Shown here: piece by piece, positions 1 to 56,031 of the stretch | Numbering within the stretch: the first letter of the stretch is position 1 | Layout of the letters: every line of letters begins with the position of its first letter | Source of the DNA: a virus | Lineage: Duplodnaviria > Caudoviricetes | Length of the DNA stretch: 56,031 nt | Direction: 5' to 3' (one strand) | Virus record (IMG/VR): IMGVR_UViG_3300008108_000486 | Span: 1-56,031 of that record | Translations under genes and position numbers: made by a program | Notes under the pieces: model-generated | Told to the model about the DNA's origin: nothing | Seen by the model: the letters and a program-made list of their open reading frames with translations, nothing else | The model's database searches: none

Positions 1-86
1 AGCCGTGCTGGGCTACATTAGGGATCTTGCCTTGAGCGTTAGTATTTGCCATAATGCATTAATTCTACCTTGTAAGGAAGTGGGTA

Positions 87-377
87 TTGGGTAAGAAAAG
101 GAAGACAGCTTCGATTCGTGAGTTTCCTACGAGCTGGACTAAACATAAAACTATGAAGATAAATGGCAGAATTCTTGAGAAAGGTTCTGAGTTTTCAGTT
201 AAAGGTCAAAGAGGAAGGTTTAGATTTATTGCTCATGTTGTGACAGATAAAACTGAATGGATTGACTGTATTGGAGGACAAAAAGGGTATGAAGTATTTA
301 GATCTTTTAACCCTGATCAGGTCCGCCGCGTTCATGTGAAACAGACGATGCGCTCGAGTGCTCGCATAAAAGAATAA
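87..377 (+). CDS. hypothetical phage protein (small basic beta-rich domain)
   Basis: 96-aa ORF with GQRGRFRF..HV....EWIDCIGG..FRSF pattern typical of small actinophage proteins. Confidence 0.7.
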   Translation: MGKKRKTASIREFPTSWTKHKTMKINGRILEKGSEFSVKGQRGRFRFIAHVVTDKTEWIDCIGGQKGYEVFRSFNPDQVRRVHVKQTMRSSARIKE

Positions 378-591
378 ATTTAGCAATGTACTTAGTTACT
401 TGATCAGGTGTCCACTCTGGAGCAAACTCCATTTTTTTAACAGTGTCAGCTAAATCTCTTACCCATGCTTCATGTCCCCAGCCATATTTAGGCTCTAAAT
501 ACTTTGCAAACCTAGTGCTGTCTGCTATTCCCACTGGATTTTCCTTTCTGTATTGATTCAACATAACTTTAGCAAGTCTAGGACTTAACAT
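307..591 (-). CDS. hypothetical protein
   Basis: ORF overlapping the stop region of the upstream minus-strand gene, so operon-like. Confidence 0.55.
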   Translation of the reverse strand: MLSPRLAKVMLNQYRKENPVGIADSTRFAKYLEPKYGWGHEAWVRDLADTVKKMEFAPEWTPDQVTKYIAKFILLCEHSSASSVSHERGGPDQG

Positions 592-1000
592 CTGGATTCT
601 CCAAATCTAGTGTTTGATGTTCGACATCATTATCCTCTGAAAATAGTTTATATGTTTTCCCGCCATTAGTTGAGTAAGCATCAAAGCTGCGAAGACTCTG
701 CCAAACTCCCGGTTTAACTTCTTGCCACTCTTTAGGGTTGTTAGTAAGAGGATAAAGGTTTTCATATTTAAAAAGACGAGAGAGAACTTCAGCCGTATGA
801 GCTGCGCTCTCTGGAGTATGGTTCATTGCAGAAAAAGCCTCTAGCACGGAGATATACCAAATAATGATCTTTGGATCTTCTCCTATGAGATTAAGCTCGC
901 CAATACCATGAGCAGTAATTCCTGAGACCTTCTTTGGTAAAAGTCCTCCGCTAGCCTTTTTAGGGTTAACTTTCTGTTTTTGTTTTCCCGATGTACTCAT
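578..1000 (-). CDS. hypothetical protein
   Basis: 140-aa ORF with PLT.NPKEW...WQS.R..DAYSTNGGKTY motif, co-oriented with its neighbours. Confidence 0.7.
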   Translation of the reverse strand: MSTSGKQKQKVNPKKASGGLLPKKVSGITAHGIGELNLIGEDPKIIIWYISVLEAFSAMNHTPESAAHTAEVLSRLFKYENLYPLTNNPKEWQEVKPGVWQSLRSFDAYSTNGGKTYKLFSEDNDVEHQTLDLENPDVKS

Positions 1001-2051
1001 GCGAGTAACTCCACCTTTCTCTATTTAATTCCCAACGGGTTGCAGTGTTGGCACCATCTGTTCTTCGCATATGGTTTTTGGATGTTGGTTTCCAAAGTTG
1101 AGAGTTATCTCTGTACTCTCCGAGACGAGGGTGCGCTGTCTTTGAGAAGAAACGCTTTCCGTTGTCGATGTAATGTTGAGCGACAGCTTCTGAAAGTTTT
1201 GGACCAAAACCAAGTCCTTGGTAGTCAGGGTGTATGACCAACCTGTGTTCTCTAAAAGCATTTTTGACTGTACCTGATGGGTACGCCATGATTGATTCGA
1301 AACCAACTAATTCTCCTTCCCAGAGAGCCATGTAGCAGTGTGAGGCTTTGTTGAGTGATTCGGAGAGATAGTGATGGTTAGCGAAGATCCTCCATATGGA
1401 AGACTTGGCTGGGAGAACTGTGAGATGTAGTTCTGGTCGTTGAAGATACCTTCCCGAGTTCCACTCACCACGATCAGTATCAATTACCCAATCAGGTTCG
1501 AGAAACTCTAGTACATCTCTATGACAAGTTGCAATAGTGATGTTCTTTATATCGTTCTTGCGAATATATCGAGCCATAGCATTCGATGCTGCCTTAGCAA
1601 CATTTCTATCAACTACAGAAGTAAATTCATCTATAACTGCATTGTTTTCAATACTACGAGCAAGGTTTGCTCTAAACTTTTGGCCATTTGAAAGGCAGTC
1701 AAAAGGTTTGACCCAGTCGGGGACAGACATTAACCCTGCAGCTGAAAGCAGCTCCACAGCTTCGTCAGGAGTAGAAAAGTGAGAAACGATTGCTTTTCTT
1801 GGGTGCCATCCAACTGTTTTTGCTTCACCAAATGATTTTAGTAAAGTTGATTTACCAGTTCCTGATGCTCCAACAATAACTCCAATGTTGTAATTAGTTG
1901 GAAGCTCGATTGGAAGCTCATAAGGGTAGAACTGAGAGGTTCCATCAGTTTTGTAGTCAAATGGACGGATCACTTCCCCAAGCATCTCGTCCATTTGAAC
2001 TACAGACTCAAGAGGTTTCCTTGCCCTCTCGAGAGGCTGCCAATTTAACAT
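966..2051 (-). CDS. ABC-type ATPase fused to GNAT acetyltransferase (putative DNA-modification enzyme)
   Basis: Walker A GASGTGKSTLL, signature LSNGQKFRA, Walker B IDEFTSVVDR; C-terminal HHYL and RLVIHPDYQGLGFG acetyl-CoA motif. Confidence 0.85.
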   Translation of the reverse strand: MLNWQPLERARKPLESVVQMDEMLGEVIRPFDYKTDGTSQFYPYELPIELPTNYNIGVIVGASGTGKSTLLKSFGEAKTVGWHPRKAIVSHFSTPDEAVELLSAAGLMSVPDWVKPFDCLSNGQKFRANLARSIENNAVIDEFTSVVDRNVAKAASNAMARYIRKNDIKNITIATCHRDVLEFLEPDWVIDTDRGEWNSGRYLQRPELHLTVLPAKSSIWRIFANHHYLSESLNKASHCYMALWEGELVGFESIMAYPSGTVKNAFREHRLVIHPDYQGLGFGPKLSEAVAQHYIDNGKRFFSKTAHPRLGEYRDNSQLWKPTSKNHMRRTDGANTATRWELNRERWSYSHEYIGKTKTES

Positions 2052-2163
2052 AAGCCAAAGCTTATGCTAAAAAAGAGAAAAAGTCCAGGCTATTATCGCT
2101 TGGGCGTTTCGCCTGTATTATTGCTGCTCCCGTCCTATACACTTGTGTGAAAGAAGGAGAGCC

Positions 2164-2544
2164 ATGGCACTACATAACCATCTGCTCCTCAATGGGGCTG
2201 CCACAAAGCCTCCAAGAGATGAAGCAGAGACTATTGAATGGATGCGTAAGCTTGTCGAAGATATCGACATGAAGATAATCCAAGGTCCTTATGCGTCATA
2301 TGTGACAAAAGAGGGTAATCGAGGTTTAACTGCAGTAGTAATGATAGAAACCTCTCATATTGCTATGCATGTGTGGGATGAGACAGATCCAGGATTTATC
2401 CAATTTGATCTTTATACCTGTTCAACGCTACCAATTAAGAAAGTTATAGACAATTTAGTTGACACTTTTGGGCTTGTTTCTTATAGATACAAGGTATTAG
2501 AGCGTAGTGAAGGGTTTAAAATAGTAGTCGAGGAGGAAATTTAA
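2164..2544 (+). CDS. speD: S-adenosylmethionine decarboxylase-like proenzyme
   Basis: GLTAVVMIETSHIAMHVW pyruvoyl processing site and QFDLYTC motif; RBS AGAAGGAG before ATG 2164. Confidence 0.85.
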   Translation: MALHNHLLLNGAATKPPRDEAETIEWMRKLVEDIDMKIIQGPYASYVTKEGNRGLTAVVMIETSHIAMHVWDETDPGFIQFDLYTCSTLPIKKVIDNLVDTFGLVSYRYKVLERSEGFKIVVEEEI

Positions 2545-2843
2545 TGGAATGTTTATCAGATTGTGGATGGAAGCATAAGCCTGAAAGCTTAAATCTTCTT
2601 GTAAACCATGTCGAAGCTTGCTCTGTTTGTATCCCTAAAGATGTAAAAGTCATTTGGAAAGACAGTGAATTTTTTATTGTTGAAGAACCTGCAGAAGATG
2701 ACACGGTTATGGATTTAACTTTTAGAAAATTTGAACCTGCTCCAATAGTAGATGCTATAGATGTAAGACAGCCTATTGATAGCTTAGGTTTTGTTGAGAC
2801 TACTCCAGTAGCTGAAGTAGTTGAAGCACCTGTAGAAGAGTAA
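2544..2843 (+). CDS. hypothetical acidic protein
   Basis: TAATG coupling to speD. Confidence 0.6.
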   Translation: MECLSDCGWKHKPESLNLLVNHVEACSVCIPKDVKVIWKDSEFFIVEEPAEDDTVMDLTFRKFEPAPIVDAIDVRQPIDSLGFVETTPVAEVVEAPVEE

Positions 2844-3059
2844 TTACTCGTCTACAAAATCTGAATCGTCAAAAATATCGTAAGCCTTCTCTAAGAGGGC
2901 TTCTTCGTGCTTGACAAAATGATGACGACAGAAGAAAAGCTCTCCAAAAGGAAACTTAACTAAGTAATAAGCTTTTGCGCTGCAAGAATCGCAACGGTCT
3001 TGTGGACCTATAGCTTTTAATGGTTCAAGGGTTGGAGTCATTGGAACCGAAGATTCCAT
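2844..3059 (-). CDS. small zinc-binding protein (actinobacterial DRCD.C...FC.HH family)
   Basis: DRCDSCSAKAY and ELFFCRHH motifs. Confidence 0.75.
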   Translation of the reverse strand: MESSVPMTPTLEPLKAIGPQDRCDSCSAKAYYLVKFPFGELFFCRHHFVKHEEALLEKAYDIFDDSDFVDE

Positions 3060-3270
3060 CGTGTATCTCCTTACATGTTGGACATATAGGGAACTTTTTA
3101 GGATCCCTAGATGGAACCCATACCTTTCCGCATAAAGCTTTTGTCGGAGTTCCTTCTATGTAGGATTTTGTTGCAGCGTCTTTAGAAACATAGTGAGCAA
3201 AACGGTCATGATCTCCGTCTCCTGTACTAAGTCTGGTGTCGAGGTCCAGATCGTAGGCTGTTTCGCTCAT
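3025..3270 (-). CDS. DUF3039 domain protein
   Basis: GDHDRFAHYV, ALCGKVWVPSRDP, PICPTCKEI; characteristic actinobacterial family. Confidence 0.9.
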   Translation of the reverse strand: MSETAYDLDLDTRLSTGDGDHDRFAHYVSKDAATKSYIEGTPTKALCGKVWVPSRDPKKFPICPTCKEIHDGIFGSNDSNP

Positions 3271-3279
3271 GTATAGATT

Positions 3280-4131
3280 TTAAACCTTTACTGGGTGTAG
3301 TGATTTAAGAACTATTTCTTTTGGAAGAGAAGCTATGTGACAAGAGACATCTTTAGAACCATAGCTAATTAAAAAGTTTTTACCTTGTTCACATAATCCA
3401 GCAGCAAACTCGACACCCATTTTCTCGAAAATAAAGCCTTTAGATATTTTTTGTATCATTCCTTTTTGGTCATACTGTGCAAAATAGTGAACATAAAAAC
3501 GCAAGTTATGATTCATAATTGTCCTATTCCACATGCGATGTACAACTGCTAAATATGTTCCATCTTTTAAAAGGTGAAGATTAGAACTGCCCCGAAGTCC
3601 AGCAATATCGTCACTGTCGCTCATGTAAGTTGTAAGAACATTATCTTTTATAACAGAGTTGGTTCCATAGATAAAGTCAAAGTTTGGATTCTTTTCATAT
3701 GGAAGCATCCAGTTTTTCTCTGGTCTAACTCCATCTATTCCAGAAAATTTTTCAAAGGATTCGATAGCAGTCAAGTCCTTATTAAGACGACAGATAGATA
3801 CACGAGCTTTTTCTGTATGACCCTTTGTAGATATCTTTTTAACATCTAATAAACGAGCGTTAGTTAATTTATAAGTTTTAGGGTCAAGCTCAGAAATGTA
3901 AATCTTACTTCTAATAGTTCCTTCAACAACTACTTTATATTCTCCTTGATCAGTGATAATGTAGTTTCCAGAACGAAACATTCCTACATATCCAGTAGAT
4001 GAGTGATATCCAATAGAAAGATTTGTTGCAGACCACTCTCTTATATCTGGGTCAGCTAATCTTCTAACATTGTGGATTTCCCCACCTAACTGTATTACTG
4101 ACGGATAAGTTCTTTCAAGTTTAGTCGACAT
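3280..4131 (-). CDS. beta-propeller glycoside-hydrolase-like protein (internal segment apparently missing)
   Basis: N.SI, EKNWM, LRGSS, Y.HYF and VEFAAGL..SYG..D motifs; the usual EDPRL segment is absent near 3830. Confidence 0.65.
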   Translation of the reverse strand: MSTKLERTYPSVIQLGGEIHNVRRLADPDIREWSATNLSIGYHSSTGYVGMFRSGNYIITDQGEYKVVVEGTIRSKIYISELDPKTYKLTNARLLDVKKISTKGHTEKARVSICRLNKDLTAIESFEKFSGIDGVRPEKNWMLPYEKNPNFDFIYGTNSVIKDNVLTTYMSDSDDIAGLRGSSNLHLLKDGTYLAVVHRMWNRTIMNHNLRFYVHYFAQYDQKGMIQKISKGFIFEKMGVEFAAGLCEQGKNFLISYGSKDVSCHIASLPKEIVLKSLHPVKV

Positions 4132-4909
4132 AAATTTCCTTTGGATATCTATCTATGACGCCTCTTGTTTTTTGTAGAACACCAAATATATTGTCTCCAA
4201 CATGTTCCATCTTATATCCAAGCATTTGCATTTGAAGAGGAATGGAGATAATTCCATCTTCAAAAGAATCTTCAGTCCAAAACTTTCCTTCAAATCCAGC
4301 TGAGCGCATTACAGATTTTAAAGTTGGAAGACTATATTCATAGTTGTGTCTATATAGAGACCTGTCGTGTCGATACTGCATATAAAAATATGGCTCATAG
4401 CCGTTTAATATTTTATGAATATTTCTTGAGCTGGTTGAATTTGGAGTTGTAAGAATTAGTTTTCCACCCTGTTTAGTTATTCTATTAATCTCCGATAACA
4501 TAAACATTGGATCGACTTCCATATGCTCTAATACTTCGCAAAGGAGAACTACATCAAAAGTTTCATCTGGAACTGGAATTGTGCTCTCTTCTATATTTAC
4601 CCTATAAACATCGACTTCAACTGTTTTATTGTTGAGAGAGCATTCCATTTTTCCTGAGTATGGTTTAGAAAGATCGAAGTCAGTAACAGAGACTTCTACA
4701 TCTAGTTCAAGCTCTTTTATAGCTAATGGAATTAAATGGGATGTGCCAACTTCTAAAAGCTTTCCAGTTGGATTACTTTCTGCAAAAGTCTGCAATGTTC
4801 TAGCCATTCTTCTAGCATGAACTCTGTGATACTCGTCTGAAGCAGATAATAAAGATTTAACTACAGAAGCGTATTTTTCTGGAATATCTTTGTAAGGTTC
4901 TTTAATCAT
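4121..4909 (-). CDS. class I SAM-dependent methyltransferase
   Basis: LLEVG motif I, FDVVLLCEVLEH, GGKLILTTPN, H..EY. Confidence 0.85.
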   Translation of the reverse strand: MIKEPYKDIPEKYASVVKSLLSASDEYHRVHARRMARTLQTFAESNPTGKLLEVGTSHLIPLAIKELELDVEVSVTDFDLSKPYSGKMECSLNNKTVEVDVYRVNIEESTIPVPDETFDVVLLCEVLEHMEVDPMFMLSEINRITKQGGKLILTTPNSTSSRNIHKILNGYEPYFYMQYRHDRSLYRHNYEYSLPTLKSVMRSAGFEGKFWTEDSFEDGIISIPLQMQMLGYKMEHVGDNIFGVLQKTRGVIDRYPKEIYVD

Positions 4910-4914
4910 GTATG

Positions 4915-4987
4915 TACCCCGTATCGGATTCGAACCGACGATCTCTTCCGTGAGAGGGAAGCGTCATAACCGCTAGACCAACGGGGC
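4915..4987 (-). tRNA. tRNA-Glu (CTC)
   Basis: Cloverleaf: GCCCCGT/ACGGGGT acceptor stem, CTTCC-CT CTC AC-GGAAG anticodon arm, GGTTCGAATCC T arm. Confidence 0.95.
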
Positions 4988-5212
4988 TCACTTGTTTTCT
5001 TCCTCGTCGTCAATAATCATTTCATAGTAAGTTGCGTAAGGCTCTCCCAACCCTATCAATTTGCTACCAAGCCATGTAAGAAAGTTTCCATAGAAAACTA
5101 AAAAACGATTTGAAGATCCATCTCTTTCAATCCATAAAACATTTGAGTCATCTACACGAGCACTTTTAAATACATCTTCACGCTTCTTTTTCATATGTAA
5201 CCATCCTTTCAA
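4988..5212 (-). CDS. hypothetical protein
   Basis: ORF between the deaminase and tRNA-Glu; start uncertain. Confidence 0.55.
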   Translation of the reverse strand: MKGWLHMKKKREDVFKSARVDDSNVLWIERDGSSNRFLVFYGNFLTWLGSKLIGLGEPYATYYEMIIDDEEENK

Positions 5213-5458
5213 TTCCTGCCGAGGCTATCAGCTTTGCACAGCCGGGACAAGGATCTCCAGTAATGTAAATTGTTGAGCCTTTAAGCTCTTCCCAAGAAGC
5301 TCTTATTATTGCATTAGCCTCTGAATGAGTTGCCCAGCAAAGGTCGTAGTCACCTTTAGAATGTTCTGAGTTTGGGTCTAATGCACGAGGACACTTACCT
5401 GTTGCTCCACAAGACCGATCATCTCCGGGTGGAGTTCCGTTGTATCTTTTTCTGACAT
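5178..5458 (-). CDS. dCMP deaminase (N-terminal segment missing in this sequence)
   Basis: YNGTP, HSEANAI and PCPGCAK zinc motifs; likely true start ATG TCA GAA AAA at 5458 is out of frame and the usual N-terminal helix and strands are absent. Confidence 0.8.
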
Positions 5459-5617
5459 GAAGATACCCTATCTTAAAAGGAGCTCGGTTTATCTTTTCAC
5501 CACACCGTAAGGTCTTGATACAGATGCGCTCCAACATCTTGCAGTCGTCTAGCTAGGGCCGATCTGCATAGCGTACTTCTGCCAACTAAGGACAGGTGTA
5601 GAGGCTAGTCCATCCCG

Positions 5618-5688
5618 CACGGGCTGTAGGAATCGAACCCACACCAAGAGGTTTGGAAGCTCTTGTGCTACCACTACACCAAGCCCGA
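5618..5688 (-). tRNA. tRNA-Trp (CCA)
   Basis: CGGGCT/AGCCCG acceptor stem with G73, AGAG..TT CCA AA..CTCT anticodon arm (one mismatch), GGTTCGATTCC T arm. Confidence 0.8.
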
Positions 5689-5778
5689 ATGTAACAATAA
5701 TATTTTAAACTAAAGAAGCAGGGACAATATTTCATGCCCCTGCTTCCACCAAAGGTAGCGAGCCTAGGTGTTTATATT

Positions 5779-6105
5779 TTACTTGCTTTTCTTCTTGGCT
5801 ACTGCTTTCTTTTTTGCTGGAGCCTTTTTCGCCTTTGGTTTAACCTTAGCTTTTGGTTTAGCTTTAGCAGCCTTTGGTTTAGCTTTGGCTGAAGTTGTTT
5901 TCTTTTTTGCTGCTGCCTTTTTTACTGGCTTAGCAACTTTTCTTTCGAAGGGAGTTCCTTCAAGAATTACGCCGTCTCCATCACGATCAATCGCTCTTTT
6001 GACAAGCTTTTCGATTTCTTTGTTTTGTTGATCTTCTTTAATTGCGTAGTAAGCAATCGCAACTGCAATCACTCCGACAACTAGAATCACTAGGTATGCG
6101 TCCAT
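5779..6105 (-). CDS. membrane-anchored Lys/Ala-rich (histone H1-like tail) protein
   Basis: N-terminal hydrophobic helix, DRDGDG motif, KKAPAKKK-type tail. Confidence 0.75.
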   Translation of the reverse strand: MDAYLVILVVGVIAVAIAYYAIKEDQQNKEIEKLVKRAIDRDGDGVILEGTPFERKVAKPVKKAAAKKKTTSAKAKPKAAKAKPKAKVKPKAKKAPAKKKAVAKKKSK

Positions 6106-6130
6106 TTATTTTCCTATCTCGAGATATGAA

Positions 6131-6310
6131 CTAGGTAATCCTACCCTTACCAGCCCAGCCGCTACCCTTAAATACGATAGGTGTCGACCCAAAAACTTTA
6201 CGCATTTCTGATCCACACTCGCAGGGTGCCTTCTGAGGAGCCTTTCCAAACTCAAAACGCTTATCCTCTACTAGGCTGCATGAGTCACATTTATACTCAT
6301 AGGTGATCAA
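6131..6310 (-). CDS. FmdB-family zinc-ribbon protein (not in the ORF track)
   Basis: Manual translation from TTG: MITYEYKCDSC...CECGSEMRKVFGSTPIVFKGSGW. Confidence 0.85.
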   Translation of the reverse strand: MITYEYKCDSCSLVEDKRFEFGKAPQKAPCECGSEMRKVFGSTPIVFKGSGWAGKGRIT

Positions 6311-6614
6311 ATCGGACTCCTCTCTTTCGGAGAATTATACGACGCTGCTCTTCAGTCATTCCTCCCCATACGCCGTACATCTCTGGAACCTTGAGAGCGT
6401 GTTCTAAACACTGAGCCTTTACTGGACAAGTATTACAAAGAGCAACGGCTTTCAATTCTTTTTTCTTTTTTGAAACACCGCGCTCATTGTATTCTAGAAA
6501 GAAAGACTCTGGGTCCACACTTCTACATGCTCCATCAAACTGCCACTCCCAAAGGTCGTAGACAGGGTCTAGTCTTCGATTTACATCGAATCTTGGATTT
6601 TGATAGTTAGACAT
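6297..6614 (-). CDS. whiB: WhiB-family Fe-S transcription factor
   Basis: Four Cys (GAC, C..CPV...C), YGVWGGMTEEQR turn. Confidence 0.95.
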   Translation of the reverse strand: MSNYQNPRFDVNRRLDPVYDLWEWQFDGACRSVDPESFFLEYNERGVSKKKKELKAVALCNTCPVKAQCLEHALKVPEMYGVWGGMTEEQRRIILRKRGVRFDHL

Positions 6615-8652
6615 TATTGGCAATTAGCTTTATCTCGCAAGCATCTGTTGTGCAATAAGCCTCGCCGATAGCATCTGCTGCTAAGCCATCATAAATACCA
6701 GAGAAGTCAATTGGGAACAACTTCATAGTTGCATCCTCATATTCTTCTTTAGTCATTTGGGTATATGGCATTTGTGGATAAGTAAAGTTGCCCATAGGTA
6801 GGAATGAAACAGTCTTTAGCTGGCCGTCATACATATGTAGAACAGTTCCTACTGAATCTGCTTCCTTCTCTGAGTCAAAAGAGATTGTTACTGAAACTGA
6901 GTTGTCAGACCAATAACGCTGTGCAGTTGCAGCAATGCTCATCTTTTCAAAGATGGTTACATCTTTCTCTGAACGCTTTGCCTTTGACTTGATTGGGAAA
7001 AAGACAACTGAAGTTGTGTCTGGAGATTCTGATGCTTGCTCTACACGATAATTAGCCATCTTGAAAAGCTGAAGCATTGGATCTGTGTTAGCAAAACGAA
7101 TAGCACGAAGGAAGTACTCTCCGCCTGGTGTCCAGTGAACTCCTGGTGATTCACCTGCAAGAATAGAAACGGTTCCAGATGGCTTAACGGTTGTGGTCTT
7201 GATTGACTCACGAATACCTAGCCACTCTGAATAAACTGTGTCGTAGTTCTTAACTACTGCATAACCTTCATCCATCCAGTCTCTGAGAACTGGTAAACCT
7301 ACAATATCTGCAAAGTTTGCAACGCCTGAGATAGAAGTTCCAATACGACGATTTCTTTGCATAATCGCGTTTGTTTCCTCCCAGTGGGTTGGAAGAAGTG
7401 TTACAGTCTTTGCATAAAGATATGCGAACTTAAGAGTGCGCTTGAAATCTTCTAGCGACTCGTGACGATTGAGATAAGTCTCAACAAGTGTGCACATCTC
7501 ATAAGACTCGAGGGACTGTTCAGCGCATGGGTTATAGCCAGCTACGCGATGATCTTTGTTATTTGGAGGATCGATTAAGCGACCATACTTGCGTGATAGG
7601 TCTAGCCAAATTACGCCGGGCTCTCCATTACGAGCAATACCTTCGACGATTGGGGAAAGATCCTGACCAACTTCTACTGCAACTGAATTGTTTGACATCC
7701 AACCCCAGCCGGGTGCAGATGCATCGTAGGAATTTCTTTCAGGAAATTTTTCTGCATTCTTCAGATTTAAAAAGTTCTCATCGTCTACTCGACCAATAAG
7801 AAGTTCAGCACTACGACGAACATTGCCAGAAACAACGCAAACGCCAATAAGGTTCCCGATATCAGCGATATCAACACGAGTAAGTTTTTCATTTTCTCTT
7901 CCATCAAATATTTTTCTAATGTAGTCGTGCAATTTTATTAACGGATCTGGTCCTGCAGCTGTTCCACCAAAAATTTTAATAGGTGCACCTGCTGGACGAA
8001 TTAGTGAGTAATCAAAATCTAGTTCTGCTTGTTCTGGTTTTAAATATGAATCAATAAGTGCTGAAGTTGAATCAACCCAACCTTCACGAGAATCTTCAAT
8101 AACAATTGTTTTTGGATTATTCGATACTGGCTTATAAATTGTAAAATCTTTATCTGCACCTTGATCATCAAAACCAACACCAACACCAAGCATTGATGCT
8201 TCCATAAGAAATGCAAATGGACGAGAAGGATCCATCTTTGTCATTTCTTTTGTGGAAACAAATGCACAGTTTTGTAGTGCTGCAGAGTTCTTCTGCTCGT
8301 TAACTAGTGGAGTTCCCATAACCCAAAGTCCGCGACCTGGTGGAGTCCACTTCAACTCAAAAAGACGCTGAAATGCTTCTTTTGCAGATGCTTGACCGCG
8401 AGCATCATTCCAAGGTAAACGGTTAGTTTTGCAGTGATCTTTTTGAATTGAGTACATGCCATTGATGACGCGCTCGCAAACATCAACCCAAGTCTCTTTA
8501 GTTCCATCTTCTTTCTTACGAGAGTAAGTGCGAAGGAAGGTTATCTCTCCTACTGAGTTACCTGCTGCATCTCTATAGCCGAAAGGAGCTTGTTTAGTGC
8601 GAAAGGAAGAAACAAAATCCTCAGAAAGCTTGAATGAAAATGCAACAGACAT
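6607..8652 (-). CDS. nrdJ: class II (adenosylcobalamin-dependent) ribonucleotide reductase, monomeric RTPR type
   Basis: RTYSR, PPGRGLW, LQNC, GNVRRSA, NPCAEQ, TVKPSGTVS and C-terminal CTTDAC. Confidence 0.95.
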   Translation of the reverse strand: MSVAFSFKLSEDFVSSFRTKQAPFGYRDAAGNSVGEITFLRTYSRKKEDGTKETWVDVCERVINGMYSIQKDHCKTNRLPWNDARGQASAKEAFQRLFELKWTPPGRGLWVMGTPLVNEQKNSAALQNCAFVSTKEMTKMDPSRPFAFLMEASMLGVGVGFDDQGADKDFTIYKPVSNNPKTIVIEDSREGWVDSTSALIDSYLKPEQAELDFDYSLIRPAGAPIKIFGGTAAGPDPLIKLHDYIRKIFDGRENEKLTRVDIADIGNLIGVCVVSGNVRRSAELLIGRVDDENFLNLKNAEKFPERNSYDASAPGWGWMSNNSVAVEVGQDLSPIVEGIARNGEPGVIWLDLSRKYGRLIDPPNNKDHRVAGYNPCAEQSLESYEMCTLVETYLNRHESLEDFKRTLKFAYLYAKTVTLLPTHWEETNAIMQRNRRIGTSISGVANFADIVGLPVLRDWMDEGYAVVKNYDTVYSEWLGIRESIKTTTVKPSGTVSILAGESPGVHWTPGGEYFLRAIRFANTDPMLQLFKMANYRVEQASESPDTTSVVFFPIKSKAKRSEKDVTIFEKMSIAATAQRYWSDNSVSVTISFDSEKEADSVGTVLHMYDGQLKTVSFLPMGNFTYPQMPYTQMTKEEYEDATMKLFPIDFSGIYDGLAADAIGEAYCTTDACEIKLIANNV

Positions 8653-8721
8653 AGTAATACTCCTCGTGAATAAAATGCGATTAATGTACTAGGAATACCC
8701 TAGGAGACAATTCTACTAGAG

Positions 8722-8949
8722 TTAGAACAACACGCTTTCTGCGTCTGGTCCGTTTTCCTGTGGCTCTAACCTTAGTACCTTCGCCTGGGCACATTCAAGT
8801 CCTGCTATAAAGTGATTTGAAATCCCCTGAAGCTTAGAAGCCTCAACTACAACTTTAAGTTCATCATAAATCTTATGTCGTACTTCGTACTCTATTTGTG
8901 AACGAATAGTGTCGTAATTACTCCAACGGACTGCTGTATCGTCGCACAT
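8722..8949 (-). CDS. hypothetical protein
   Basis: RBS AGGAGAG upstream; operon context. Confidence 0.65.
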   Translation of the reverse strand: MCDDTAVRWSNYDTIRSQIEYEVRHKIYDELKVVVEASKLQGISNHFIAGLECAQAKVLRLEPQENGPDAESVLF

Positions 8950-8958
8950 ATAGCTCTC

Positions 8959-9222
8959 CTAAATTAAATCAGATGTTGGGTGAAGTTCGTCTTTATTTGA
9001 AAAAAGTTTCTTCTTGACTTTCTTCTTTACCTCTGCTAGTTCTTGTTCTTCTCTTTTAGATTTACAAGTGTGAGTAAATCTATGTGGGTTGCAAGTGTGA
9101 ATAATTATTAAAATATCATCTTGATCACATTCGCCACAAGAAATTTTTTGAAGCATATATCCTTGAAGAACTAAGTCTTTAACTGTTTCTAGTAAACGGT
9201 CTTTGTTCTCTTCTTCAATCAT
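8959..9222 (-). CDS. hypothetical Cys/His-containing protein
   Basis: Overlaps the upstream gene stop; CxxC. Confidence 0.6.
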   Translation of the reverse strand: MIEEENKDRLLETVKDLVLQGYMLQKISCGECDQDDILIIIHTCNPHRFTHTCKSKREEQELAEVKKKVKKKLFSNKDELHPTSDLI

Positions 9223-9439
9223 CCCAAGTACCTACCGATTCCTCGCCAGTTATGAGCATTCCTTTTGGAAAAGACAAGGCCCAACCTGCTAGACACTCTG
9301 TTGAATGAAAATATCGTACCTTGTCGATTGCTCTAGGCCAATGGAGGGTCAGGGCTCTTGCTGGAGTTAAGGTCATATGACTTGGGCACTCATCCCAAGA
9401 ACATTTGACTTCAACAGGTACAGAAGAGAATGTCGACAT
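9215..9439 (-). CDS. hypothetical zinc-finger-like protein
   Basis: CSWDEC and FHSTECL motifs; TAAGAT 6 nt before the ATG. Confidence 0.65.
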   Translation of the reverse strand: MSTFSSVPVEVKCSWDECPSHMTLTPARALTLHWPRAIDKVRYFHSTECLAGWALSFPKGMLITGEESVGTWDD

Positions 9440-9471
9440 GTTCTTATCTTATGCTTATTGTGTATGCTTGA

Positions 9472-10134
9472 GTGGTGACGACACCTCATTACGATGTAGC
9501 AATAGCAACGCCTGGACACTCTGTAAAAGCTGAATATGTCAGGAGTCTTGTTAAGACATGTGCCAAATTGGATGAGTGGGGTCTGAGTTATACATGGCTA
9601 AACAAATACTCAAGCTTTGTACCTAGTGCTCGAGAACTTACTGCAACTGACACCTACAGCCATAACTGGGCAACTAATGTTATTGGTTCCGGGACCTTCA
9701 GCTGTGGAAAAATCTTCTGGATCGATTCTGACATCGAATGGGAAGTTGAGGATTTCCTAAAGCTGCTGACCTCATCTGAAAGTATTATTTCCGGGTTGTA
9801 CCAGACCTCGCCTGATGGAACCGTTGCTGTGAATCGCCTTGATGAGAAGGGTCGTCCTATGAAGGTCAATAGGGCTGAGTTCATGCTGGATGACGAGCCT
9901 GTAGAGGTCGGAGGGGTAGGATTTGGGTTTGTGGCTATGAAGCCTGAAGTCTTTGAGAAAGTGCCTAGACCTTGGTTTTTGATTGATAGGGTCAAATGGG
10001 ACGAAGTGGACTTTGAGTGCAATGTGGGTGAGGATTACTCCTTCTGCAACCATGCTAGAAAAGCTGGGTTCAAAATCATGGTTGACCCCCTAGTCAGGGT
10101 CAAGCACCATAAAGAGACTGTTTACCTGCCTTAA
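9472..10134 (+). CDS. GT-A fold glycosyltransferase-like protein
   Basis: IATP, WIDSDI (DxD), GFGFVAM, PRPWF, GEDYSFC, VKH. Confidence 0.85.
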   Translation: MVTTPHYDVAIATPGHSVKAEYVRSLVKTCAKLDEWGLSYTWLNKYSSFVPSARELTATDTYSHNWATNVIGSGTFSCGKIFWIDSDIEWEVEDFLKLLTSSESIISGLYQTSPDGTVAVNRLDEKGRPMKVNRAEFMLDDEPVEVGGVGFGFVAMKPEVFEKVPRPWFLIDRVKWDEVDFECNVGEDYSFCNHARKAGFKIMVDPLVRVKHHKETVYLP

Positions 10135-10136
10135 AA

Positions 10137-10273
10137 ACATTACAAGACATTCCGAGACATTCCAACATTACGAGATACGATTTTGTTACCAGGTAGATCC
10201 TGCGCCTTGATATAAAAAACTCTATATAACTTAATTAAGGAATGTCAGAATGTCTTGTAATGTCTCGTAATGT
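10137..10273. repeat. two inverted clusters of ~10-bp ACATT(A/C)C(A/G)AG repeats flanking an AT-rich core
   Basis: ACATTACAAG, ACATTCCGAG, ACATTCCA, ACATTACGAG (10137-10174); reverse complements GGAATGT, CAGAATGT, CTTGTAATGT, CTCGTAATGT (10239-10273). Confidence 0.8.
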
Positions 10274-10655
10274 CGGGGGATGTTGGGGATTATTTTGATT
10301 ATTTTATTATCGATTATGGTATATTAGTGCCTATTCTGGATTTTTGGCTTTTAGGGGGGTAAAAATGGGGTCCAAGAAAAAAGTGCAGGAAAGTGGATAT
10401 TTAAACATGCGGTCAAAAAATATAAGATTTTTGAAGGATATAGCTTTACCGCATAATTATAAAATTATATACTATGTATTGTATTAGTATCTATGTTTTT
10501 GTATCGCGTGTGTGCGTGCGCTACGGACCTGGCAAAAACTATAGTCACTAATATGAGCTATAATCTATAGTCTATAATCTAGGAGAAAATAAGCGTAAAC
10601 TATCCCTTGACTATTGATTATCGAGGGTATAGATTATTCTCAAAGAAGGAGCGAC

Positions 10656-10835
10656 ATGAGTGATAAAAAGTTAGCTGAGATTTCTCAGGACTTAGACAAG
10701 GTTGAGTTTCGCATTAAGAAAATGGGAGATGAGATCAAAGCTTTGAGGTTGTTGGTTGAGAAAGAAGCCAAGGACATCAAAGAGATTCTGTCGATTCTAA
10801 AATTCCGAGAGGAGTTAGATAGTGCAGGAAAGTAA
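10656..10835 (+). CDS. hypothetical coiled-coil protein
   Basis: RBS GAAGGAG before MSDKKL; TTGACT/TAGATT promoter-like sequence upstream. Confidence 0.65.
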   Translation: MSDKKLAEISQDLDKVEFRIKKMGDEIKALRLLVEKEAKDIKEILSILKFREELDSAGK

Positions 10836-11085
10836 ACCAAGTCTCAAGTTAGTTACTGAGATGAGTAACGAAGAAGTCGAAGATGCAGTTGAGTTCAACA
10901 TGATTGAGACTGCTGCACTTGGATTATTGAAACGGTGGTTTCCTAAAACGGTTCCAACCGATATCGAGAAGTGGTCAGAGATTGCTTATGAGGATGCTCA
11001 TGCTGCTTTGACTGCTTTAAGTGAAGCAGGGTATCAACTAAAGATCGAAAGGACAGAAGAGACAAATGACACTGACAGTATTTGA
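10822..11085 (+). CDS. hypothetical protein
   Basis: RBS GAGGAG; overlapping operon. Confidence 0.65.
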   Translation: MQESKPSLKLVTEMSNEEVEDAVEFNMIETAALGLLKRWFPKTVPTDIEKWSEIAYEDAHAALTALSEAGYQLKIERTEETNDTDSI

Positions 11086-11287
11086 TTTAGCTTTGATTGG
11101 AGCAACAACTGGGTTAACCAGTTTCTTCTCATTTCTTAGCGCAATGATCTACATGAAAGTTCGTGACACCAGACGAAAAAGAATCGTCATGGAAGAGATG
11201 CTTGAGCAAATGCATGACCAAGCAAAAACACATCAAGAGTTCGAAGAGATTGTCGAACGCTTTAGAAAGAATCAAGGAGGCGAGTAG
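11066..11287 (+). CDS. hypothetical membrane protein
   Basis: N-terminal TM helix followed by a basic patch. Confidence 0.65.
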   Translation: MTLTVFDLALIGATTGLTSFFSFLSAMIYMKVRDTRRKRIVMEEMLEQMHDQAKTHQEFEEIVERFRKNQGGE

Positions 11288-11811
11288 TGAGTAATCCAGC
11301 CTTAGATGCTTTAGCTGCTATGGGAGTCGATGTTCAAAAAATCGATATCTTAGATAACAGCAAAAGTAATAATAGAAGCGTAGACAGGAGAATCTGTATC
11401 TGTGGGCATTCAGTCGACAGACACAAAGACCCAAACACTCCTTGGCCATATACGCCAATTCTAAAAACAGGTAATCCAGATAATCCATTTATCTGCCAAC
11501 CCAATGCGATGACTTGTAACTGTAAAAAAGTCATACCAGTTCTGTTGGTCTCTAACCCAAAGTACTTCTTGAAAAAGACAGAAGGTCATGGGGAACTTCA
11601 TGCTTTGACTAGAGGTATTCGAGGTCTAGCCAAGGTCGAAGGTCATACAATGGAATGGCTAATAGATCCTCAATGCCGACTTTGTGGTTGCACTGGAGCA
11701 GCAGAACGAATTGTTCCAGCATCTTTCACTGCCAGTGGAGAACTTAAAAAGTCACAAGGTTCTGATGGCTACGACGCTTTCATTTGTGAAAAGTGTAGGA
11801 TGACACAATGA
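11287..11811 (+). CDS. Cys-rich hypothetical protein
   Basis: CICGH, CNC, CRLC and CEKC motifs; RBS AGGAGG. Confidence 0.7.
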   Translation: MSNPALDALAAMGVDVQKIDILDNSKSNNRSVDRRICICGHSVDRHKDPNTPWPYTPILKTGNPDNPFICQPNAMTCNCKKVIPVLLVSNPKYFLKKTEGHGELHALTRGIRGLAKVEGHTMEWLIDPQCRLCGCTGAAERIVPASFTASGELKKSQGSDGYDAFICEKCRMTQ

Positions 11812-12134
11812 GCGAATTAGATAAAACATTTCAAGAGACCATTTTCAACACTTTGGCTACCTTGCTTGCTCAAAACAAATTCGACAGTGATACGCAACTA
11901 GATATCTACTTGGCAATGAAACAAGCTGCCTTAGATATGCAGGAAGCAAAAGCTGATCAGATTAGAGCAAAGATTTCAGAGTGGGACTCAATGTATGGAG
12001 GAGCAGATAACAGTCTTTACACCCTAGGACTTCGTCATGCTTTAGATATAATAACTAATGAAGTTGCAACTGACCTCAATGGTTATGACGGTGAGAAGTA
12101 CCAAAAGGAAGAGACGGATGGATTTTCGATTTAA
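11808..12134 (+). CDS. hypothetical protein
   Basis: ATGA coupling. Confidence 0.65.
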   Translation: MSELDKTFQETIFNTLATLLAQNKFDSDTQLDIYLAMKQAALDMQEAKADQIRAKISEWDSMYGGADNSLYTLGLRHALDIITNEVATDLNGYDGEKYQKEETDGFSI

Positions 12135-12261
12135 GAAAACTGCAGAGGAGCTAAGACGACTTTTGGAATTACGAAGGTCGTCTGCTTCTCGTCCTATCGA
12201 CTCAAAAAAGAATTACAAAAGAAAATCTAAACATCCAAAGAGGGAACTCGATGAGCAGTAA
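12118..12261 (+). CDS. small basic protein
   Basis: MDFRFKK..ELRRSSAS...KRKSKH, coupled to its neighbours. Confidence 0.55.
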   Translation: MDFRFKKTAEELRRLLELRRSSASRPIDSKKNYKRKSKHPKRELDEQ

Positions 12262-12466
12262 ATCTGTCAAAGTAGAAATCGTAGAAAGAACCTATGAAGG
12301 TGAGTTCACTACTTGGGAAGCAACGCTTTGGTATCTTGATGAAATCATTTGCGAATGCACTGGACCGACTTTCTATGGAGTCCTAGATTGCGTGATGGAA
12401 ACTTTGGAAAATGAAGGAACTCCAGTCGATCTTGATTGGTTACGACAAGACTCAAATAAAAACTAA
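12251..12466 (+). CDS. hypothetical protein
   Basis: Coupled ORF with RBS. Confidence 0.6.
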   Translation: MSSKSVKVEIVERTYEGEFTTWEATLWYLDEIICECTGPTFYGVLDCVMETLENEGTPVDLDWLRQDSNKN

Positions 12467-12697
12467 TTTCAGAAGCACTTTTTTGGTCATACTTTTGACC
12501 TAGTTCGTACAACTTTCTCTATAATGAAACATCATTAAAAAGTCCTTATTTCACGCTTATTTTCATAATTTTGTTTATGAAAGTCTTAAACCGTCATGTT
12601 GTCAAACAACTTTCCCAAAAATTTTTTACCCCCTAACAGTCATGCCATTATATGTATCACGGGGCAAAGTTTTTTACCCCCGTAGAAACGAGTACTC

Positions 12698-12979
12698 GTG
12701 ATTAACAAAGCAGCACTAGAGTCGTATGTGCGTAACCTCGCAGGTCAAATTATTGGCGCAGTAATGATCGTCATGCAGACCAGCGGTATCGCCTCACCAC
12801 TCGAGTTCGGTACAGGTGAATGGTTGTTGGTTGCCAACGCCCTTTGGGCATCTGTCATCCCAACAGCACTTCGTTGGTTGAATAAGAAAGACCCAGCCTT
12901 TGGCCGTGTCGCCGAGGCAGCAGCTAAAGAAGCCGGGAAAAAACTGGCTGACGCAGCTGACAAAGCAAAGAAGAAATAA
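12698..12979 (+). CDS. putative holin / small membrane protein
   Basis: Two hydrophobic segments, LRWLN..D.AFG motif, charged C-terminus. Confidence 0.5.
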   Translation: MINKAALESYVRNLAGQIIGAVMIVMQTSGIASPLEFGTGEWLLVANALWASVIPTALRWLNKKDPAFGRVAEAAAKEAGKKLADAADKAKKK

Positions 12980-13056
12980 TAACTTAATAGGAACCCCTAG
13001 GGGGGTAAAAACTTCCTAGGGGTCTTTCCATCCATGAGGGGTAAAAAAGTTTTCCA

Positions 13057-13989
13057 ATGACGGACATCGTGCCAACAGATTTCGACGGAGCTGAAGACAG
13101 CCCGGAAAAAACATTTCCACTTGTCGATACGCCATATGACAAACGGCCCAATCTTGAAGAACTCGGTATTATAGAGATAGAGAGAGGTGTCTGTGAGGAC
13201 ACCGTAGAAAATCGGCGAGCACTTCGCCATGCAATGCTCAAATGGGATTATGTGTATGACACAACTGGGAACGCAACTGGTCACATAGCCGCTAGGTCCA
13301 TCGAACAACAACGGGACAGAGCGATGATCAGCATCAACCAGAAGAAACAACTCTTGTTAGATCCCGGAAATATCAACTCAGATTTCTTGACGGGCCTTGA
13401 TCTCCTCCTCGATGACGATGCTTCAAAGATAGTTCCGGGTTGGGTACTTGGTGCTACGAGAGTCTGGCAAAAAGAGCAGGAAACTGGCGGACCTGTTTCC
13501 GCCCGCCGCCAACCAGCAGGTCTACCCGGAAGATGCACAATGATTAAAACGGATGGTCTTCGTTGTATGTTGTGGCACAGCGGCAGAATCAAAGACGCAG
13601 GTCTGTGCAATCTCCATCTCGGCTCCACTCGTAGAACTACAAGTTCAGTGGAACGGGCCCGGGAAAAGGTAAGTCAGATTTCCATTTACGCAGTCGATGT
13701 CCTTGAGGAACTAATGGACACCGCCCAATCCGAACCAGTCAAACTCAAAGCGGCCACAGAGATTCTTGACCGTGCTGGTGTTCGTGGCGGTATCGAACTT
13801 GGCGTTGAGGTAAATGTTAATGAACGGCCAGCGGGAGAGATTCTTAGAGAGCGGCTAGAAAGACTGAAGGCCGCAGCAGTTGAGCAAGTTATTATTTCCA
13901 CAGACAACGGCGTGGAAACGCAAGAGATTTATGAAGTTACAGATGTGACACCTAGAGAAGACGGATCGGATCCAGATGCCCGGAAATAA
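13057..13989 (+). CDS. putative terminase small subunit / DNA-binding protein
   Basis: Zn-finger RC..IKTDG.RC...LC.LH followed by AVDVLEELM..AQSEPVKLKAATEILDRAG helix motif common in TerS-like proteins. Confidence 0.55.
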   Translation: MTDIVPTDFDGAEDSPEKTFPLVDTPYDKRPNLEELGIIEIERGVCEDTVENRRALRHAMLKWDYVYDTTGNATGHIAARSIEQQRDRAMISINQKKQLLLDPGNINSDFLTGLDLLLDDDASKIVPGWVLGATRVWQKEQETGGPVSARRQPAGLPGRCTMIKTDGLRCMLWHSGRIKDAGLCNLHLGSTRRTTSSVERAREKVSQISIYAVDVLEELMDTAQSEPVKLKAATEILDRAGVRGGIELGVEVNVNERPAGEILRERLERLKAAAVEQVIISTDNGVETQEIYEVTDVTPREDGSDPDARK

Positions 13990-14140
13990 CAATATCGAAC
14001 AGCTTGAGGAGCTAGCGGCCCGCCTTCAGGAAGATATAATATTAGCTAAGTCCCGTGAAGAACATGTTCGTTTAACGGCACGGGCAAATGAAGCTGCAGC
14101 TATACTCCAGGAAATGAAAACTCCAGAACAAACAATTTAA
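13976..14140 (+). CDS. hypothetical protein (54 aa, not in the ORF track)
   Basis: Manual translation MPGNNNIEQLEELAARLQEDII...; overlaps the upstream stop. Confidence 0.55.
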   Translation: MPGNNNIEQLEELAARLQEDIILAKSREEHVRLTARANEAAAILQEMKTPEQTI

Positions 14141-15051
14141 AGATCCGAAGCTGCCGGGCGGCGAGGGATTGCGAGCGCTTATATATAACGGTCAGCCCTC
14201 GAGCTCAGATCCATATACTGGAACGGATGTTGTTAGTTCCGGGTACAGCTAGCTGCAGATCCACAACTGCCTGTGGACAAACGGACAGACTTAGAATTAA
14301 CCCTGTACGCCTCTTGCACTTATATGACGGGTATGTTTTAATCAACACCTTGTCTCAGTGGGAGTCAACGCTCGAAAGAATCACGGGTCACTTATTCATA
14401 CCCATGCATAACCGGGCGAAGGACGATCATGACATGGGTGTTCGCGGTTTGTGATTCTTCCCAATTCGCACTCGAGTCGTACCTGCTCCCACTGGGCGTC
14501 CCTTTAAAAACAAACAACACAGGTTGTGATCAGCTGCGCCTGGAACTAACAAGTCAATGTAGCAGAGCTGCAGCTGTCAAGCTTTTTAATTTTTCATTTC
14601 CGGGAAGAGCCCTCTTCGCAAAGCGGACAAATCCCCGGTACTCCAGAAGACCATCCAGGTCCCGGAAAAAACAATGTCATCAGCGGCCAGATCTGCAGCT
14701 GCTGCCTTCGATGCATTTGGAGTTGTGAGTTCCGGGAATTAATTACACGGTTGTGGTTCTGGCGGTGGAGGCGGAGGCGGCGTGCAAGCTTAAGCCCGGA
14801 AATAACAAAACAATGGCAGCGGCCTGGGATCCGACGGGGGTCCCCCGGAAATTACAACGGCAAGTTACTGGCCAGTACAGCTGCAGAGCTCAGCGGCAAG
14901 ACATCTTGTTATTTCCAGGAGGAAGATCGGATTGTTGAATTTTCAACCAGGCGGCGAGGGATAGGGGGGTAAAAAATATAACGGTGCGGGGTCTTGACAT
15001 AGCGGCAAGGGAATGCGAGGGTATATATCCAACGGATGAGGAAGTGACGAC

Positions 15052-15489
15052 ATGCAAACATTCTTGCCATATGCAGAATTCGAACGGAGTGCACAGGTAC
15101 TCGACTACAGGAGACTGGGTAAACAACGGGTAGAGACATGGCAATTGATCAGAGCAATAAACGGTGAGACCAGAGGCTGGAGGAATCATCCTGCAGCAGT
15201 GATGTGGAGGGACCATGTCCCAGCGCTCGCAGTCTACGGAAAAGTTATTTGCGAGGAATGGATTCGCCGCGGGTACAACGACTCGATGCTGCCGCGATTT
15301 GAAGAAATCATTTCCGGGTGCAGCGAAGAGGAGCTCCAGATGCCATCTTGGCTGGGAACTGAAAACTTTCATGAGTCTCATCGCAGCAATCTGCTTCGTA
15401 AGTTCCCGGAGTACTACAGGTCCCATTGGCCAGAACTTCAAGATGACCTGCCATATGTGTGGCCTGTGGATAACTTGGTCGGGGTCTGA
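15052..15489 (+). CDS. MSMEG_6728-family pyrimidine-dimer glycosylase-like protein
   Basis: MQTFLPY, LD.RRLGKQRVE, HPAAVMW, SHRSNLLRK, YVWP. Confidence 0.9.
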   Translation: MQTFLPYAEFERSAQVLDYRRLGKQRVETWQLIRAINGETRGWRNHPAAVMWRDHVPALAVYGKVICEEWIRRGYNDSMLPRFEEIISGCSEEELQMPSWLGTENFHESHRSNLLRKFPEYYRSHWPELQDDLPYVWPVDNLVGV

Positions 15490-15656
15490 CGAGGAGGGCC
15501 CGAAGATCCAGCCTGGAACTAACAATGTTTGAAGACATCGACAGCTGCAGCTGAATTTAAAAAATTCTTTCTGGGAATACTTGACATGCATTCTAGAGTT
15601 CTATAATATAAATTCCACTAGGGAACCCTAGGGTTTAAATGACGAAAGGAATTGCA

Positions 15657-16097
15657 ATGGGTTACACACATTACTACTCGAAGGTCGACTCATCACGAGA
15701 CGACGCCTTGAGATTCGAAATGTTTTCAATCGGCGCTCGCCGCATCATCGAATACGCAACTACATACGACGGAATTCAAATTGCCGACGGCATGGGCGAA
15801 CAGCTTGGCCAGTGGCAATGCACAAATGAAACTGTTTGGTTCAACGGCTACGGGCCAGATTCACACGAGACCTTTAACTGGTCCATCGATTCCTCTGGAT
15901 TTGGTTTTACAAAAACGGCAAGGAAACCATACGACGCTGTGGTGACGGCATGTCTTATCCACCTCAAAGATATCTATGGAGACTTGGTCAGTATCGGCTC
16001 GGACGGAGATTGGTCAGAGTGGCAAGACGGTGCACGGCTCTACCGCAACGCAACTGGTTTGACGGCGAGCGCACCATTCGAAACAGAAGCGGCTTGA
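15657..16097 (+). CDS. hypothetical early protein
   Basis: MGYTHY...FNG....HETF...FTKTARKPYD...SDG; promoter TTGACA at 15581 and RBS GAAAGGA. Confidence 0.8.
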   Translation: MGYTHYYSKVDSSRDDALRFEMFSIGARRIIEYATTYDGIQIADGMGEQLGQWQCTNETVWFNGYGPDSHETFNWSIDSSGFGFTKTARKPYDAVVTACLIHLKDIYGDLVSIGSDGDWSEWQDGARLYRNATGLTASAPFETEAA

Positions 16098-16207
16098 GAT
16101 AGCCCGGAAATAAGAACAACGGCGTGCCTTTAAGCGAGACCTGTGAGTCAGCAAGGCGCGTCGTTACTTTTTTGAAACAACGGCGAGGGAAAGGTGAGGG
16201 TATATAA

Positions 16208-16447
16208 ATGGGTCGCAAGATTGTGACACGGATAGAGTTTGAGTTCGATGAGGACCTGCTGTACGAGGGTTCTGATTCAACGGATGTAAGAAGTGACGAG
16301 GATGTGCTGGACTACGCAGCGGAGTGCTATGTCGACGATATTTACAACATGGTGAAGTACAACGAGTTGTATTCAGTTGCGAGGAGTCGAACAACTTTCG
16401 TTGATGACGCAGCCGCAGCTGCAGAACCCGGAAATAACAATGTTTGA
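16208..16447 (+). CDS. hypothetical acidic protein
   Basis: ATG ORF with upstream purine tract. Confidence 0.6.
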   Translation: MGRKIVTRIEFEFDEDLLYEGSDSTDVRSDEDVLDYAAECYVDDIYNMVKYNELYSVARSRTTFVDDAAAAAEPGNNNV

Positions 16448-16663
16448 TGTCCAGGGCCTGGATGGCATCCCAGGGCCAGGAAATAATAACTTCAAGAAGG
16501 AGAAGAATTCTGGCAGCGCTGTCCCGGAAATAATAATGTTCGCAGATGTCCAGGGCCCCAGGTCATCAGCCCGGAACTTAGAATGTTTTATTGCACCAGG
16601 GTCCTGAAGACCATCACCGGGAACTGACAACTCAACAAGCAGAGGACATGTCCAGTCAAACTC
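16427..16663 (+). repeat. five degenerate units with ~47-bp period, each starting CCNGGAA(A/C)T.A.AA
   Basis: GGAA cores at 16430, 16479, 16526, 16573 and 16620 (spacing 49,47,47,47). Confidence 0.75.
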
Positions 16664-16732
16664 TTGACAACAATCATTTCTCATTTCTATAATAAACTCT
16701 GTAATGGCAAATCAAATGACGAAAGGAAAGCC

Positions 16733-17365
16733 ATGCCAAACTGGTGCGACAACACTGTGTCCATTACTGGAACAGAAGAAGTAATCAAAAGATTAGAAGA
16801 GTTCGTAGGGAGACCAGTGGTTTCTCATGGTGAGAAAGTAGATGAACCTGTTTTTGCTTTAGGCAACATCAAACCCTCCACACCTGACCTAGACCCTAAA
16901 TACGCAATGTTCCCCTCAAAGGGCGACGACGATTGGTGGAGCAACAATGTAAATAGTTGGGGAACGAAGTGGGATGTGTTCGGCGAGGGCGTCGGCAAAT
17001 CAAGAAACAACGGAAGTGTTAGTTATAGTTTTTCGTCGGCTTGGTCCCCACCAACCCCAGTGATAGAACGGCTTGCCGAGATTTTCCCGGAAGTAAGAAT
17101 AGAGTTCAAGTATATGGAAACGGGCATGGACTTCTGGGGCGTTGAGATTTATGAGAACGGCGAGTTGGTATCCGAAGAGGGTGGTTCTATAAACCACAAG
17201 GCATACGAGGTAATGGAGTATGACGGATGCTACGCATGTCAGTCCTATGAGGAAGAGGGCGAGAGCGAGGAATACTTTGAGTATCTCCATGACGACTGCC
17301 CACCAAAAGTAGAACGGCTTGCCAAGAAAAAGAAGCGCAAGAAAAAAGAAACGGCGAGCGCATAG
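16733..17365 (+). CDS. DUF1281/YubB-like ferredoxin-fold protein (MPNWC family)
   Basis: MPNWCDN, NSWGTKWD, F.SAWSPP, YMETGMDF.G; promoter TTGACA(16664)-TATAAT. Confidence 0.85.
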   Translation: MPNWCDNTVSITGTEEVIKRLEEFVGRPVVSHGEKVDEPVFALGNIKPSTPDLDPKYAMFPSKGDDDWWSNNVNSWGTKWDVFGEGVGKSRNNGSVSYSFSSAWSPPTPVIERLAEIFPEVRIEFKYMETGMDFWGVEIYENGELVSEEGGSINHKAYEVMEYDGCYACQSYEEEGESEEYFEYLHDDCPPKVERLAKKKKRKKKETASA

Positions 17366-17524
17366 GGGGGTAAAAATCTAACGGCGAGGGGGTGGGGTAA
17401 AACCTGCCCCCAATCAAACGGCGAGGGAAAGACGGGAAGCTGGATCGGATCTCCCGGAACTGAAAACGGATAGATGACGCACAGCTCAGCACGCTAGACT
17501 TGACGGATAGAGAAAGGAACACCA

Positions 17525-17812
17525 GTGGGTCGAATACATTATTTTGATATTGACGGTAACTATGGAAACGCTGACAAAATAACAGTGATAGGCACAGAGC
17601 AATGGATACGAGAGGATTTCCTATTACTTCGTGAGTGTAAGGACGAGGATAGATATCTAGTCGCTCGTCTTGTATCTGACTGGATTACAGAGGGTCGAGA
17701 TAACAAGAAATACAAAAAAGAGTTCAAGAAGTATGGACTAAAGCCTCACGACACAATTCCCGAAGTTCCTGAAATCCCTGAAATCTTGAAAGAGGTTGAT
17801 GTAGCCAACTAA
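17525..17812 (+). CDS. hypothetical protein
   Basis: RBS GAAAGGA; YFDIDGNYG motif. Confidence 0.7.
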   Translation: MGRIHYFDIDGNYGNADKITVIGTEQWIREDFLLLRECKDEDRYLVARLVSDWITEGRDNKKYKKEFKKYGLKPHDTIPEVPEIPEILKEVDVAN

Positions 17813-17869
17813 TAATGTTAGTTCCCAGCCACAGTGCTTTGCTGACCTGAACGAACTAACTATCTAACT

Positions 17870-17924
17870 TTCTGCCCCCACGCTTTTACTCGTCATTTGA
17901 GCGTTGGGGGCAGAACTCTTTTTT
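17870..17924 (+). terminator. intrinsic terminator with an unusually large (15-nt) loop
   Basis: TTCTGCCCCCACGCT/AGCGTTGGGGGCAGAA stem followed by a T tract. Confidence 0.85.
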
Positions 17925-18044
17925 ACCCCCTTTCTCTATACGAACGACACGAAATAAATAAAACTTGATTTATAGAATAGAGTGTGGAAAAATTGTCTTA
18001 TGCGTTAGGGAACGCATGAACGACACAGAGAGAAAAGAGAGAAA

Positions 18045-18497
18045 ATGCTAGACAAAGACAAGCCTATTCAGGGTGTTTCTGTTTATGCCGAGTTTTCCAA
18101 GCCCGGCTATCGCACAGAGATTTTTATTACCCCTGACGGATTTTCCAACGAGGGCAAAGTAGTTCCTGCCAAAATCTTTAGCAGGATTACCAGCGCAGAC
18201 AAGCCAAAGAAAGTTTGGCAACAATACGCAGTTCAGTTAGTAGAGGACATGGCTAAGGTTGGTGAAACCTTGCTAGACCCTAGTAAGCGTGAGGACTATG
18301 TATCAAAGCGACTAGAGCATTTAGAAAATGTATTCGCAGGTTTAGTTGCTAATGAGTGGCAGATTACAAAAGAGCCTGTTCTCATAGAAACCAGCAAGAA
18401 CGACTTGTCTGAAATCGCAGAGAGCAAGACACCTGTAAAAATCGTTTATCGTATAAATCAGAGCAGGAAAGCACTTGGCTTTCCAGAAAACTTCTAG
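18045..18497 (+). CDS. hypothetical protein upstream of the AAA ATPase
   Basis: 150-aa ORF, first gene of the unit. Confidence 0.75.
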   Translation: MLDKDKPIQGVSVYAEFSKPGYRTEIFITPDGFSNEGKVVPAKIFSRITSADKPKKVWQQYAVQLVEDMAKVGETLLDPSKREDYVSKRLEHLENVFAGLVANEWQITKEPVLIETSKNDLSEIAESKTPVKIVYRINQSRKALGFPENF

Positions 18498-18509
18498 GGG
18501 GTATCCAAA

Positions 18510-19562
18510 ATGGATTTGGAAACTAAATCAAAACTCACTTCCATAAGTGGAAACTTTTGGAGAATAGTAAATGAGTGTCTTATTCAGGGTGTTGATGATG
18601 AGGTTAGACTTAGACTTGGTTCAGAGGTCAAACCTAGTGGTCGTTGCGTTGAGAGAGCGAGTGGTGATGAAAGAAAAGCACGAACAAGTGCGCCTACTCC
18701 TAGTGGTGTAGAAGTGGCAAACATGGAAGCAGATGAGTTCTATGTTCGCCCTAATGGACAAAAGTATTTCACTCGTTCATGGGGTATCCACACAGATACA
18801 GCAGTTCTACGCAAAGCAAGAGAAGCAACTAATAACTTCTTTTCTAGTGGAGTTGGTTCGCCACAGTTCGCTTACTTCTATGGAGTTCCGGGAACAGGAA
18901 AAACTGCTTTGGTAGAAGCAAGTTTCCATGACGACAAAGTTATTACTTTGGTTGGTAATGGTGATACTGATACCAATGATTTCTATGGTTCTTTTATTCA
19001 GACCCCAAGTGGAAAGTTTGAGTGGGTTGATGGTGGATTTATTGAGGCAGTAGAAAATGGTTATGTATTTTTTATTGACGAGATAGGTCTTATTGACCCT
19101 AAAGCGTTGGCAATAGTTTATGCCGTCATGGACGGACGAAAGAGTATTACTATTCCAATGAACCCTGATAGAGGAACTATCAAAGTCCATGAAAACTTTT
19201 ATGTAGTTTCAGCGACTAATCCAAATGCTCCCGGAGTTAGACTTTCCGAAGCCATGCTTTCTCGCTTCCAACTACAAGTGGAACTAACAACTGATTATGC
19301 GCTCGCAAAGAAGTTAGGTGTTCCAGCGACAATGGTGAGCGTTGCTCAAAATCTTTACAAGCGCACACAAGGCGATAGTGCTGAAATCTCATGGTCGCCA
19401 CAAATGCGTGAGTTGATAGGTTTTAGAGATACTTCCGATATTTTCGGAACAGAGTTCGCTATCGCTAACATGATAGCGAGCGCACCTGAACTAGACAGAG
19501 ATGTTGTAGTTGATGTTATCTCTAGGGCGTATGGGGCAGAATACAAACCTGCCAAGATTTAG
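18510..19562 (+). CDS. MoxR/CobS-like AAA+ ATPase
   Basis: GVPGTGKT, FEWVDG, FIDEI, ATNP, LSEAMLSRF, MREL. Confidence 0.9.
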   Translation: MDLETKSKLTSISGNFWRIVNECLIQGVDDEVRLRLGSEVKPSGRCVERASGDERKARTSAPTPSGVEVANMEADEFYVRPNGQKYFTRSWGIHTDTAVLRKAREATNNFFSSGVGSPQFAYFYGVPGTGKTALVEASFHDDKVITLVGNGDTDTNDFYGSFIQTPSGKFEWVDGGFIEAVENGYVFFIDEIGLIDPKALAIVYAVMDGRKSITIPMNPDRGTIKVHENFYVVSATNPNAPGVRLSEAMLSRFQLQVELTTDYALAKKLGVPATMVSVAQNLYKRTQGDSAEISWSPQMRELIGFRDTSDIFGTEFAIANMIASAPELDRDVVVDVISRAYGAEYKPAKI

Positions 19563-19593
19563 AAAGGGTTTTTACCCCCTTTCTATATATGGT

Positions 19594-19631
19594 GAAAGGT
19601 GGGGGCTTCTCTCTCCCCCACCTTTCCTTTC
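19594..19631 (+). terminator. terminator-like hairpin with CTTCTCTCT loop
   Basis: Perfect 12-bp stem GAAAGGTGGGGG/CCCCCACCTTTC. Confidence 0.75.
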
Positions 19632-19688
19632 TAGGATAGAAATGATACGATTAGAGAGTAAGGACACACGACAAGAAAAGGGAAAGAA

Positions 19689-21467
19689 ATGGCACACCTA
19701 AAGCATAAGGAAGTAGCCAACTCAAAGGTGAAAACACCTAGCGAGTGGTTAGGCGTTGGTTATGAAATCACGCAGTTAGTAAATCGTTGGTCTGATAGAA
19801 CAGACCTAGTTGCGCTAATAAATCAAGAAGCAGGACAAGGCGCACCTGCTTGCTATATCCCAATGTTCGCAGAAATAGAAGTAAATACAAAAGAAGCGTT
19901 TGGGGAAATAACAACTCCTAATCAAGTAAATGATTTGACTAAGAGAAGCAACCAATACGAGTGGGCTAAAGCCACAGGTGCTATTCGCCATGAGGCTTAC
20001 CACGCAAAGTTTTCTGCTTGGGATATGCCAAGTGCTTACAAGGCACTAAAGCAAGATGAATACGAGGCTTTGGTTTTGCTAGAGGAAGGTCGCATAGAAG
20101 CGTGGGGTATCAAGACCCACCCTGACGCAAAAGTTTTTCTACGAGCAAGTGCTATGGGTTTGATTATTGACGAAGCAAAAGAAGTATTTGGAAAAGAAAC
20201 TTCTAGCGTTTCTAGTGCTAGTTCGTTAGTTGGTTTATGCCACGCAAGAGTTATCGCAGGTTCGCTTGATATAGATGAAGCAAGAGAACTTATGGACGAA
20301 GTAGAAAAAGTTTTAGGAAAAGAGTTAGTAGATAAACTCGTTGCGATTATCAGAGAGTTTCAGGCACACGCAACTCACAATGATATTTCTGCTTGCTATC
20401 CACTCGCTATTGAGTGGGCAAAGTTAGTTCGTGATAAGAAAGAGGAAGCAGGTGAAAGTCCTGCCGACTTTTCAGACTTTATGGAAATGATGAGCGAGAT
20501 GTTAGGGGAAATGGAAAAGCAAGTTCCCATTTCTAATGAAAGAGATTTACAAGACCAAAAGCGTTCAGAGGATATGAAAGAGAGCGCAGTTGCTAAAGAA
20601 CAGACTTCTAAAGAGCAAAAGAAAAATGAGGAAATTGCTAAAGAAATCTTTTCTAAATCAACAGGTCCCGGAGAAAGCGCAACTCGTTCTCGCCTAACAG
20701 AGAAAAGACCCCCTAATGGAAAAGAGCGCAATAGCGCAGTAAAAATCTCAAAGGCTTTGGAAAGAGCAAAGTATCGTGAGCGTGGGATTACAGAAGTAGG
20801 AAGTATCGTTCCTCCCGGAAAACTAAATACACGAAAGATTATTCAGGCTAAGGCTTTGGAACAAAGAGGCGTATTTACTCAACCAACTGCTTTCACAAAG
20901 AAAGTTCGTAAGCACACAGACGAGCCACCACTAACAGTTGGAGTAATGGTAGATATTTCAGGGTCAATGGGAAGTGCCATGAACCCAATGGCTTCTACTG
21001 CTTGGATTATGAGTGAGGCAGTTCGCCGAGTTCAGGGAAATGTCGCTATGGTTTATTACGGAAGTGATGTGTTCCCAACTCTCAAAAGAGGGCAACGACT
21101 AAAAGATGTAAATGTCTATTCTGCCCCTGACGGAACTGAAAAGTTTGATAAGGCGTTTCGTGCTTTGGACGGCGCACTTCACTTGATTTATGGTGAGGGC
21201 GCACGATTACTCGTAATCGTTTCGGACGGACAATACACACATGAGGAAACAGAAAGAGCGAAGTCATGGATAAAGACCTGCTCTAAGCATGGTGTCGCAG
21301 TTCTATGGCTTCCTATTGGCGACAATGGATACCACGCAAAAAATATATGCGAGGGTTCTAACGCAGAAATAGTTGTCGGCATAACTGACCCAACAAGTTC
21401 GGCGTTGGCTATTGGCAAGTCTGCCGAGAAAACTCTCTCAACGGCAGGAAAGCGTATGAGCGCATAA
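19689..21467 (+). CDS. CobT-like protein: N-terminal HExxH zincin-like domain plus C-terminal VWA domain
   Basis: HEAYH, LEEGRIE, GKLN, MIDAS DISGSM, IVSDG. Confidence 0.88.
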   Translation: MAHLKHKEVANSKVKTPSEWLGVGYEITQLVNRWSDRTDLVALINQEAGQGAPACYIPMFAEIEVNTKEAFGEITTPNQVNDLTKRSNQYEWAKATGAIRHEAYHAKFSAWDMPSAYKALKQDEYEALVLLEEGRIEAWGIKTHPDAKVFLRASAMGLIIDEAKEVFGKETSSVSSASSLVGLCHARVIAGSLDIDEARELMDEVEKVLGKELVDKLVAIIREFQAHATHNDISACYPLAIEWAKLVRDKKEEAGESPADFSDFMEMMSEMLGEMEKQVPISNERDLQDQKRSEDMKESAVAKEQTSKEQKKNEEIAKEIFSKSTGPGESATRSRLTEKRPPNGKERNSAVKISKALERAKYRERGITEVGSIVPPGKLNTRKIIQAKALEQRGVFTQPTAFTKKVRKHTDEPPLTVGVMVDISGSMGSAMNPMASTAWIMSEAVRRVQGNVAMVYYGSDVFPTLKRGQRLKDVNVYSAPDGTEKFDKAFRALDGALHLIYGEGARLLVIVSDGQYTHEETERAKSWIKTCSKHGVAVLWLPIGDNGYHAKNICEGSNAEIVVGITDPTSSALAIGKSAEKTLSTAGKRMSA

Positions 21468-21528
21468 AGGTTTCGTGGTTGGGTATCTTTCCCTGAAAGA
21501 AAGTGTGTCCCCCCGACTACGGATAACG

Positions 21529-21568
21529 GAAACCCCCCACAAGTGGTTGTGTGGGGGTTTCTGCTTTT
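21529..21568 (+). terminator. intrinsic terminator
   Basis: GAAACCCCC../..GGGGGTTTC stem with a T-rich tail. Confidence 0.7.
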
Positions 21569-21718
21569 ACGGGCATATATAAGAGAGGGGTAAAAACAAT
21601 GGGGGAAAACTTTTACCCCCTACCTATATACGGAACTTGTATTTTTAGTTTCCTACTCCTGCTGGCAACCCAGGCCAAAACCACGCTCAAAATAAGGGTT
21701 GGTTTTGACGCTTACTTT

Positions 21719-21858
21719 GGGAACTGAAAACTTTTGGTTGAGATAGGGGGCTGGTGCTGGCAACTTAGATTTTTAGATGTCCCTGGGTAGCCCAAGTTAT
21801 TGAGCGTAATTTTCCGACCAGGTAGCATGAAACAGGGAACTGAAAACTTTTGGTTGAG
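21719..21858 (+). repeat. 24-bp direct repeat GGGAACTGAAAACTTTTGGTTGAG
   Basis: Copies at about 21719 and 21835; variant at 30555. Confidence 0.8.
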
Positions 21859-21926
21859 GCAAATGCTTGAGGTTCTATTTTAGAAATGCTAGGCTTGTGC
21901 CAAGACAAATGACGAAAGGGTAAAAA

Positions 21927-22082
21927 ATGGCAAAGTATGAAGTTGTAGTTTCAGCAGAAGTAAGAACAGTTTGGGAAGCCGATAGCAAGGAACAGGCTCT
22001 ACGACAGGCAGAGGCTTGGACGGCAGAGGAATATGGCGACTTGGTTCATAAGGCAAACTTTGGAGTAAGGGAGTTAGCGTAA
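21927..22082 (+). CDS. hypothetical protein (51 aa, not in the ORF track)
   Basis: MAKYEVVVSAEVRTVWEADSKEQA...; leader CAAATGACGAAAGG. Confidence 0.7.
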   Translation: MAKYEVVVSAEVRTVWEADSKEQALRQAEAWTAEEYGDLVHKANFGVRELA

Positions 22083-22315
22083 TGGCACAGATACATTATT
22101 TGATTTGCTTTGATACCGAAACAGAAAAGTGGTCGTCAGCAGATGAAGCTTTGGGTGCTTTTTTCAAAGACGGATATGTTTGGGACGGAGACGAGTTCGG
22201 CGAGCAAGGTGAGTGGCGTATTCTAAATATGAACGACCCGAAAGAAGTTGATATGGAATACGAGGGAACTGAAAAGGTCGGCTTGTTGCTTCGCAAACTA
22301 AACGGCATGGAGTAG
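22082..22315 (+). CDS. hypothetical protein
   Basis: TAATG coupling. Confidence 0.7.
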   Translation: MAQIHYLICFDTETEKWSSADEALGAFFKDGYVWDGDEFGEQGEWRILNMNDPKEVDMEYEGTEKVGLLLRKLNGME

Positions 22316-22342
22316 CAAGCGATATATAACTAGGGGGTAAAA

Positions 22343-22816
22343 ATGCCAACGGCAGGAGATTACGAGATAGAGTTTGTATGGCTTGACGGGAACATACCTG
22401 ACGGAGACCACCAGGATCCGATTTGGTGGGAGAACGGCGCGGTCTGTTCAGTTCGGCTTGACGATTTAGAAGTTGTAATTCATAAAGACGGCGCGACAAG
22501 AATTGAGGATAGGGAAACGGGTTCTACTTATAGAAGTAGTAGCGAGTTCCCGAAAGAGATAAACGGGGACAAAGCTTTAGAGGAAGCAAGTTCAGGAAAC
22601 TATCCGCGCTTTTATTGGGAGAATAACCCGTGGTTTGATATTTACACTACTGACGGAACTCACCTAGATATGGTTGGACACGGGGCTGATGAAGTCTTTG
22701 AGAGTGCTTGTGATTATTTGATTTCCGAGTTTGTAAATCTTTGCCAAATTGAGAACAACCAAATCCCACAGGTTGAGGGTAAGCGTGTTGTGGTTGTTGA
22801 TTTTGGAGACGAGTAG
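22343..22816 (+). CDS. hypothetical acidic protein
   Basis: NNPWF motif; RBS within the GGGGTAAAA element. Confidence 0.75.
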   Translation: MPTAGDYEIEFVWLDGNIPDGDHQDPIWWENGAVCSVRLDDLEVVIHKDGATRIEDRETGSTYRSSSEFPKEINGDKALEEASSGNYPRFYWENNPWFDIYTTDGTHLDMVGHGADEVFESACDYLISEFVNLCQIENNQIPQVEGKRVVVVDFGDE

Positions 22817-22861
22817 TTATAGAATAGATACTACATAAAGGGTAAAAACGAAGGGACACAA

Positions 22862-23512
22862 ATGCACACAGTTCAGTTGCTTTTCGTAGAAGCAAATACA
22901 CACCAAGAAGCAGTAGAGATAGTAGATAGCAAGATAAATGACTGGGAAGGTCATTGGTCAGACTGGCACGCCATTGGTGGTCGTTGGTCAGGTATCTTTG
23001 GCGAGAACCACCCTGATGTAATCAACTACAAGAACGAACCTGAACTATTTGAGAAGCACCTAAACGATTTTGTTGAGGGTCGCAAGAAGCGTTTGGAAGA
23101 GTGCTTACAACGCTTTGAGGAAGGTGGGAAATCACTTAGTCAGTTCGTTGATACTTACAACCCTGAAATCTTTGATATTGATATGAACCTTTACTCCCTG
23201 AAATGTATGGTCAAAGTTTTGGCAGGGGACTGGACTTACGACAGTTGCTTCTTTGACCTAGAGGCTTATTCTGAAACCCTAGTTCCTTTTTTGGAAATGG
23301 AATATATGATTTCAGCGTATCCAATAGGGTTTGGATACACAGAAAAAGGAAACGCAGTTGTAATCGCTCATAGCCAAGATGAGAACGACAACATAGTAGT
23401 CGTAGAGCATTTGATTACACCAAAACAGTTAGAACGAATTATCGAAATAGCACAAGAAGTTTTAGGCGAAATGGGAAAACAGGCTCTTGGTATAAAGACA
23501 GGAAGTAAATAA
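22862..23512 (+). CDS. hypothetical protein (probably two genes fused by a deletion near 23290)
   Basis: WSDW..IGGRWSG family N-terminal part joined to MEYMISAYPIG... Confidence 0.65.
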   Translation: MHTVQLLFVEANTHQEAVEIVDSKINDWEGHWSDWHAIGGRWSGIFGENHPDVINYKNEPELFEKHLNDFVEGRKKRLEECLQRFEEGGKSLSQFVDTYNPEIFDIDMNLYSLKCMVKVLAGDWTYDSCFFDLEAYSETLVPFLEMEYMISAYPIGFGYTEKGNAVVIAHSQDENDNIVVVEHLITPKQLERIIEIAQEVLGEMGKQALGIKTGSK

Positions 23513-23513
23513 A

Positions 23514-24032
23514 ATGGGTATGGATGTGTATGGAAAAAATCCAACAAGCGAAGTTGGTTCTTACTACCGACAAAATGTTTGGGGGTGGCATCCACTTTGG
23601 CAGTATGTCGAGATATATCACGAACAGTATGCCGAGAAAGTAAAGTATGGTCATAGCAACGACGGCGACGGACTAGAAGCAGAGGACAGTTCGCAGTTGG
23701 CTCTATCTCTAAAACAAGACATTATGACTGGGTTAGCGCAAGCAAGACTTGATGAGTGGCAAAAAGAACTTGATGAATTGCCAATGGATAAATGCGACCT
23801 ATGTGAAGGCACAGGAATACGCAAAGATAAAGTCGGAAAAGAGTTTGGACAACATAAGAAAGAACTTTCTGCCGAACAAAGCGAAAAGTATGGTCGCCGT
23901 ATTGGTTGGTGTAATGGTTGCGACGGCGCAGGGGAGAAAGAACCTTTTGTAAAAAACTACGGAACTAGCGTTGAGGACATTAGAGATTTTGCTGATTTCC
24001 TTGCCGACTGTGGTGGCTTTGAGATTTGCTGA
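23514..24032 (+). CDS. hypothetical protein with DnaJ-like CxxCxGxG motifs
   Basis: MGMDVYG, NVWGWHPLW, SNDG, CDLCEGTG, CNGCDG, CGGFEIC. Confidence 0.8.
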   Translation: MGMDVYGKNPTSEVGSYYRQNVWGWHPLWQYVEIYHEQYAEKVKYGHSNDGDGLEAEDSSQLALSLKQDIMTGLAQARLDEWQKELDELPMDKCDLCEGTGIRKDKVGKEFGQHKKELSAEQSEKYGRRIGWCNGCDGAGEKEPFVKNYGTSVEDIRDFADFLADCGGFEIC

Positions 24033-24113
24033 ACACACCGAAAGGGATAACTTGTTTTTACCCCTTTCTATAATATAGACTTAGAACACCGAAGCAAGAG
24101 AAAGGGAAATCAA

Positions 24114-24305
24114 ATGACGGCTTTCGGAGAAATGGTAAAGAACACTACCTATGTAGTGCAGACACCGACTTGTTTTGTTTGTGGCAAGGACGGCGAAGTA
24201 GAAGTGCCAATGGAAGGATTTTTGCGCCGACAACTCGGTGCGCTAATCCAAGACGCTTATCCTGAAATCGGCTCCATAAATAAGAGAGGGGTAAAAACGG
24301 CGTGA
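24114..24305 (+). CDS. small zinc-binding protein (C-terminus apparently truncated)
   Basis: C..CG...LIQDAYP motif that runs abruptly into the intergenic motif. Confidence 0.6.
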   Translation: MTAFGEMVKNTTYVVQTPTCFVCGKDGEVEVPMEGFLRRQLGALIQDAYPEIGSINKRGVKTA

Positions 24306-24463
24306 GAACTAAAAAGGAAATCCGTAGAGACATAAAAGACCAAGCGGAACAGATAATGTATTTTGAGGCGAGTATGCCCGACATAGACAAAGCTACAAAG
24401 ATGTTAGCCGAACGGCTAGAGAGTATTTACTACGCTGGATACCACGATTGCGAGGATAGATAA
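24302..24463 (+). CDS. hypothetical protein (53 aa, not in the ORF track)
   Basis: GTG start, MRTKKEIRRDIK..., TAATG-coupled to the next gene. Confidence 0.6.
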   Translation: MRTKKEIRRDIKDQAEQIMYFEASMPDIDKATKMLAERLESIYYAGYHDCEDR

Positions 24464-24666
24464 TGTTTTTCAACGGATTTACTTTACTAATGATGATTGT
24501 TGGTGGGGCTATTGGTTTCGGGATTTCACGCTGGACAATAGATACCCAATGGCTTGTGGAGAAACTTTCTAACAGAGTTGGATACGAATACGACAATGAG
24601 GGGCAGATAGTTATTTACACAGGTCTTTATGATGAGGAACAGGAAGTCTATGCTGATGGCTACTGA
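24463..24666 (+). CDS. small membrane protein
   Basis: N-terminal TM helix. Confidence 0.65.
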   Translation: MFFNGFTLLMMIVGGAIGFGISRWTIDTQWLVEKLSNRVGYEYDNEGQIVIYTGLYDEEQEVYADGY

Positions 24667-24797
24667 TTTTTACCCCACTTATCTATACGCCACGACACGA
24701 ACTAAAATGGATTTGACGAAATAAAACTTTCTAGGATAGAGTTATCTCACTAGGCAAGGAGCCTAGAAAAGACAAAGTGAAAGGTAGGAAGTAGCCA

Positions 24798-25232
24798 ATG
24801 GCTAGCACTATCAAAAGCACAACAACCAGCAAGACCAAGCAGGTCGCTGGTAAGACAGTAAAAACCACCACAACTGAAACAACAGTAGTGGCTACTAGCG
24901 ATATTCTTTCGCTAGACAAAAGCGCAAAGAAAGCAAAAACTCTTATCGCAGAGTTAGTGCGTTTGCGTGAAGCGATTTCCGATATGGAAAAAGCAAAGAA
25001 AGAAACCACCGAAGCCATTTACGAACTTATGGGTTATGAGCAAGTAAAGGTTGGAGAAAAAACAAAGTGGGTAGGCGTTGCTAAAAAGGGAACAGTAAAA
25101 GGCGCAACGATTATCACGATTTCAGAAAGACCACGCAAAGATGTGGATACAAAAGCCTTAGAACTTTCGTATCCTGAAGTGTATGCTTCGGTGGCATACG
25201 ATAACCCTTATTTGGTTATCTTGGCGAAGTAG
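24798..25232 (+). CDS. hypothetical protein
   Basis: Own promoter (TTGACG 24713 / TAGAGT 24737) and terminator; D.K.L...YPEVY motif. Confidence 0.8.
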   Translation: MASTIKSTTTSKTKQVAGKTVKTTTTETTVVATSDILSLDKSAKKAKTLIAELVRLREAISDMEKAKKETTEAIYELMGYEQVKVGEKTKWVGVAKKGTVKGATIITISERPRKDVDTKALELSYPEVYASVAYDNPYLVILAK

Positions 25233-25257
25233 GTATCCCTAGTCCTACAAGTCGGCG

Positions 25258-25290
25258 AACCCCCTTGCGAAAGCAGGGGGGTTTTGCTTT
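25258..25290 (+). terminator. intrinsic terminator
   Basis: AACCCCCTTGC-GAAA-GCAGGGGGGTT plus T tract. Confidence 0.85.
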
Positions 25291-25517
25291 TACCCCCTTT
25301 CTATATATAGGAGAGGGGTAAAAAGAAACGGCACGGCACGCTATTGCGAAAGAGCAGGAGAGTGTTATAGAATAGAACTACCGAACTAGGGAAAGGTAAA
25401 ACAATGAAAGCAAGTTGCGTAGAGTGCGGGCGAGTATTCGACCTAACTAATGAAACGGATTTACAGGAAGCAAAATAAGACCTAACTATTTCAATAGTAG
25501 AAATAAAGGCGAGCAGT

Positions 25518-25769
25518 ATGGAAGAAGCCGAAGCGGTTATGCAGAGGTTCATAGATGAAATCGGCAAGGTTATGACGGACGAGGTTCGTTGGGACGAAGC
25601 GGATTGGAGTATTCAGGAAAACACTATGAACGCAGAAGGAACAGGTTGGGAAGTAACGGACGAGGGTGTTCCAGAATACTTTGAGATGAGTGATGTGGAA
25701 GCAGATGCCGACACACTTGCGAGCGCAGGACACGGAACAGACGAGGATTACGGATACTATGGAGATTAG
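25518..25769 (+). CDS. hypothetical acidic protein (5' end apparently lost)
   Basis: SDVEADADTLASAG.GTDEDYG motif; the frame is open upstream to an abrupt junction near 25475. Confidence 0.7.
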   Translation: MEEAEAVMQRFIDEIGKVMTDEVRWDEADWSIQENTMNAEGTGWEVTDEGVPEYFEMSDVEADADTLASAGHGTDEDYGYYGD

Positions 25770-25810
25770 AGCGATATATAAGAGAGGGGTAAAAAGTGGG
25801 AGGTGTAAAA

Positions 25811-25951
25811 ATGAAAAAGGGAAATAGCAAAAGTGCGGTGAGAAAGAACGCCGACAAACTAGATGAACTAATGCGGAAAATGGCAAGCGAAAAAACCTAC
25901 AAGGATTATCTAAAAGTAAGAACAGAGTTTCGCGCCGAGTTAGGGCTATAA
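25811..25951 (+). CDS. small basic protein (46 aa, not in the ORF track)
   Basis: RBS GGAGGT; followed by a terminator. Confidence 0.6.
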   Translation: MKKGNSKSAVRKNADKLDELMRKMASEKTYKDYLKVRTEFRAELGL

Positions 25952-25966
25952 GTAAAAACAGGAAAG

Positions 25967-26005
25967 AGTCCCTGGATCCGAATTGGGTTCAGGGATTATT
26001 TTCTT
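25967..26005 (+). terminator. intrinsic terminator
   Basis: AGTCCCTGGATCC/GGGTTCAGGGATT stem with a T-rich tail. Confidence 0.7.
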
Positions 26006-26016
26006 TAGGCGTGTTG

Positions 26017-26045
26017 TTGTAAATGTCAGAGAACTAGGATAGATT
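26017..26045 (+). promoter_or_regulatory. sigmaA-type early promoter with conserved spacer
   Basis: TTGTAA-17 nt (ATGTCAGAGAACTAGGA)-TAGATT. Confidence 0.75.
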
Positions 26046-26085
26046 TATCTCACTAGCAAAACGCTAGAGAACTAGGGAGAAAAAA

Positions 26086-26478
26086 ATGACACAAGGAAAA
26101 GCAGTAGTTATCAAGACAGATGGCTCAAAAGAGGTTGTTACTTTCACGATTGGTGACTCTTACAAACTACTATCAAACACAGTCGAGGGAATGATTGAGT
26201 GTGTGCGGTTGGCAGAAGATACCGATATGTGGTGCAACGAAAATGGAATTGCAGAAGGTCGCGATTTGAATCTAATGGCTTCGGCTATCTATAACGAAAC
26301 TTTCGGCGTAGCGAATCCTATTCTTGGAAATGTAATCATTACAGGTGGCGCAGATGATGAGGGTGAAACCCTTGGGCTTACCGAGGAGCAGGTTCAGAAG
26401 TGGCTCGCCTATAACAAGGCGGTAATTCCAACGGCTTACTTTGAAGACCCAATGTATGCCGAATACCTAAGCAGGTAG
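26086..26478 (+). CDS. DUF3846 domain protein
   Basis: VEGMIECV, MWCNENG, N.MAS, ILGNVIITG, L.EEQ. Confidence 0.85.
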   Translation: MTQGKAVVIKTDGSKEVVTFTIGDSYKLLSNTVEGMIECVRLAEDTDMWCNENGIAEGRDLNLMASAIYNETFGVANPILGNVIITGGADDEGETLGLTEEQVQKWLAYNKAVIPTAYFEDPMYAEYLSR

Positions 26479-26491
26479 AAGAATCAAAAAG

Positions 26492-26524
26492 AGTCCCTCA
26501 CCAAAAGGTGGGGGATTTTTTTTT
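26492..26524 (+). terminator. intrinsic terminator
   Basis: AGTCCCTCACC-AAAA-GGTGGGGGATT plus long T tract. Confidence 0.85.
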
Positions 26525-26539
26525 GCAAAATGCTAAAAA

Positions 26540-26764
26540 ATGTCAGTCTCTTATGAAAGAATAATAAATGTGGAAAACAATGACAAAGCAAGTGAATACG
26601 CATACAAAGCCCTTATGGGTAGCATCTTCGGAACTGCAAAGCCAGTAGACGAAAACCCGATAGTCCAAAAGCGCACCACAATTTGGTTACACGAAAACTT
26701 CACAGATGATGAAATCTGGGAAATGTATGACACCATAAAGTGGGAGCAAGAACTCAAGGAATAA
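26540..26764 (+). CDS. hypothetical protein (true start probably downstream)
   Basis: ORF between promoter-like sequence and terminator. Confidence 0.55.
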   Translation: MSVSYERIINVENNDKASEYAYKALMGSIFGTAKPVDENPIVQKRTTIWLHENFTDDEIWEMYDTIKWEQELKE

Positions 26765-26774
26765 AGTAAAGAGA

Positions 26775-26807
26775 AAGCCCCCGTCAGAAATGGCGGGGGT
26801 TTTTTTT
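26775..26807 (+). terminator. intrinsic terminator
   Basis: AAGCCCCCGTCA-GAAA-TGGCGGGGGTT plus T tract. Confidence 0.85.
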
Positions 26808-26969
26808 ACCCGATTGCTATATATAAGAGAGGGGTAAAAAAGGCTAGGGCTAAGTGTCGGCTAGAAGTGGGAAAGTATTTTCCGGGTGAAATGCATCGGC
26901 AGCTAGCCGGGAAATAATAATCTATGATAGAGTTTGCTTGCCGTAGAAAACTAGGGAAAGGAAAAAACT

Positions 26970-27428
26970 ATGAGCGCAATAGGAGTAGCAGAGGGAAAAA
27001 TATCTTTCTCTCTAAATAGTGATTGCCAATGCTTTGACTGTAATAAGTGCGGTATTGGTTATATGGGTGGAGAAGCCGGGGAGAAATGTAGTGACTGCAC
27101 GGGTGGAGTATTAGAAAACGCCAATGGTTGTATGGGTTGTTGGGACGATAGCGAAAGTATTTTTTACGACACTATCTACGAATGGCGCAAGGAAGTCGGA
27201 GTGAATTGGGGCTTAGTAAGGATTGACGGAAGAGGTATGGGCTGGACTAAAGAAATGGGAAGCGCCGTAGTGCCGTTGGATAAGGCTTTGAAGGCTTTGA
27301 CACTAAGAGGTGACTTTCGAATTGAGGTTGAGTTTAGTGGAAAGAGTTTCAGCGCTCGCCGTTATTCTCACGATGAGCCGACAGGAGCGAGTTTCTTTTT
27401 CACACTAGTCAAGGGTGAAGAAGACTAG
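26970..27428 (+). CDS. Cys-rich hypothetical protein
   Basis: Multiple CxC/CxxC, MGW..G, SHDEPTG; CTAGGGAAAGG leader. Confidence 0.8.
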   Translation: MSAIGVAEGKISFSLNSDCQCFDCNKCGIGYMGGEAGEKCSDCTGGVLENANGCMGCWDDSESIFYDTIYEWRKEVGVNWGLVRIDGRGMGWTKEMGSAVVPLDKALKALTLRGDFRIEVEFSGKSFSARRYSHDEPTGASFFFTLVKGEED

Positions 27429-27446
27429 AAAGGCTATGGACGCGAG

Positions 27447-27472
27447 AAGCCCTGCCGAGAGGTAGGGCTTTC
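27447..27472 (+). terminator. terminator-like hairpin
   Basis: AAGCCCTGCC-GAGA-GGTAGGGCTT. Confidence 0.7.
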
Positions 27473-27508
27473 GTGTTATTGTTGGCATATATAGAAGAGG
27501 GGTAAAAA

Positions 27509-27820
27509 ATGGATGAGATACCGAATGTAAAGAATGTAATCTTTATTGGAGATTACTTTTCAATGATTGTGAGCGTTGCCGTTCCTGGATCTGAAGTAAA
27601 GGATGGCGAAGCCTATGAAGACGCTTGCTTGCGTTCCGCTGGGACTTTGATGAAAGAGCATTATGGTTGGGATGTTCAAGCAGTTAGTAGACATATTGGC
27701 GTTCTCGATGAGGGAGACCCTAATTGTGAGACTTGCTATGGAGCAGGGAAGGTTAGTTCAGAGGTAGCTGGCTCAATGAGAGAAGTCGAGTGTCCCGATT
27801 GCTTTGCTAATAGGGGGTAA
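27509..27820 (+). CDS. hypothetical protein with a C-terminal zinc finger
   Basis: CETCYGAG and CPDC motifs. Confidence 0.75.
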   Translation: MDEIPNVKNVIFIGDYFSMIVSVAVPGSEVKDGEAYEDACLRSAGTLMKEHYGWDVQAVSRHIGVLDEGDPNCETCYGAGKVSSEVAGSMREVECPDCFANRG

Positions 27821-27858
27821 AATTTTTGCACCGAGAGTTTCAGATGTTAGAATAGTAG

Positions 27859-27957
27859 TCCGGGTAGTAGTGCGGATTCCCTTCCTGCGCTCCCCGTTGA
27901 GGTGAGATACCCTACTCACCGCACTTTCACCCATGTTCCCTAGCATGGGTGAAGTGT
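27859..27957 (+). ncRNA. candidate three-hairpin small RNA with UCCCU(AG)-type loops
   Basis: Promoter TTGCAC(27826)/TAGAAT(27848), no ORF, three consecutive stem-loops with loops TTCCCT, ATACCCTA and TTCCCTAG; next promoter starts at 27963. Confidence 0.7.
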
Positions 27958-27962
27958 CTATC

Positions 27963-27991
27963 TTGCAAATGTCAGGTAAGTAGTTTAGACT
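27963..27991 (+). promoter_or_regulatory. sigmaA-type early promoter with conserved spacer
   Basis: TTGCAA-17 nt (ATGTCAGGTAAGTAGTT)-TAGACT. Confidence 0.8.
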
Positions 27992-28101
27992 TATAGTAAC
28001 TTGGTAGGGGCTAGTCGCTGGACACCTGAACGCCTAGAACTTGCAAGGGGCGGAAACAATACGACACCCTACCGAGTCTCTAACCTAGGGAAGGAAAGTA
28101 A

Positions 28102-28335
28102 ATGAGTTACGAAGGAAGTATGAAAGGCTCAGGTATCTACGCCGAAGATGTGACTTTTGAAGTCGAGTGCGAAGAGTGCGGTAAGTCTTGGGAAGAAGAT
28201 TTTCAGACAGATGACTGGGGAGATGTTCAAGCAGAAGTAAAGTGCGAGTGCGGTCACGAATGGACTTTCTCAAGGGAGAGAGGCGAAGTAGATGACTCTA
28301 ATGAACCCGATAGATTAGAAGACCTATGGGACTAA
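28102..28335 (+). CDS. small acidic zinc-ribbon protein
   Basis: CEECG...CECGH; CTAGGGAAGG leader. Confidence 0.75.
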   Translation: MSYEGSMKGSGIYAEDVTFEVECEECGKSWEEDFQTDDWGDVQAEVKCECGHEWTFSRERGEVDDSNEPDRLEDLWD

Positions 28336-28338
28336 AGG

Positions 28339-28368
28339 AAGCCCCGCCGAAAGGCGGGGTTTTTCTTT
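28339..28368 (+). terminator. intrinsic terminator
   Basis: AAGCCCCGCC-GAAA-GGCGGGGTT plus T tract. Confidence 0.9.
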
Positions 28369-28430
28369 GCCCCGATATATAGAAGAGGGGTAAAAAATCA
28401 GGGAAGTGCAATGCCGTTATTCTTGAAGTC

Positions 28431-28679
28431 ATGGAAATCGTTCAAAAGTATTATCATTCAAATGGTGGTAGCGCTCCGTTTATGGTCGCAATAGTTGATG
28501 ACCCTGCCGATGGAGACACAAAACTTGTAATAATGTTTGAAGAAGAAGAATGCACCGCAGTTCTTTCTTTAGATACTTTGATAGAGAGTGAAGACATAGG
28601 TAAGAAAAACTCTTATTCAGGGGAAAGATACGAGTATGCTTTGCGTGATGAACTTTGGAATGACTCTAACTACTACTAA
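28431..28679 (+). CDS. hypothetical protein
   Basis: YH.NG..APF motif. Confidence 0.7.
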   Translation: MEIVQKYYHSNGGSAPFMVAIVDDPADGDTKLVIMFEEEECTAVLSLDTLIESEDIGKKNSYSGERYEYALRDELWNDSNYY

Positions 28680-28702
28680 AAAAATCAGTAAGGAAAAAAG
28701 AA

Positions 28703-29272
28703 GTGACCACAATAGCTGCCGTTCAGGGTGAGGGCTGGGCTGTTGTTGGCTATGACTCTAGAGTTTCAGAAGAAGATGGTAGGGCTTATACCTTGCCGAA
28801 AGATAATGGAAAAATAATAAAGAATGGTTCTTATCTTTTAGGTGCGGCCGGGGATATGAGAGCAATAAATCTTTTGGCTCATGTTTTCAAGCCACCGATA
28901 TGTAACCCAACAACAAGAGGCATAAAGTTAGATAAGTTTATTACTACACACTTTATCCCGGATCTAAAAAAGTGTTTTGAGGAAAACTCATATTCAAAAG
29001 ATGGCGAGCAAGACTCTCAAATAATGGTTTTGGTAAATGGAACTATTTATGAGATAGGCGAAGATTATTCTTGGTGTCACGATGAAATGGGAGTTTATGC
29101 TATTGGTTCAGGTGCGCCGTATGCTTTAGGTGCGCTCAATGCGTTGGCAGAAGGAAAGAAAAGAACTCTTACAGGGGCTAGAGGTAGTTTGAAGCTTGCG
29201 CTCGCCGTATCTTGTAAGTTTGATAAGCAGTCAGGCGAACCTATTTATTTACAAACTCAATACACCGAGTAA
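28703..29272 (+). CDS. Ntn-hydrolase, HslV/proteasome-beta-like protease
   Basis: MTTIAA (N-terminal Thr nucleophile), DSR, K, GAAG, AIGSG..YALG. Confidence 0.85.
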   Translation: MTTIAAVQGEGWAVVGYDSRVSEEDGRAYTLPKDNGKIIKNGSYLLGAAGDMRAINLLAHVFKPPICNPTTRGIKLDKFITTHFIPDLKKCFEENSYSKDGEQDSQIMVLVNGTIYEIGEDYSWCHDEMGVYAIGSGAPYALGALNALAEGKKRTLTGARGSLKLALAVSCKFDKQSGEPIYLQTQYTE

Positions 29273-29304
29273 GGGGTTTTACCCCCCTACTCTATATGCA
29301 CCGA

Positions 29305-29424
29305 CTATTTAGGACAGTCAGGGCAGATTAGGTTGCGGTAATAATCTCTTTGGCGTATTTGGAACTTTTCTCCGCATAGGTAGCAGTTTATCCAAATCAT
29401 CACTTGCTTTGTTCTTGTTGCCAC
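29305..29424 (-). CDS. small zinc-ribbon protein
   Basis: GTG start after AGAAAGGGA RBS; CYLCG...CPDC. Confidence 0.65.
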   Translation of the reverse strand: MATRTKQVMIWINCYLCGEKFQIRQRDYYRNLICPDCPK

Positions 29425-29498
29425 TTGAGTTCCCTTTCTCTTGGCTTGGTATAAGTCTATCCTAGAAACACGCCGAAATAAGTATTTCGCTAGGTGTG

Positions 29499-29527
29499 TT
29501 GAAAACATCAGAGAACTATCATAGACT
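29499..29527 (+). promoter_or_regulatory. sigmaA-type early promoter with conserved spacer
   Basis: TTGAAA-17 nt (ACATCAGAGAACTATCA)-TAGACT. Confidence 0.75.
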
Positions 29528-29555
29528 TGTATTACTAGGGAAAGGAGGGAACCAA

Positions 29556-29780
29556 ATGGGAAAAAGTTTTGCAGGAATAGACGCACCGAAGTATCCAGAA
29601 ATCGAAGTTCAACTTACTGGCGAAGATGGAAATGCCGTAGCGATTATGGGTCGTGTGTCTAACGCTATGAAGAAGGCAGGAGTTTCTCAAGAAGAAATAA
29701 ATGCTTATCTTGATGAAAGTATGTCGAGCGATTACGACAACTTGCTACGAACTGCCGTGAAGTGGGTTTCAGTAGCGTAA
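29556..29780 (+). CDS. hypothetical protein (L.G.DGNA family)
   Basis: LTGEDGNA.AIMG.V..AMK.AG...DYDNLL; CTAGGGAAAGGAGG leader. Confidence 0.85.
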   Translation: MGKSFAGIDAPKYPEIEVQLTGEDGNAVAIMGRVSNAMKKAGVSQEEINAYLDESMSSDYDNLLRTAVKWVSVA

Positions 29781-29793
29781 GGTTCTAAAAGAT

Positions 29794-29822
29794 AAGGGGG
29801 GCGAAAGCCCCCTTTATTTTTT
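29794..29822 (+). terminator. intrinsic terminator
   Basis: GGGGGC-GAAA-GCCCCC plus T tract. Confidence 0.85.
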
Positions 29823-29849
29823 ACCTCTTTTTTATTTATAGGTATGCCG

Positions 29850-29878
29850 TTGTAAAAGTCAGGGAACTAGTTTAGACT
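29850..29878 (+). promoter_or_regulatory. sigmaA-type early promoter with conserved spacer
   Basis: TTGTAA-17 nt (AAGTCAGGGAACTAGTT)-TAGACT. Confidence 0.8.
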
Positions 29879-29907
29879 AAAGACAAGGGAACTAACTAGG
29901 GAGAAAT

Positions 29908-30489
29908 ATGAAGCAAGATAGTTTAGAAAGTAAAATCCTTTTTCCTACCAAATGGGTAGATGAAAATTGTTGGTATTGGCTTGGACAACTCAATAAAAAT
30001 AATCCTTCATATGTCGTAAAAGTAGAAGGCAAGAGAATTGCAATTAGAGTGCGCCGACTAATGTGGGAAATAAATGTTGTTGATAACAAAGAAAAACCTA
30101 TAACAAAGCGTGATGTAATAATTTCAGTGTGCGGAGATAATTTATGTGTAAACCCTTCTCACTTGAAAAAATATACAAAGACAGAAGCACTTGACTTGGG
30201 CTACCTAAATCAAGCGCAGAGGACACAAGAAAGATTTGCAAAAATTACTCATTGTCCTAGAGGACACGAATACACAGAAGAAAACACTGCCTATAACACA
30301 GGCAAGTGGGCTACCAATAGAACTAGAACTTATAAGTGCCGTTATTGTAAAACTTGTAATCGTGAGAGAGCGGCTCAAAGAAAACTCAAACTAGGTGCAA
30401 CACGACTTGTAAAAGATTACGAAGGCAGAGGACTACTAACTACCGAACTTATGGACATAATCTTCAAAAGACCAGTGAGAAAGTTCTAG
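29908..30489 (+). CDS. HNH (His-Cys box) endonuclease-like protein with a C-terminal THCPRGHEY zinc domain
   Basis: CWYWLG, C.D.LCVNPSHL, THCPRGHEYTEENT, C..C. Confidence 0.75.
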   Translation: MKQDSLESKILFPTKWVDENCWYWLGQLNKNNPSYVVKVEGKRIAIRVRRLMWEINVVDNKEKPITKRDVIISVCGDNLCVNPSHLKKYTKTEALDLGYLNQAQRTQERFAKITHCPRGHEYTEENTAYNTGKWATNRTRTYKCRYCKTCNRERAAQRKLKLGATRLVKDYEGRGLLTTELMDIIFKRPVRKF

Positions 30490-30614
30490 AAAGATTTTTA
30501 CCCCCCTGTTATATATGCCGAACGATAGAAAAAGTTTTTGGAGGTCCAGGACCCGGAAATGAAAACTTTTGGTTCAGACTTGAAAAAGTCAGGGAAGTAG
30601 ATTATTATTCAGGT

Positions 30615-30806
30615 ATGAAGTTCTTACCCGATAGCGCAATACTTGGAACGCTTGGACATATCAAGCACGCTGGCAAGGCACGCCCTAAGAAGCGTATTGC
30701 TCGCCGAGTTGATACACGCTCCGAGTTTGTAGGTGGTGGCGACTTTAGAAGTCTTGAGCAGTTGCTCGCACTAGCGAAACAACACGCCGAGAAATCAGGG
30801 AAGTAG
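30615..30806 (+). CDS. small basic protein, likely leaderless
   Basis: ATG 6 nt after the -10 of promoter TTGAAA(30580). Confidence 0.55.
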   Translation: MKFLPDSAILGTLGHIKHAGKARPKKRIARRVDTRSEFVGGGDFRSLEQLLALAKQHAEKSGK

Positions 30807-30858
30807 AAAAAAGCAGGGAAGTAAGATAGAGTTATCTCACTAGGGAAAGGGAAAACAA

Positions 30859-31056
30859 ATGGAAGCAGTATTTACTTGGGTAGAGCGAAAGACTAACTCA
30901 CGCCTTACACGCAGAGGTCGCTTGGTTATTGGCTGGGCTATTGCGCTCGCCTTCCTTGTGGCGTTCGGACTTGCTAACTATGCGACAACACCTGCCGAGT
31001 GCAGAGTGGAAGTAGAGCAGATGTCTCAGTTCTGCAAAGACTTGTTGTATCCGTGA
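30859..31056 (+). CDS. small membrane protein
   Basis: LTRRGR motif, TM helix, two Cys. Confidence 0.75.
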   Translation: MEAVFTWVERKTNSRLTRRGRLVIGWAIALAFLVAFGLANYATTPAECRVEVEQMSQFCKDLLYP

Positions 31057-31083
31057 GAGAGATATATAAGAGAGGGGTAAAAA

Positions 31084-31551
31084 GTGAAGAAGAATAAAGG
31101 CGCTACCGCACCGACTTGGACTAAGTTCGAAGAAGTTTATCCGTCAGAAGGAAAGCTTGGCGAGAACGAGACAATGTGGCAAAACAGATTTTATGTTGTT
31201 GTGCGAAAGTATCTTCAAGGAACGCACGAAGGTGCTATTCACTTGAGTATTCGACATATAGACAGAAAAGCAATTAGAGACTGGCGACACTTTCAGAGGA
31301 TCAAAAATGAACTTGCTGGAGAGAGCAGAGAGGGTATGGAAGTTTTTCCACCCGAAGAGTTTTTAGTTGATACCGCTAATCAGTATCACCTATTCGTTTT
31401 ACCAGTTGGACAAACTACGCCGTTCACTTGGAAGTCTCAAGGTCGTATTGTTGGAAATAAGAATGATGAAGAAGTTATTAGAAAAATGGTTGCTTTGGGA
31501 TTAGACCCTAAAGACGCTAGAAACTCAGTTCAGAGGGAAGTGGAAGCGTGA
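31084..31551 (+). CDS. conserved phage hypothetical protein
   Basis: HLSIR..DW..FQRIKNEL.G...EVFP....LVD.ANQYHL. Confidence 0.85.
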   Translation: MKKNKGATAPTWTKFEEVYPSEGKLGENETMWQNRFYVVVRKYLQGTHEGAIHLSIRHIDRKAIRDWRHFQRIKNELAGESREGMEVFPPEEFLVDTANQYHLFVLPVGQTTPFTWKSQGRIVGNKNDEEVIRKMVALGLDPKDARNSVQREVEA

Positions 31552-31739
31552 GCGACCAAGCAGGATTATCAGACGCAGAGTTCGCTTGCCTTTTGTTTAG
31601 GTCTTGCGGAGTGCCTGAAAGGGCGCTCGCAGGTGCTTTGGGCAGAGACCATTCTGCCGAGTGTGGGTTTTGCCAAGGAACAAAACAGGTAGACCCTAGG
31701 AGCGTTCGAAGATGAGCATATATAGAAGGGGGGTAAAAA

Positions 31740-31919
31740 ATGTATTTTGATACTGGAATGATAATTGGAACAACTATTGCGCTCGCAGGAGCTTGTTTTG
31801 TAATGGTTGTAGGACTGCGCCGTTCAATGGAACTTGAGAGAGTTATTAGAATCAAGAACCGAAGAATCATAGAACTAGAAGCACAACTCGACAAAAGCAA
31901 AAGAAAGGAAAGGATTTAG
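31740..31919 (+). CDS. small membrane protein (not in the ORF track)
   Basis: MYFDTGMIIGTTIALAG... TM helix plus coiled coil. Confidence 0.6.
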   Translation: MYFDTGMIIGTTIALAGACFVMVVGLRRSMELERVIRIKNRRIIELEAQLDKSKRKERI

Positions 31920-31922
31920 TTC

Positions 31923-32129
31923 ATGAAGGTTGCAAAGATTTCAGAAGAAGCCATTAGGCTTTATGAAGAAGGGTTGGCTATTGAGACAGTTGCCGAAGAA
32001 CTTGGAGTTTCTTACCGAACTGCAAGAAAGGCAATAAATCTCAATGGAGCAATAACAAGAGACCCCTCAACAAGGGTCAAGGGTCGAACAGACCCTAGAG
32101 GTGGAAAGAAGGTAACGAAGAAAAGATGA
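31923..32129 (+). CDS. helix-turn-helix DNA-binding protein
   Basis: LYEEGLAIETVAEELGVSYRTARKAI. Confidence 0.8.
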   Translation: MKVAKISEEAIRLYEEGLAIETVAEELGVSYRTARKAINLNGAITRDPSTRVKGRTDPRGGKKVTKKR

Positions 32130-32281
32130 AACTAGAAAACATAGTTTGGACTGCGGTAATAGCCCTAGCCATGGGTGTAGCAACCATAGTCTCTGCCGTT
32201 TATGGAGACTTGACCTACACAGTTGGCTTTGGACTATGTGCCGTGACATCAGCCCTGCTTTCATCAAGAGAAAGACGATAG
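32126..32281 (+). CDS. small two-TM membrane protein (not in the ORF track)
   Basis: ATGA coupling; MKLENIVWTAVIALAMG... Confidence 0.6.
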   Translation: MKLENIVWTAVIALAMGVATIVSAVYGDLTYTVGFGLCAVTSALLSSRERR

Positions 32282-32593
32282 AAGGTTGCATTATAGAGAA
32301 GTGGGGTAAAAGCCACTTCTCTGCAACTTTTTTGGGGCATTTTGGATTTTTAGGCGTTTAGCACGATGATCCATAGTTTTGTGTGTAAAAATCTTTTTTG
32401 AGACACACGCTCAGGGTGACTTGACTGCAGAACTTCCCTGCATTTATGCTATGGTTGTAATCAAGTAAGAACCCAAGTGACACAAGGAGATATACGAATT
32501 AGACACTTGAAGTAAGGCTATCCCCTAAGAGGCGATGGTCGGGTTAGTGAAGTCTCTAACCCTGTCCCCGTAACCTAACAAAGGAAAAACCGA

Positions 32594-33214
32594 ATGAACT
32601 ATTCTCCAAAGCGAAAAGCAGAGAATGTGCTGGCTATTCTATCTTTACTGATAGTAGTTAGTTCAGGAGCAGTTGCCGTAGCAGTAGAGAAAGAACAAGA
32701 GGTTGTCGCAACAGAGCAAGTGGCAACTAGAGATCTAACAGCGCTTCAGGCGCTCGCAGAAGAGAAGAAGGAAGTAAAGAAGCCAAAGCTTCGCCCACTT
32801 TCCTACTTCGAGAACAAGACCAGTCTTACCGACAAAGAGTTGGTAGAACTTCTTCAGGTCGTAGGTTTTGAAGGTCAAGATCTAAAAGAGGCTTGGGCTA
32901 TAGCCAAGAAGGAAAGTAATGGCAGACCCCTTGCTTTCAATGGCAATACCCTAACTGGAGACAATTCCTACGGAATCTTCCAAATCAACATGATAAACAG
33001 TTTGGGAGAAGATCGTAGAGAGAAGTTTGAACTAAACCATAACGCAGACCTATTCAACCCCGTAACTAATGTGGAAATTGCTTTCCATATGAGCAATGGT
33101 GGAGAGAACTGGAGTTCATGGCATATAGGCAAAGACGCTTATACTAGTACCAGTGGAAAACATTTCGCTAAGTTCAAAGAGTGGCTGGCTAAGTTTCCCG
33201 GAGAGGTAAAGTAA
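32594..33214 (+). CDS. secreted/membrane-anchored lysozyme-like lytic transglycosylase
   Basis: Signal/TM segment, AIAKKESNG (catalytic Glu), SYGIFQIN, LFNP..N..IA, WSSW. Confidence 0.85.
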   Translation: MNYSPKRKAENVLAILSLLIVVSSGAVAVAVEKEQEVVATEQVATRDLTALQALAEEKKEVKKPKLRPLSYFENKTSLTDKELVELLQVVGFEGQDLKEAWAIAKKESNGRPLAFNGNTLTGDNSYGIFQINMINSLGEDRREKFELNHNADLFNPVTNVEIAFHMSNGGENWSSWHIGKDAYTSTSGKHFAKFKEWLAKFPGEVK

Positions 33215-33615
33215 TGAGCGAGCAAGAAGAGTTGAAGCCTTTACTTGGTTCAGTAGAGCCAGTAGTTTCTGCCCCTGCCCCAGTAGCAGAGCCAGTAGTT
33301 ATGGTGAAGGAAGAGCCAAAGAAAGAAAGCAAAGCCCCGAAGTTGAACACCGAAGGCGACAAGATCGTTTTCATGTCTGCTTTGAAGGTTGGTGCTTATG
33401 AAGGTAACTCCGAAAGTGTAAAGACAGTTCAACTCCGTTTAGTTGAACTTGGCTTCGATACTTGCATGAACGACAAGTTTGGTCGTTTGGGAAGTGGAGC
33501 AGTAGAAGCGATAAACGCTTACAGAAAATCAAAAGGTCTTTTAGAGAATGGCGCTTTTGATGAAGAAGTCTTGGCACATTTATTTGCTGGCACTAATGTA
33601 GGTGTCAAGCACTAA
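33214..33615 (+). CDS. peptidoglycan-binding domain protein
   Basis: VKTVQLRLVELG...G.LG..A..A....KGL..NG. Confidence 0.7.
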   Translation: MSEQEELKPLLGSVEPVVSAPAPVAEPVVMVKEEPKKESKAPKLNTEGDKIVFMSALKVGAYEGNSESVKTVQLRLVELGFDTCMNDKFGRLGSGAVEAINAYRKSKGLLENGAFDEEVLAHLFAGTNVGVKH

Positions 33616-33626
33616 AGCATTGCAAC

Positions 33627-33666
33627 AAAAAACCCCCTACCTTGCGGTGGGGGGCTTTTTGTTTTT
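33627..33666. terminator. bidirectional terminator between convergent genes
   Basis: A tract, CCCCCTACC/GGTGGGGGG stem, T tract. Confidence 0.85.
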
Positions 33667-33672
33667 GAAGCT

Positions 33673-33999
33673 TTATCCGTATACAACCTCACCTAGCACC
33701 GCAACTTGAAGAACTGCATCACCGCAAATAGCGTCATAGTTGTCGAAGTCAAATAGATCCATGCTTACTTGATTATTAGCAATAGGAAGAGCCTTGCCTA
33801 GTTCTTCAATTCCAATAATCTTTTCAGTTCTTTCTTCAGTTACTTCGTCAATAGCAACTAAACGAACCTTGCCGATCTTGTCCCAATCAGTGCCGTCCAA
33901 GTATTCAACTTCTTCCCAGTGGGTTCCGAAACTTTCAAAAGCAGAACCAAACACTGAAGACCATAATTCTTTTTCGTCTATTGTGATTGTGATTTCCAT
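33673..33999 (-). CDS. hypothetical protein
   Basis: ACTAGGGAG leader, own promoter; DA...D.VLQ.AVLGEVVYG motif. Confidence 0.8.
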   Translation of the reverse strand: MEITITIDEKELWSSVFGSAFESFGTHWEEVEYLDGTDWDKIGKVRLVAIDEVTEERTEKIIGIEELGKALPIANNQVSMDLFDFDNYDAICGDAVLQVAVLGEVVYG

Positions 34000-34105
34000 T
34001 TTGTTTTCTCCCTAGTGCGGTTTTTGTTTGGTTGTTTACCGCTAAGAAAATAGTAACCTACTTCCCTGCACTTTTGCAAGTCTTAGTGCCGTGTGTTTTA
34101 GGTAA

Positions 34106-34138
34106 CAAAAAACCCCCTATCTCTAGGGGGTTCTTTGC
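34106..34138 (-). terminator. intrinsic terminator
   Basis: AACCCCCTA/TAGGGGGTT stem with a T tract on the minus strand. Confidence 0.8.
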
Positions 34139-34147
34139 CGTTAGGGG

Positions 34148-34408
34148 TTAGGAGGCAACCTGTAACAGTCTTGGCAATGCTTTCTCTTCTAAAGTTCTTG
34201 CGGTGTTTGGCATGATGATATTCCACAAGATCTCAGAATCAGACAAGGTGCGGAACTCTTTAGTAGTTCCAATGTATGTTTCTTCTGTAACAACTAATGC
34301 GGTGATATCTGTTGAACCTTCAATTAGTTCTTTCACCTTTACGGTTGTCTCAATGTGGAAGTAGTAAGTAGTTCCACCTGCAGTAATCGCTACTCCATAA
34401 GTTTTCAT
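34148..34408 (-). CDS. hypothetical protein
   Basis: ACTAGGGAG leader; promoter TTGCGA/TATGCT. Confidence 0.75.
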   Translation of the reverse strand: MKTYGVAITAGGTTYYFHIETTVKVKELIEGSTDITALVVTEETYIGTTKEFRTLSDSEILWNIIMPNTARTLEEKALPRLLQVAS

Positions 34409-35018
34409 TTGCTTCTCCCTAGTTAGTTAGTTGATCGTTTGACCAACAGGGAAAGCATATAATACTTGTCTGCACTTTCGCAAGACATGTCATAGATTTT
34501 TTGTAGGCATATCAAAACATAGACATGCTTGCTTGTCCTAGATTTTTCCTATGCTTGGTTTGTAAGTTACTTGATAAAGCTTATGAGTAACTTACTTGGA
34601 AGTAACAAGTTAGTTTGATGATCTTCTTTATAAGTCTAGATTAGAACTTGATAGTTCTATATAAGTAACTTCTATTAGAAAACTTTTTTATTTGTAAAAA
34701 TATTTTTGTTAGAAAAATTTTTTGTAATCAAAAAAGATTTTTATTATTTATTATGTAAAGAAAAATAAATAATAAATAGATCATAGGCATGTATAGGCAG
34801 GTTATTGGATATTTTTTAGTCAAAAATGGGGGGTAAAAAATATGCGGAACCGCATGAAAAAATACCCCGGAACGATTTCAAAAAGTCCAAAAAACACCCC
34901 CTGTCTTCTCCGGGGTCAAAATCAAAATATGGAAAGGTTCATATTTTCGTCTCTGTCGTACAAGCTTTAGAGCCCTTCTTTAAATTCACCTTCTTTAGAC
35001 TCCCGTACAATTACTTTC

Positions 35019-35516
35019 ATGGCCAATCAACCAAAGCTTCCTGTAGACGAGATGCACTATCTCTCCACCCTCACTAGGGTTGAGATGGAGTCTCGCCTCC
35101 GTTCTCTTTGGAAAGCTGGCTGGTCTCTTGCAGTTATTGGAGCGTCTTTCTCTCCCCCTCGCCCCAAGACCACCATCCACTTCTGGGTTAAGCGAGCACA
35201 AGATCTAAAGCTCTCTCGACCTATCCCATCTCCTGCACCAAAGTCTTTGACGACTTCCGTGCCTACTAGAAATGCCCCTCGCCTTAGATCCATTTCTCCG
35301 GGCGTCCCTCCCGAGATAAGACCTCGTCTCAGGGAGTTGTCTGAGCTCTCTAAGCGCTACAGAGCTAAGACAAGGGAAGATAGCCCTCTTGCTCAAGCCA
35401 ATCGTGAGTTGACCTACTTAGCTCAGCAGTTAAGGGCTCGTGGAGTCCCTACAGCCGCTATAGCAGAGGCTGCAGGAGTTACCTACCGTGCTATGGCAAG
35501 GCGCCTAAGCCAGTGA
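35019..35516 (+). CDS. double helix-turn-helix DNA-binding protein
   Basis: GWSLAVIG...KTTIHFW and GVPTAAIAEAAGVTYRAM. Confidence 0.75.
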   Translation: MANQPKLPVDEMHYLSTLTRVEMESRLRSLWKAGWSLAVIGASFSPPRPKTTIHFWVKRAQDLKLSRPIPSPAPKSLTTSVPTRNAPRLRSISPGVPPEIRPRLRELSELSKRYRAKTREDSPLAQANRELTYLAQQLRARGVPTAAIAEAAGVTYRAMARRLSQ

Positions 35517-35860
35517 TTAGAAGCTATAAGACAAAGAACGGTACTTATAGCGAGAAAGATCTTGCTGTAATTGTTTGGAAGAACCCTAAGAAGACCAAGC
35601 GCCCTCAGTCGCGCCAGCTTGAGACTATGACTAGCCCTAACTCTCGCTATCCAATGGCTTTTCCACTTAAGAGTCTTACTAAAAGCACTGCTTTTAAAGC
35701 AGCTAAGCAAGTTAAAAGCTCCGAAGAGTTCTTTGTAGAGATAGAAAATACTTCTAGGAATACTCCAGTGTTGCTGGACTTGCCTCTAGCTACTGTTACT
35801 CTTGGTTGGATCGATTTTTATGTTCCAGAAGAATTCATAGAAGAGGATTTAAAGTCTTGA
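35513..35860 (+). CDS. hypothetical protein
   Basis: GTGA coupling. Confidence 0.65.
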   Translation: MIRSYKTKNGTYSEKDLAVIVWKNPKKTKRPQSRQLETMTSPNSRYPMAFPLKSLTKSTAFKAAKQVKSSEEFFVEIENTSRNTPVLLDLPLATVTLGWIDFYVPEEFIEEDLKS

Positions 35861-36225
35861 GAGCAGTTTCAGATGTTTTTCCAGCAGTAGTTTGGCTTGC
35901 CCCACCAAACTCCATAGGTCTTGACGAGTTAAAAATCCCTGGTCCCTGCCCTGAAGGAACTCGCAAGGTTGATAGAGTCCGCGTTGTGCTTTTAGGAGAT
36001 ATCATTTTGATAGCACAGGACACCCCAGAAGGGCCTAAACTAGTTTTTAAGGAAAAATACCTATATAGACATGTTGAAGATAAGAACCAAGCAGTTTTAA
36101 CAGACTCTGGCAAGGTTATAGCCTTCAAAAAAGATTCCAGCTGCGGCTGTGGGTCGCGTCTTAGAGGTTGGAATCCTTACGGGCAGAATAGTTCTGTCTA
36201 CTCGAGTCAGGATCCAACAGAATGA
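35857..36225 (+). CDS. hypothetical protein
   Basis: TTGA coupling; DVFPA, CGCGSRLR.WNP motif. Confidence 0.7.
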   Translation: MRAVSDVFPAVVWLAPPNSIGLDELKIPGPCPEGTRKVDRVRVVLLGDIILIAQDTPEGPKLVFKEKYLYRHVEDKNQAVLTDSGKVIAFKKDSSCGCGSRLRGWNPYGQNSSVYSSQDPTE

Positions 36226-36518
36226 AAGATATAACACTTTTACAGTTTGTAATTTTAGGTCTTGCAACCTATAGAGTTACTCGTCTCTTCACTAGGGACA
36301 TGATTACTGGGTCTTTAAGAAACGCCTTTTGGAAGAAGTTTCCACCAGAGTCTTCATATCTTGGCTACCTCTCCACTTGTGAGTGGTGCTTCAGCTTTTG
36401 GATTGCTGCGGCATTCGTTGGAGCCTTCCTAATCATTCCATCAGTAACCTCTATCATTGCTATAATTTATGCTGTATCAGCTGTAGCTGGTTTGTTGACT
36501 GCGTATGAAGATAAGTAA
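36222..36518 (+). CDS. DUF1360-family membrane protein
   Basis: LATYRVTRL..D.I...R, L.TC.WC.SFW. Confidence 0.85.
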   Translation: MKDITLLQFVILGLATYRVTRLFTRDMITGSLRNAFWKKFPPESSYLGYLSTCEWCFSFWIAAAFVGAFLIIPSVTSIIAIIYAVSAVAGLLTAYEDK

Positions 36519-36555
36519 GACTTCATGCTCCGTTGGAAGATGACAAGGAGTTCTC

Positions 36556-38292
36556 ATGGGTATATTCACTAACAACACCCCAGAACAGTCATCTCCTCAA
36601 CCTCAAACACCAAAAAGCAAAAGAACTAAATCAACTTTTTCTCGTTCTACACAAGTAGTTCAAGTTCAGCCATCTAATTCAGGCATTACTTCCGTTTTTA
36701 CTAACACAGCTAAATCAGTTTCTTACTCTGCACCTAGATCTCTTACAGCTGCAGCAGCACAGATAAAAATAAATGACAAAGGTGAATTCGAACAATTTAG
36801 AATTCGTCGTGCTGCAGGTTCGTCAGCATGGCAAGCCGAAGCTTGGGAATACTACGATGCAATCGGTGAAATCAAATACGCATTTAACTTAGTTGCTTCT
36901 GTTGTTTCACGCATTCGTATTTATGCAGCAGCCATTGATGATCCATCTGAGCAACCAACATCTGTTAGAAACTCAGCTATAGTTGATCAAAGACTTGCAA
37001 ATGCAGCAGAGCGTGCTTTAGAAAGATTAAACTCAGCATATGGTGGACAAGCAGGACTTCTTAAAGATGCAGCACTTAACTTGGCTGTCGCAGGAGAATG
37101 CTACTTGGTTCAAATGCCAGCTCGCCCAGGAAATAACCTTCCTGAGTCTTGGGATATTCGTTCTGTTGATGAAGTAACTGCAGATGTTCGTGGCGGATTT
37201 AATGTTATTGGCCGCCGTGAACAAGCAACTTCTTCACAAGGCGCTACTGCAAATACAAAATTAGGTAAGAATGCATTTATCGGACGCATCTGGCGTTCAC
37301 ACCCACGCTTTTCAGATGAAGCAGACTCTTCACTTCGTGGTTTGCTAGATCTCTGCGCCGAACTCCTTCTACTGAATAGGACATTCCGTGCGACTGCTCG
37401 CTCTCGTCTCAATGCTGGTGCGCTTTATCTACCTGATGGTCTTTCCGTCGCGTCGCAAGGCGATGCAGACTACCCCTACGATTCTGAGGATGGTATCGGT
37501 GCAGGGTTTACTGCTGAAGAAGCAGAGGATGAATTCGAAGAACAACTAATGGATGCGATGACTACTCCAATTCGTGATGAGGAGTCAGCATCAGCAGTTG
37601 TTCCACTTATTATTCGCGGTCCAGCAGAGCTTGGTGATCGTATCAAGCAATTTAAGTTTGAGCGTTCATTTGATCCTGCATTGGCTCAGCGTGCAGATCG
37701 TGTTCTAGAAAGAATCCTTCAGGGTCTTGATGTACCAAAGGATGTAGTCACTGGTCTTGCCAATGTCAAGTACTCGAACGCTCTCCAAATTGACGAATCT
37801 CTATATAAGGCACACATCGAGCCTCTTATGTTGCTCATTGCAGATGCTTTGACTGTTGTTTATCTTCGTCCGTATCTTATTGCAACAGGTTTCGAAGAGT
37901 CACAAGTAAATCGCATTGTTGTTTGGTATGACCCATCAGCAATTGCAACTCGCAATGACCGTGCAGCAGATGCAGATGCAGGATATGACCGCATGGCAGT
38001 CTCTGCAGATACATGGCGTCGTGCTCATGGCTTCTCAGATCAAGATGCACCTACTCCAACAGAAGTTGCAGTTCGACTTCTACAAGAAAAGGGCGCTATC
38101 ACACCAGAATTTACAGAAGCAATGCTCGGAGCTATTGCACCAGAGGTGATTAACAAGATCCGTGGTGCACAGCAAGCAGCTTCAGTTGCTCCACTACCTC
38201 CAGAAGTAGAACAAGCACTTCAGCAAGCAGCTCAAGGCGCTGAGGAAGCAGGTATTGCTTCAGAAACACCAACAGAGGAGGCTCAGCAATAA
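36556..38292 (+). CDS. portal protein
   Basis: WQAEAWEYYD.IGE, NL.VAGE.YL, RIWR.HP...ADS, RSRL..G.L, DE.SASAVVP; first gene of the head module. Confidence 0.8.
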   Translation: MGIFTNNTPEQSSPQPQTPKSKRTKSTFSRSTQVVQVQPSNSGITSVFTNTAKSVSYSAPRSLTAAAAQIKINDKGEFEQFRIRRAAGSSAWQAEAWEYYDAIGEIKYAFNLVASVVSRIRIYAAAIDDPSEQPTSVRNSAIVDQRLANAAERALERLNSAYGGQAGLLKDAALNLAVAGECYLVQMPARPGNNLPESWDIRSVDEVTADVRGGFNVIGRREQATSSQGATANTKLGKNAFIGRIWRSHPRFSDEADSSLRGLLDLCAELLLLNRTFRATARSRLNAGALYLPDGLSVASQGDADYPYDSEDGIGAGFTAEEAEDEFEEQLMDAMTTPIRDEESASAVVPLIIRGPAELGDRIKQFKFERSFDPALAQRADRVLERILQGLDVPKDVVTGLANVKYSNALQIDESLYKAHIEPLMLLIADALTVVYLRPYLIATGFEESQVNRIVVWYDPSAIATRNDRAADADAGYDRMAVSADTWRRAHGFSDQDAPTPTEVAVRLLQEKGAITPEFTEAMLGAIAPEVINKIRGAQQAASVAPLPPEVEQALQQAAQGAEEAGIASETPTEEAQQ

Positions 38293-39657
38293 ATGGCTGA
38301 AGAAACTTGCCCTCCAGCAACGCAAGACATTGCACTAAATCTTAAAAATCGCAAGAACGCAATCGATACAGCAATGTATGGACCATTAAATCCTGCAGAA
38401 CCAAATGAAGAATATTGGACTGCACTTGGTTCTGAGTGGGGTGTTGATTCCGAAACTGCTAAGAAGCAAACTTGTGGAAACTGTGCTGTGTTTATTCAAA
38501 CACCAGAAATGCTTTCTTGTATCGAGAGTGGTTTAACAGATAACGCAGACGAGTTTGATTCAATTGATGCAGCTGGTGAGCTTGGATACTGCGAAGCCTT
38601 TGATTTTAAGTGCGCTAGTGCTCGTACTTGCCGCGCTTGGGTTGCTGGCGGTCCTGTAACAGCTGCAGCAAAGAAAAAGCGTACTATTTCCCAAACTCCA
38701 GCTCCAAAGAAAGATCGCATCAAGGGATCAAGCAAAAATAAAAAAGGTTCTGCATCTGGATCCCGCAAAATTAATTTTTCAGCATCAGTAGAAAAGTCAC
38801 TTCGTGAAAAAGTAGAGACACACAACAAAAAAGCATCGAAAGGCCGTCGTGCAACTCTAGGAATGCTAAAAGCTGTATATCGTCGTGGTGCAGGAGCGTA
38901 TTCCGTTTCTCACAGACCAGGAATGACTCGCAATCAATGGGCAATGGGTCGAGTTAATGCATTCTTGCGTCTTCTTAAATCTGGAAAGCCATCAAACTCA
39001 GCGTATGTAACTGATAACGACTTACTTCCATCAGGACATCCTCGTTCAACAAAGAAATCAAACTCTGTGACCGCTGCAGCTGGCTTAGTTCCAGAAGAAA
39101 GCGATCTAGCAGAAGCGCTGATCGAGATTGCGGACAAATATGGAAAGTTCAATGAAGATGCCACAGGAATCTGGGCAGGATATACACCACCAGCAGAAAA
39201 TGATGTCAAAGGAATCGGAGTCAAGTGTTCTTCATGTGTTTTATACATGGGTAACGGCTCGTGCAGAATCATCGACATGGAAGTCGAAGACGAAGGTAAG
39301 TGTCGTTTCGCGGTTATTCCAGATGGCGTCGTTGATGTCGGAGTTCTCGAAGGTGAAAAGCTCGGAAACAACATCCAATCAGAGCAAGAACTCGCAGAGC
39401 TAGCAGAGCAATGGAGCTATCAGCAAGAATTAGAAGCTGGTATAGGTAATCCAGAAGATTATCCAAATCCTGAAGATGCAATTCTTGCTCTAACAGAGTA
39501 TTCAAGTCTTGGGTATGAAGCAGAACATGCAATTCGTGCATCATGGCTTCGTGCAGTTCGTAATGGAGAAGATCCATTTAAGAGAGCAGCTCTTCTAGCA
39601 TCTCTAGGTGAAGAAAGCCTAGATGCAGACTTACTTCCTGTAAAAGAGGAAGAGTAA
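38293..39657 (+). CDS. multi-domain head-associated protein
   Basis: Two Cys clusters (CGNC..F...C...C; C..C.....C) flanking a LKAVYRRG.GA...HRP....QWA..RVNAF domain. Confidence 0.75.
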   Translation: MAEETCPPATQDIALNLKNRKNAIDTAMYGPLNPAEPNEEYWTALGSEWGVDSETAKKQTCGNCAVFIQTPEMLSCIESGLTDNADEFDSIDAAGELGYCEAFDFKCASARTCRAWVAGGPVTAAAKKKRTISQTPAPKKDRIKGSSKNKKGSASGSRKINFSASVEKSLREKVETHNKKASKGRRATLGMLKAVYRRGAGAYSVSHRPGMTRNQWAMGRVNAFLRLLKSGKPSNSAYVTDNDLLPSGHPRSTKKSNSVTAAAGLVPEESDLAEALIEIADKYGKFNEDATGIWAGYTPPAENDVKGIGVKCSSCVLYMGNGSCRIIDMEVEDEGKCRFAVIPDGVVDVGVLEGEKLGNNIQSEQELAELAEQWSYQQELEAGIGNPEDYPNPEDAILALTEYSSLGYEAEHAIRASWLRAVRNGEDPFKRAALLASLGEESLDADLLPVKEEE

Positions 39658-39659
39658 AG

Positions 39660-42600
39660 ATGATTTTTTCTCAAAGAATTTTATCTACTCGTGAACAAGC
39701 ACGAGTTATTCGTCGTGAAGTAATTGAACTTGTAGATAAAGCTAACGAATTTTCTGTAGGATCTCGTAGAATTAATCGTAGAGCTGCTTATAAAGTAATT
39801 TCACGCTCTCTTAGTCAAAGCAGAGACCTTCCATTCTCTATTCGTAAGCACAAGGCTATTACAGATCTTTCAAACTACATTTCACTTGCCAAGTACAATA
39901 AAGTCATAGGTCTTACAGCAGATCACACTGACCTTCTCCCAATTTCTCATCCAAGATCAACTCAAATTAATGCGCTATCAGCATCTGCACTAGTTCAAGC
40001 AAAAATTCGTTGGTATGTAGATGATCCACGAATTAAAGATGACACTGTAAAGTCTCTTGTTGCATCTGCAATGGCTGCACCAACAGATTCTGCAGAATAC
40101 AAATACGCTCTTACTCGTTTAGAGAATCTTCCAGCATCAGAACTACCACTCGAGGCTCTTGCTGCAGCTGCAAATCCATATGCAGGTAAAAACTCTGCCG
40201 CTGCTCGCCGTGCCCGTGAGTCTATTCAACTCTCAGACCGCTTTGAGAGATGGCTTGATATGTTTGGATCTCTTAAGAAGCGTGCTACAGATGGCTTTAG
40301 AACTTATGTCCGTAGAAATGACGGAACAACACGAAGCCACTCAGGCGTTGTTCTTAATCAGAATATGGAAAGACCAGAACTTATTGATATTGAGGTTGGT
40401 AAGGGCAAAGTTGCAATTGTTCCTATTAAATCTGGTGAAGGATTAAAAGCTTTTATCAAAGACCCTGATTCTGTAGATGGTTTTTCTCAGACAGAAGCAA
40501 AGCCAACTAACGCTCCAATAATTCCAGAAGATTCTATTGTTTTTACTGAAGCTCCTAGTATTTATCGTAAAGAAGATGACTACAGAGGTAAAGGCACAAA
40601 GTACACAGACGATAAGTACGACATTATTAAGTTTGATAATCCTAAAGATGCAATGCCTCTTATTGATGACTCAAATAAGCGTGCAGCAGATTTGGATAAG
40701 CCAGCTCCAAAGCAATTAAAACTTGGAGAGATTGATTCAGACACAGGTCGTCAGTTCTGGAACCCAGATGAGCCAGTTTTTGCAGTTGCTCGTCGTGGTA
40801 AGAAAACAAATTTTGCATTTACTCAAACTTGGAAAGATGTTAACAACGAGATTATGCTCGACGAGCCAGATCTTGATGAAGAAGAAGGTCGTGATTACAC
40901 ACGCCCAGAGCCTAGAACTTCAGATGACACTGTTCCTCTTATACAGCAAGCTAATAAAATTTTTGATGGCAAAAAGCGTAAACAAAAAGAAGATAAAAAA
41001 GAAACAGCTCCTGCTTTCCCATATAAAGTTCCAGATCGTGCATACGAATTTAACCCAAATGAAGAGTACACACCTGAATTTGATTTTGACGATCCAGAAT
41101 CACTTGCAGAAATTGACACACCAGTTTTGGAAGAAGCTCTTCTTCGTTCTGTAGAACCAGTAAGTGCAACTGAAAGAGCAACAGGATTTGCACCACTAGA
41201 TCTTCCAAACGGAGATACAGAGGATGTTAGCTCAGAAGCAATTGCATCAGCTCTTAGAGCTAAGGGCCAAGACGCTGAGATGGCTCTTGCAAAAGCTTAC
41301 GACAAAATTGCAGGAGATACAAAGAATCAAGATGATTTAAAAGCTTCTCGTGAAGAACGCAGAGCGGATGAAGCTGCAAAGCCAGCAGATCTTGAAGAAA
41401 AGTTTGATGAAGTAGTTAAAGAAGAACCAGAAAAAGTAGAACCTACTCCAGTATCTGATGAAGTTGCAGAGGATATTGCAGATACTTCAGAAGGTCTTGT
41501 AAGAGATCTTTCAGATGAAGAGCTTAGAAAGATTCCAGCTCTTAAGGGTCTTTCAGACGAAGAATTCGACAAGATTGTCAATGATCCAAACTACGACTAT
41601 TCAAGCGTTATACCTAAAATTGACGATTTTGATGTGCCAGAAGGTATGTACAAGCCGGGCGAGTCTACAGCTGAAGATCGTCTTAATGCTTTAGAGCTTG
41701 CAGCAATTTCAAATAGAAGAGCTCCTAACTCTTTACTAGAAAGCAAATTGAAAGAAGCCATGGACGGAAGTGGTCCAGAGTTGGGTAAAGCTTCTATTCC
41801 TGCTTTCGATGAAAATGGCGAGCAAATAGATATTCCAGTATCTGCAGAAACCCTTCGTGATGCTATAGCTCTTCGCGGCAAAGATGCTGCTAAGGCTATG
41901 AAAAAGATTGCTAAACCAGAAGCAGAAGAGAAGCCAGCTAAAGAAGAGAAGCCAGCTGAAGAAGAAAAAGAAACAAAGCCAGTAGGAACATATAAGCGTT
42001 CTGGTGGAAGAACTCTTCTAAAAGACGGAAAAGGCAAGCCTTTTACATCTAACAAAGAAGTTGCAGACTTTTTGGCAGAAAACGGTTTCGAGTTTACAGA
42101 AAAAGTTACAACTAAAGATGGAAGAGAGCTTCCAGTTTATGCTCACTCAAAGCAGCAAACAGATGAAGAGTTTAAGTCTTTGGCAAGAGAGCTTCGTGAT
42201 CGTTTTGGTATAGATCTAAAGCCTCGTCCAGCAACTACTCAATCTCCAGCTCAAGAAGAAATTGATTTTGATGCTCCGTCTCCAGAGAAGCCAGCAGAAG
42301 CTGAAACTCCAATAGTTCCTCCTACAACTCCACCTACAGGTCCTGAAGGCGTTGAAGAGCCAGAAGAAGAAGAGCCTAAGCTAGACCCAAAGCGTCCTAC
42401 AAATGTAAGTAGTAAAAATGATTTAGTAAACGAAAACCAAAAAATTGTTGTTCAAGATAATAATGTCTTTACATTAGACGGAAAATTCTTAGGAAAAATT
42501 CCAGAAGGAATGTCTGCAGAAGAATTTTTAAGATCTTATTATTACAGAGCAACTCGTACTGGAAGAGATGCAGAAGCTATTGCAAAGGCTATAAAAGCAT

Positions 42601-45600
42601 CAGAAAAAGATAAGCCTTATGATGGATCAGATTTCTACCCTACAGACGAAGATGAACGCGCTGCAGTTGAGGCTATTAGAGAGCAAGATAGAAAAAATAG
42701 AGAAGAAGAAGAAGAAGAACTATCTAATAGTAAAAAAGATTTACTTAAGCAGCTTGTTAATGAGCGCCGTATTGTTCAGGATGCCATTGATGAAGCTGAT
42801 CTTTCAGATGAAGTAAAGCCAGAAGAAAAACAAGCTCTTCGTGATCTCTACGATAAATTAACACGAGCAATTGACGCAATTGTTCTTGGTGAACAAGTAG
42901 AAGATACCAAGTCTCCAGAAAATCAAGTAGCCGATGAGACTTTGTCAGAAGCATTTAATGATGAAGCATATAAACCTACTATTCAAATACTTCTAGATAA
43001 GCTGTTTGGAAGAAAAGAAGATAAGGTCCCAGTTGGGCCTTTTGGATCACGCAAAGACATGATCTCAAAGTTGATGTGGTTTAAGTGGGGCGCTGGATTT
43101 AAGAAGAACGAGTCTCCATTCATTAGAGACGCTATGACCAAATATGAAAAAGACCTTAACAATCTTTCAACTGAAGACATGATTGATTTGCTCAACCTAT
43201 ACTACGATGAAATTGATGCAAAGATAGAAGCAGACAGAATTGCTTCTGATCGTGCAAAGATTATTGCAGAGGCAAAGAAAGCTCGTCGCAAGGCATATGA
43301 GGACAGCCTCATTGAAGAATACATTCGTGGCAAGAAGGGTGTTACTGACGGGCGTGGTATTGAATATAGAAAGAGAGAAGATGGGACTTGGGATCAATCC
43401 ACTGGCCCTATTGGTGGAAACCCATGGAGACAGAAAGTAACTCTTAATCCAGCAGATGGTTACGAAATTAAAGAAATTCCTGGCTACGATAAAGACGCAC
43501 CAGGAACTGGAATAGTTAATAGCGTAAAACTTCATATTCCAAGAGAAGGCGATTATGTAAAGCAGGAAGATGGAACTTGGAAACGCATTGTAAAACTAGA
43601 GCGTGAAAAGCGTAAGGTTCCTTCAGATAAAGCTGGAAAAGCAGACGCAACTATTGAAGAATATACTTACATATATGAAGATGGGACATCGGATTTTGTA
43701 AGAACATCTAATGGAACTCTTGATATTGATGTTAATCGTAAGAGAGTAGATATTGTTCGTTCCGCTGATTTAGTAGAAGCTTCAGAAGCTTCAGCTCCAG
43801 TAGCAGAGTCAACTCCAGCCTCTTCTCTAGTTAAGAAGATCAAATCAAGAACTTCTCAACTACAGCCAGGCGATGTAAAAGCTGATGACTTCTTCACTAT
43901 TACAAAAATAGAACAAGAAGGAACTAAGCCAGTTAGAGTTGACGGAAAAGTTCAACAGTCCAGCAAGCTTTGGTCTGACAACTACGCTCCAGAGGTTTAT
44001 CGTGGAGCAACTCCTCCTTCAAAGGGAGATCTTCCAGAGCTAAATCAGCCTAAAGCTGAAGACTATGGTGATTTTGCATATCCAAACCAGACAAAGGTTA
44101 AATACAAGGACCGCACACTCTGGGCTCCAAAAGACAAAGCTCTTGCAGATAAATTCTTAGAAGATTACAAAGCGTATGACGAAGAACTTGCTCGTCGTAA
44201 GGCACTGTGGCAAGCTCCAGAAGTTACTGCAGAAAATGACGAATCAAAGTCAGGTTCTCCAACAACTCCTAATAATCCTCTCTATACAGACAGTGTTCCA
44301 GCATCTGAAGTAAAAGAAGGTGACATTGCATTTAGAAGAGACAAAGATGGTCTTAAGGAATTCTTTGTTGTAACTAAAGTTGTTAGCGATAGAGATGGAA
44401 CTACAACTCTTGAAGGACATTATGTTGGACACCAGACACAGACTAAAGAATGGCGCTCTGGAACTAACATTGAAGTAATTCGTGGAGAGACAAACCTTCC
44501 TGCAGCTGGAGATAAAGAACCTCTAGATCGTCCAGATAAGACTCTTCCAAACTATGCAGAACTCGAGAAGGCTCGTAAAGAAAAAATTGCTGAAGCAGAT
44601 AAGGGTTACTCACCAGTATTCCCAACAGAAGATGCTTTTAAGGGAGTTACTCCTCTAGAGTCTAAGCCAAACCTTCCAGCGTTCTATGGATCTGCTGAAG
44701 AGCTTCTTGCTCTTGGAGATGGACCTGAAGTTATGAAGGCTCTTGATGAAAAGGGCTTTATTGTCTTTGACTTCGAGACAATCGGAAAAGATGTAGCTAA
44801 CTCACTTAACCCAGATGCTCCTATTCAAGTTGCAGCATCTAAATATCTAAACGGTGAAAAGGTAGATACATTAAATCTATTCATTAATCCGGGAGAACCT
44901 CTTTCAACTTATTACTACGAGACAGATGAAGCTGGGAATAGAGTTCTTAAAGCTGATCGTTTAAGAGATTCTGAAGGCAATCCAATTACAGACGAGTGGC
45001 TAGCTACTCAGCCTGAAATCAAAGAGCAGCTACAAAAGCTTCTCGATTTCTTTGGAGAAAAGCCAATTCTTGTTGGTCAGAACAACACATTTGATATTAA
45101 CTTGCTTGAGCGCTGGGCAGAAAAGCTTGGTCTAAACTTCTCAATGGGTGGAGCTGTAGACACAAGAACAATTGCTAAGATTTTACAAGCTAAAGATCAA
45201 AAGTCAGTTGAATTCCCAGAGAATCCAGCTGATGGAGATGTTGTAACTATAAATGGTGGAGACTGGGTTTACTCAGAAGAGAAAAAGCGCTTTATAGCAC
45301 CGTCTAATTCTTTGAAGCCACTCGCAGAGCGTCTAGGAGTTTCCACAGATGCTCCAGGTGGATTCCACGACGCAGCATTCGATATCGATGTAACAGAAAA
45401 AGTCCTTCGCGCTCTTATGTCTAAGGTTCAAGCTGGAGACTTTAAGACAACAGGAGCAACCAAGAAGTATGACGCTGGATATGACAAGTGGATTAAGTCC
45501 CGTGATCAGAGAGTCAAGGATATTGCCGCAATTCAGGCAGATAGATTGCTTTCTGGTAAGACTACAGATGTTGATGCAGCTGTTGGAGAAATCAATGCTG

Positions 45601-48600
45601 TTGGCGACGAGAAGGTTGTAATTGTCGATGGAGAAGAGACTGTAGTAACTCCTAAAGTTTACAAGTCAGCATTCTCAGACCAAGTAATTAATAAAGACTG
45701 GGTAGAAGATCCAGAAAACACAACATTTATAGAGAACGCAAGGATCAAAGATCTAAAACTTGGAGACTTTATTGTTGGTAAGAATGGAAACTACCAAGAA
45801 GTAGTTGCTTTTGACGATGACGATAAAGATCCAGCAAATGCAATTAAGGTCTTCCGTGCAGATATTGAAGATGGCGTAGTTCTTGAGAATAGAGATTCAG
45901 ATAGAGAAGATGGCGGAACTGGTTTCTATCTAAATGGAAGACTTGAAGGCGGAATCTTTAGACCTAATGGAAACAGAGATAAGAGCAGTGCTCAGATCAA
46001 TGTTGATTCTATTAAACCAGAACCTGTAGACGAAACTCCAGTCATCGTTGAGCCTGTAGCTCCAGTAAAGGGCGAAGAATTAACTGATGACCAAGTAAAG
46101 ACAGTTGTTGCAGATGTTATTGATGACATCACATCTGGTGCAAAGCCTGAAGCAACTATTGAAGAAGCTGTTAAGGGTGCAAACATTGATGAAACCATCA
46201 AGGAGCAAGTACTTGGTGCAGATAGAGAAAAGACCTCAGAACACCTCACCAAACAAGGCGTACAGCTTGCTAAGGGAGACAGAGTTCTTAACATCAAGAA
46301 CAAGAAGACTGGCCGTGTAGTAAATCTATTTGATACTTACGGCAAGGCTGGCTATACAAACTATGTAAAGATTAAGTATGACGATGGCTCTAAGGGTCCT
46401 GTAGCAAGCGACAGCTTGTCAATTATTGATGCTGCAACAGATGGTTACACACCAAGAGTTATTAATGCTGGTGATATCCTACGACCAGCCGATAAAACAT
46501 CTACAAAGACAGTTCAAGATGTTGTAGACACAATTAAAAACATTCAATCTAAGCCTGTTCCTGAAGGAGTAGATGCTCCAGAGAATCTTCCAAATCCTGA
46601 AGAGCTCGCACAAACTTGGAAAGATAAAGAAGCAGAGCGTAACAAGCTTGCTGAAGAATTAAACTTTGTTTCTACATCTCCAGAAACTGTCTCTGCTATC
46701 AAGGCAAATCTTCCAGCTAAAATTTCTACAGAGAGCTTTATGCCAAGTCTTAAGACTGGCGAACCTATGAATGTAACCTTTGGTTTTGATAAGCCAAATG
46801 GAAGAGAGCTTGCAAGCTATGCAGAGATGATGAATATCTCTAGCCCAGACGACATTCTTGTTTTCAAAGCAACTCCAGAGTACATCCTAAGAAAAGAACA
46901 TCTTGCAACAATTAAACCAGATGGAACAATTACTTGGGTTGGTGAGAATCAAAAGAATACGACCTCTATAGATCTAAAGAACGCTCTAGATTCATATACA
47001 AGTCCTGTAACTGGTTTACAAGCTATGGCTGTTATGCCAGAAGAAGACGATGAAGAGCCAACACCAAGTGCTCTTGGCACAGACGAAGATGTTTTTGATT
47101 ACAGCAGAATTGCAAGTATCAACCCAACATCTGAGCAAAGATCAGTTATTGATGCGGTAATGACTGGAAAGAATGTTGTAGTTCGTGCTTTGGCTGGAAC
47201 TGGAAAAACTTCTACTCTAAAGCTTGCTGCAAAGCGTATTAAGGCAGAGAAGCCAGATAAGAAGATTACATACATTGTATTTAATAAGTCTGTTCAGGTA
47301 GAAGCGTCTAAAGAGTTCCCAGACAATACAGATCCAAGAACCGCTGATTCTATTGGTTATTGGAATGTTGACTCAGCGCTGAGAGATAAATCAAGAAAAG
47401 CTGATTTTATTCTAAATGGACCAGATATTTCTAAGCACCTAGGAATAGTTCCTACACCAGTAAAGGTAAAGGGAACAGAGCAAAATCTTTCAACAAGAGA
47501 CATTCCTAAGATCCTAAGAGATGCTCTTGATAAATTCACAGCATCAGATGATGACAAAGTCACAGTAAAGCATTTTGCTGGAATGAATTTAGACGAAGTT
47601 CCTCCTGTCTTTATTGAATGGGCAAACAAGTGGTGGGAAGATCTTTCAAGCCCAACAGGAAAGCTTTACACATCTCCTAGCGACCTTACAAAAGCATGGG
47701 CTCTATCTAAGCCAGACTTCTCTAAGGGACTCATTGGTCCAGATGCCAAGGGTAAGCCAGTAACAAGAGATGTCAATGTTGTTATGTATGACGAAGCTCA
47801 GGATATTAACCCTGTTATGGCTAAAGTCATGCGTGATCAAAAAGATGTTCAAGTTATTTATGTTGGCGATAGCAACCAAGCAATCTATGGTTTCCGTGGT
47901 GCTATCGACGAGCTAGACAATGTAGTAGCAGATTATGACTTGCCTATTACAGAAACTTTCCGCTTCGGTGAAAAAATTGCAGGTATCGCTAACAGATTCC
48001 TAACCAAACTAGATTCTAAGTACCGTGTTAAAGGTCTACCAGGCAAAGACGGAGAAGTCCTTGATGTCATGGAAGATCCAACAGTAATTATCACTAGAAC
48101 AAATGGTGGCGGTATTTCAGCAATGCTTGAAATGCTAGAAAAGAATAAAGTTGTCGGTATTGATGAGAAGACATTTAACGATTATGAATCTCTTATCAAA
48201 GACATCGAATGGTTAATGCGTGCAGGTCGTGCTGGTGGAATATCTCCAGGAGCAAGAAGACCTCATAAGGATCTAGCTAGCTTTAACACATGGGCAGAAG
48301 TAATCTCCGCTGTACAAAAGGGAGAATCTCTAGGATCTGCAGCATACATGGTTAATATCTTGAGAGATAAGTCTCCTCAAGACATAAAGGATGTTCTTTC
48401 ACGAATTGAGAAGATTACCAATAAGCCAGAGCCAACTGCTCCTTATGTTCCTATAACACTTGATGATCTTAAGGATGGATCTAAGGGAGTTCTTGGATAT
48501 AAAACTATTAGTAAAGGTGGAAGACAGTTCCCTGTAAATGTTGAGTACTCTGTAGAGAACGGCACGATGACCATTTCAAATGGTGGAGATTTCTCTACTC

Positions 48601-49742
48601 TCCTTAGAGGAGCAGGGTTTGAATACAATCCCGAGAAATACACATATTCAAAGAAACTTGATAACAAGGAAGAACTTCTACCTCTATTTAACAAGATTAA
48701 AAGAGCTGCAAGTGGCTACAAGCCAGAGAAGCCAATCGAAGTAGAAATTATCACTGCTCACAAAGCAAAAGGTAAGCAGTGGAAGCGTGTAAGAATATTT
48801 GACGACTTCAAGGGTCCAGAACTCAGTGAAGAAGACGGTCAGATGAAGCTTCCAGCTCCAGAAGAAATGCGTCTTTCCTATGTTGCAGTAACTCGCGCTG
48901 AGGAAGCTGTAGAGCTTGGTTCTCTTGCTTGGATTACAGATGTAACTTCAGAAGCAGATGAATCTTCAAACTTGGAACCAGTTGAAGCTATTCTTGGAAT
49001 GAAGGTCGGAAAAGATATAGACCCAGTAACAGCTGAAGAAGCTGTAAAGTCTGATGAAAAGACTGCTCGCAAACTTGATGAGAAGACAGAAGCAATTGCT
49101 GATGCGATTATCGAGATGATTGAAAAGGGCACACCTCCTTGGCGTAAGCCTTGGACTGGTGGAGGGTTCTTACCAACTAGCGTAAGCACAGGTAAGCCAT
49201 ACCGTGGAACAAACATTCTCACCCTCTGGGCTGCTGCAACAAAGAACAATTGGACCGACAACCGCTGGTTAACTTACAAGCAAGCAGAAAAGCTTGGTGG
49301 AAATATTAAGAAGGGTGAAAAAGCAACCTTCATTATCCACTGGACTCCAAGATTTAGAGATGTAACTCAGCCTGACGGTACTGTTGAAAAGCAGTTCTAT
49401 TGGACACCACCTAAATTCATACCAATCTTCAATGTCGAGCAAGCTGAAAATATCAACTTGCCTCCACTAGTTACTAGAGATCCTGTTCCAGTAAGCGAAG
49501 CTGAGCAGATAGTTCTAGATGCTTATACAGATAAGCCAGAGATTACTTATAGAGCTCAAGACGGTGCGTATTACACACCTTCTGAAGACAAGATTTACAT
49601 GCCTCTAAGAGAGCAGTTCACAGATCCAAAAGATATTTTTGAAACTTTGATTCACGAGCTTGCACACAGCACTGGTCACAAAGATAGACTAGGTAAAGAA
49701 GGAAAGCGCAAGGATCTTCAAGATAACTACGGCTGCATCTGA
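39660..49742 (+). CDS. giant polyvalent protein: DEDDh exonuclease + SF1 helicase + ArdC-N + zincin (MPTase)
   Basis: VFDFET/FD/HDA.FD; ALAGTGKT, DEAQD, GD.NQ.IY.FRG, FRFG, H.AKG, YVA.TRA; PWRKPW..Y.G.N..WLTYKQA..G.IKKGEK; HELAHSTGH. Confidence 0.9.
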   Translation: MIFSQRILSTREQARVIRREVIELVDKANEFSVGSRRINRRAAYKVISRSLSQSRDLPFSIRKHKAITDLSNYISLAKYNKVIGLTADHTDLLPISHPRSTQINALSASALVQAKIRWYVDDPRIKDDTVKSLVASAMAAPTDSAEYKYALTRLENLPASELPLEALAAAANPYAGKNSAAARRARESIQLSDRFERWLDMFGSLKKRATDGFRTYVRRNDGTTRSHSGVVLNQNMERPELIDIEVGKGKVAIVPIKSGEGLKAFIKDPDSVDGFSQTEAKPTNAPIIPEDSIVFTEAPSIYRKEDDYRGKGTKYTDDKYDIIKFDNPKDAMPLIDDSNKRAADLDKPAPKQLKLGEIDSDTGRQFWNPDEPVFAVARRGKKTNFAFTQTWKDVNNEIMLDEPDLDEEEGRDYTRPEPRTSDDTVPLIQQANKIFDGKKRKQKEDKKETAPAFPYKVPDRAYEFNPNEEYTPEFDFDDPESLAEIDTPVLEEALLRSVEPVSATERATGFAPLDLPNGDTEDVSSEAIASALRAKGQDAEMALAKAYDKIAGDTKNQDDLKASREERRADEAAKPADLEEKFDEVVKEEPEKVEPTPVSDEVAEDIADTSEGLVRDLSDEELRKIPALKGLSDEEFDKIVNDPNYDYSSVIPKIDDFDVPEGMYKPGESTAEDRLNALELAAISNRRAPNSLLESKLKEAMDGSGPELGKASIPAFDENGEQIDIPVSAETLRDAIALRGKDAAKAMKKIAKPEAEEKPAKEEKPAEEEKETKPVGTYKRSGGRTLLKDGKGKPFTSNKEVADFLAENGFEFTEKVTTKDGRELPVYAHSKQQTDEEFKSLARELRDRFGIDLKPRPATTQSPAQEEIDFDAPSPEKPAEAETPIVPPTTPPTGPEGVEEPEEEEPKLDPKRPTNVSSKNDLVNENQKIVVQDNNVFTLDGKFLGKIPEGMSAEEFLRSYYYRATRTGRDAEAIAKAIKASEKDKPYDGSDFYPTDEDERAAVEAIREQDRKNREEEEEELSNSKKDLLKQLVNERRIVQDAIDEADLSDEVKPEEKQALRDLYDKLTRAIDAIVLGEQVEDTKSPENQVADETLSEAFNDEAYKPTIQILLDKLFGRKEDKVPVGPFGSRKDMISKLMWFKWGAGFKKNESPFIRDAMTKYEKDLNNLSTEDMIDLLNLYYDEIDAKIEADRIASDRAKIIAEAKKARRKAYEDSLIEEYIRGKKGVTDGRGIEYRKREDGTWDQSTGPIGGNPWRQKVTLNPADGYEIKEIPGYDKDAPGTGIVNSVKLHIPREGDYVKQEDGTWKRIVKLEREKRKVPSDKAGKADATIEEYTYIYEDGTSDFVRTSNGTLDIDVNRKRVDIVRSADLVEASEASAPVAESTPASSLVKKIKSRTSQLQPGDVKADDFFTITKIEQEGTKPVRVDGKVQQSSKLWSDNYAPEVYRGATPPSKGDLPELNQPKAEDYGDFAYPNQTKVKYKDRTLWAPKDKALADKFLEDYKAYDEELARRKALWQAPEVTAENDESKSGSPTTPNNPLYTDSVPASEVKEGDIAFRRDKDGLKEFFVVTKVVSDRDGTTTLEGHYVGHQTQTKEWRSGTNIEVIRGETNLPAAGDKEPLDRPDKTLPNYAELEKARKEKIAEADKGYSPVFPTEDAFKGVTPLESKPNLPAFYGSAEELLALGDGPEVMKALDEKGFIVFDFETIGKDVANSLNPDAPIQVAASKYLNGEKVDTLNLFINPGEPLSTYYYETDEAGNRVLKADRLRDSEGNPITDEWLATQPEIKEQLQKLLDFFGEKPILVGQNNTFDINLLERWAEKLGLNFSMGGAVDTRTIAKILQAKDQKSVEFPENPADGDVVTINGGDWVYSEEKKRFIAPSNSLKPLAERLGVSTDAPGGFHDAAFDIDVTEKVLRALMSKVQAGDFKTTGATKKYDAGYDKWIKSRDQRVKDIAAIQADRLLSGKTTDVDAAVGEINAVGDEKVVIVDGEETVVTPKVYKSAFSDQVINKDWVEDPENTTFIENARIKDLKLGDFIVGKNGNYQEVVAFDDDDKDPANAIKVFRADIEDGVVLENRDSDREDGGTGFYLNGRLEGGIFRPNGNRDKSSAQINVDSIKPEPVDETPVIVEPVAPVKGEELTDDQVKTVVADVIDDITSGAKPEATIEEAVKGANIDETIKEQVLGADREKTSEHLTKQGVQLAKGDRVLNIKNKKTGRVVNLFDTYGKAGYTNYVKIKYDDGSKGPVASDSLSIIDAATDGYTPRVINAGDILRPADKTSTKTVQDVVDTIKNIQSKPVPEGVDAPENLPNPEELAQTWKDKEAERNKLAEELNFVSTSPETVSAIKANLPAKISTESFMPSLKTGEPMNVTFGFDKPNGRELASYAEMMNISSPDDILVFKATPEYILRKEHLATIKPDGTITWVGENQKNTTSIDLKNALDSYTSPVTGLQAMAVMPEEDDEEPTPSALGTDEDVFDYSRIASINPTSEQRSVIDAVMTGKNVVVRALAGTGKTSTLKLAAKRIKAEKPDKKITYIVFNKSVQVEASKEFPDNTDPRTADSIGYWNVDSALRDKSRKADFILNGPDISKHLGIVPTPVKVKGTEQNLSTRDIPKILRDALDKFTASDDDKVTVKHFAGMNLDEVPPVFIEWANKWWEDLSSPTGKLYTSPSDLTKAWALSKPDFSKGLIGPDAKGKPVTRDVNVVMYDEAQDINPVMAKVMRDQKDVQVIYVGDSNQAIYGFRGAIDELDNVVADYDLPITETFRFGEKIAGIANRFLTKLDSKYRVKGLPGKDGEVLDVMEDPTVIITRTNGGGISAMLEMLEKNKVVGIDEKTFNDYESLIKDIEWLMRAGRAGGISPGARRPHKDLASFNTWAEVISAVQKGESLGSAAYMVNILRDKSPQDIKDVLSRIEKITNKPEPTAPYVPITLDDLKDGSKGVLGYKTISKGGRQFPVNVEYSVENGTMTISNGGDFSTLLRGAGFEYNPEKYTYSKKLDNKEELLPLFNKIKRAASGYKPEKPIEVEIITAHKAKGKQWKRVRIFDDFKGPELSEEDGQMKLPAPEEMRLSYVAVTRAEEAVELGSLAWITDVTSEADESSNLEPVEAILGMKVGKDIDPVTAEEAVKSDEKTARKLDEKTEAIADAIIEMIEKGTPPWRKPWTGGGFLPTSVSTGKPYRGTNILTLWAAATKNNWTDNRWLTYKQAEKLGGNIKKGEKATFIIHWTPRFRDVTQPDGTVEKQFYWTPPKFIPIFNVEQAENINLPPLVTRDPVPVSEAEQIVLDAYTDKPEITYRAQDGAYYTPSEDKIYMPLREQFTDPKDIFETLIHELAHSTGHKDRLGKEGKRKDLQDNYGCI

Positions 49743-50658
49743 GCTTGGCGTAGAAATTGACTGGGGCAATGTTGCAGCTTACGCAGACAGTTGGCTCAAG
49801 CCTCTTAAGGACGATAAGTCTATGATCATCGTTGCCGCAAAGATGGCACAAGATGCCGTCAACTATATGATGGGCAGAAAAGATGACGAAGAAAGCACAG
49901 AGAAGCCAGTAGGCGAAGGCGTTGGTAGTGAAGGTAAGACTGGCGAGGAAATAGCTGAAGAGAAACCAGCTACTGAAGAAGCTCCACAACCTAATGTTGG
50001 AACTGAAGGCCAGACTGGCGAAGAGATTACTCAAGCTAATATTGCAAAAAATAGAGATACTTCTATAGAAGTAAAAAAGTACAAAGACCCAGAAACTGGT
50101 GAAGAGTGGGATCTTTGGGATGATGTAACTTTTGAAGACTCTGGTGAGCGTGGAGAAGATAATCAAGGTCTTGAAAACATTCATGGGATTTATGCAAGTC
50201 GTCTACTAGCTGATGGCGAATATATGACTGATCGTGCAGAGATTGATAAATACATTGCTGACACTTTAGAGAAGTATGGTTACGGAAAGAAATTCTTTGC
50301 TCTTGCTAATAAGAAGATTTCAGACTCTACTCTCGGACCAATTACTAAAGAAGGATTTTTAGAAGCAGCTGTAGGTCTTGCTAATAGATCACAGATGCCA
50401 GCAGATAATCCTCTAAAAGAGATAGACTTTCCTTTAGTCTTAGTTCGTAGCCGTGGGATCAAAAAGGTCGCACTTCTACACGAAATTGCTCACCTTATGG
50501 AGGGTAGTTGGAAGAATGGAAAGCCTGGGGGGCATAACTTGAATTGGTATTCTACCTTCTTGGCTCTTTTAGATGGTGAGGGTTTCAATAAAGAAGCAAA
50601 TCTACTAAGATCAGTAGCCCCAGTGGCGGAAGGAGATACAGGTGCCATTAATAGATGA
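49735..50658 (+). CDS. C-terminal continuation of the polyvalent protein (ArdC/MPTase tail plus a second zincin)
   Basis: Frame reads ASELGVEIDWGNVAAYADSWLK.LK.D...I..AA..AQ.A upstream of the listed ATG; LLHEIAH...GH near the end. Confidence 0.75.
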   Translation, partial: ASELGVEIDWGNVAAYADSWLKPLKDDKSMIIVAAKMAQDAVNYMMGRKDDEESTEKPVGEGVGSEGKTGEEIAEEKPATEEAPQPNVGTEGQTGEEITQANIAKNRDTSIEVKKYKDPETGEEWDLWDDVTFEDSGERGEDNQGLENIHGIYASRLLADGEYMTDRAEIDKYIADTLEKYGYGKKFFALANKKISDSTLGPITKEGFLEAAVGLANRSQMPADNPLKEIDFPLVLVRSRGIKKVALLHEIAHLMEGSWKNGKPGGHNLNWYSTFLALLDGEGFNKEANLLRSVAPVAEGDTGAINR

Positions 50659-50888
50659 AGATAGCGACGATTTTGTCCCTGTTGCACTCTCTGATGACAA
50701 AAAGTCATTCCCCGGTCTTCCAGAAGAAGACTCTAAGGAGAATGTATAATGGCTAAGTCAGATAAAGAAAACTACATCAATCTCATGACTGATGCCTATA
50801 GGAAGATAATGGATATCGCCTTTATCGATCCTGCAACAGATGATGTTGAGGACTCAGAAATGGTTGACGAAATTCCGAAGGAGGATCG

Positions 50889-51203
50889 ATGAAAACTGTA
50901 ATGGTTTCAGCCGAGCCTACAGAAGGAATGGCTATTGCATATAAGCAGTACGAAGATGTAGTCAAACAACTTGTTTACTACAGCGAAGACTATGGATTTT
51001 TTACTCTTATCGAAAATAGATGGTATCCAATTGCCGCTGGAGATAAAAGCCTTGAAGGACTGACTCTTATTGATGTAGAAAGATCAAACTACAAAACAGT
51101 AAGAGACATGTATGCAAATGCAAAATCAACTAACAAAAAACTTACATATAAAGATATAGAAAAATATAGAATCGAGTATGTAATAGCGGAGGAGAAGAAA
51201 TAA
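50889..51203 (+). CDS. hypothetical protein
   Basis: RBS GGAGGA; coupled to the next gene. Confidence 0.7.
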   Translation: MKTVMVSAEPTEGMAIAYKQYEDVVKQLVYYSEDYGFFTLIENRWYPIAAGDKSLEGLTLIDVERSNYKTVRDMYANAKSTNKKLTYKDIEKYRIEYVIAEEKK

Positions 51204-51955
51204 TGGAATACATTGGTCGCAATGGTTCACAAATCCTCTATGTAAACGATACTCTTGGAACAATCGTTGACGAAGATAAGAATCTAGTTCTCTCTGTAGA
51301 TATCAAGGAACCACTTATTGCATCTGCTAAATGGGACCCTTCAGATGATGACCGACCAACTGGGGTTGCCGTAGAACTTGCAGCAGCAGCTCTTACAGAT
51401 TTAGATATTAAAGTTTTTTCAAACTCAGATCGTATGTACACAATTCCAGACTCCGTAGTTGCAGAAGCAAAGCGTGGTCTTGAGTGGCGTAAAGAAGAAG
51501 ACCGCGGTGGAACATCTGTAGGTCTTAATACCGCCCGCACTCTTGCTCGCGGAGGTCAAATTGGTATTCGCAAGATTCGTCATATCGCAAAGTATTTCCC
51601 ACGCCATGAAGTAGATAAAAAGGGTAAAGGCTATAAGCCAGGAGTTAAGGAGTATCCAAGCAATGGTCGCATTGCATGGGCTCTTTGGGGTGGAGATGCC
51701 GCCAAGTCTTGGGCAACTGCCATTGTTAATCGTGAAAACAAAAAAGCAAAATCAAATTCGATTACTGCTGGTGGATTAGATCCAATGGAATACGAGATGC
51801 CAAAGCGCATCAACTATGACTCTTTCATGCATTCAAGAACAATGCCTGAAGATAATGTAATTGAATTTTATGCTCGTGTTCGTCTAGATGGTTCAGGTAT
51901 TGACCGTCTTTACAGAATTGAACCAGAAGGTCACATTTATGTTTGGGATGATGGC
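51203..51955 (+). CDS. N-terminal part of a head-morphogenesis polyprotein (PSNGRIAWALWGGD domain)
   Basis: EAKRGLEWR..GGT.VG..AR.L...YF.RH...PSNGRIAWALWGGD; natural-looking coding shifts frame near 51955. Confidence 0.75.
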
Positions 51956-54900
51956 CAACGAACCATTTATTGCTCAAAAGGTAGAAAAACTATACCCAGA
52001 AGAGTCAAAAATGTATCTAGATGCATCTCAAGAAATTGATGGGGAACTTCTTGATGAAATGGCTCTTCCAGATGAAATGTCTGGAGATTGGGATTTCATG
52101 GATGACAGCCTTACTGCAGCTGTAGGTGATGGTGTCTACACTCCAGAAGAGCGTTCAGAAAATGTGTCTAAGCAACTTCGTGATAAATCAGGAAAGTTTG
52201 CCAAAATGGGTGGCCGTGTAATTATTGGTGGTCGTCCACAATATCAAGGAAACATTCGCTCAATTGATCCAGTAACTAAAACTGTTGGTGTAGAACTTGA
52301 TAACGGAAGTGTAATTAATGTTTCTGCTTCTATGACAGAGCCTTTAGAAAGCTACACACCGATGCCAACTATGGTTGCTGAAGGTGAATTAGATACTTCA
52401 GGAATTCTTGGTGAGCCTCGAACTCCTATGGATTCTCCAATTCGTATGCCTGGAACTCTTCCACCACTAAACGCAGCAAATCTTCAGTTAATGCTGACAA
52501 ACTATCCTCAATGGGTATCAGAACAAAGACTTTCACCAGAAGCTACACCTACTACTCAAATAAAAACTTCTAGAGCAGATTCAGTACCTAGCAGAGTTCC
52601 TCAACAGCCACAGAATGTTGAAAAAGAAGTTTCTAAAGATAGTCCTTTATATAAATACTATCCAGAAAAGTTTACAGACTGGGATAAAGAAGTTAATGCT
52701 TACAACATTCCAGAATTAAAGAAGTGGCTTGAAGCTGGTCCAGAGTCTCGTCGTAAATATAATCCTTTTGTAGACCCTAAAAAGACAGAAAAGTTTGTAG
52801 AGCCAAGAGGTATTAAATCTCCTAAGTTAGACAAATACGGTCAACCTCTAAAAGCATCAGCTATACCAAACGATATGACACCAAAAACATCGGATGTCCC
52901 TGTTCTTCATATGGCAGTAGTTTCACCAGATGACCCACAAGCAGTTATGGATTTAGTTGCTTTAGTGCCAGCTAGTGATAAGAGTAATCAGCCAGCGGCA
53001 TTTATAAGAAAAGATGGAAAGTGGATTGCAGATCCTCAAATGTTGATGGATCTTCGTAGTGTTACCCCACCACCAGTAGTTGTTTTAGATGACGCTACTT
53101 TAATAGATGTTTTATCTCAAGTAGATGACAAACCAATTACTGCAGCTGGAGGACTTGATAGAAATCGTGGTCAGGCAGAGAAGCTTCGCCGCTACTGGCT
53201 ATATGGCAAAGGTGCAGCCAAGATTCGCTGGAGAACTCCAGGAGATTGGACTCGTTGCTATCGTCAACTAGCTAAGTACATGGGTCCTCGTGCCAAGGGT
53301 TATTGCGCCCTTCGTCATAAGGAAGCAAATGGCTACTGGCCAGGAGATAAGAAAAATCAAGAGATGTCATCATTTACTGTAAATACTTTGCGTGATTATG
53401 ATGAACTTTTGAGCAGTTTTGTGCTTCGTGCAAAAGCAGCAGATGCTCGTGCAAGAGTTATGACTGCTGGCGGTTCTATGGAAGAAGAGTACGGATCTGA
53501 GTTTTATATTCCTCTAGTTATCCCAGAGGGTGTTGAATCTGGTGACGGAAGAGTTATGGATAAAGGTGCTCTCAGCATGAGAGAACTTCCACTTCCTCTT
53601 CTATGGCAAATACAAACAGGCGAAGGACATAATGGTTCTGTTGTAGTTGGCAAGATTGTTTCTATGGAACGCACTGAAGATGGTATTGGTAATGCTAAAG
53701 GCTATTTCGATAAAGGTGCTTATGGACAGGAAGCTGAGCGTTTAGTACGCGGTGGCTTTATTCGTGGAGTTTCGGCTGATCTCGATCAATTTGAGGCAGA
53801 CGAAGAGGTTAAAGAGGCTAAAGAAGGCTCTGACACCAAGATAGAAAGCGGTAAAATAAAGATCAAGAAAGCACGAGTCATGGCTGTGACTTTGGTGCCG
53901 AAGCCAGCTTTCCAAGAATGCTCAATTCAACTCGCCGATGAGATGGCTGTGACTTTGGTGCCGAAGCCAGCTTTCCAAGAATGCTCAATTCAACTCGCCG
54001 ATGAGCTCGGCGGAGAAGAGGAAGAAGTGAACATCCCTGACGGCGTATATGTCGAAGGAGTAAATCCTCTCGATGCTTCGGCGCTTGTTGCTTGCGGAAT
54101 GATTGCTGGAGCAATTCCAGTGACACCGCCAACAGAGTGGTTTAACAATCCAAAGCTAAGTGGACCAACTCCTCTTACTGTGGATGATGATGGCCGTGTT
54201 TATGGACACATTGCAGCTTGGCATGTCGATCATATTGGCATGAGCATGGGAACCAAGCCTCCAAGAAGTAGAAGTGGTTATGCATATTTCCACACAGGTG
54301 TAGTTCGTACAGAAGACGGTAGTGATGTGCCCGTAGGGCAGTTAACTCTTGCGGGGGGACACGCATCGTTGGAAGCATCTGCTTCTGAAGCAGTTCGTCA
54401 TTATGACGATACAGCTTCTGCTATTGCAGATGTACATGCTGGAGAAGATGCCTTTGGTATCTGGGTTGCTGGATCAGTTCGGCCAGGTTCTACTCCAGAG
54501 CAAATCCGTGCACTTCGTGCATCAGCACCATCTGGTGACTGGAGACCAATCAAGAACTCTCTAGAACTTGTTGCTGTATGTCAGGTAAACGTTCCAGGAT
54601 TCCCAATTGCTCGTGCTCGTGTTGCTTCAGGTTCTGTAATGGCTCTTGTTGCGGCAGGTGCTCAAGTACTTGCACAGTTGAAGTCAGACCCTCTATCAGA
54701 AATGCAAAAGAGAATTGAAGAATTGGAGAAGCCACAGAAAGAAGCTTTGGTTGCTTCGGCAAACGCTGCTCGTGCTCGTATTCAAGACTTCCAAAACGAG
54801 CAACTAAAAGCTCAAAAAGCACTTATTGCTGCAAAAGTTGCACAAGTAAAAGCTGATGCAGATTCAGATTTTGACTATATGAATCAAACTTTTGACGAAA

Positions 54901-55904
54901 ATCCAGAGGCAGAACTAGCTGTTATTTCTCGCCGAGTTCGTATGAGACTTGCTGAAGAAGGTAAGGCTCTTCCAGACGGTTCTTACCCAATCCGTAACGA
55001 ACAGGATTTAAAAAATGCTGTCCGTGCCTATGGCCGTTCTAAGCCAGGCTACCGTGGCAGAGTGAAGCGTCACATTATGAAGAGAGCCATCGGGCTTAAT
55101 AGACAAGATTTAATTCCAGACGCATGGAAAGGTGCTGCCTCAGACCTAGACGATATCGTTGCCACATTCAAGGCCCGTGCTCAGGTTGCAGCAGCTTTAG
55201 TTACAGACCCTTCAAAACCACTTTCTATTAAAGAAATTACAGACAATTTAGAAGCAGTTTTTTCTGCAAAAGAATTTGCTGAAGATATTGTTGCTGAAGA
55301 AGATTTAGAAGGTTTAACAGAAGAAGAAATTGAGGTTTTAAAGCAGGAAGCCAAGTCTCGTAAGGCAGCAGAAAAGCAGTCTGAAGAGGATCGTGCTAAA
55401 TACACCCCAGAAACACAGCCTCGAGATGCATCAGGAAAATTCCGTCAAGTATTAGCCCGTATCAAGCAAAACCTTGGAACCTCTGGTTTGGACCGAGTTC
55501 TAGACAAGATTGAAGAGGCTGAAAACTTTGACAATACTGGAGACTACGCTGGAGCATCTAAAGCTGCAGCTGAACTACTCGAGATTATTGATCGTTTGGA
55601 CACTGGAGCGCTAAATGCTGAAGCTTTGGAGAACGTTCGCTTAAGCGCTGGTGAGCTTGGAAAGGTCATTGCAAACCTTCCTTTCGCCTTCGGTGAAGAG
55701 TCTCAAAAGATCCGTTACTCAGATATGCCTCCAGCCTTGAAAGATCTTATGAAAGACATGGTTAAGCGTGTGGAGGATAAGATCGGGCAGGAAGATGCCG
55801 ATATAGCCACAGAGGGCTTAAAAAAGTTCATCTCTGGCAGCGACCTTTACAACCAGTCCGAGATCTCTAGCGAGATGGCAAAGCTTCTCCGCTTACTTAC
55901 CTAA
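51888..55904 (+). CDS. capsid maturation protease / scaffold polyprotein
   Basis: EG.ESGDGR, LPLPL.WQ...GH...VVGKI, RGVSAD, TLV.KPAF; GRVYGHIA.W domain; LPDGSYPI.N..DL..A motif; acidic coiled-coil C-terminus. Confidence 0.8.
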   Translation: MVQVLTVFTELNQKVTFMFGMMANEPFIAQKVEKLYPEESKMYLDASQEIDGELLDEMALPDEMSGDWDFMDDSLTAAVGDGVYTPEERSENVSKQLRDKSGKFAKMGGRVIIGGRPQYQGNIRSIDPVTKTVGVELDNGSVINVSASMTEPLESYTPMPTMVAEGELDTSGILGEPRTPMDSPIRMPGTLPPLNAANLQLMLTNYPQWVSEQRLSPEATPTTQIKTSRADSVPSRVPQQPQNVEKEVSKDSPLYKYYPEKFTDWDKEVNAYNIPELKKWLEAGPESRRKYNPFVDPKKTEKFVEPRGIKSPKLDKYGQPLKASAIPNDMTPKTSDVPVLHMAVVSPDDPQAVMDLVALVPASDKSNQPAAFIRKDGKWIADPQMLMDLRSVTPPPVVVLDDATLIDVLSQVDDKPITAAGGLDRNRGQAEKLRRYWLYGKGAAKIRWRTPGDWTRCYRQLAKYMGPRAKGYCALRHKEANGYWPGDKKNQEMSSFTVNTLRDYDELLSSFVLRAKAADARARVMTAGGSMEEEYGSEFYIPLVIPEGVESGDGRVMDKGALSMRELPLPLLWQIQTGEGHNGSVVVGKIVSMERTEDGIGNAKGYFDKGAYGQEAERLVRGGFIRGVSADLDQFEADEEVKEAKEGSDTKIESGKIKIKKARVMAVTLVPKPAFQECSIQLADEMAVTLVPKPAFQECSIQLADELGGEEEEVNIPDGVYVEGVNPLDASALVACGMIAGAIPVTPPTEWFNNPKLSGPTPLTVDDDGRVYGHIAAWHVDHIGMSMGTKPPRSRSGYAYFHTGVVRTEDGSDVPVGQLTLAGGHASLEASASEAVRHYDDTASAIADVHAGEDAFGIWVAGSVRPGSTPEQIRALRASAPSGDWRPIKNSLELVAVCQVNVPGFPIARARVASGSVMALVAAGAQVLAQLKSDPLSEMQKRIEELEKPQKEALVASANAARARIQDFQNEQLKAQKALIAAKVAQVKADADSDFDYMNQTFDENPEAELAVISRRVRMRLAEEGKALPDGSYPIRNEQDLKNAVRAYGRSKPGYRGRVKRHIMKRAIGLNRQDLIPDAWKGAASDLDDIVATFKARAQVAAALVTDPSKPLSIKEITDNLEAVFSAKEFAEDIVAEEDLEGLTEEEIEVLKQEAKSRKAAEKQSEEDRAKYTPETQPRDASGKFRQVLARIKQNLGTSGLDRVLDKIEEAENFDNTGDYAGASKAAAELLEIIDRLDTGALNAEALENVRLSAGELGKVIANLPFAFGEESQKIRYSDMPPALKDLMKDMVKRVEDKIGQEDADIATEGLKKFISGSDLYNQSEISSEMAKLLRLLT
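53880..54005 (+). repeat. perfect 63-bp tandem duplication (in frame)
   Basis: 53880-53942 identical to 53943-54005; MAVTLVPKPAFQECSIQLADE x2. Confidence 0.95.
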
Positions 55905-56031
55905 GTAGAGAAAAATCGTACAAATAACAGTATAAAAAATAATGTACTATATAAATCAGGTGGAGTGCCTCCACGCATATGTGCGTTCTTGGAGTCCCTC
56001 GGCCTCGACTGATAAGCGAGACGAGAAGCCT

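Follow-up and report, generated by a model that had tools for sequence, protein, structure and literature searches.

Complements of gene start regions in the 3' hairpins of early phage operons: a candidate RNA device limiting translation

In a family of uncultured freshwater phages, several early operons are closed by RNA hairpins that display complements of gene start regions, and comparison with relatives demonstrates this complementarity, its specificity for individual genes and its upkeep through sequence change. The loop/start-site complementarity and its joint change across relatives point to a built-in RNA device that would limit each operon's own translation. The features concerned (Table 1) lie in a window of 56,031 nt, which is the whole stretch of phage DNA that was analysed.

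An earlier note on this DNA had claimed a few leader words ahead of early genes, each with its reverse complement in the loop of a hairpin on the same strand. Words and reverse complements are located as claimed after small corrections. All leader words are present: CAAATGACGA at 16713 and 21906 (given as 21907) with a related form, TAAATGACGA, at 15636, AGAGAGAA at 18027 and 18036, and GGACACA at 19662 and 22854; CTAGGGA, attributed to about 10 genes, was counted eight times on the + strand within 15618-30840, with another copy at 36292. The + strand reverse complements are TCGTCATTTG (17890), TTCTCTCT (19607), TGTGTCC (21504) and TCCCTAG (25236 and 27937). Three of the five proposed loops are true loops (17886-17898, 19606-19614 and 27936-27942) and two are not clean (21503-21510 and 25236), and three elements do match, as described, the first leader of the unit at whose 3' end they lie. 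The TCCCTAG copies at 34009 and 34416 are no more than leaders of minus-strand genes. An additional fifth class, GGGGTAAAA / TTTTACCCC, has a TATATA core and is found in both orientations, once as a full palindrome. From one lineage to another, orthologous genes differ in their leader words, which would fit the idea of that note that the words act as addresses; units beyond 24 kb end in tetraloop terminators without an address, so that address loops are no rule for every unit.

Table 1. Leaders, genes and 3' elements of the early region, in window coordinates
Feature	Position	Strand	Description
Eighth CTAGGGA leader	15618	+	
Same word class as CAAATGACGA	15636-15645; 21906-21915		before ATG 15657; before ATG 21927
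Sigma-70-like promoter of unit A	16664..16693	+	TTGACA-18-TATAAT, 12/12 consensus positions
Leader word CAAATGACGA	16713..16722	+	11-20 nt before ATG 16733, first gene of unit A
Unit A coding part	16733..17812	+	gene 16733-17365 (DUF1281_C-like), gene 17525-17812
Terminator hairpin A	17870..17915	+	13-nt loop 17886-17898; T run after
Leader of gene 18045	18027..18043	+	two AGAGAGAA copies (18027-18034, 18036-18043) adjoining start codon
First gene of unit B	18045..18497	+	150 aa; no family match; N-terminus MLDK(D/E)K kept in relatives
AGGGGGTA, ATPase start region (second gene of unit B)	18496..18503	+	
AAA_5 / MoxR-like ATPase gene	18510..19562	+	
TACCCCCT	19573..19580	+	10 nt past ATPase stop codon; complementary to ATPase start region
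Hairpin B, end of unit B	19591..19628	+	-22.3 kcal/mol; 9-nt loop CTTCTCTCT 19606-19614
Leader of gene 19689	19662..19687	+	GGACACAC (19662-19669), AGGGAAAGA (19679-19687)
Unit C gene	19689..21467	+	592 aa; no Pfam or PHROG match; homologue in phage DSL-LC01 annotated 'cobalamin biosynthesis protein'
Structured 3' element of unit C	21472..21523	+	conserved; then terminator 21534-21557
GGACACA in leader of gene 22862	22854..22860	+	orthologues in relatives with other words
Seven CTAGGGA leaders	25386..30846	+	25386, 26072, 26951, 28085, 29535, 29896, 30840
ATCCCTAGTC	25235..25244	+	3' UTR of gene 24798-25232; conserved in 6/6 related lineages carrying it
Promoter-like site ahead of small RNA	27825..27853	+	TTTGCA-17-TAGAAT, upstream TG; position conserved in relatives
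Small RNA	27856..27962	+	ca. 105 nt, three hairpins; conserved, C/U-rich loops; no Rfam family
Small RNA H1	27861-27896	+	apex GGAUUCCCUUCCU
Small RNA H2	27901-27920	+	C-rich loop, variable
Small RNA H3	27921-27957	+	loop 27936-27942 UUCCCUA, TCCCTAG invariant

Within the window, the longest runs of complementarity between a leader and the 3' region of its own unit are 11, 8 and 9 nt. The matches stand out against shuffled 3' regions (P = 0.0015 for 3 or more of the 12 own pairs reaching 8 nt) but not against non-own leader/3' pairs, 17 of 132 of which reach 8 nt (binomial P = 0.19), because many 3' regions hold T tracts and a TTTTACCCCCTTTC motif suiting purine-rich leaders. For its part, a 7-mer like TCCCTAG would be expected ca. 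once per 19 kb.

For unit B, 105 related loci with both genes were compared (85 after filters, with 50 distinct leader/hairpin combinations), the measure being the longest run of Watson-Crick pairs that leader positions -30..+3 can form with the 23-nt apex of the hairpin. In the window the loop CTTCTCTCT complements the gene 18045 leader. Across the lineages, 38 of the 50 own pairs for this first gene have a run of at least 8 nt, versus 550 of 2450 non-own pairs (22%), and 0 of 20000 permutations were as high as the observed sum, a figure which, like the other permutation figures below, ignores kinship among lineages that are related to one another. Exceptions were found in 12 of the 50 lineages, with runs below 8. 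The matches use 23 different words, for example GACACCCATG/CATGGGTGTC alongside GATACCCATG/CATGGGTATC, and the matched word is usually unique within the 10-kb locus. Thirty of the 38 matches overlap -12..+3, some covering the start codon, and the other 8 lie wholly upstream of -12, where ribosome blocking is not required. The duplex of the window's own loop B is weak (-11.0 kcal/mol, equalled by 7.6% of shuffled loops); in a 9-nt loop, pairing across 8 nt brings strain. The loop CTTCTCTCT is proposed as a candidate anti-start-site element for the first gene of unit B.

The second gene of this unit, encoding the ATPase, is matched by an element of its own. The stretch around the ATPase stop codon shares a run of at least 8 nt with the ATPase start region in 23 of 61 lineages versus 5.2% of non-own pairs (0/20000 permutations), the run being shorter in the remaining 38, and we propose TACCCCCT as a candidate anti-start-site element for gene 2. 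In a within-genome control of 46 lineages, the distal loop gave a mean run of 8.0 with the gene-1 start (at least 8 in 30 lineages) versus 4.5 with the ATPase start (in 2), and the stop-proximal stretch gave 6.8 with the ATPase start (in 18) versus 4.5 with gene 1 (in 1), with Wilcoxon P = 9e-9 and 9e-8. Unit B (18045-19562) has one candidate anti-start-site element per gene, and the system is richer than the earlier note had it.

In unit C, TCTTTCCCT (21486-21494) and GTGTGTCC (21503-21510) are complementary, in collinear order, to the two leader segments, and the two-part duplex (-28.7 kcal/mol) was not reached by any of 500 shuffles. GTGTGTCC does not form a clean loop and lies in the conserved structured element, partly in weak G.U/A-U pairs; the consensus fold has some of GUGUGUCC paired. 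Among 71 distinct lineages, the mean run was 8.48 for own versus 6.42 for non-own pairs, with at least 9 nt in 30 of the 71 versus 7.3% of non-own pairs (0/20000 permutations) and fewer than 8 nt in 17. A 13-nt 5'-3' match is found in the named phage DSL-LC01, and Microbacterium phage Pumpernickel, a cultured relative, has no intergenic hairpins at the corresponding places.

Other words are shared by several leaders. Loop A carries TCGTCATTTG (17890-17899), the reverse complement of the unit A leader word, which occurs in one reverse copy per genome versus 3-7 leader copies; among 5 lineages with four stem variants, the stem has 15 pairs, 4 of them compensatory, and the loop is invariant. Lineage L092 has the loop TCGTCATT and six leaders with AATGACGA, and its sister L093 has the loop TCGTCGTT, two AACGACGA leaders and four AATGACGA leaders, loop and leader having been altered jointly relative to L092. 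The loop G of L093 would accept either C or U as its partner, which is what RNA pairing predicts. In relatives, the 3' elements keep their match through many states of the leader sequence in units B and C and for the ATPase gene. As to the CTAGGGA class, TCCCTAG at 25236 belongs to ATCCCTAGTC, a single-stranded 10-mer directly past the stop codon with a trivial 4-bp stem only, which is complementary to ACTAGGGA leaders; it was rejected as a match to the leader of its own unit, with which the run is only 6 nt. In the small RNA, an alignment of 8 sequences has 34 pairs, 8 of them compensatory, with invariant C/U-rich loops; the duplex of the H1 loop is no better than shuffles (15.6%).

In an unbiased scan, complements of at least 9 nt to the loops of 1301 strong hairpins from 136 loci were searched for in start regions, with a complement-only control. 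Start regions up to 5 kb upstream gave 72 matches versus 11 in the control, and those downstream 41 versus 10. The relatives thus show the matches to be under selection, and under selection for pairing, the window by itself being background-like. Of the earlier interpretation, an RNA timer silencing early mRNAs, the parts supported are that the complementarity is under selection and that loops are kept while stems covary. One metatranscriptome containing this phage gave 12 short contigs, silent on RNA ends and pairing.

These data are probably best explained by anti-start-site loops at operon 3' ends that mask ribosome binding, private words acting within an mRNA and shared words between RNAs. 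A possible but clearly less probable reading is that action is mainly between molecules, nuclease-resistant 3' fragments piling up and later shutting off translation of their unit or class, as in the timer, with within-molecule pairing secondary. Loop A indeed matches leaders of several units, some downstream of it, the scan is enriched downstream too, the CTAGGGA complement is borne by a separate small RNA that has a promoter-like site of its own, and the 3' hairpins, at -20 to -33 kcal/mol, are highly stable. On the other hand, each locus has a single forward and a single reverse copy of each private word of units B and C, the two copies never falling in different units, and there is one element per gene on the same mRNA, so that linkage on one molecule is the simplest account. 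It seems unlikely that the 5'-3' pairing serves mRNA stability or processing, the loop shielding a site of the leader at which a nuclease enters (as for hbs of B. subtilis) or joining the ends. Such a role would suit the 8 unit B matches, the conserved GGACACAC segment (-27..-20) and the DSL-LC01 match, all of which lie upstream of the Shine-Dalgarno sequence, but not the 30 unit B matches over -12..+3 nor the ATPase and unit C matches, which are centred on the Shine-Dalgarno sequence; moreover, the start region of the ATPase lies inside the mRNA, so that 5'-end protection cannot account for its partner. Coupling of first-gene translation to termination, by a free leader invading the nascent terminator and altering read-through into the next unit, is improbable: the hairpins stand immediately before the next unit's promoter and several have poor U tracts, but it is the loop that lies at the centre of the complementarity, so that the stem arms stay free and the hairpin would still form, and in the case of the stop-proximal ATPase element and of the unit C element a separate terminator follows downstream. 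Finally, the background-like own pairs of the window, the GGGGTAAAA / TTTTACCCC motif, reminiscent of a protein-binding site, and the chance frequency of TCCCTAG at 25236 could suggest inverted repeats of mobile cassettes, two-orientation protein sites or purine-leader/pyrimidine-terminator composition, which is very improbable given 23 words that keep their match in unit B with partners that are always start region and hairpin apex, elements that are gene-specific within a genome, one loop G serving C and U leaders, the equal base composition of the complement-only control (11 versus 72) and stems that covary around fixed loops.

The closest likeness is to icaR, whose mRNA has in its 3' UTR a C-rich motif that pairs with its own Shine-Dalgarno region, blocking the initiation complex and yielding an RNase III substrate. 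What is new relative to such 5'-3' UTR pairing is the organisation as one loop per gene: icaR is one gene in one genus, whereas the phage elements concern several consecutive operons, with one per gene in unit B, and their words reach into gene-specific sequence of the spacer and start codon, are displayed in terminator-type hairpin loops and are diversified over dozens of lineages, with an outcome that is a prediction. In hbs, both ends of one bacterial mRNA also pair over a long range, but this modulates RNase Y cleavage of the leader and stabilises the mRNA, whereas most phage matches cover the ribosome-binding site. In full-length hok mRNA, translation is likewise prevented by pairing of the 3' end with the 5' end; hok belongs to a toxin-antitoxin pair (hok/Sok) and its activation needs 3' processing, whereas the phage units showed neither a toxin nor an antisense partner nor a processing signal. 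Staphylococcal RNAs of the RNAIII / Rsa type have several hairpins with C/U-rich (UCCC) loops complementary to Shine-Dalgarno regions, as the several C/U-rich hairpins of the small RNA recall, but the latter is phage-encoded, falls in no Rfam family and has CUAGGGA phage leaders as presumed targets. In B. subtilis, the available text of Gill et al. 2025 (PMC12697547) describes pyrimidine-rich, anti-Shine-Dalgarno-like 8-mers, hundreds of nt downstream, whose pairing with the ribosome-binding site in vivo reduces translation and promotes decay; these far-downstream complements resemble the phage elements but are, in that text, generic and selected against inside genes, whereas the phage elements are gene-specific, past the stop codon, loop-displayed and positively maintained. 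Regulatory information in an intrinsic terminator loop is also described for SdsR, RseX and ArrS in E. coli fepA control, in the available text as an effect 'likely without base-pairing' (PMC11979758), whereas the phage evidence is base complementarity.

The first early units, here and across a wide family of related uncultured phages from freshwater, are closed by stable G+C-rich hairpins or by structured 3' elements, which display complements of start regions in the same unit, covering the Shine-Dalgarno sequence, spacer and start codon or lying just ahead of these. Under masking by anti-start-site loops, once the mRNA 3' end is made, the displayed loop would pair, presumably in vivo, with the 5' start region ca. 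1.1-1.9 kb upstream and hinder 30S binding, and the duplex may also serve as a double-stranded nuclease substrate. We infer that the pairs divide between two modes: the words of units B and C, present once per genome, would act within one molecule, and those common to several leaders (AAAUGACGA versus loop A), as well as the CUAGGGA leaders versus the three-loop small RNA and the 3' UTR 10-mer, would act between molecules. Repression and its timing would be the outcome of this pairing, each transcript giving a limited burst of protein.

The window is 56 kb long, a fragment from an IMG/VR virus record with an estimated completeness of 42%, and DNA similarity searches of the GenBank phage collection gave no match to it; relatives were therefore gathered via the ATPase protein. 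This AAA ATPase (Pfam AAA_5) shares 57% identity with the ATPase of Actinomycetia phage DSL-LC01, which was assembled from a lake metagenome and whose predicted host is an actinobacterium (PMC10611076), and 52% with the ATPase of Microbacterium phage Pumpernickel. DNA runs containing the region carry freshwater or lake metagenome labels, and any host given for the window phage is presumptive. From ca. 15.6 to 33.6 kb every gene lies on the + strand, most being small and lacking any family match; genes for an HslV-family peptidase-like protein and an HNH endonuclease also lie here. Sigma-70-like promoters and hairpins divide this block, whose members are plausibly 'early' genes, into short units, and the units beyond 24 kb have tetraloop terminators without an address. 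A box, ACGACACGAA(A/C)TAAA, occurs upstream of two of the promoter regions and at the same places in relatives. In relatives, gene starts were set by tblastn and simple rules, and hairpins were chosen by energy or with a stem finder, by which some were missed. The main features are listed in the table.

Features of the window considered in the analysis
Feature	Position	Strand	Remark
tRNA-Glu(CTC)	4914-4987	-	tRNA gene
tRNA-Trp(CCA)	5617-5688	-	tRNA gene
Unit A, genes	16733-17812	+	3' element matches first leader
Hairpin A	17870-17915		3' end of unit A
Box ACGACACGAA(A/C)TAAA	~17943-17955; ~24690-24702		upstream of promoter regions
Unit B, genes	18045-19562	+	3' element matches first leader
AAA ATPase gene	18510-19562	+	second gene of unit B
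ATPase element	AGGGGGTA 18496-18503 vs TACCCCCT 19573-19580	+	complementarity
Hairpin B	19591-19628		3' end of unit B
Unit C, 592-aa gene	19689-21467	+	3' element matches first leader
Structured 3' element	21472-21523		3' end of unit C
Terminator	21534-21557		
Promoter-like site	27825-27853		small RNA
HslV-family peptidase-like gene	28703-29272	+	
HNH endonuclease gene	29908-30489	+	

The earlier note had described four leader words, i.e. short sequences beside the RBS of early genes, each answered by a same-strand stem-loop whose loop is its reverse complement. The words do occur where they had been placed, apart from one coordinate that is off by one, and same-strand reverse complements were located at 17890, 19607, 21504, 25236 and 27937. 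Only three of the five proposed stem-loops correspond to true hairpin loops (17886-17898, 19606-19614 and 27936-27942); as to the other two, GTGTGTCC (21503-21510) lies within a conserved structured element, partly in weak pairs, and TCCCTAG at 25236 belongs to a conserved unpaired 10-mer immediately 3' of a stop codon. As had been proposed, three elements stand at the 3' end of the very unit whose first leader they match (units A, B and C). In the window, the longest Watson-Crick runs between these leaders and their own 3' regions measure 11, 8 and 9 nt, lengths that stand out from shuffled 3' regions (P = 0.0015) but not from mismatched pairs of the same genome, 17/132 of which reach 8 nt (P = 0.19), in a matrix that sets the first gene start at 15639, the conserved start being more likely the ATG at 15657. 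T tracts and a TTTTACCCCCTTTC motif are found in many 3' regions and suit any purine-rich leader, and the loop B duplex of the window reaches -11 kcal/mol only. On the window alone, the outcome that the earlier note had named as refuting its proposal, matches no better than chance given purine-rich leaders, is therefore not rejected. With relatives included, complementarity departs clearly from chance in the permutations for units B and C, and for units A to C and the small RNA the observation is genuine and exceeds chance by far. Two scans, of all hairpins against all in-frame starts and of all terminator-like hairpins against 8-mers anywhere, were too noisy for counts.

Unit B comprises a 150-aa gene (gene 1) followed by the ATPase gene, and both were found together in 105 related loci. 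Eighty-five of these passed the filters (a match from residue <=3, a start codon, sufficient flank and adjacency of the two genes), 50 of them with distinct leader/3' sequences. Loops taken from the minimum-energy fold of hairpin B closed weak inner pairs and masked matches, and a fixed apical window was used instead. The gene 1 leader is complementary over at least 8 nt to the apex of the strongest hairpin 3' of the ATPase stop in 38/50 lineages, compared with 22% of mismatched leader/hairpin pairs, and 0/20000 permutations reached the observed sum (50 related lineages, kinship ignored). The matched words are of 23 different kinds: AGAGAGAA in the window and, elsewhere, AGAGATACC, GATACCAAT, TTAACCTAGAGAG, CAAGGACAC or AAAAACCA, with pairs such as GACACCCATG/CATGGGTGTC beside GATACCCATG/CATGGGTATC. 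In most cases the word is unique in its 10-kb locus, with one copy in the leader and one reversed copy in the loop. Runs shorter than 7 nt were obtained in six lineages (L016, L097, L116, L118, L121 and L144); DSL-LC01 gave a match of 6 nt only, and in the cultured relative Pumpernickel the corresponding positions lack intergenic space. In five lineages (L157, L094, L110, L137 and L146) the -35 box of the next promoter, ca. 30 nt past hairpin B, reads TTGACACCCA and therefore repeats the leader word GACACCCA complemented by the preceding loop, which may be a coincidence or a further link.

An unbiased scan further pointed to a second hairpin or stretch that begins in the last ATPase codons and has its loop just 3' of the ATPase stop, complementary to the ATPase's own Shine-Dalgarno region. 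Own runs of at least 8 nt between the ATPase start region and this stop-proximal stretch occur in 23/61 distinct lineages versus 5.2% of non-own pairs, with 0/20000 permutations reaching the observed value (61 related lineages, kinship ignored). In a within-genome control of 46 lineages, the distal loop has its match in gene 1 rather than in the ATPase (mean run 8.0 vs 4.5), and the stop-proximal stretch in the ATPase rather than in gene 1 (6.8 vs 4.5), each contrast with a Wilcoxon P of about 1e-8. Since genome and composition are the same in this control, base bias cannot explain the specificity.

In unit C, the leader of the 592-aa gene and the 130 nt past its stop show a mean run of 8.48 nt for own pairs versus 6.42 nt for mismatched ones (71 distinct lineages); runs of at least 9 nt are seen in 30/71 own pairs versus 7.3% of non-own pairs, and again 0/20000 permutations reached the observed value, kinship among the 71 related lineages being ignored. 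The longest words measure 15 nt, and the Shine-Dalgarno sequence forms part of many words. In the window the match consists of two collinear parts, GGACACAC/GTGTGTCC and AGGGAAAGA/TCTTTCCCT, whose combined duplex has a predicted energy of -28.7 kcal/mol (0/500 shuffles as low); within the near clade the distal part does not vary, and the part close to the Shine-Dalgarno sequence follows the leader in its changes. In DSL-LC01 (GenBank genome), a 13-nt match lies in a hairpin loop. The 592-aa gene (19689-21467; L289 4421-6250) gave no Pfam or PHROG match. At about 20950-20973 it encodes V-D-I-S-G-S-M-G, which looks like a metal-site DxSxS motif; the DSL-LC01 homologue is annotated as 'cobalamin biosynthesis protein', and the product and the MoxR-like ATPase together resemble a CobS/CobT-like pair.

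The word of unit A is a shared one. Loop A, UUUUACUCGUCAUUU (13-16 nt), is identical in every lineage that has it, on a stem with 4 compensatory pairs, and each genome contains a single reverse copy, always loop A, and 3-7 forward copies, nearly all in leaders and including the first leader of unit A itself. In L092 the loop reads TCGTCATT and six leaders carry AATGACGA; in its sister L093 the loop reads TCGTCGTT and the leaders are of two kinds, with AACGACGA in two of them, one of which lies directly downstream, and AATGACGA in four. Other clades have TTTCTTCGTCGTTT loops, complementary to AAACGACGAA leaders. Among strong hairpins upstream of the unit B promoter, 9/41 match an upstream start region over at least 9 nt, compared with 0 in a complement-only control. 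The exact loop A 15-mer was found in at least 115 IMG/VR stretches, nearly all by chance, and among the matches listed it lies within a hairpin only in previously known lineages. For the second gene of the unit (17525), inspection by eye of 17813-17869 gave no convincing start-region complement. In metatranscriptome run X20, 13% of sampled words were present, and 12 contigs of depth 3-5 covered mostly 16408-17879; one ends at 17879, inside hairpin A, and contigs cannot show RNA ends. The leader word AAATGACGA (15639-15659, 16716-16735 and 21909-21929) contains an ATG, which opens a 4-codon mini-ORF before gene 21927 (ATG ACG AAA GGG TAA), is out of frame before gene 16733 and, being in frame with the conserved start at 15657, explains why the ORF listing starts the first gene at 15639; no consistent coding use was found across the three leaders.

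The CTAGGGA class relates to the intergenic region 27821-28101, which contains a conserved predicted RNA of ca. 105 nt (27856-27962) with a promoter-like site. Its three hairpins show 8 compensatory pairs in 8 sequences, and the C/U-rich loops hardly vary, if at all (GGAUUCCCUUCCU; UUCCCUA, TCCCTAG being fixed). C-rich-loop (UCCC) regulatory small RNAs are independent transcripts with several hairpins whose loops are complementary to Shine-Dalgarno regions, and by its predicted features the candidate belongs with them, having several such loops. Rfam gave only the two tRNAs in the window at the gathering threshold; at E<=1, no match covered the small RNA within 15500-34500, where far-sub-threshold ones fell over terminators only. 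The loop of its third hairpin, H3, would pair with the start region of gene 26970 at -12.7 kcal/mol (1.4% of shuffles as low). CTAGGGA occurs in eight window leaders, mostly as ACTAGGGA(A/G). The 10-mer ATCCCTAGTC 3' of gene 24798 is kept in 6/6 near lineages and has a match of only 6 nt with its own unit's leader, and would thus, if active, act on other RNAs. Pairing in this class is plausible and much less tested than in units B and C.

Other repeats were detected in the same part of the genome. Several genes are preceded by a motif of ca. 21 bp, (C)ATATATAAGAGAGGGGTAAAAA, that ends at the start codon (10356-34830; forward copies e.g. at 22334, 27499, 31074 and 31730), and the motif's reverse complement TTTTTACCCCCTTTCTATATA is found on the same strand at 17921, 19570, 21611, 24056, 24668, 25288, 29277 and 30496, 2-24 nt past a stop codon in 5/8 cases; 25288-25323 is a full palindrome. 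Between 10 and 35 kb, GGGGTAAAA occurs 19 times and TTTTACCCC 10 times, versus 0.25 and 0.03 expected from composition. L007 and L013 carry GGGGAAAAA/TTTTTCCCC instead (14/7 and 13/7 copies), so that both orientations have switched together. The motif may be a DNA-binding site, or else add a fifth class of leaders together with the corresponding anti-start-site element. The terminator hairpin of the last + strand unit (32294-32323) carries GGGGTAAAAG in its loop, in the same sense as the start-site motif and not its complement. A second family, CCGGAANTNANAA, has 13 copies (0.12 expected) in 13980-17466 and at 30553, lying on either strand and for the most part between genes around 14-17.5 kb. 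Finally, AACGGCGAGGG occurs 5 times when 1 mismatch is allowed (0.34 expected), at 16179, 17350, 17380, 17417 and 27353(-), clustering past the stop codons of genes 15639 and 16733.

Comparison across lineages shows that short start-region complements are kept by selection at the 3' ends of the same units, mostly at hairpin apices. The covariation in relatives that the earlier note had proposed as a check was found: matches persist through changing words in units B and C, and loop and leader changed together in L093. That this complementarity reflects RNA pairing is well supported. In the simplest reading, by analogy with icaR, the 3' element would pair with the start region as an RNA-RNA duplex and mask the ribosome-binding site. 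As in icaR, a 3' UTR motif is complementary to the Shine-Dalgarno/start region of the same mRNA, here family-wide and with covariation; in icaR itself pairing prevents formation of the initiation complex and the duplex is cut by RNase III. The copy number and linkage of the words suggest that private words would act within one molecule and shared words between molecules. Repression, nuclease involvement and a role in timing would follow by inference, and a 'timer' of early expression is a working hypothesis. A protein-free addressing by RNA, with one loop per gene at the operon 3' end, shared loops for leader classes and a pulse generator or timer as outcome, is put forward tentatively. The finished transcript, or a nuclease-resistant 3' stub, would turn off exactly its own genes, and the shared loops (loop A, the TTTTACCCC motif and the three-loop small RNA) would later shut off whole leader classes; a gene would change its shut-off class by swapping its leader word, and different words are indeed seen among orthologues in relatives.

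Action mainly via stable 3' fragments is conceivable, if doubtful: 3' UTR-derived small RNAs are stable released fragments acting on other RNAs, and loop A is complementary to leaders of other units. Pairing that stabilises the mRNA, as in hbs, is unlikely; in unit B, 30/38 of the gene 1 matches overlap -12..+3, an indirect hint that pairing may block the initiation complex. Control of termination is very improbable. Intrinsic (factor-independent) terminators are G+C-rich hairpins with a U tract behind them; here a T run follows hairpin A, CTTTCCTTTCT follows hairpin B (often C-rich tails in relatives) and, past unit C, the hairpin 21534-21557 satisfies the scan rule. DNA-level sites are hardly credible, and the loop G of L093, able to pair with both C and U, fits RNA pairing rather than a DNA site. 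The hok fold-back involves a toxin gene, an antisense RNA partner and activation via 3' processing; in units A-C, no toxin family match and no antisense promoter or processing signal were identified, which sets them apart from such systems. Recent work on B. subtilis (PMC12697547) supports the feasibility of pairing that masks a ribosome-binding site over hundreds of nucleotides.

Exact-word matching in an open-access library, weak evidence of absence, gave no description of phage operons whose ends complement the start sites of the same operon, and the putative 5'-3' UTR anti-Shine-Dalgarno control would stand out by addressing genes one by one and by how widely it occurs in a phage family. 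In bacteria, a handful of individual genes (icaR, hbs) have mRNAs known to pair end to end, which is usually regarded as a curiosity; here, in ca. 50-70 distinct phage lineages, pairing potential is kept through many changes, in a gene-specific manner, in three consecutive operons. These loci provide a large covariation data set for the study of long-range loop-to-start-site pairing in vivo, together with a candidate new phage small RNA with anti-Shine-Dalgarno loops. If the pairing is repressive, each early operon would produce a compact self-limiting burst with no need for a regulatory protein, and the family would hold a natural set of orthogonal RNA 'addresses'.

Follow-up and report, generated by a model that had tools for sequence, protein, structure and literature searches.

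Immediately downstream of the stop codon of a VWA-like phage gene, a stable hairpin presents, in its apical part, exact complements of two blocks in the leader of the same gene, one of them the Shine-Dalgarno (SD) sequence. The gene lies in an IMG/VR record of 56,031 bases with a completeness rating of 42%; this whole stretch of DNA is referred to as the window. The complementarity, its conservation with compensatory change in related loci and the conserved hairpin display are established by the comparisons below. On balance, and with no RNA or other experimental data, we lean toward the interpretation that the 3' element takes part in a long-distance 5'-3' RNA interaction by which the ribosome-binding site (RBS) of its own mRNA is occluded.

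The apical 28 nt of the hairpin carry both leader-complementary blocks (Table 1). The blocks are antiparallel-collinear with the leader, with spacers of 9 nt in the leader and 8 nt on the 3' side. The first-pass annotation had claimed that a stem at these positions encloses two blocks and that these are exact complements of the leader blocks, in the right order and at near-identical spacing (8 versus 9 nt); both claims held on direct reading of the sequence. Its description of the element as a complement of the gene's own RBS held for AGGGAAAGA only, as GGACACAC is not an RBS and is an SD-like sequence near the predicted 5' end of the mRNA. On the plus strand of the 56-kb window, GGACACAC, GTGTGTCC and TCTTTCCCT occur once each and AGGGAAAGA twice. 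The self-structure of the apical part amounts to only -3.6 kcal/mol, versus -12.3 and -12.4 kcal/mol for the leader duplexes, and both blocks are paired exactly in the minimum free energy (MFE) structure of the whole 1912-nt mRNA. The isolated 3' hairpin of the window partly sequesters both blocks, and the SD complement, partly buried, has 3 of its 9 nt unpaired in the MFE structure and an unpaired probability of 0.36. Leader pairing combined with the outer stem is a kissing, pseudoknot-type topology, which is beyond what the folding programs score.

Table 1. Features around the VWA-like gene of the window, followed by the SD-region complements found in the window and in related loci (L numbers).
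Feature	Position	Strand	Sequence and remarks
AAA gene SD region	18496-18503	+	AGGGGGTA; complementary to 19573-19580
AAA_5 (MoxR-like) ATPase gene	18510-19562	+	350 aa; Pfam AAA_5, E 2.5e-14; phrog_16448
Small hairpin at AAA stop codon	19560-19585	+	TAGAAAGGG / CCCTTTCTA
Complement of the AAA gene's own SD	19573-19580	+	TACCCCCT; within hairpin 19560-19585
G+C-rich hairpin between AAA and VWA genes	19594-19626	+	12-bp perfect stem
Putative extended -10 (TG-n-TACGAT)	19643-19651	+	weak, 7/12; strong at the same place in relatives
5' block, SD-like	19662-19669	+	GGACACAC; duplex with 21503-21510, -12.4 kcal/mol
Shine-Dalgarno block	19679-19687	+	AGGGAAAGA; duplex with 21486-21494, -12.3 kcal/mol
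VWA-like gene	19689-21467	+	592 aa; ATG at 19689; stop TAA 21465-21467
3' hairpin	21472-21523	+	-18.8 kcal/mol; z -2.95 versus shuffles
Outer stem of 3' hairpin	21472-21483 / 21512-21523	+	TTCGTGGTTGGG / CCCGACTACGGA; 12 pairs, 3 G-U
Anti-SD block	21486-21494	+	TCTTTCCCT; pairs with 19679-19687
Complement of 5' block	21503-21510	+	GTGTGTCC; complement of 19662-19669
Intrinsic-terminator-like hairpin	21530-21568	+	-24.2 kcal/mol; stem-loop 21534-21557, then T-rich TTTCTGCTTT
SD-region complement, window			AGGGAAAGA; second block GGACACAC
SD-region complement, L010			GGGAAC
SD-region complement, L012			AAGGACGA
SD-region complement, L015			GAAAAGGACGA
SD-region complement, L016			GGGAAAA
SD-region complement, L018 group			CAAAGGGG
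SD-region complement, L033			CTGGAAGGA; second block TTGGACAC
SD-region complement, L034			TGACGGAAGG
SD-region complement, L049			TGACGGAAGGAC
SD-region complement, L039			AACGAAAGGAAA
SD-region complement, L040			GAAAGGAACGGAA

The annotation had also held that the element is not itself the terminator, and the separate hairpin at 21534-21557 bears this out. A terminator requires a U run directly after a G+C-rich stem, and this criterion is unmet by hairpin 21472-21523, which is followed by TAACGGAAAC; a scan for terminators near the hairpin returned 21534-21557 with its T run as the sole site. As regards a single transcript carrying both leader and 3' hairpin, for which transcript data are absent, no terminator-like site was found between the two, and one lies downstream of the hairpin. 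No Rfam family matches hairpin 21472-21523, and at E ≤ 1 nothing overlaps the hairpin body; a ylbH-leader match at 21523-21622 scored 18.2 bits versus a threshold of 50 and touches only the last base of the hairpin. The only Rfam families found in the window are two tRNA genes on the minus strand (4915-4987 and 5618-5688).

The plus strand holds genes between about 9 and 56 kb of the window, and a 3360-aa ORF is located at 39660-49742. The label "VWA gene" given to 19689-21467 in the first-pass annotation is plausible and unproven, and rests on sub-threshold VWA_CoxE matches, an invariant DxSGS motif and the AAA_5 gene that is its upstream neighbor. Neither Pfam nor PHROG gave a match for the 592-aa gene at default thresholds, PDB sequence and profile searches with the protein returned nothing meaningful, and a megablast search of 19000-22500 against phage records found no match. 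VWA_CoxE was matched below threshold in three of four homologues (E 0.0014-0.039). In an alignment of 12 homologues, an N-terminal HExxH (H101, E102, H105) and the DxSGS of the C-terminal VWA-like domain (D422, S424-S426) are invariant. We take the DxSxS to be the VWA metal site, and the HExxH near residue 101 may indicate a metallopeptidase-like N-terminal domain besides the VWA-like DxSGS.

On its own, the window is merely suggestive. When the leaders and 3' regions of 29 plus-strand genes were combined into 841 pairs, the cognate one came 8th in bipartite block score and 14th in duplex energy, and most of the pairs that outrank it arise from a repeated palindromic motif. Cofolding compared with shuffles, a check that the annotation had put forward, gave a divided answer: the gain of -11.8 kcal/mol was reached by 1 of 200 leader shuffles (-5.1 ± 1.9 kcal/mol) and by 30 of 200 3'-UTR shuffles, the latter because the competing hairpin is lost on shuffling. 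Only three genes of the window, the AAA gene, the VWA gene and the gene at 35019-35516, have cognate blocks of 8 nt or more. In whole-mRNA MFE structures, at least 6 SD-region nucleotides were paired with the 3' 90 nt in 6 of 35 other window genes, so MFE end-pairing is not rare and its specificity is limited; none of the six control mRNAs longer than 1 kb showed it. It is the related loci that lift the complementarity above chance.

These relatives comprise 41 IMG/VR loci with 40-91% protein identity, in addition to Actinomycetia phage DSL-LC01; the 41 loci and the window make 31 distinct leader/3'-UTR combinations. Block scores were defined as the longest exact complement between the leader (-40 to -1) and the 70 nt after the stop. 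The exact complement is at least 7 nt long in 25 of the 31 combinations and at least 9 nt in 16, and most clades have a post-stop hairpin with an apical 7-13-nt exact complement of their own SD region, each with its own sequence (Table 1). The first-pass annotation had named absence from homologous loci as a refutation; the complement is instead retained in most clades while its sequence varies. Relative to the close relative L010, the window pair A19685-T21488 is replaced by C-G, a compensatory change. In L033, the flank of the 5' block is altered on both sides, from AAGGACAC/GTGTCCCC to TTGGACAC/GTGTCCAA. The block spacers differ between the two sides, being 11 versus 3 nt in L033 and 10 versus 2 nt in L015. 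A covariation test of the intermolecular pairs, column by column along aligned full-length mRNAs, was tried and dropped: clades differ in where the pairing sits relative to the ATG, and an alignment column therefore does not hold equivalent positions in all of them.

Of the named relatives, DSL-LC01 is the closest, with 43% identity for the homologous protein. This is a metagenome-assembled 129-kb genome for which an Actinomycetia host was predicted and not shown (PMC10611076). The stop of its homologous gene is followed by a 16-bp hairpin in whose loop 13 nt are complementary to the predicted 5' end of the mRNA and 9 nt to the SD.

Swapping the partners between clades reduced the complementarity. 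The mean block was 8.35 nt in cognate pairs (n = 31) versus 6.23 nt in between-clade non-cognate pairs (n = 826). With one representative, the first-listed member, for each of 11 clades, the values were 9.0 versus 6.36 nt, and none of 3589 derangements reached 9.0; duplex energies behaved likewise (-23.5 cognate versus -17.1 swapped, 0 of 3589), and the cofold gain across relatives was -9.7 for cognate and -5.9 for non-cognate pairs. Exact-block scores were used in place of duplexfold on long windows, which over-extends duplexes. The clade labels for the swap and cofold tests were assigned by eye before a tree was built. A quick IQ-TREE tree of 33 rows later put clade D inside E and grouped H, H2, H3 and I, and the between-clade controls are therefore conservative; on this tree, the clade-specific complement solutions fall on separate, well-supported branches. 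L017 was excluded from the tree for an in-frame stop. This homologue (L017:3001-4708) is interrupted at about 3504, with its leader and 3' hairpin intact.

The match was also sought across each whole locus. For 11 of the 31 combinations (8 of 11 clades), the longest complement of the 70-nt 3'-UTR anywhere in the 7.8-kb locus is in the cognate 45-nt leader; by chance, this would be expected at a rate of about 0.6% each. In 18 of 32 cases, the cognate leader strictly outranks every other plus-strand ORF leader of its locus (6-12 others), and some of the leaders that beat it contain the hairpin's own 3' arm inside the leader of the next gene. These results bear on the reading that chance or base composition produced the match, the hairpin being a 3' stabilizer or RNase III site whose pyrimidine-rich loop fits any SD. 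In its favor are the 8th rank among 841 in the window and the 30 of 200 3'-UTR shuffles that reach the cofold gain. However, the absence of any derangement that matches the cognate score, for the VWA gene (0/3589) and for the neighboring AAA gene (0/5000), together with the locus-wide best matches in the cognate leader (11/31), makes this explanation very unlikely.

The complement is not merely present but displayed. Of the 25 sequences whose block reaches 7 nt or more, 23 have it enclosed within the helix of the hairpin, and in this set the block has a mean unpaired probability of 0.70 versus 0.44 for the surrounding 90 nt. RNAalifold on 11 sequences independently recovered the outer stem with the same 12 pairs. 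In the alignment, 88.6% of outer-stem cells are paired versus 41-56% with slid partners; three pairs have changed in both partners, and several alternate between G-U and A-U or G-C, changes that probably reflect folding of the plus-strand RNA. Across relatives the hairpin starts 4-25 nt after the stop. It is more stable on the plus than on the minus strand only in the clades nearest the window, and in several clades no terminator follows it and the next gene starts at once.

These observations also bear on the possibility that the blocks are DNA-level inverted repeats, i.e., protein-binding or recombination sites that flank the gene. The core blocks are indeed perfect inverted repeats without G-U pairs, a palindromic DNA motif is abundant in the window, and the strand comparison does not favor the plus strand: the mean intermolecular duplex energy was -23.5 for the plus strand and -25.4 for the reverse complements. 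This comparison is weak because the core blocks are purely Watson-Crick and duplexfold adds spurious extensions. Against the DNA reading, one copy always overlaps the SD and the other is always apical in an RNA hairpin, the hairpin stem shows G-U-containing covariation on the plus strand, the spacers differ between sides while the block limits slide between clades, and the AAA gene shows the same rule with other sequences. We therefore regard it as highly improbable.

The palindromic motif is a separate observation. It has the form TTTTACCCC-N5-TATATA-N6-GGGGTAAAA and occurs as whole or half sites at 17921-32311 (e.g., 25288-25323 and 26804-26839). Of the 10 F-halves, 8 are found 1-55 nt past an ORF stop; of the 11 R-halves, 6 end 0-5 nt ahead of an ORF start and therefore contain the SD. 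The motif could represent 5'/3' complementarity at the transcript level or a dimeric operator at a TATATA promoter. At 21576-21630, a facing R-half and F-half might pair into a 20-nt hairpin that encloses a 16-codon ORF with its start at 21599.

The 5' partner lies in a leader that is essentially unstructured by itself (-1.5 kcal/mol). Based on the weak extended -10, the 5' end of the window mRNA may be near 19657-19661. This is a model prediction, and it would place the 5' block at the very start of a leader of about 31 nt, of which the two blocks together span 17 nt. Of 31 sequences, 21 have a sigma-70-like promoter with at least 9 of 12 matches located 25-53 nt before the ATG. The G+C-rich hairpin between the AAA and VWA genes could be a terminator or a 5' stabilizer. 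As a side observation, its loop CTTCTCTCT complements AGAGAGAA, a low-complexity sequence in the leader ahead of the gene at 18045, which heads a putative 18045/AAA operon.

The AAA gene obeys the same own-SD rule with a private anti-SD, as far as complementarity is concerned. Its complement is placed in a small hairpin at its stop codon (Table 1), and in relatives the AAA complements are again clade-specific, including GACAGGGA, AACAGGGA, GAACGGAA, AGGACGGA, AAGGACGA and GATAGGACAA among others; in 14 of 29 loci the complement is located 1-13 nt after the stop. With one member for each of 14 clades, the cognate mean was 6.71 versus 5.22, and none of 5000 derangements reached 6.71. The two neighboring genes were further compared within genomes over 29 loci, which are not independent. 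The VWA 3' element matched its own SD better than that of the neighbor in 22 loci, with 5 ties and 2 worse, and the AAA 3' element did so in 20, with 8 ties and 1 worse.

Several results do not fit the pairing reading. In L028, L029, L046, L041, L042 and L036 the complement is only 5-6 nt long, and five to seven relatives have no clear match. In the L025-L031 group, the 3' loop CCTTCC best matches the GGAAG loop of a 5' hairpin, not the SD. Whole-mRNA folding of 23 of the 31 distinct relatives, near-duplicates being omitted, paired at least 6 SD-region nucleotides with the 3'-UTR in 12. Among three cultured Microbacterium phages (30-38% identity), none has a clear leader complement and all have a strong post-stop hairpin; the complement is absent in two, and the third has a 7-mer far upstream. 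These phages are Pumpernickel, Cece and Zooman (L051, L052 and L053). Their hairpins share an apical word, TGTCCCGCA exactly in Cece and Zooman and TGCCCCGCA in Pumpernickel, which recalls GTGTCCCC of the window.

The hairpin loops also look like a generic anti-SD, and other genes have GGACAC or AAAGGACAA in their SDs as well. The first-pass annotation had pointed out that the 3' element matches the leader at 22853 as well, and this held: GGGACACA is present at 22853-22860, followed by an ATG at 22862. GGACAC recurs just upstream of several starts, at 22853-22860 in the window and in L010, L011, L015 and L047, and the match at 22853 may thus reflect a shared SD word. In another reading, the 3' hairpin, with or without the terminator, would be released or transcribed as a small RNA whose anti-SD loop acts in trans on several phage mRNAs with similar SDs, the gene's own among them. 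The hairpin and terminator (21472-21568) are laid out like a 3'UTR-derived sRNA, TGTGTCCC matches the leader at 22853-22860, and GGACAC and AAAGGACAA are shared SD-type motifs. However, in 18 of 32 loci no other leader matches as well as the cognate one, the AAA and VWA genes each match their own 3' element, and several clades lack a terminator and have the next gene immediately after the hairpin. A trans-acting RNA is therefore an unlikely explanation.

In the mechanism that we prefer, occlusion of the RBS in cis, a stable hairpin after the stop would present a pyrimidine-rich anti-SD sequence that pairs with the gene's own SD and, in the clade of the window, also with the SD-like element at the 5' end of the leader. 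After transcription has reached the 3' end, the complete mRNA could close on itself, with its RBS hidden, and would be poorly translatable; the closed mRNA may also be a substrate for a double-strand RNase. The leader is unstructured, and ribosomes could therefore load during transcription of the 1.8-kb gene. In this way, translation would mostly be confined to nascent transcripts, or to mRNAs in which the 3' end has been trimmed off or opened. Comparison of the related loci supports the 5'-3' pairing interpretation of the first-pass annotation, whereas physical pairing in vivo, translational repression, action in cis and a role of RNase III are inferred.

The same 5'-3' pairing might act positively, either as a panhandle that shields both ends from ribonucleases, as in hbs, or by placing terminating ribosomes near the start site for re-initiation. 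The 5' block is located at, or a few nucleotides from, the predicted 5' end, the hairpin begins 4-25 nt after the stop, and 14 of 29 loci have their AAA anti-SD 1-13 nt beyond the stop, a distance that a terminating ribosome can reach. The 5'/3'-UTR interaction of hbs provides a precedent (PMC5737220). However, the conserved partner is the SD itself, so that occlusion is expected to block 30S binding, and distal anti-SD-like sequences repress in B. subtilis (PMC12697547). We consider positive action improbable. A bolder reading is termination-gated initiation, in which a terminating ribosome opens the 3' element and frees the SD for the next ribosome. If this were true, a "one out, one in" loop would fix the ribosome load and the ratio of the AAA and VWA proteins, and untranslated full-length AAA/VWA mRNAs would stay silent. 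In the literature searched, we found no description of such a termination-gated circuit for bacterial or phage mRNAs, and this reading remains doubtful.

The preferred reading, RBS occlusion by a 3' element, belongs to a mechanism class that is already known; the phage instance is not homologous to the known ones and has no Rfam family. In the icaR mRNA of Staphylococcus aureus, a 3'-UTR UCCCCUG pairs with the SD region, which blocks the initiation complex and creates an RNase III substrate (PMC3868564). The phage element is alike in that a 3'-UTR anti-SD is complementary to the SD of the same mRNA, over 9 exact nucleotides in the window. However, the phage loops (UCUUUCCCU, UCGUCCUU and CCUUCC) have no homology to UCCCCUG, and the resemblance is one of mechanism only. 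The phage anti-SD is, moreover, apical in a hairpin directly after the stop, its contact is bipartite (SD and 5'-end element), it covaries across many clades, and the rule extends to the neighboring gene.

In type I toxin mRNAs (hok/Sok and Helicobacter aapA/IsoA), a long-distance 5'-3' interaction with a distal anti-SD closes the full-length mRNA and hides its RBS (PMC6733600), with fold-back inhibition of hok/Sok described by Gultyaev 1997 (cited in PMC6733600). These mRNAs are activated by 3' trimming, and their pairing is supported by covariation (PMC6733600). They share with the phage case a distal anti-SD near the 3' end that is complementary to the 5' region and covaries with it. However, the toxin mRNAs are 200-400 nt long and encode small toxic peptides, whereas the phage mRNAs, at about 1.2 and 1.9 kb, code for large proteins; and the toxins have an antisense RNA antitoxin and metastable 5' hairpins, whereas for the phage gene no antisense partner is seen and the leader is unstructured. 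In B. subtilis reporters, pyrimidine-rich anti-SD-like 8-mers pair with an RBS that lies hundreds of nucleotides upstream (Gill et al. 2025, PMC12697547); they inhibit initiation, promote decay and are depleted from natural genes (PMC12697547). Those 8-mers are synthetic substitutions, whereas the phage anti-SD is conserved and tuned to its gene. The hbs mRNA of B. subtilis is similar in that the two UTRs of one mRNA pair (PMC5737220), and this interaction is reported to control ribonuclease access without masking the SD (PMC5737220). Phage mRNAs controlled from a structure downstream of the coding region are also represented by lambda sib and T7 gene 1.2. Retroregulation of int by sib in lambda involves RNase III and 3' decay, not SD pairing, and the 3' end of the T7 gene 1.2 mRNA can pair with the RBS, depending on RNase III cleavage. 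Features that are unusual here are the display in a post-stop hairpin, the bipartite contact that includes the 5' end, the length of the mRNAs and the private anti-SDs of two neighboring genes. No report of a 3' hairpin directed at a phage gene's own SD was found in the literature searched.

Few natural bacterial-type mRNAs pair their 3' end with their own RBS, namely icaR, hok, aapA and hbs. Here, an anti-SD is kept and co-evolves across a family of uncultured lake phages with predicted Actinomycetia hosts. The family thus offers natural compensatory variants for testing how long-range folding controls translation, and the 3' flanks of phage genes are worth scanning for gene-specific anti-SD hairpins.

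What the first reader, a model, noticed from the sequence alone, without database searches (positions are those of the whole stretch)
27859..27957. Stand-alone three-hairpin sRNA whose loops are antisense to the CUAGGGA(A) leader of about 10 early genes
Seen: own promoter, no ORF, and three stems (AGTGCGGA/TCCTGCGCT; GGTGAG/CTCACC; CACTTTCACCCATG/CATGGGTGAAGTG) with unrelated stem sequences but convergent loops TTCCCT, ATACCCTA and TTCCCTAG. The complement CTAGGGA lies shortly before starts at 15618, 25386, 26072, 26951, 28085, 29535, 29896, 30840 and, on the minus strand, about 34015 and 34422. Inference: a multivalent antisense repressor that shuts off a whole class of early mRNAs. An alternative is a sponge for a CCCU-binding protein.
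Basis: partly seen in the sequence, partly recalled or inferred. Interest (0 to 1): 0.85.

Follow-up and report, generated by a model that had tools for sequence, protein, structure and literature searches.

The report
Phage small RNA complementary to gene leaders
A conserved non-coding RNA gene of about 100 bases in a family of freshwater actinobacterial phages shows, in its hairpin loops, the exact complement of a short box that sits just before the start of about ten of the phage's own small genes, so it probably controls their translation as a group.

Summary
Window 27859-27957 (+) folds into three hairpins (-46.3 kcal/mol, z -6.5). Their loops are UUCCCU, AUACCCUA and UUCCCUAG. CTAGGGA occurs 14 times; 10 copies lie 5-14 nt upstream of an ATG.

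The element is a real, conserved RNA gene. A covariance model finds one copy in each of 52 related loci (26 distinct sequences). 22 of 34 base pairs show compensatory changes, and 25 of 26 sequences fold alone into three hairpins. UCCCUAG is kept in 25 of 26. A -10 element (TAnnnT, mostly with TG) precedes every variant shown. Loop 2 is C-rich in only 14 of 26. Rfam has no match, and a pattern scan of bacterial genomes found none.

The CTAGGGA box recurs before ORFs in the relatives, including genes absent from the window. It resembles the "start-associated sequences" (SAS) of Cluster K mycobacteriophages, whose role papers from 2011 to 2025 call undefined.

Best reading (about 0.55): a phage sRNA that pairs through its loops with these leaders at or next to the ribosome-binding site. 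Pairing, direction of the effect, expression and timing are untested.

A second conserved UCCCUAG loop lies at 25234-25243. In phage Adephagia the only reverse SAS also sits in a hairpin loop.

The parts
27825..27853 (+). promoter of the sRNA: TTTGCA, 17-nt spacer, TG-extended -10 TAGAAT
   Evidence: consensus scan; not significant alone. A TAnnnT -10 (usually preceded by TG) sits about 7-9 nt before the first stem in the 11 variants and the 20, including the most distant one (L093). It is kept in L007/L008/L022, where an extra gene and terminator separate the sRNA from the upstream gene.
27859..27957 (+). about 99-nt non-coding RNA, three hairpins (model match 27859-27960)
   Evidence: z -6.47. 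Model R1 scores 101.6 bits, E 3.9e-19. 22 of 34 pairs show changes on both sides in 26 distinct sequences. An invariant G-U pair and many U-G pairs fit the + strand only.
27861..27896 (+). hairpin 1 with closing stem CGGG/CCCG; loop UUCCCU at 27877-27882
   Evidence: The closing pair G-C changes to A-U in 8 of 26. The loop holds UCCC(U) in 25 of 26 single-sequence folds.
27901..27920 (+). hairpin 2, GGUGAG/CUCACC; loop AUACCCUA at 27907-27914
   Evidence: 4 of 6 pairs covary and 100% of cells are paired. The loop is C-rich in only 14 of 26.
27921..27957 (+). hairpin 3 and probable terminator; loop UUCCCUAG at 27936-27943
   Evidence: UCCCUAG is present in 25 of 26. The next promoter starts about 12 nt after the stem.
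15618..15624 (+). CTAGGGA leader box, 14 nt before ATG 15639 (152 aa); part of the inverted repeat CTAGGG-AA-CCCTAG
25386..25392 (+). CTAGGGA leader box, 11 nt before ATG 25404 (24 codons here, 50 in relatives)
26072..26078 (+). CTAGGGA(G) leader box, 7 nt before ATG 26086 (130 aa, DUF3846)
26951..26957 (+). CTAGGGA(A) leader box, 12 nt before ATG 26970 (152 aa)
28085..28091 (+). CTAGGGA(A) leader box, 10 nt before ATG 28102 (77 aa)
29535..29541 (+). CTAGGGA(A) leader box, 14 nt before ATG 29556 (74 aa); second box GGAGGGAA follows
29896..29902 (+). CTAGGGA(G) leader box, 5 nt before ATG 29908 (193 aa); AAGGGAA box 5 nt upstream
30840..30846 (+). CTAGGGA(A) leader box, 12 nt before ATG 30859 (65 aa); second AGGGAAA box follows
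34009..34015 (-). CTAGGGA(G) leader box, 9 nt before ATG 33999 (108 aa)
34416..34422 (-). CTAGGGA(G) leader box, 7 nt before ATG 34408 (86 aa)
25229..25285 (+). second anti-box site: small hairpin GUAGG-UAUCCCUAGU-CCUAC directly after the stop codon of gene 24798-25232, then a strong terminator (25260-25285)
   Evidence: AUCCCUAGUC plus the terminator is found in 10 distinct variants from relatives.

Best explanation
Window 27859-27957 encodes a trans-acting small RNA of a freshwater actinobacterial phage.

How it is made: it is transcribed from its own host-type (TG-extended -10) promoter and ends at hairpin 3.

What it binds: the apical loops of hairpins 1 and 3 (and of hairpin 2 in about half of the family) present UCCCU or UCCCUAG. 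These pair with the box CUAGGGA(A/G) found 5-14 nt upstream of the start codon of at least ten of the phage's small non-structural genes.

Where the box sits: in the CUAGGGAG leaders the box is itself the Shine-Dalgarno-like element. In the CUAGGGAAAGG leaders it abuts one. A bound loop would therefore lie inside the ribosome's footprint.

Likely effect: it changes translation initiation (most likely blocks it) and perhaps mRNA stability for the whole set at once. Having two or three loops per RNA lets one molecule hold two boxes of one leader, or bridge several mRNAs.

Shown: the RNA gene, its structure, its conservation, the complementarity, and conservation of the box.
Inferred: expression, pairing in vivo, the sign of the effect, and timing.
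For: (1) Structured RNA gene. z -6.47. All 12 first variants fold alone into the same shape, as do 25 of 26 distinct family members. A MAFFT-only alignment of 12 gives 10 of 24 predicted pairs with compensatory changes. The model-based alignment of 26 distinct sequences gives 22 of 34 such pairs, 97.9% of cells paired against 86.4% in shuffles (0 of 500 reach it) and 42-55% when partners are slid.

(2) Strand and transcription unit. G-U pairs fit the + strand only. A conserved -10 (TAnnnT, mostly TG-extended) lies at a fixed distance. The unit stays intact when another gene and terminator are inserted upstream (L007/8/22) and when the downstream gene differs (L006/12/13/19).

(3) Loops are conserved while stems change. 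UCCCUAG is in 25 of 26, and at least two UCCCU in 26 of 26.

(4) The loops are the exact complement of the most over-represented leader word. CTAGGGA is 9 of the 34 NNNGGGA words in leader windows. All ten leader copies are in sense orientation.

(5) The box is conserved before ORFs in the relatives' loci, including genes not present in the window.

(6) A second, independent UCCCUAG loop lies in the 3'UTR at 25234-25243 and is conserved.

(7) Predicted loop-leader duplexes are 8-9 bp. Energies are -12.4 to -15.4 kcal/mol for 10 of 10 box leaders (mean -13.1), against a mean of -8.8 for 65 other leaders.

(8) 4 of 10 leaders carry a second (A)GGGAA-type box that fits loop 1.

(9) The only divergent member (L093) has changed loops, and its 5 kb shows no CTAGGGA leader.

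(10) Precedent in the host phylum, from the title and abstract start in a search listing: M. tuberculosis 6C sRNA 'binds multiple mRNA targets via C-rich loops independent of RNA chaperones' (PMC6486639).
Against: - No expression data and no pairing data exist.
- The core box and loops are invariant across the family, so covariation between loop and target cannot be tested. L093 is a single case seen over only 5 kb.
- Loop 2 is not conserved as a C-rich loop (12 of 26 lack it).
- In the window's own minimum-energy fold, loop 3 closes down to CCCU.
- Duplex energies are moderate. 5 of 65 leaders without the box reach -13 kcal/mol or better, and my loop strings included three stem bases on each side.
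- AGGGAA also occurs in the non-transcribed spacer of the target genes' promoters, and CTAGGG forms an inverted repeat at 15618-15631. Both hint at recognition at the DNA level.
- DSL-LC01, the nearest named phage, has 21 copies of another leader box and no reverse copy in the 100 of 129 kb examined. Such boxes can therefore exist without an anti-box RNA.
- Hairpin 3 has a U-poor tail, so termination there is assumed.
Confidence: 0.55

Rival explanations
1. The sRNA's main targets are host mRNAs. Its C-rich loops would pair with G-rich ribosome-binding sites of host genes, as cellular C-rich-loop sRNAs do. Complementarity to phage leaders would be secondary, or a way for phage mRNAs to titrate it.
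For: C-rich loops that bind many mRNAs are documented for actinobacterial 6C sRNA (PMC6486639, listing only). Loop 1 also gives good predicted duplexes with ordinary AAGGAG-type leaders.
Against: The conserved loop 3 word includes UAG, which matches the non-Shine-Dalgarno part (CUA) of the phage box. The host is unknown, so no host target could be examined. No cellular copy of the RNA was found (0 matches).
Confidence: 0.12
2. The RNA is a protein decoy or sponge. The repeated UCCCU loops would bind and titrate an RNA-binding protein or an endoribonuclease of host or phage. The match to the leaders would be coincidental.
For: Several loops share one short motif, the layout of known sponge RNAs (recalled: CsrB/RsmZ). 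The upstream zinc-ribbon gene 27509-27817 sits next to the sRNA in the 20 of the 21 loci whose sequence is shown far enough (the 21st, L022, has the same partial element as L007/L008 at the cut-off), and a model hit lies beside that gene in 29 of 38 metagenome loci.
Against: It does not explain why the loops are the exact reverse complement of the commonest leader 7-mer, nor why the same word recurs in a second conserved loop at 25234-25243. A protein that binds UCCCU would not bind CUAGGGA. The synteny is partly built in, because the loci were found through that protein.
Confidence: 0.1
3. CTAGGGA is a DNA site for a phage regulator, an asymmetric operator like the 'stoperators' of Cluster A mycobacteriophages. 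The copies inside 27859-27957 would simply be reverse-oriented sites.
For: CTAGGG-AA-CCCTAG is an inverted repeat in the divergent region 15591/15639. AGGGAA lies in the conserved spacer GTCAGGGAAGTAG of at least six promoters of this region. Stoperators are 13-bp asymmetric sites that act in transcription (PMC3203893, passage read).
Against: The three reverse copies lie exactly in apical loops of three hairpins whose stems covary, as does a fourth copy. A DNA site needs no such setting. The box keeps a tight distance to start codons (5-14 nt) but not to the -10 elements (7-26 nt by eye). A box of 7-9 bp is short for a protein site.
Confidence: 0.08
4. The element is only a transcription stop or insulator: three hairpins between two genes with no trans function.
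For: Hairpin 3 is flagged as terminator-like, and the next promoter follows within about 12 nt.
Against: The element has its own conserved promoter. Loop sequences are conserved while stems change. One hairpin is enough to terminate. In L007/8/22 a separate strong terminator already lies upstream.
Confidence: 0.05

Closest known systems
6C sRNA (B11) of Mycobacterium and other Actinobacteria
   Same: A small RNA of the same host phylum. It has hairpins whose C-rich apical loops pair with several mRNAs without a chaperone (title and abstract start of PMC6486639, search listing).
   Different: It is chromosomal, not phage-borne. No Rfam family, 6C included, matches 27800-28110 even at E up to 10. 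The loops here carry three Cs in a fixed UCCCU(AG) word rather than runs of six (the six-C feature is recalled). The targets proposed here are the phage's own genes, marked by one shared box.
Start-associated sequences (SAS) of Cluster K mycobacteriophages
   Same: A short asymmetric box immediately upstream of start codons of a subset of non-structural genes. It occurs in one orientation, overlaps the ribosome-binding site but extends beyond it, and is conserved before unrelated genes (PMC3203893, passages read). A subset has an extended upstream element, as the leader of 28102 does.
   Different: The sequence differs (13-bp GGGATAGGAGCCC against 7-9-nt CTAGGGA(A/G)), as do the phage lineage and host. 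The papers state no partner RNA. The role is called 'not known' or 'ill-defined' in 2024 (PMC11373665) and only 'proposed' in 2025 (PMC12699233).
C-rich-motif sRNAs of Firmicutes (RsaE/RoxS, RNAIII hairpins); recalled, not tested here beyond Rfam
   Same: UCCC motifs in loops pair with G-rich Shine-Dalgarno regions of many mRNAs and block initiation.
   Different: They are cellular, of a different phylum, and have no sequence or model similarity.
Phage antisense RNAs that mask a ribosome-binding site (P1/P7 c4, P22 sar, lambda OOP); recalled
   Same: A phage-encoded small RNA pairs with phage mRNA at or near the ribosome-binding site.
   Different: As far as I recall, those act on one operon through long or cis-antisense complementarity. 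Here a short loop word would address ten or more separate transcription units.
Protein regulators of early phage mRNAs (T4 RegA repressor, RegB nuclease cutting GGAG); recalled
   Same: Class-wide control of early messages through a short element at the ribosome-binding site.
   Different: The effector is a protein, not an RNA.

Membership tests
Any Rfam 15 family (6C, RsaE, Yfr, hammerhead and others) | Covariance-model score at or above the gathering threshold, or at least a weak match | tested here: not met
   The whole window at gathering thresholds gives only two tRNAs. 27800-28110 at E up to 10 gives 0 matches.
6C sRNA | Two hairpins whose loops each hold a run of about six C (recalled definition) | tested here: not met
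   There are three hairpins. The loops are UUCCCU, AUACCCUA and UUCCCUAG, with three Cs each.
6C sRNA | Chromosomal gene conserved in Actinobacteria | tested here: not met
   A strict pattern scan of 185,579 species genomes gave 0 matches. All 52 copies lie next to the same phage gene. The pattern is strict, so distant cellular relatives are not excluded.
Trans-acting base-pairing sRNA (functional class) | Own promoter and terminator, no ORF, conserved structure | tested here: met
   Promoter and terminator are inferred from conserved sequence, not from transcripts.
Trans-acting base-pairing sRNA (functional class) | Conserved single-stranded seed complementary to target mRNAs at a functional site | tested here: met
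   UCCCUAG is in a loop in 25 of 26 and is complementary to the box 5-14 nt before ten start codons.
Trans-acting base-pairing sRNA (functional class) | Expression, and target regulation that depends on pairing | not testable with these tools
   No RNA run holding the stretch was listed. Reporters with compensatory mutants are needed.
Cluster K start-associated sequence (SAS) | 13-bp consensus GGGATAGGAGCCC | tested here: not met
   The window's box is CTAGGGA(A/G).
Cluster K start-associated sequence (SAS) | A few nt upstream of start codons, one orientation, non-structural genes, before unrelated genes | tested here: met
   Distance is 5-14 nt and all ten copies are sense. All lie at 15.6-34.4 kb, before the portal gene at 36.5 kb. 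Relatives carry the box before other genes.
CsrB/RsmZ-type sponge | Multiple GGA-containing loops (recalled) | tested here: not met
   The loops are pyrimidine-rich UCCCU.

The most novel reading that the evidence does not exclude
Start-associated boxes of actinobacterial phages (the CTAGGGA box here, SAS in Cluster K) would be address labels read by phage-encoded anti-box RNA loops. In Cluster K1 phages it is a hairpin in the intergenic region where the late transcript is reported to begin. The phage would then switch off (or re-programme) translation of a whole set of early messages with one RNA, without a protein repressor. That would give the SAS, unexplained since 2011, a testable function.
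Probability: 0.3. Interest if true: 0.85.

Novelty: new variant of a known kind. Interest (0 to 1): 0.72.

Why it matters
Phages are known to control early genes as a class with proteins. Base-pairing sRNAs with C-rich loops are known in bacteria. A phage RNA whose loops address a shared box in front of ten or more of its own genes would join the two ideas: a small, portable, RNA-only regulon switch.

It also bears on an open question. Actinobacterial phages carry conserved start-associated boxes whose role the literature I read still calls unknown. In Adephagia, the single reverse SAS lies in the apical loop of a conserved hairpin. It sits in the region where late transcription is reported to start. 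This makes the idea directly testable in a laboratory phage-host pair.

The RNA family itself (26 distinct members) is absent from Rfam.

Tried and rejected
- Rfam: no match at gathering thresholds or at E up to 10.
- Hammerhead ribozyme: some variants read CUGAUGAG before hairpin 2. The segment after hairpin 2 is CGCAC, not GAAAC, the window itself has GUUGAG, and Rfam is silent. Rejected.
- blastn of 27400-28500 against named phages: no match.
- DSL-LC01: model R1 with filters off on its first 50 kb gave a best hit of 17.7 bits, E 0.027, at a terminator-like site. I take this as no homologue. A weak anti-box-like stretch at L057 4280-4317 folds into a structure, but only part of the word is in a loop; not pursued. 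Bases 100-129 kb of that genome were not examined.
- Bacterial genomes: pattern scan, 0 matches.
- Expression: no RNA holder listed.
- L093's full record could not be searched, so its leader repertoire is known from 5 kb only.
- Covariation between loop and box: impossible within the family, because both are invariant.
- Cluster K generalisation is only partial. The loop is an exact anti-SAS in 4 of 9 sampled phages (Adephagia, LastHope, Validus, Amelie). It is a degenerate C/U-rich word in 3 of 9 (Amohnition, Unicorn, Bryler). It is unrelated in 2 of 9 (Keshu, Marshawn). The five genomes scanned (Adephagia, Unicorn, Amohnition, Keshu, Marshawn) each carry 16-17 forward SAS. The 9 were picked from 177 matching records to span identity bands, not at random.
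- Supplementary tables of the SAS papers were not seen. They may list the reverse sites and their context.

Full report
**What the window is.** The window is a virus record of 56 kb, estimated 42% complete, with GC about 42%. Its portal protein (36556-38289) is 75.7% identical to that of Actinomycetia phage DSL-LC01, a 129-kb lake phage, and more distantly related to those of Microbacterium, Arthrobacter and Gordonia phages. Gene order matches DSL-LC01: an AAA ATPase, a run of small genes, an HslV-like gene, then the portal. I therefore treat it as a freshwater actinobacterial phage whose host is unknown.

**The observation.**
It folds into three hairpins at -46.3 kcal/mol, with z -6.47 against dinucleotide shuffles.
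- The loops are UUCCCU, AUACCCUA and UUCCCUAG. In the window's own minimum-energy fold, two weak extra pairs narrow loop 3 to CCCU.
- CTAGGGA occurs 14 times against 5.5 expected.
- One copy is loop 3 read on the other strand. Ten lie 5-14 nt upstream of an ATG in sense orientation.
- Nine of those ATGs open ORFs of 65-193 codons. The tenth opens 24 codons here and 50 in relatives.
- The CTA part is not explained by Shine-Dalgarno likeness. Among 263 NNNGGGA words, CTAGGGA supplies 9 of the 34 that fall in leader windows; the runner-up supplies 3.

**Is it a gene for an RNA?**

How relatives were found:
- The flanking protein 27509-27817 found 21 IMG/VR loci.
- A pattern built from conserved parts of the element found 22 contigs, essentially the same set.
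- A protein-profile scan of metagenome contigs found 38 more loci.
- Some contigs occur in both collections, so I count distinct sequences.

Results with model R1, built from eight variants:
- It finds exactly one match per locus: 52 matches at E up to 1e-5 in 61 sources, 26 of them distinct.
- Among the 38 metagenome loci, 29 have a match. Eight of the other nine end within 75 nt after the protein match. The ninth (L067) has only 299 nt there.

Evidence for structure:
- Each of the first 12 variants, folded alone, gives the same three-hairpin shape, as do 25 of the 26.
- A MAFFT-only alignment gives 10 of 24 predicted pairs with compensatory changes.
- The model-fitted alignment gives 22 of 34. 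97.9% of cells are paired against 86.4% in shuffles (0 of 500 reach it) and 42-55% with slid partners. That alignment leans towards the structure by construction.
- An invariant G-U pair and frequent U-G pairs fit the + strand only.
- Lengths run from 98 to 105 nt with steps that are not multiples of three, so no reading frame is conserved.

Evidence for a stand-alone transcription unit:
- A TAnnnT -10 element (usually with TG) sits 7-9 nt before the first stem in every variant shown, including the most distant one.
- The unit survives insertion of an extra gene with its own terminator upstream (L007/8/22).
- It also survives replacement of the downstream gene (L006/12/13/19).
- The next promoter begins about 12 nt after hairpin 3. 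Hairpin 3 therefore probably terminates, although its tail is U-poor.

**Loops.** Stems change while loops stay. UCCC(U) is in loop 1 in 25 of 26. UCCCUAG is present in 25 of 26. Loop 2 is C-rich in only 14 of 26 and is CUUG-like in a whole clade. The RNA is therefore reliably bivalent and only sometimes trivalent.

**The box in relatives.** In the 22 IMG/VR loci (4-14 kb each), 19 have CTAGGGA before at least one ORF other than the sRNA's own antisense copy. L048, L042 and L050 are the exceptions; L048 holds only the sRNA's own copy. L038 has 12 copies, 8 of which precede an ORF by my simple rule. The ORFs include genes not present in the window. Two leader forms exist:
- CTAGGGAG followed by 5-9 nt and ATG. 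Here the box is the Shine-Dalgarno-like element.
- CTAGGGAAAGG..., where the box abuts a purine-rich element.

Four of the ten window leaders hold a second (A)GGGAA-type box that fits loop 1.

**A second anti-box site.** On the + strand, TCCCTAG at 25236-25242 lies in the loop of a small hairpin. The hairpin starts within the stop codon of gene 24798-25232 and is followed by a strong terminator. The word AUCCCUAGUC plus the terminator is found in 10 distinct variants from relatives. This is independent support that the word matters as single-stranded RNA in this orientation.

**Pairing potential.** Loop 3 gives 8-9 bp with every box leader. Energies are -12.4 to -15.4 kcal/mol, mean -13.1 for the 10, against -8.8 for 65 other leaders. 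Five of those 65 reach -13 or better, mostly through loop 1 and its stem bases, which my strings included. The energies allow pairing but do not prove it.

**Evidence against, and limits.**
- No RNA data exist.
- Box and loops do not vary within the family, so joint variation cannot be tested. The one divergent member, L093 (flanking protein 42% identical), has loop 3 ACUCCCUG and a loop 1 without UCCCU. Its 5 kb shows leaders of the DSL-LC01 type and none with CTAGGGA. This agrees with the model but is a single case.
- DSL-LC01 has its own box (CGAAAGGA, 21 copies, all on the + strand, 24-43 kb). It has no reverse copy in 100 of 129 kb and no R1 match in its first 50 kb. Boxes can therefore exist without an anti-box RNA.
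- AGGGAA also lies in the conserved spacer of the target genes' promoters (TTGnAAAAGTCAGGGAAGTAG...TAGACT), at 27973, 29860, 30590, 30796, 30814 and 34068. CTAGGG also forms an inverted repeat at 15618-15631. Some recognition at the DNA level cannot be excluded.
- The sRNA's own promoter lacks that spacer box. This may mean it is timed differently from its proposed targets; that is an inference.

**Comparison with what is known.**
- No Rfam family matches, and no copy was found in 185,579 species genomes with a strict pattern.
- In mechanism, the nearest cellular case in the host phylum is 6C sRNA, which binds several mRNAs through C-rich loops (PMC6486639, title and abstract start only).
- The leader box behaves like the start-associated sequences of Cluster K mycobacteriophages. 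Those are asymmetric, lie 3-7 bp before start codons of non-structural genes, and extend beyond the ribosome-binding site.
- The role is still called not known in 2024 (PMC11373665, passages) and only proposed in 2025 (PMC12699233, passages).
- A search for actinobacteriophage + small RNA + antisense + ribosome binding site found no paper. A search for phage-encoded + small RNA + C-rich + Shine-Dalgarno found one general review.

**A lead in Cluster K.**
- In Adephagia that copy (record 58682-58694) lies in the 430-nt gp92-gp93 gap.
- It occupies the apical loop (CCUCCUAUCC) of a long hairpin. The surrounding 141 nt fold with z -4.1.
- The region matches 177 phage records, all Mycobacterium phages. 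It is preceded by a conserved TTGnCG...TAGACT promoter-like element.
- Among nine sampled phages the loop is an exact anti-SAS in four, a degenerate C/U-rich word in three, and unrelated in two. The five genomes scanned each keep 16-17 forward SAS.
- The parallel is suggestive but not general.

**Verdict.**
- The feature is real and conserved, and it is not in Rfam.
Its interpretation is the best available but is unproven as to pairing, sign and timing.
- I rate it a new variant of a known kind: a base-pairing sRNA with C-rich loops, here phage-borne and aimed at a shared box of the phage's own genes.
- It offers a testable link to the unexplained start-associated sequences of actinobacterial phages.

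Noticed in passing
window 25229-25285 (+): A small hairpin, GUAGG-UAUCCCUAGU-CCUAC, overlaps the stop codon of gene 24798-25232 and is followed by a strong terminator. The same anti-box word as in sRNA loop 3 is found here in 10 distinct variants from relatives. It may be a 3'UTR-derived sRNA.
   Followed up: partly
window 28000-28076 (+); relatives e.g. L012 1966-1988, L065 1661-1683: A conserved structured 5'UTR of about 80 nt (GGUAGGGG ... AAGUCGCUGG ... GAAACAAUACGAC. CCCUACCGAG). There is one match in each of the 21 loci that have one (84 of 105 loci fetched have none). In 8 of the 9 aligned sequences it sits a few nt before a CTAGGGA leader (L003 is the exception), in front of different genes in different clades. 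One stem pair covaries (GC in 5, AU in 4 of 9). No Rfam match. It recalls the 'extended SAS' of Cluster K.
   Followed up: partly
window 27485-27508, 31060-31083, 21575-21598, 22320-22342, 10345-10364: A second recurrent leader type: (TATATA)..AGAGGGGTAAAAA directly before the start codon. The same GGGGTAAAA word overlaps the stop codon of gene 27509-27820, just upstream of the sRNA promoter.
   Followed up: no
window 27973, 29860, 30590, 30796, 30814 (+) and 34068 (-): Promoters of the small genes share a conserved spacer box, TTGnAAAAGT-CAGGGAAGTAG-(N)-TAGACT/TAGAGT. The sRNA promoter lacks it. This may be an operator for a class-specific regulator.
   Followed up: no
window 15618-15631: Inverted repeat CTAGGG-AA-CCCTAG between the divergent genes 15591 (-) and 15639 (+), directly after a near-consensus TTGACA-17-TATAAT promoter.
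   Followed up: no
L096 38620-38760 (Mycobacterium phage Adephagia, record about 58619-58759): The only reverse-oriented SAS of this Cluster K1 phage lies in the apical loop of a long conserved hairpin in the gp92-gp93 gap. Late transcription is reported to start in that gap. The loop is an anti-SAS in 4 of 9 sampled Cluster K phages, degenerate in 3 and unrelated in 2.
   Followed up: partly
L057 24000-43400 (Actinomycetia phage DSL-LC01): 21 small genes carry the leader (A)ACGACGAAAGGACAA before ATG, many after a TATAAT(A/T)GAATCA promoter. No reverse copy was found in the first 100 kb. This is a different start-associated box in the nearest named relative.
   Followed up: partly
window 27509-27820 (+): A 103-aa protein with a C-terminal CxxCxGxG...CPDC zinc-ribbon (weak Anti-TRAP/DnaJ-type match, E 0.0014, below the Pfam cut-off). 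It lies directly upstream of the sRNA in relatives. It could be a partner of the RNA or merely a neighbour.
   Followed up: no
window 25404-25478 (+): The ORF behind the 25386 box stops after 24 codons in the window, while relatives have 50 codons. This may be a recent nonsense change.
   Followed up: no
window 39660-49742 (+): A single ORF of 3360 aa lies after the portal region. DSL-LC01 has a 9.9-kb hypothetical gene in the matching place.
   Followed up: no
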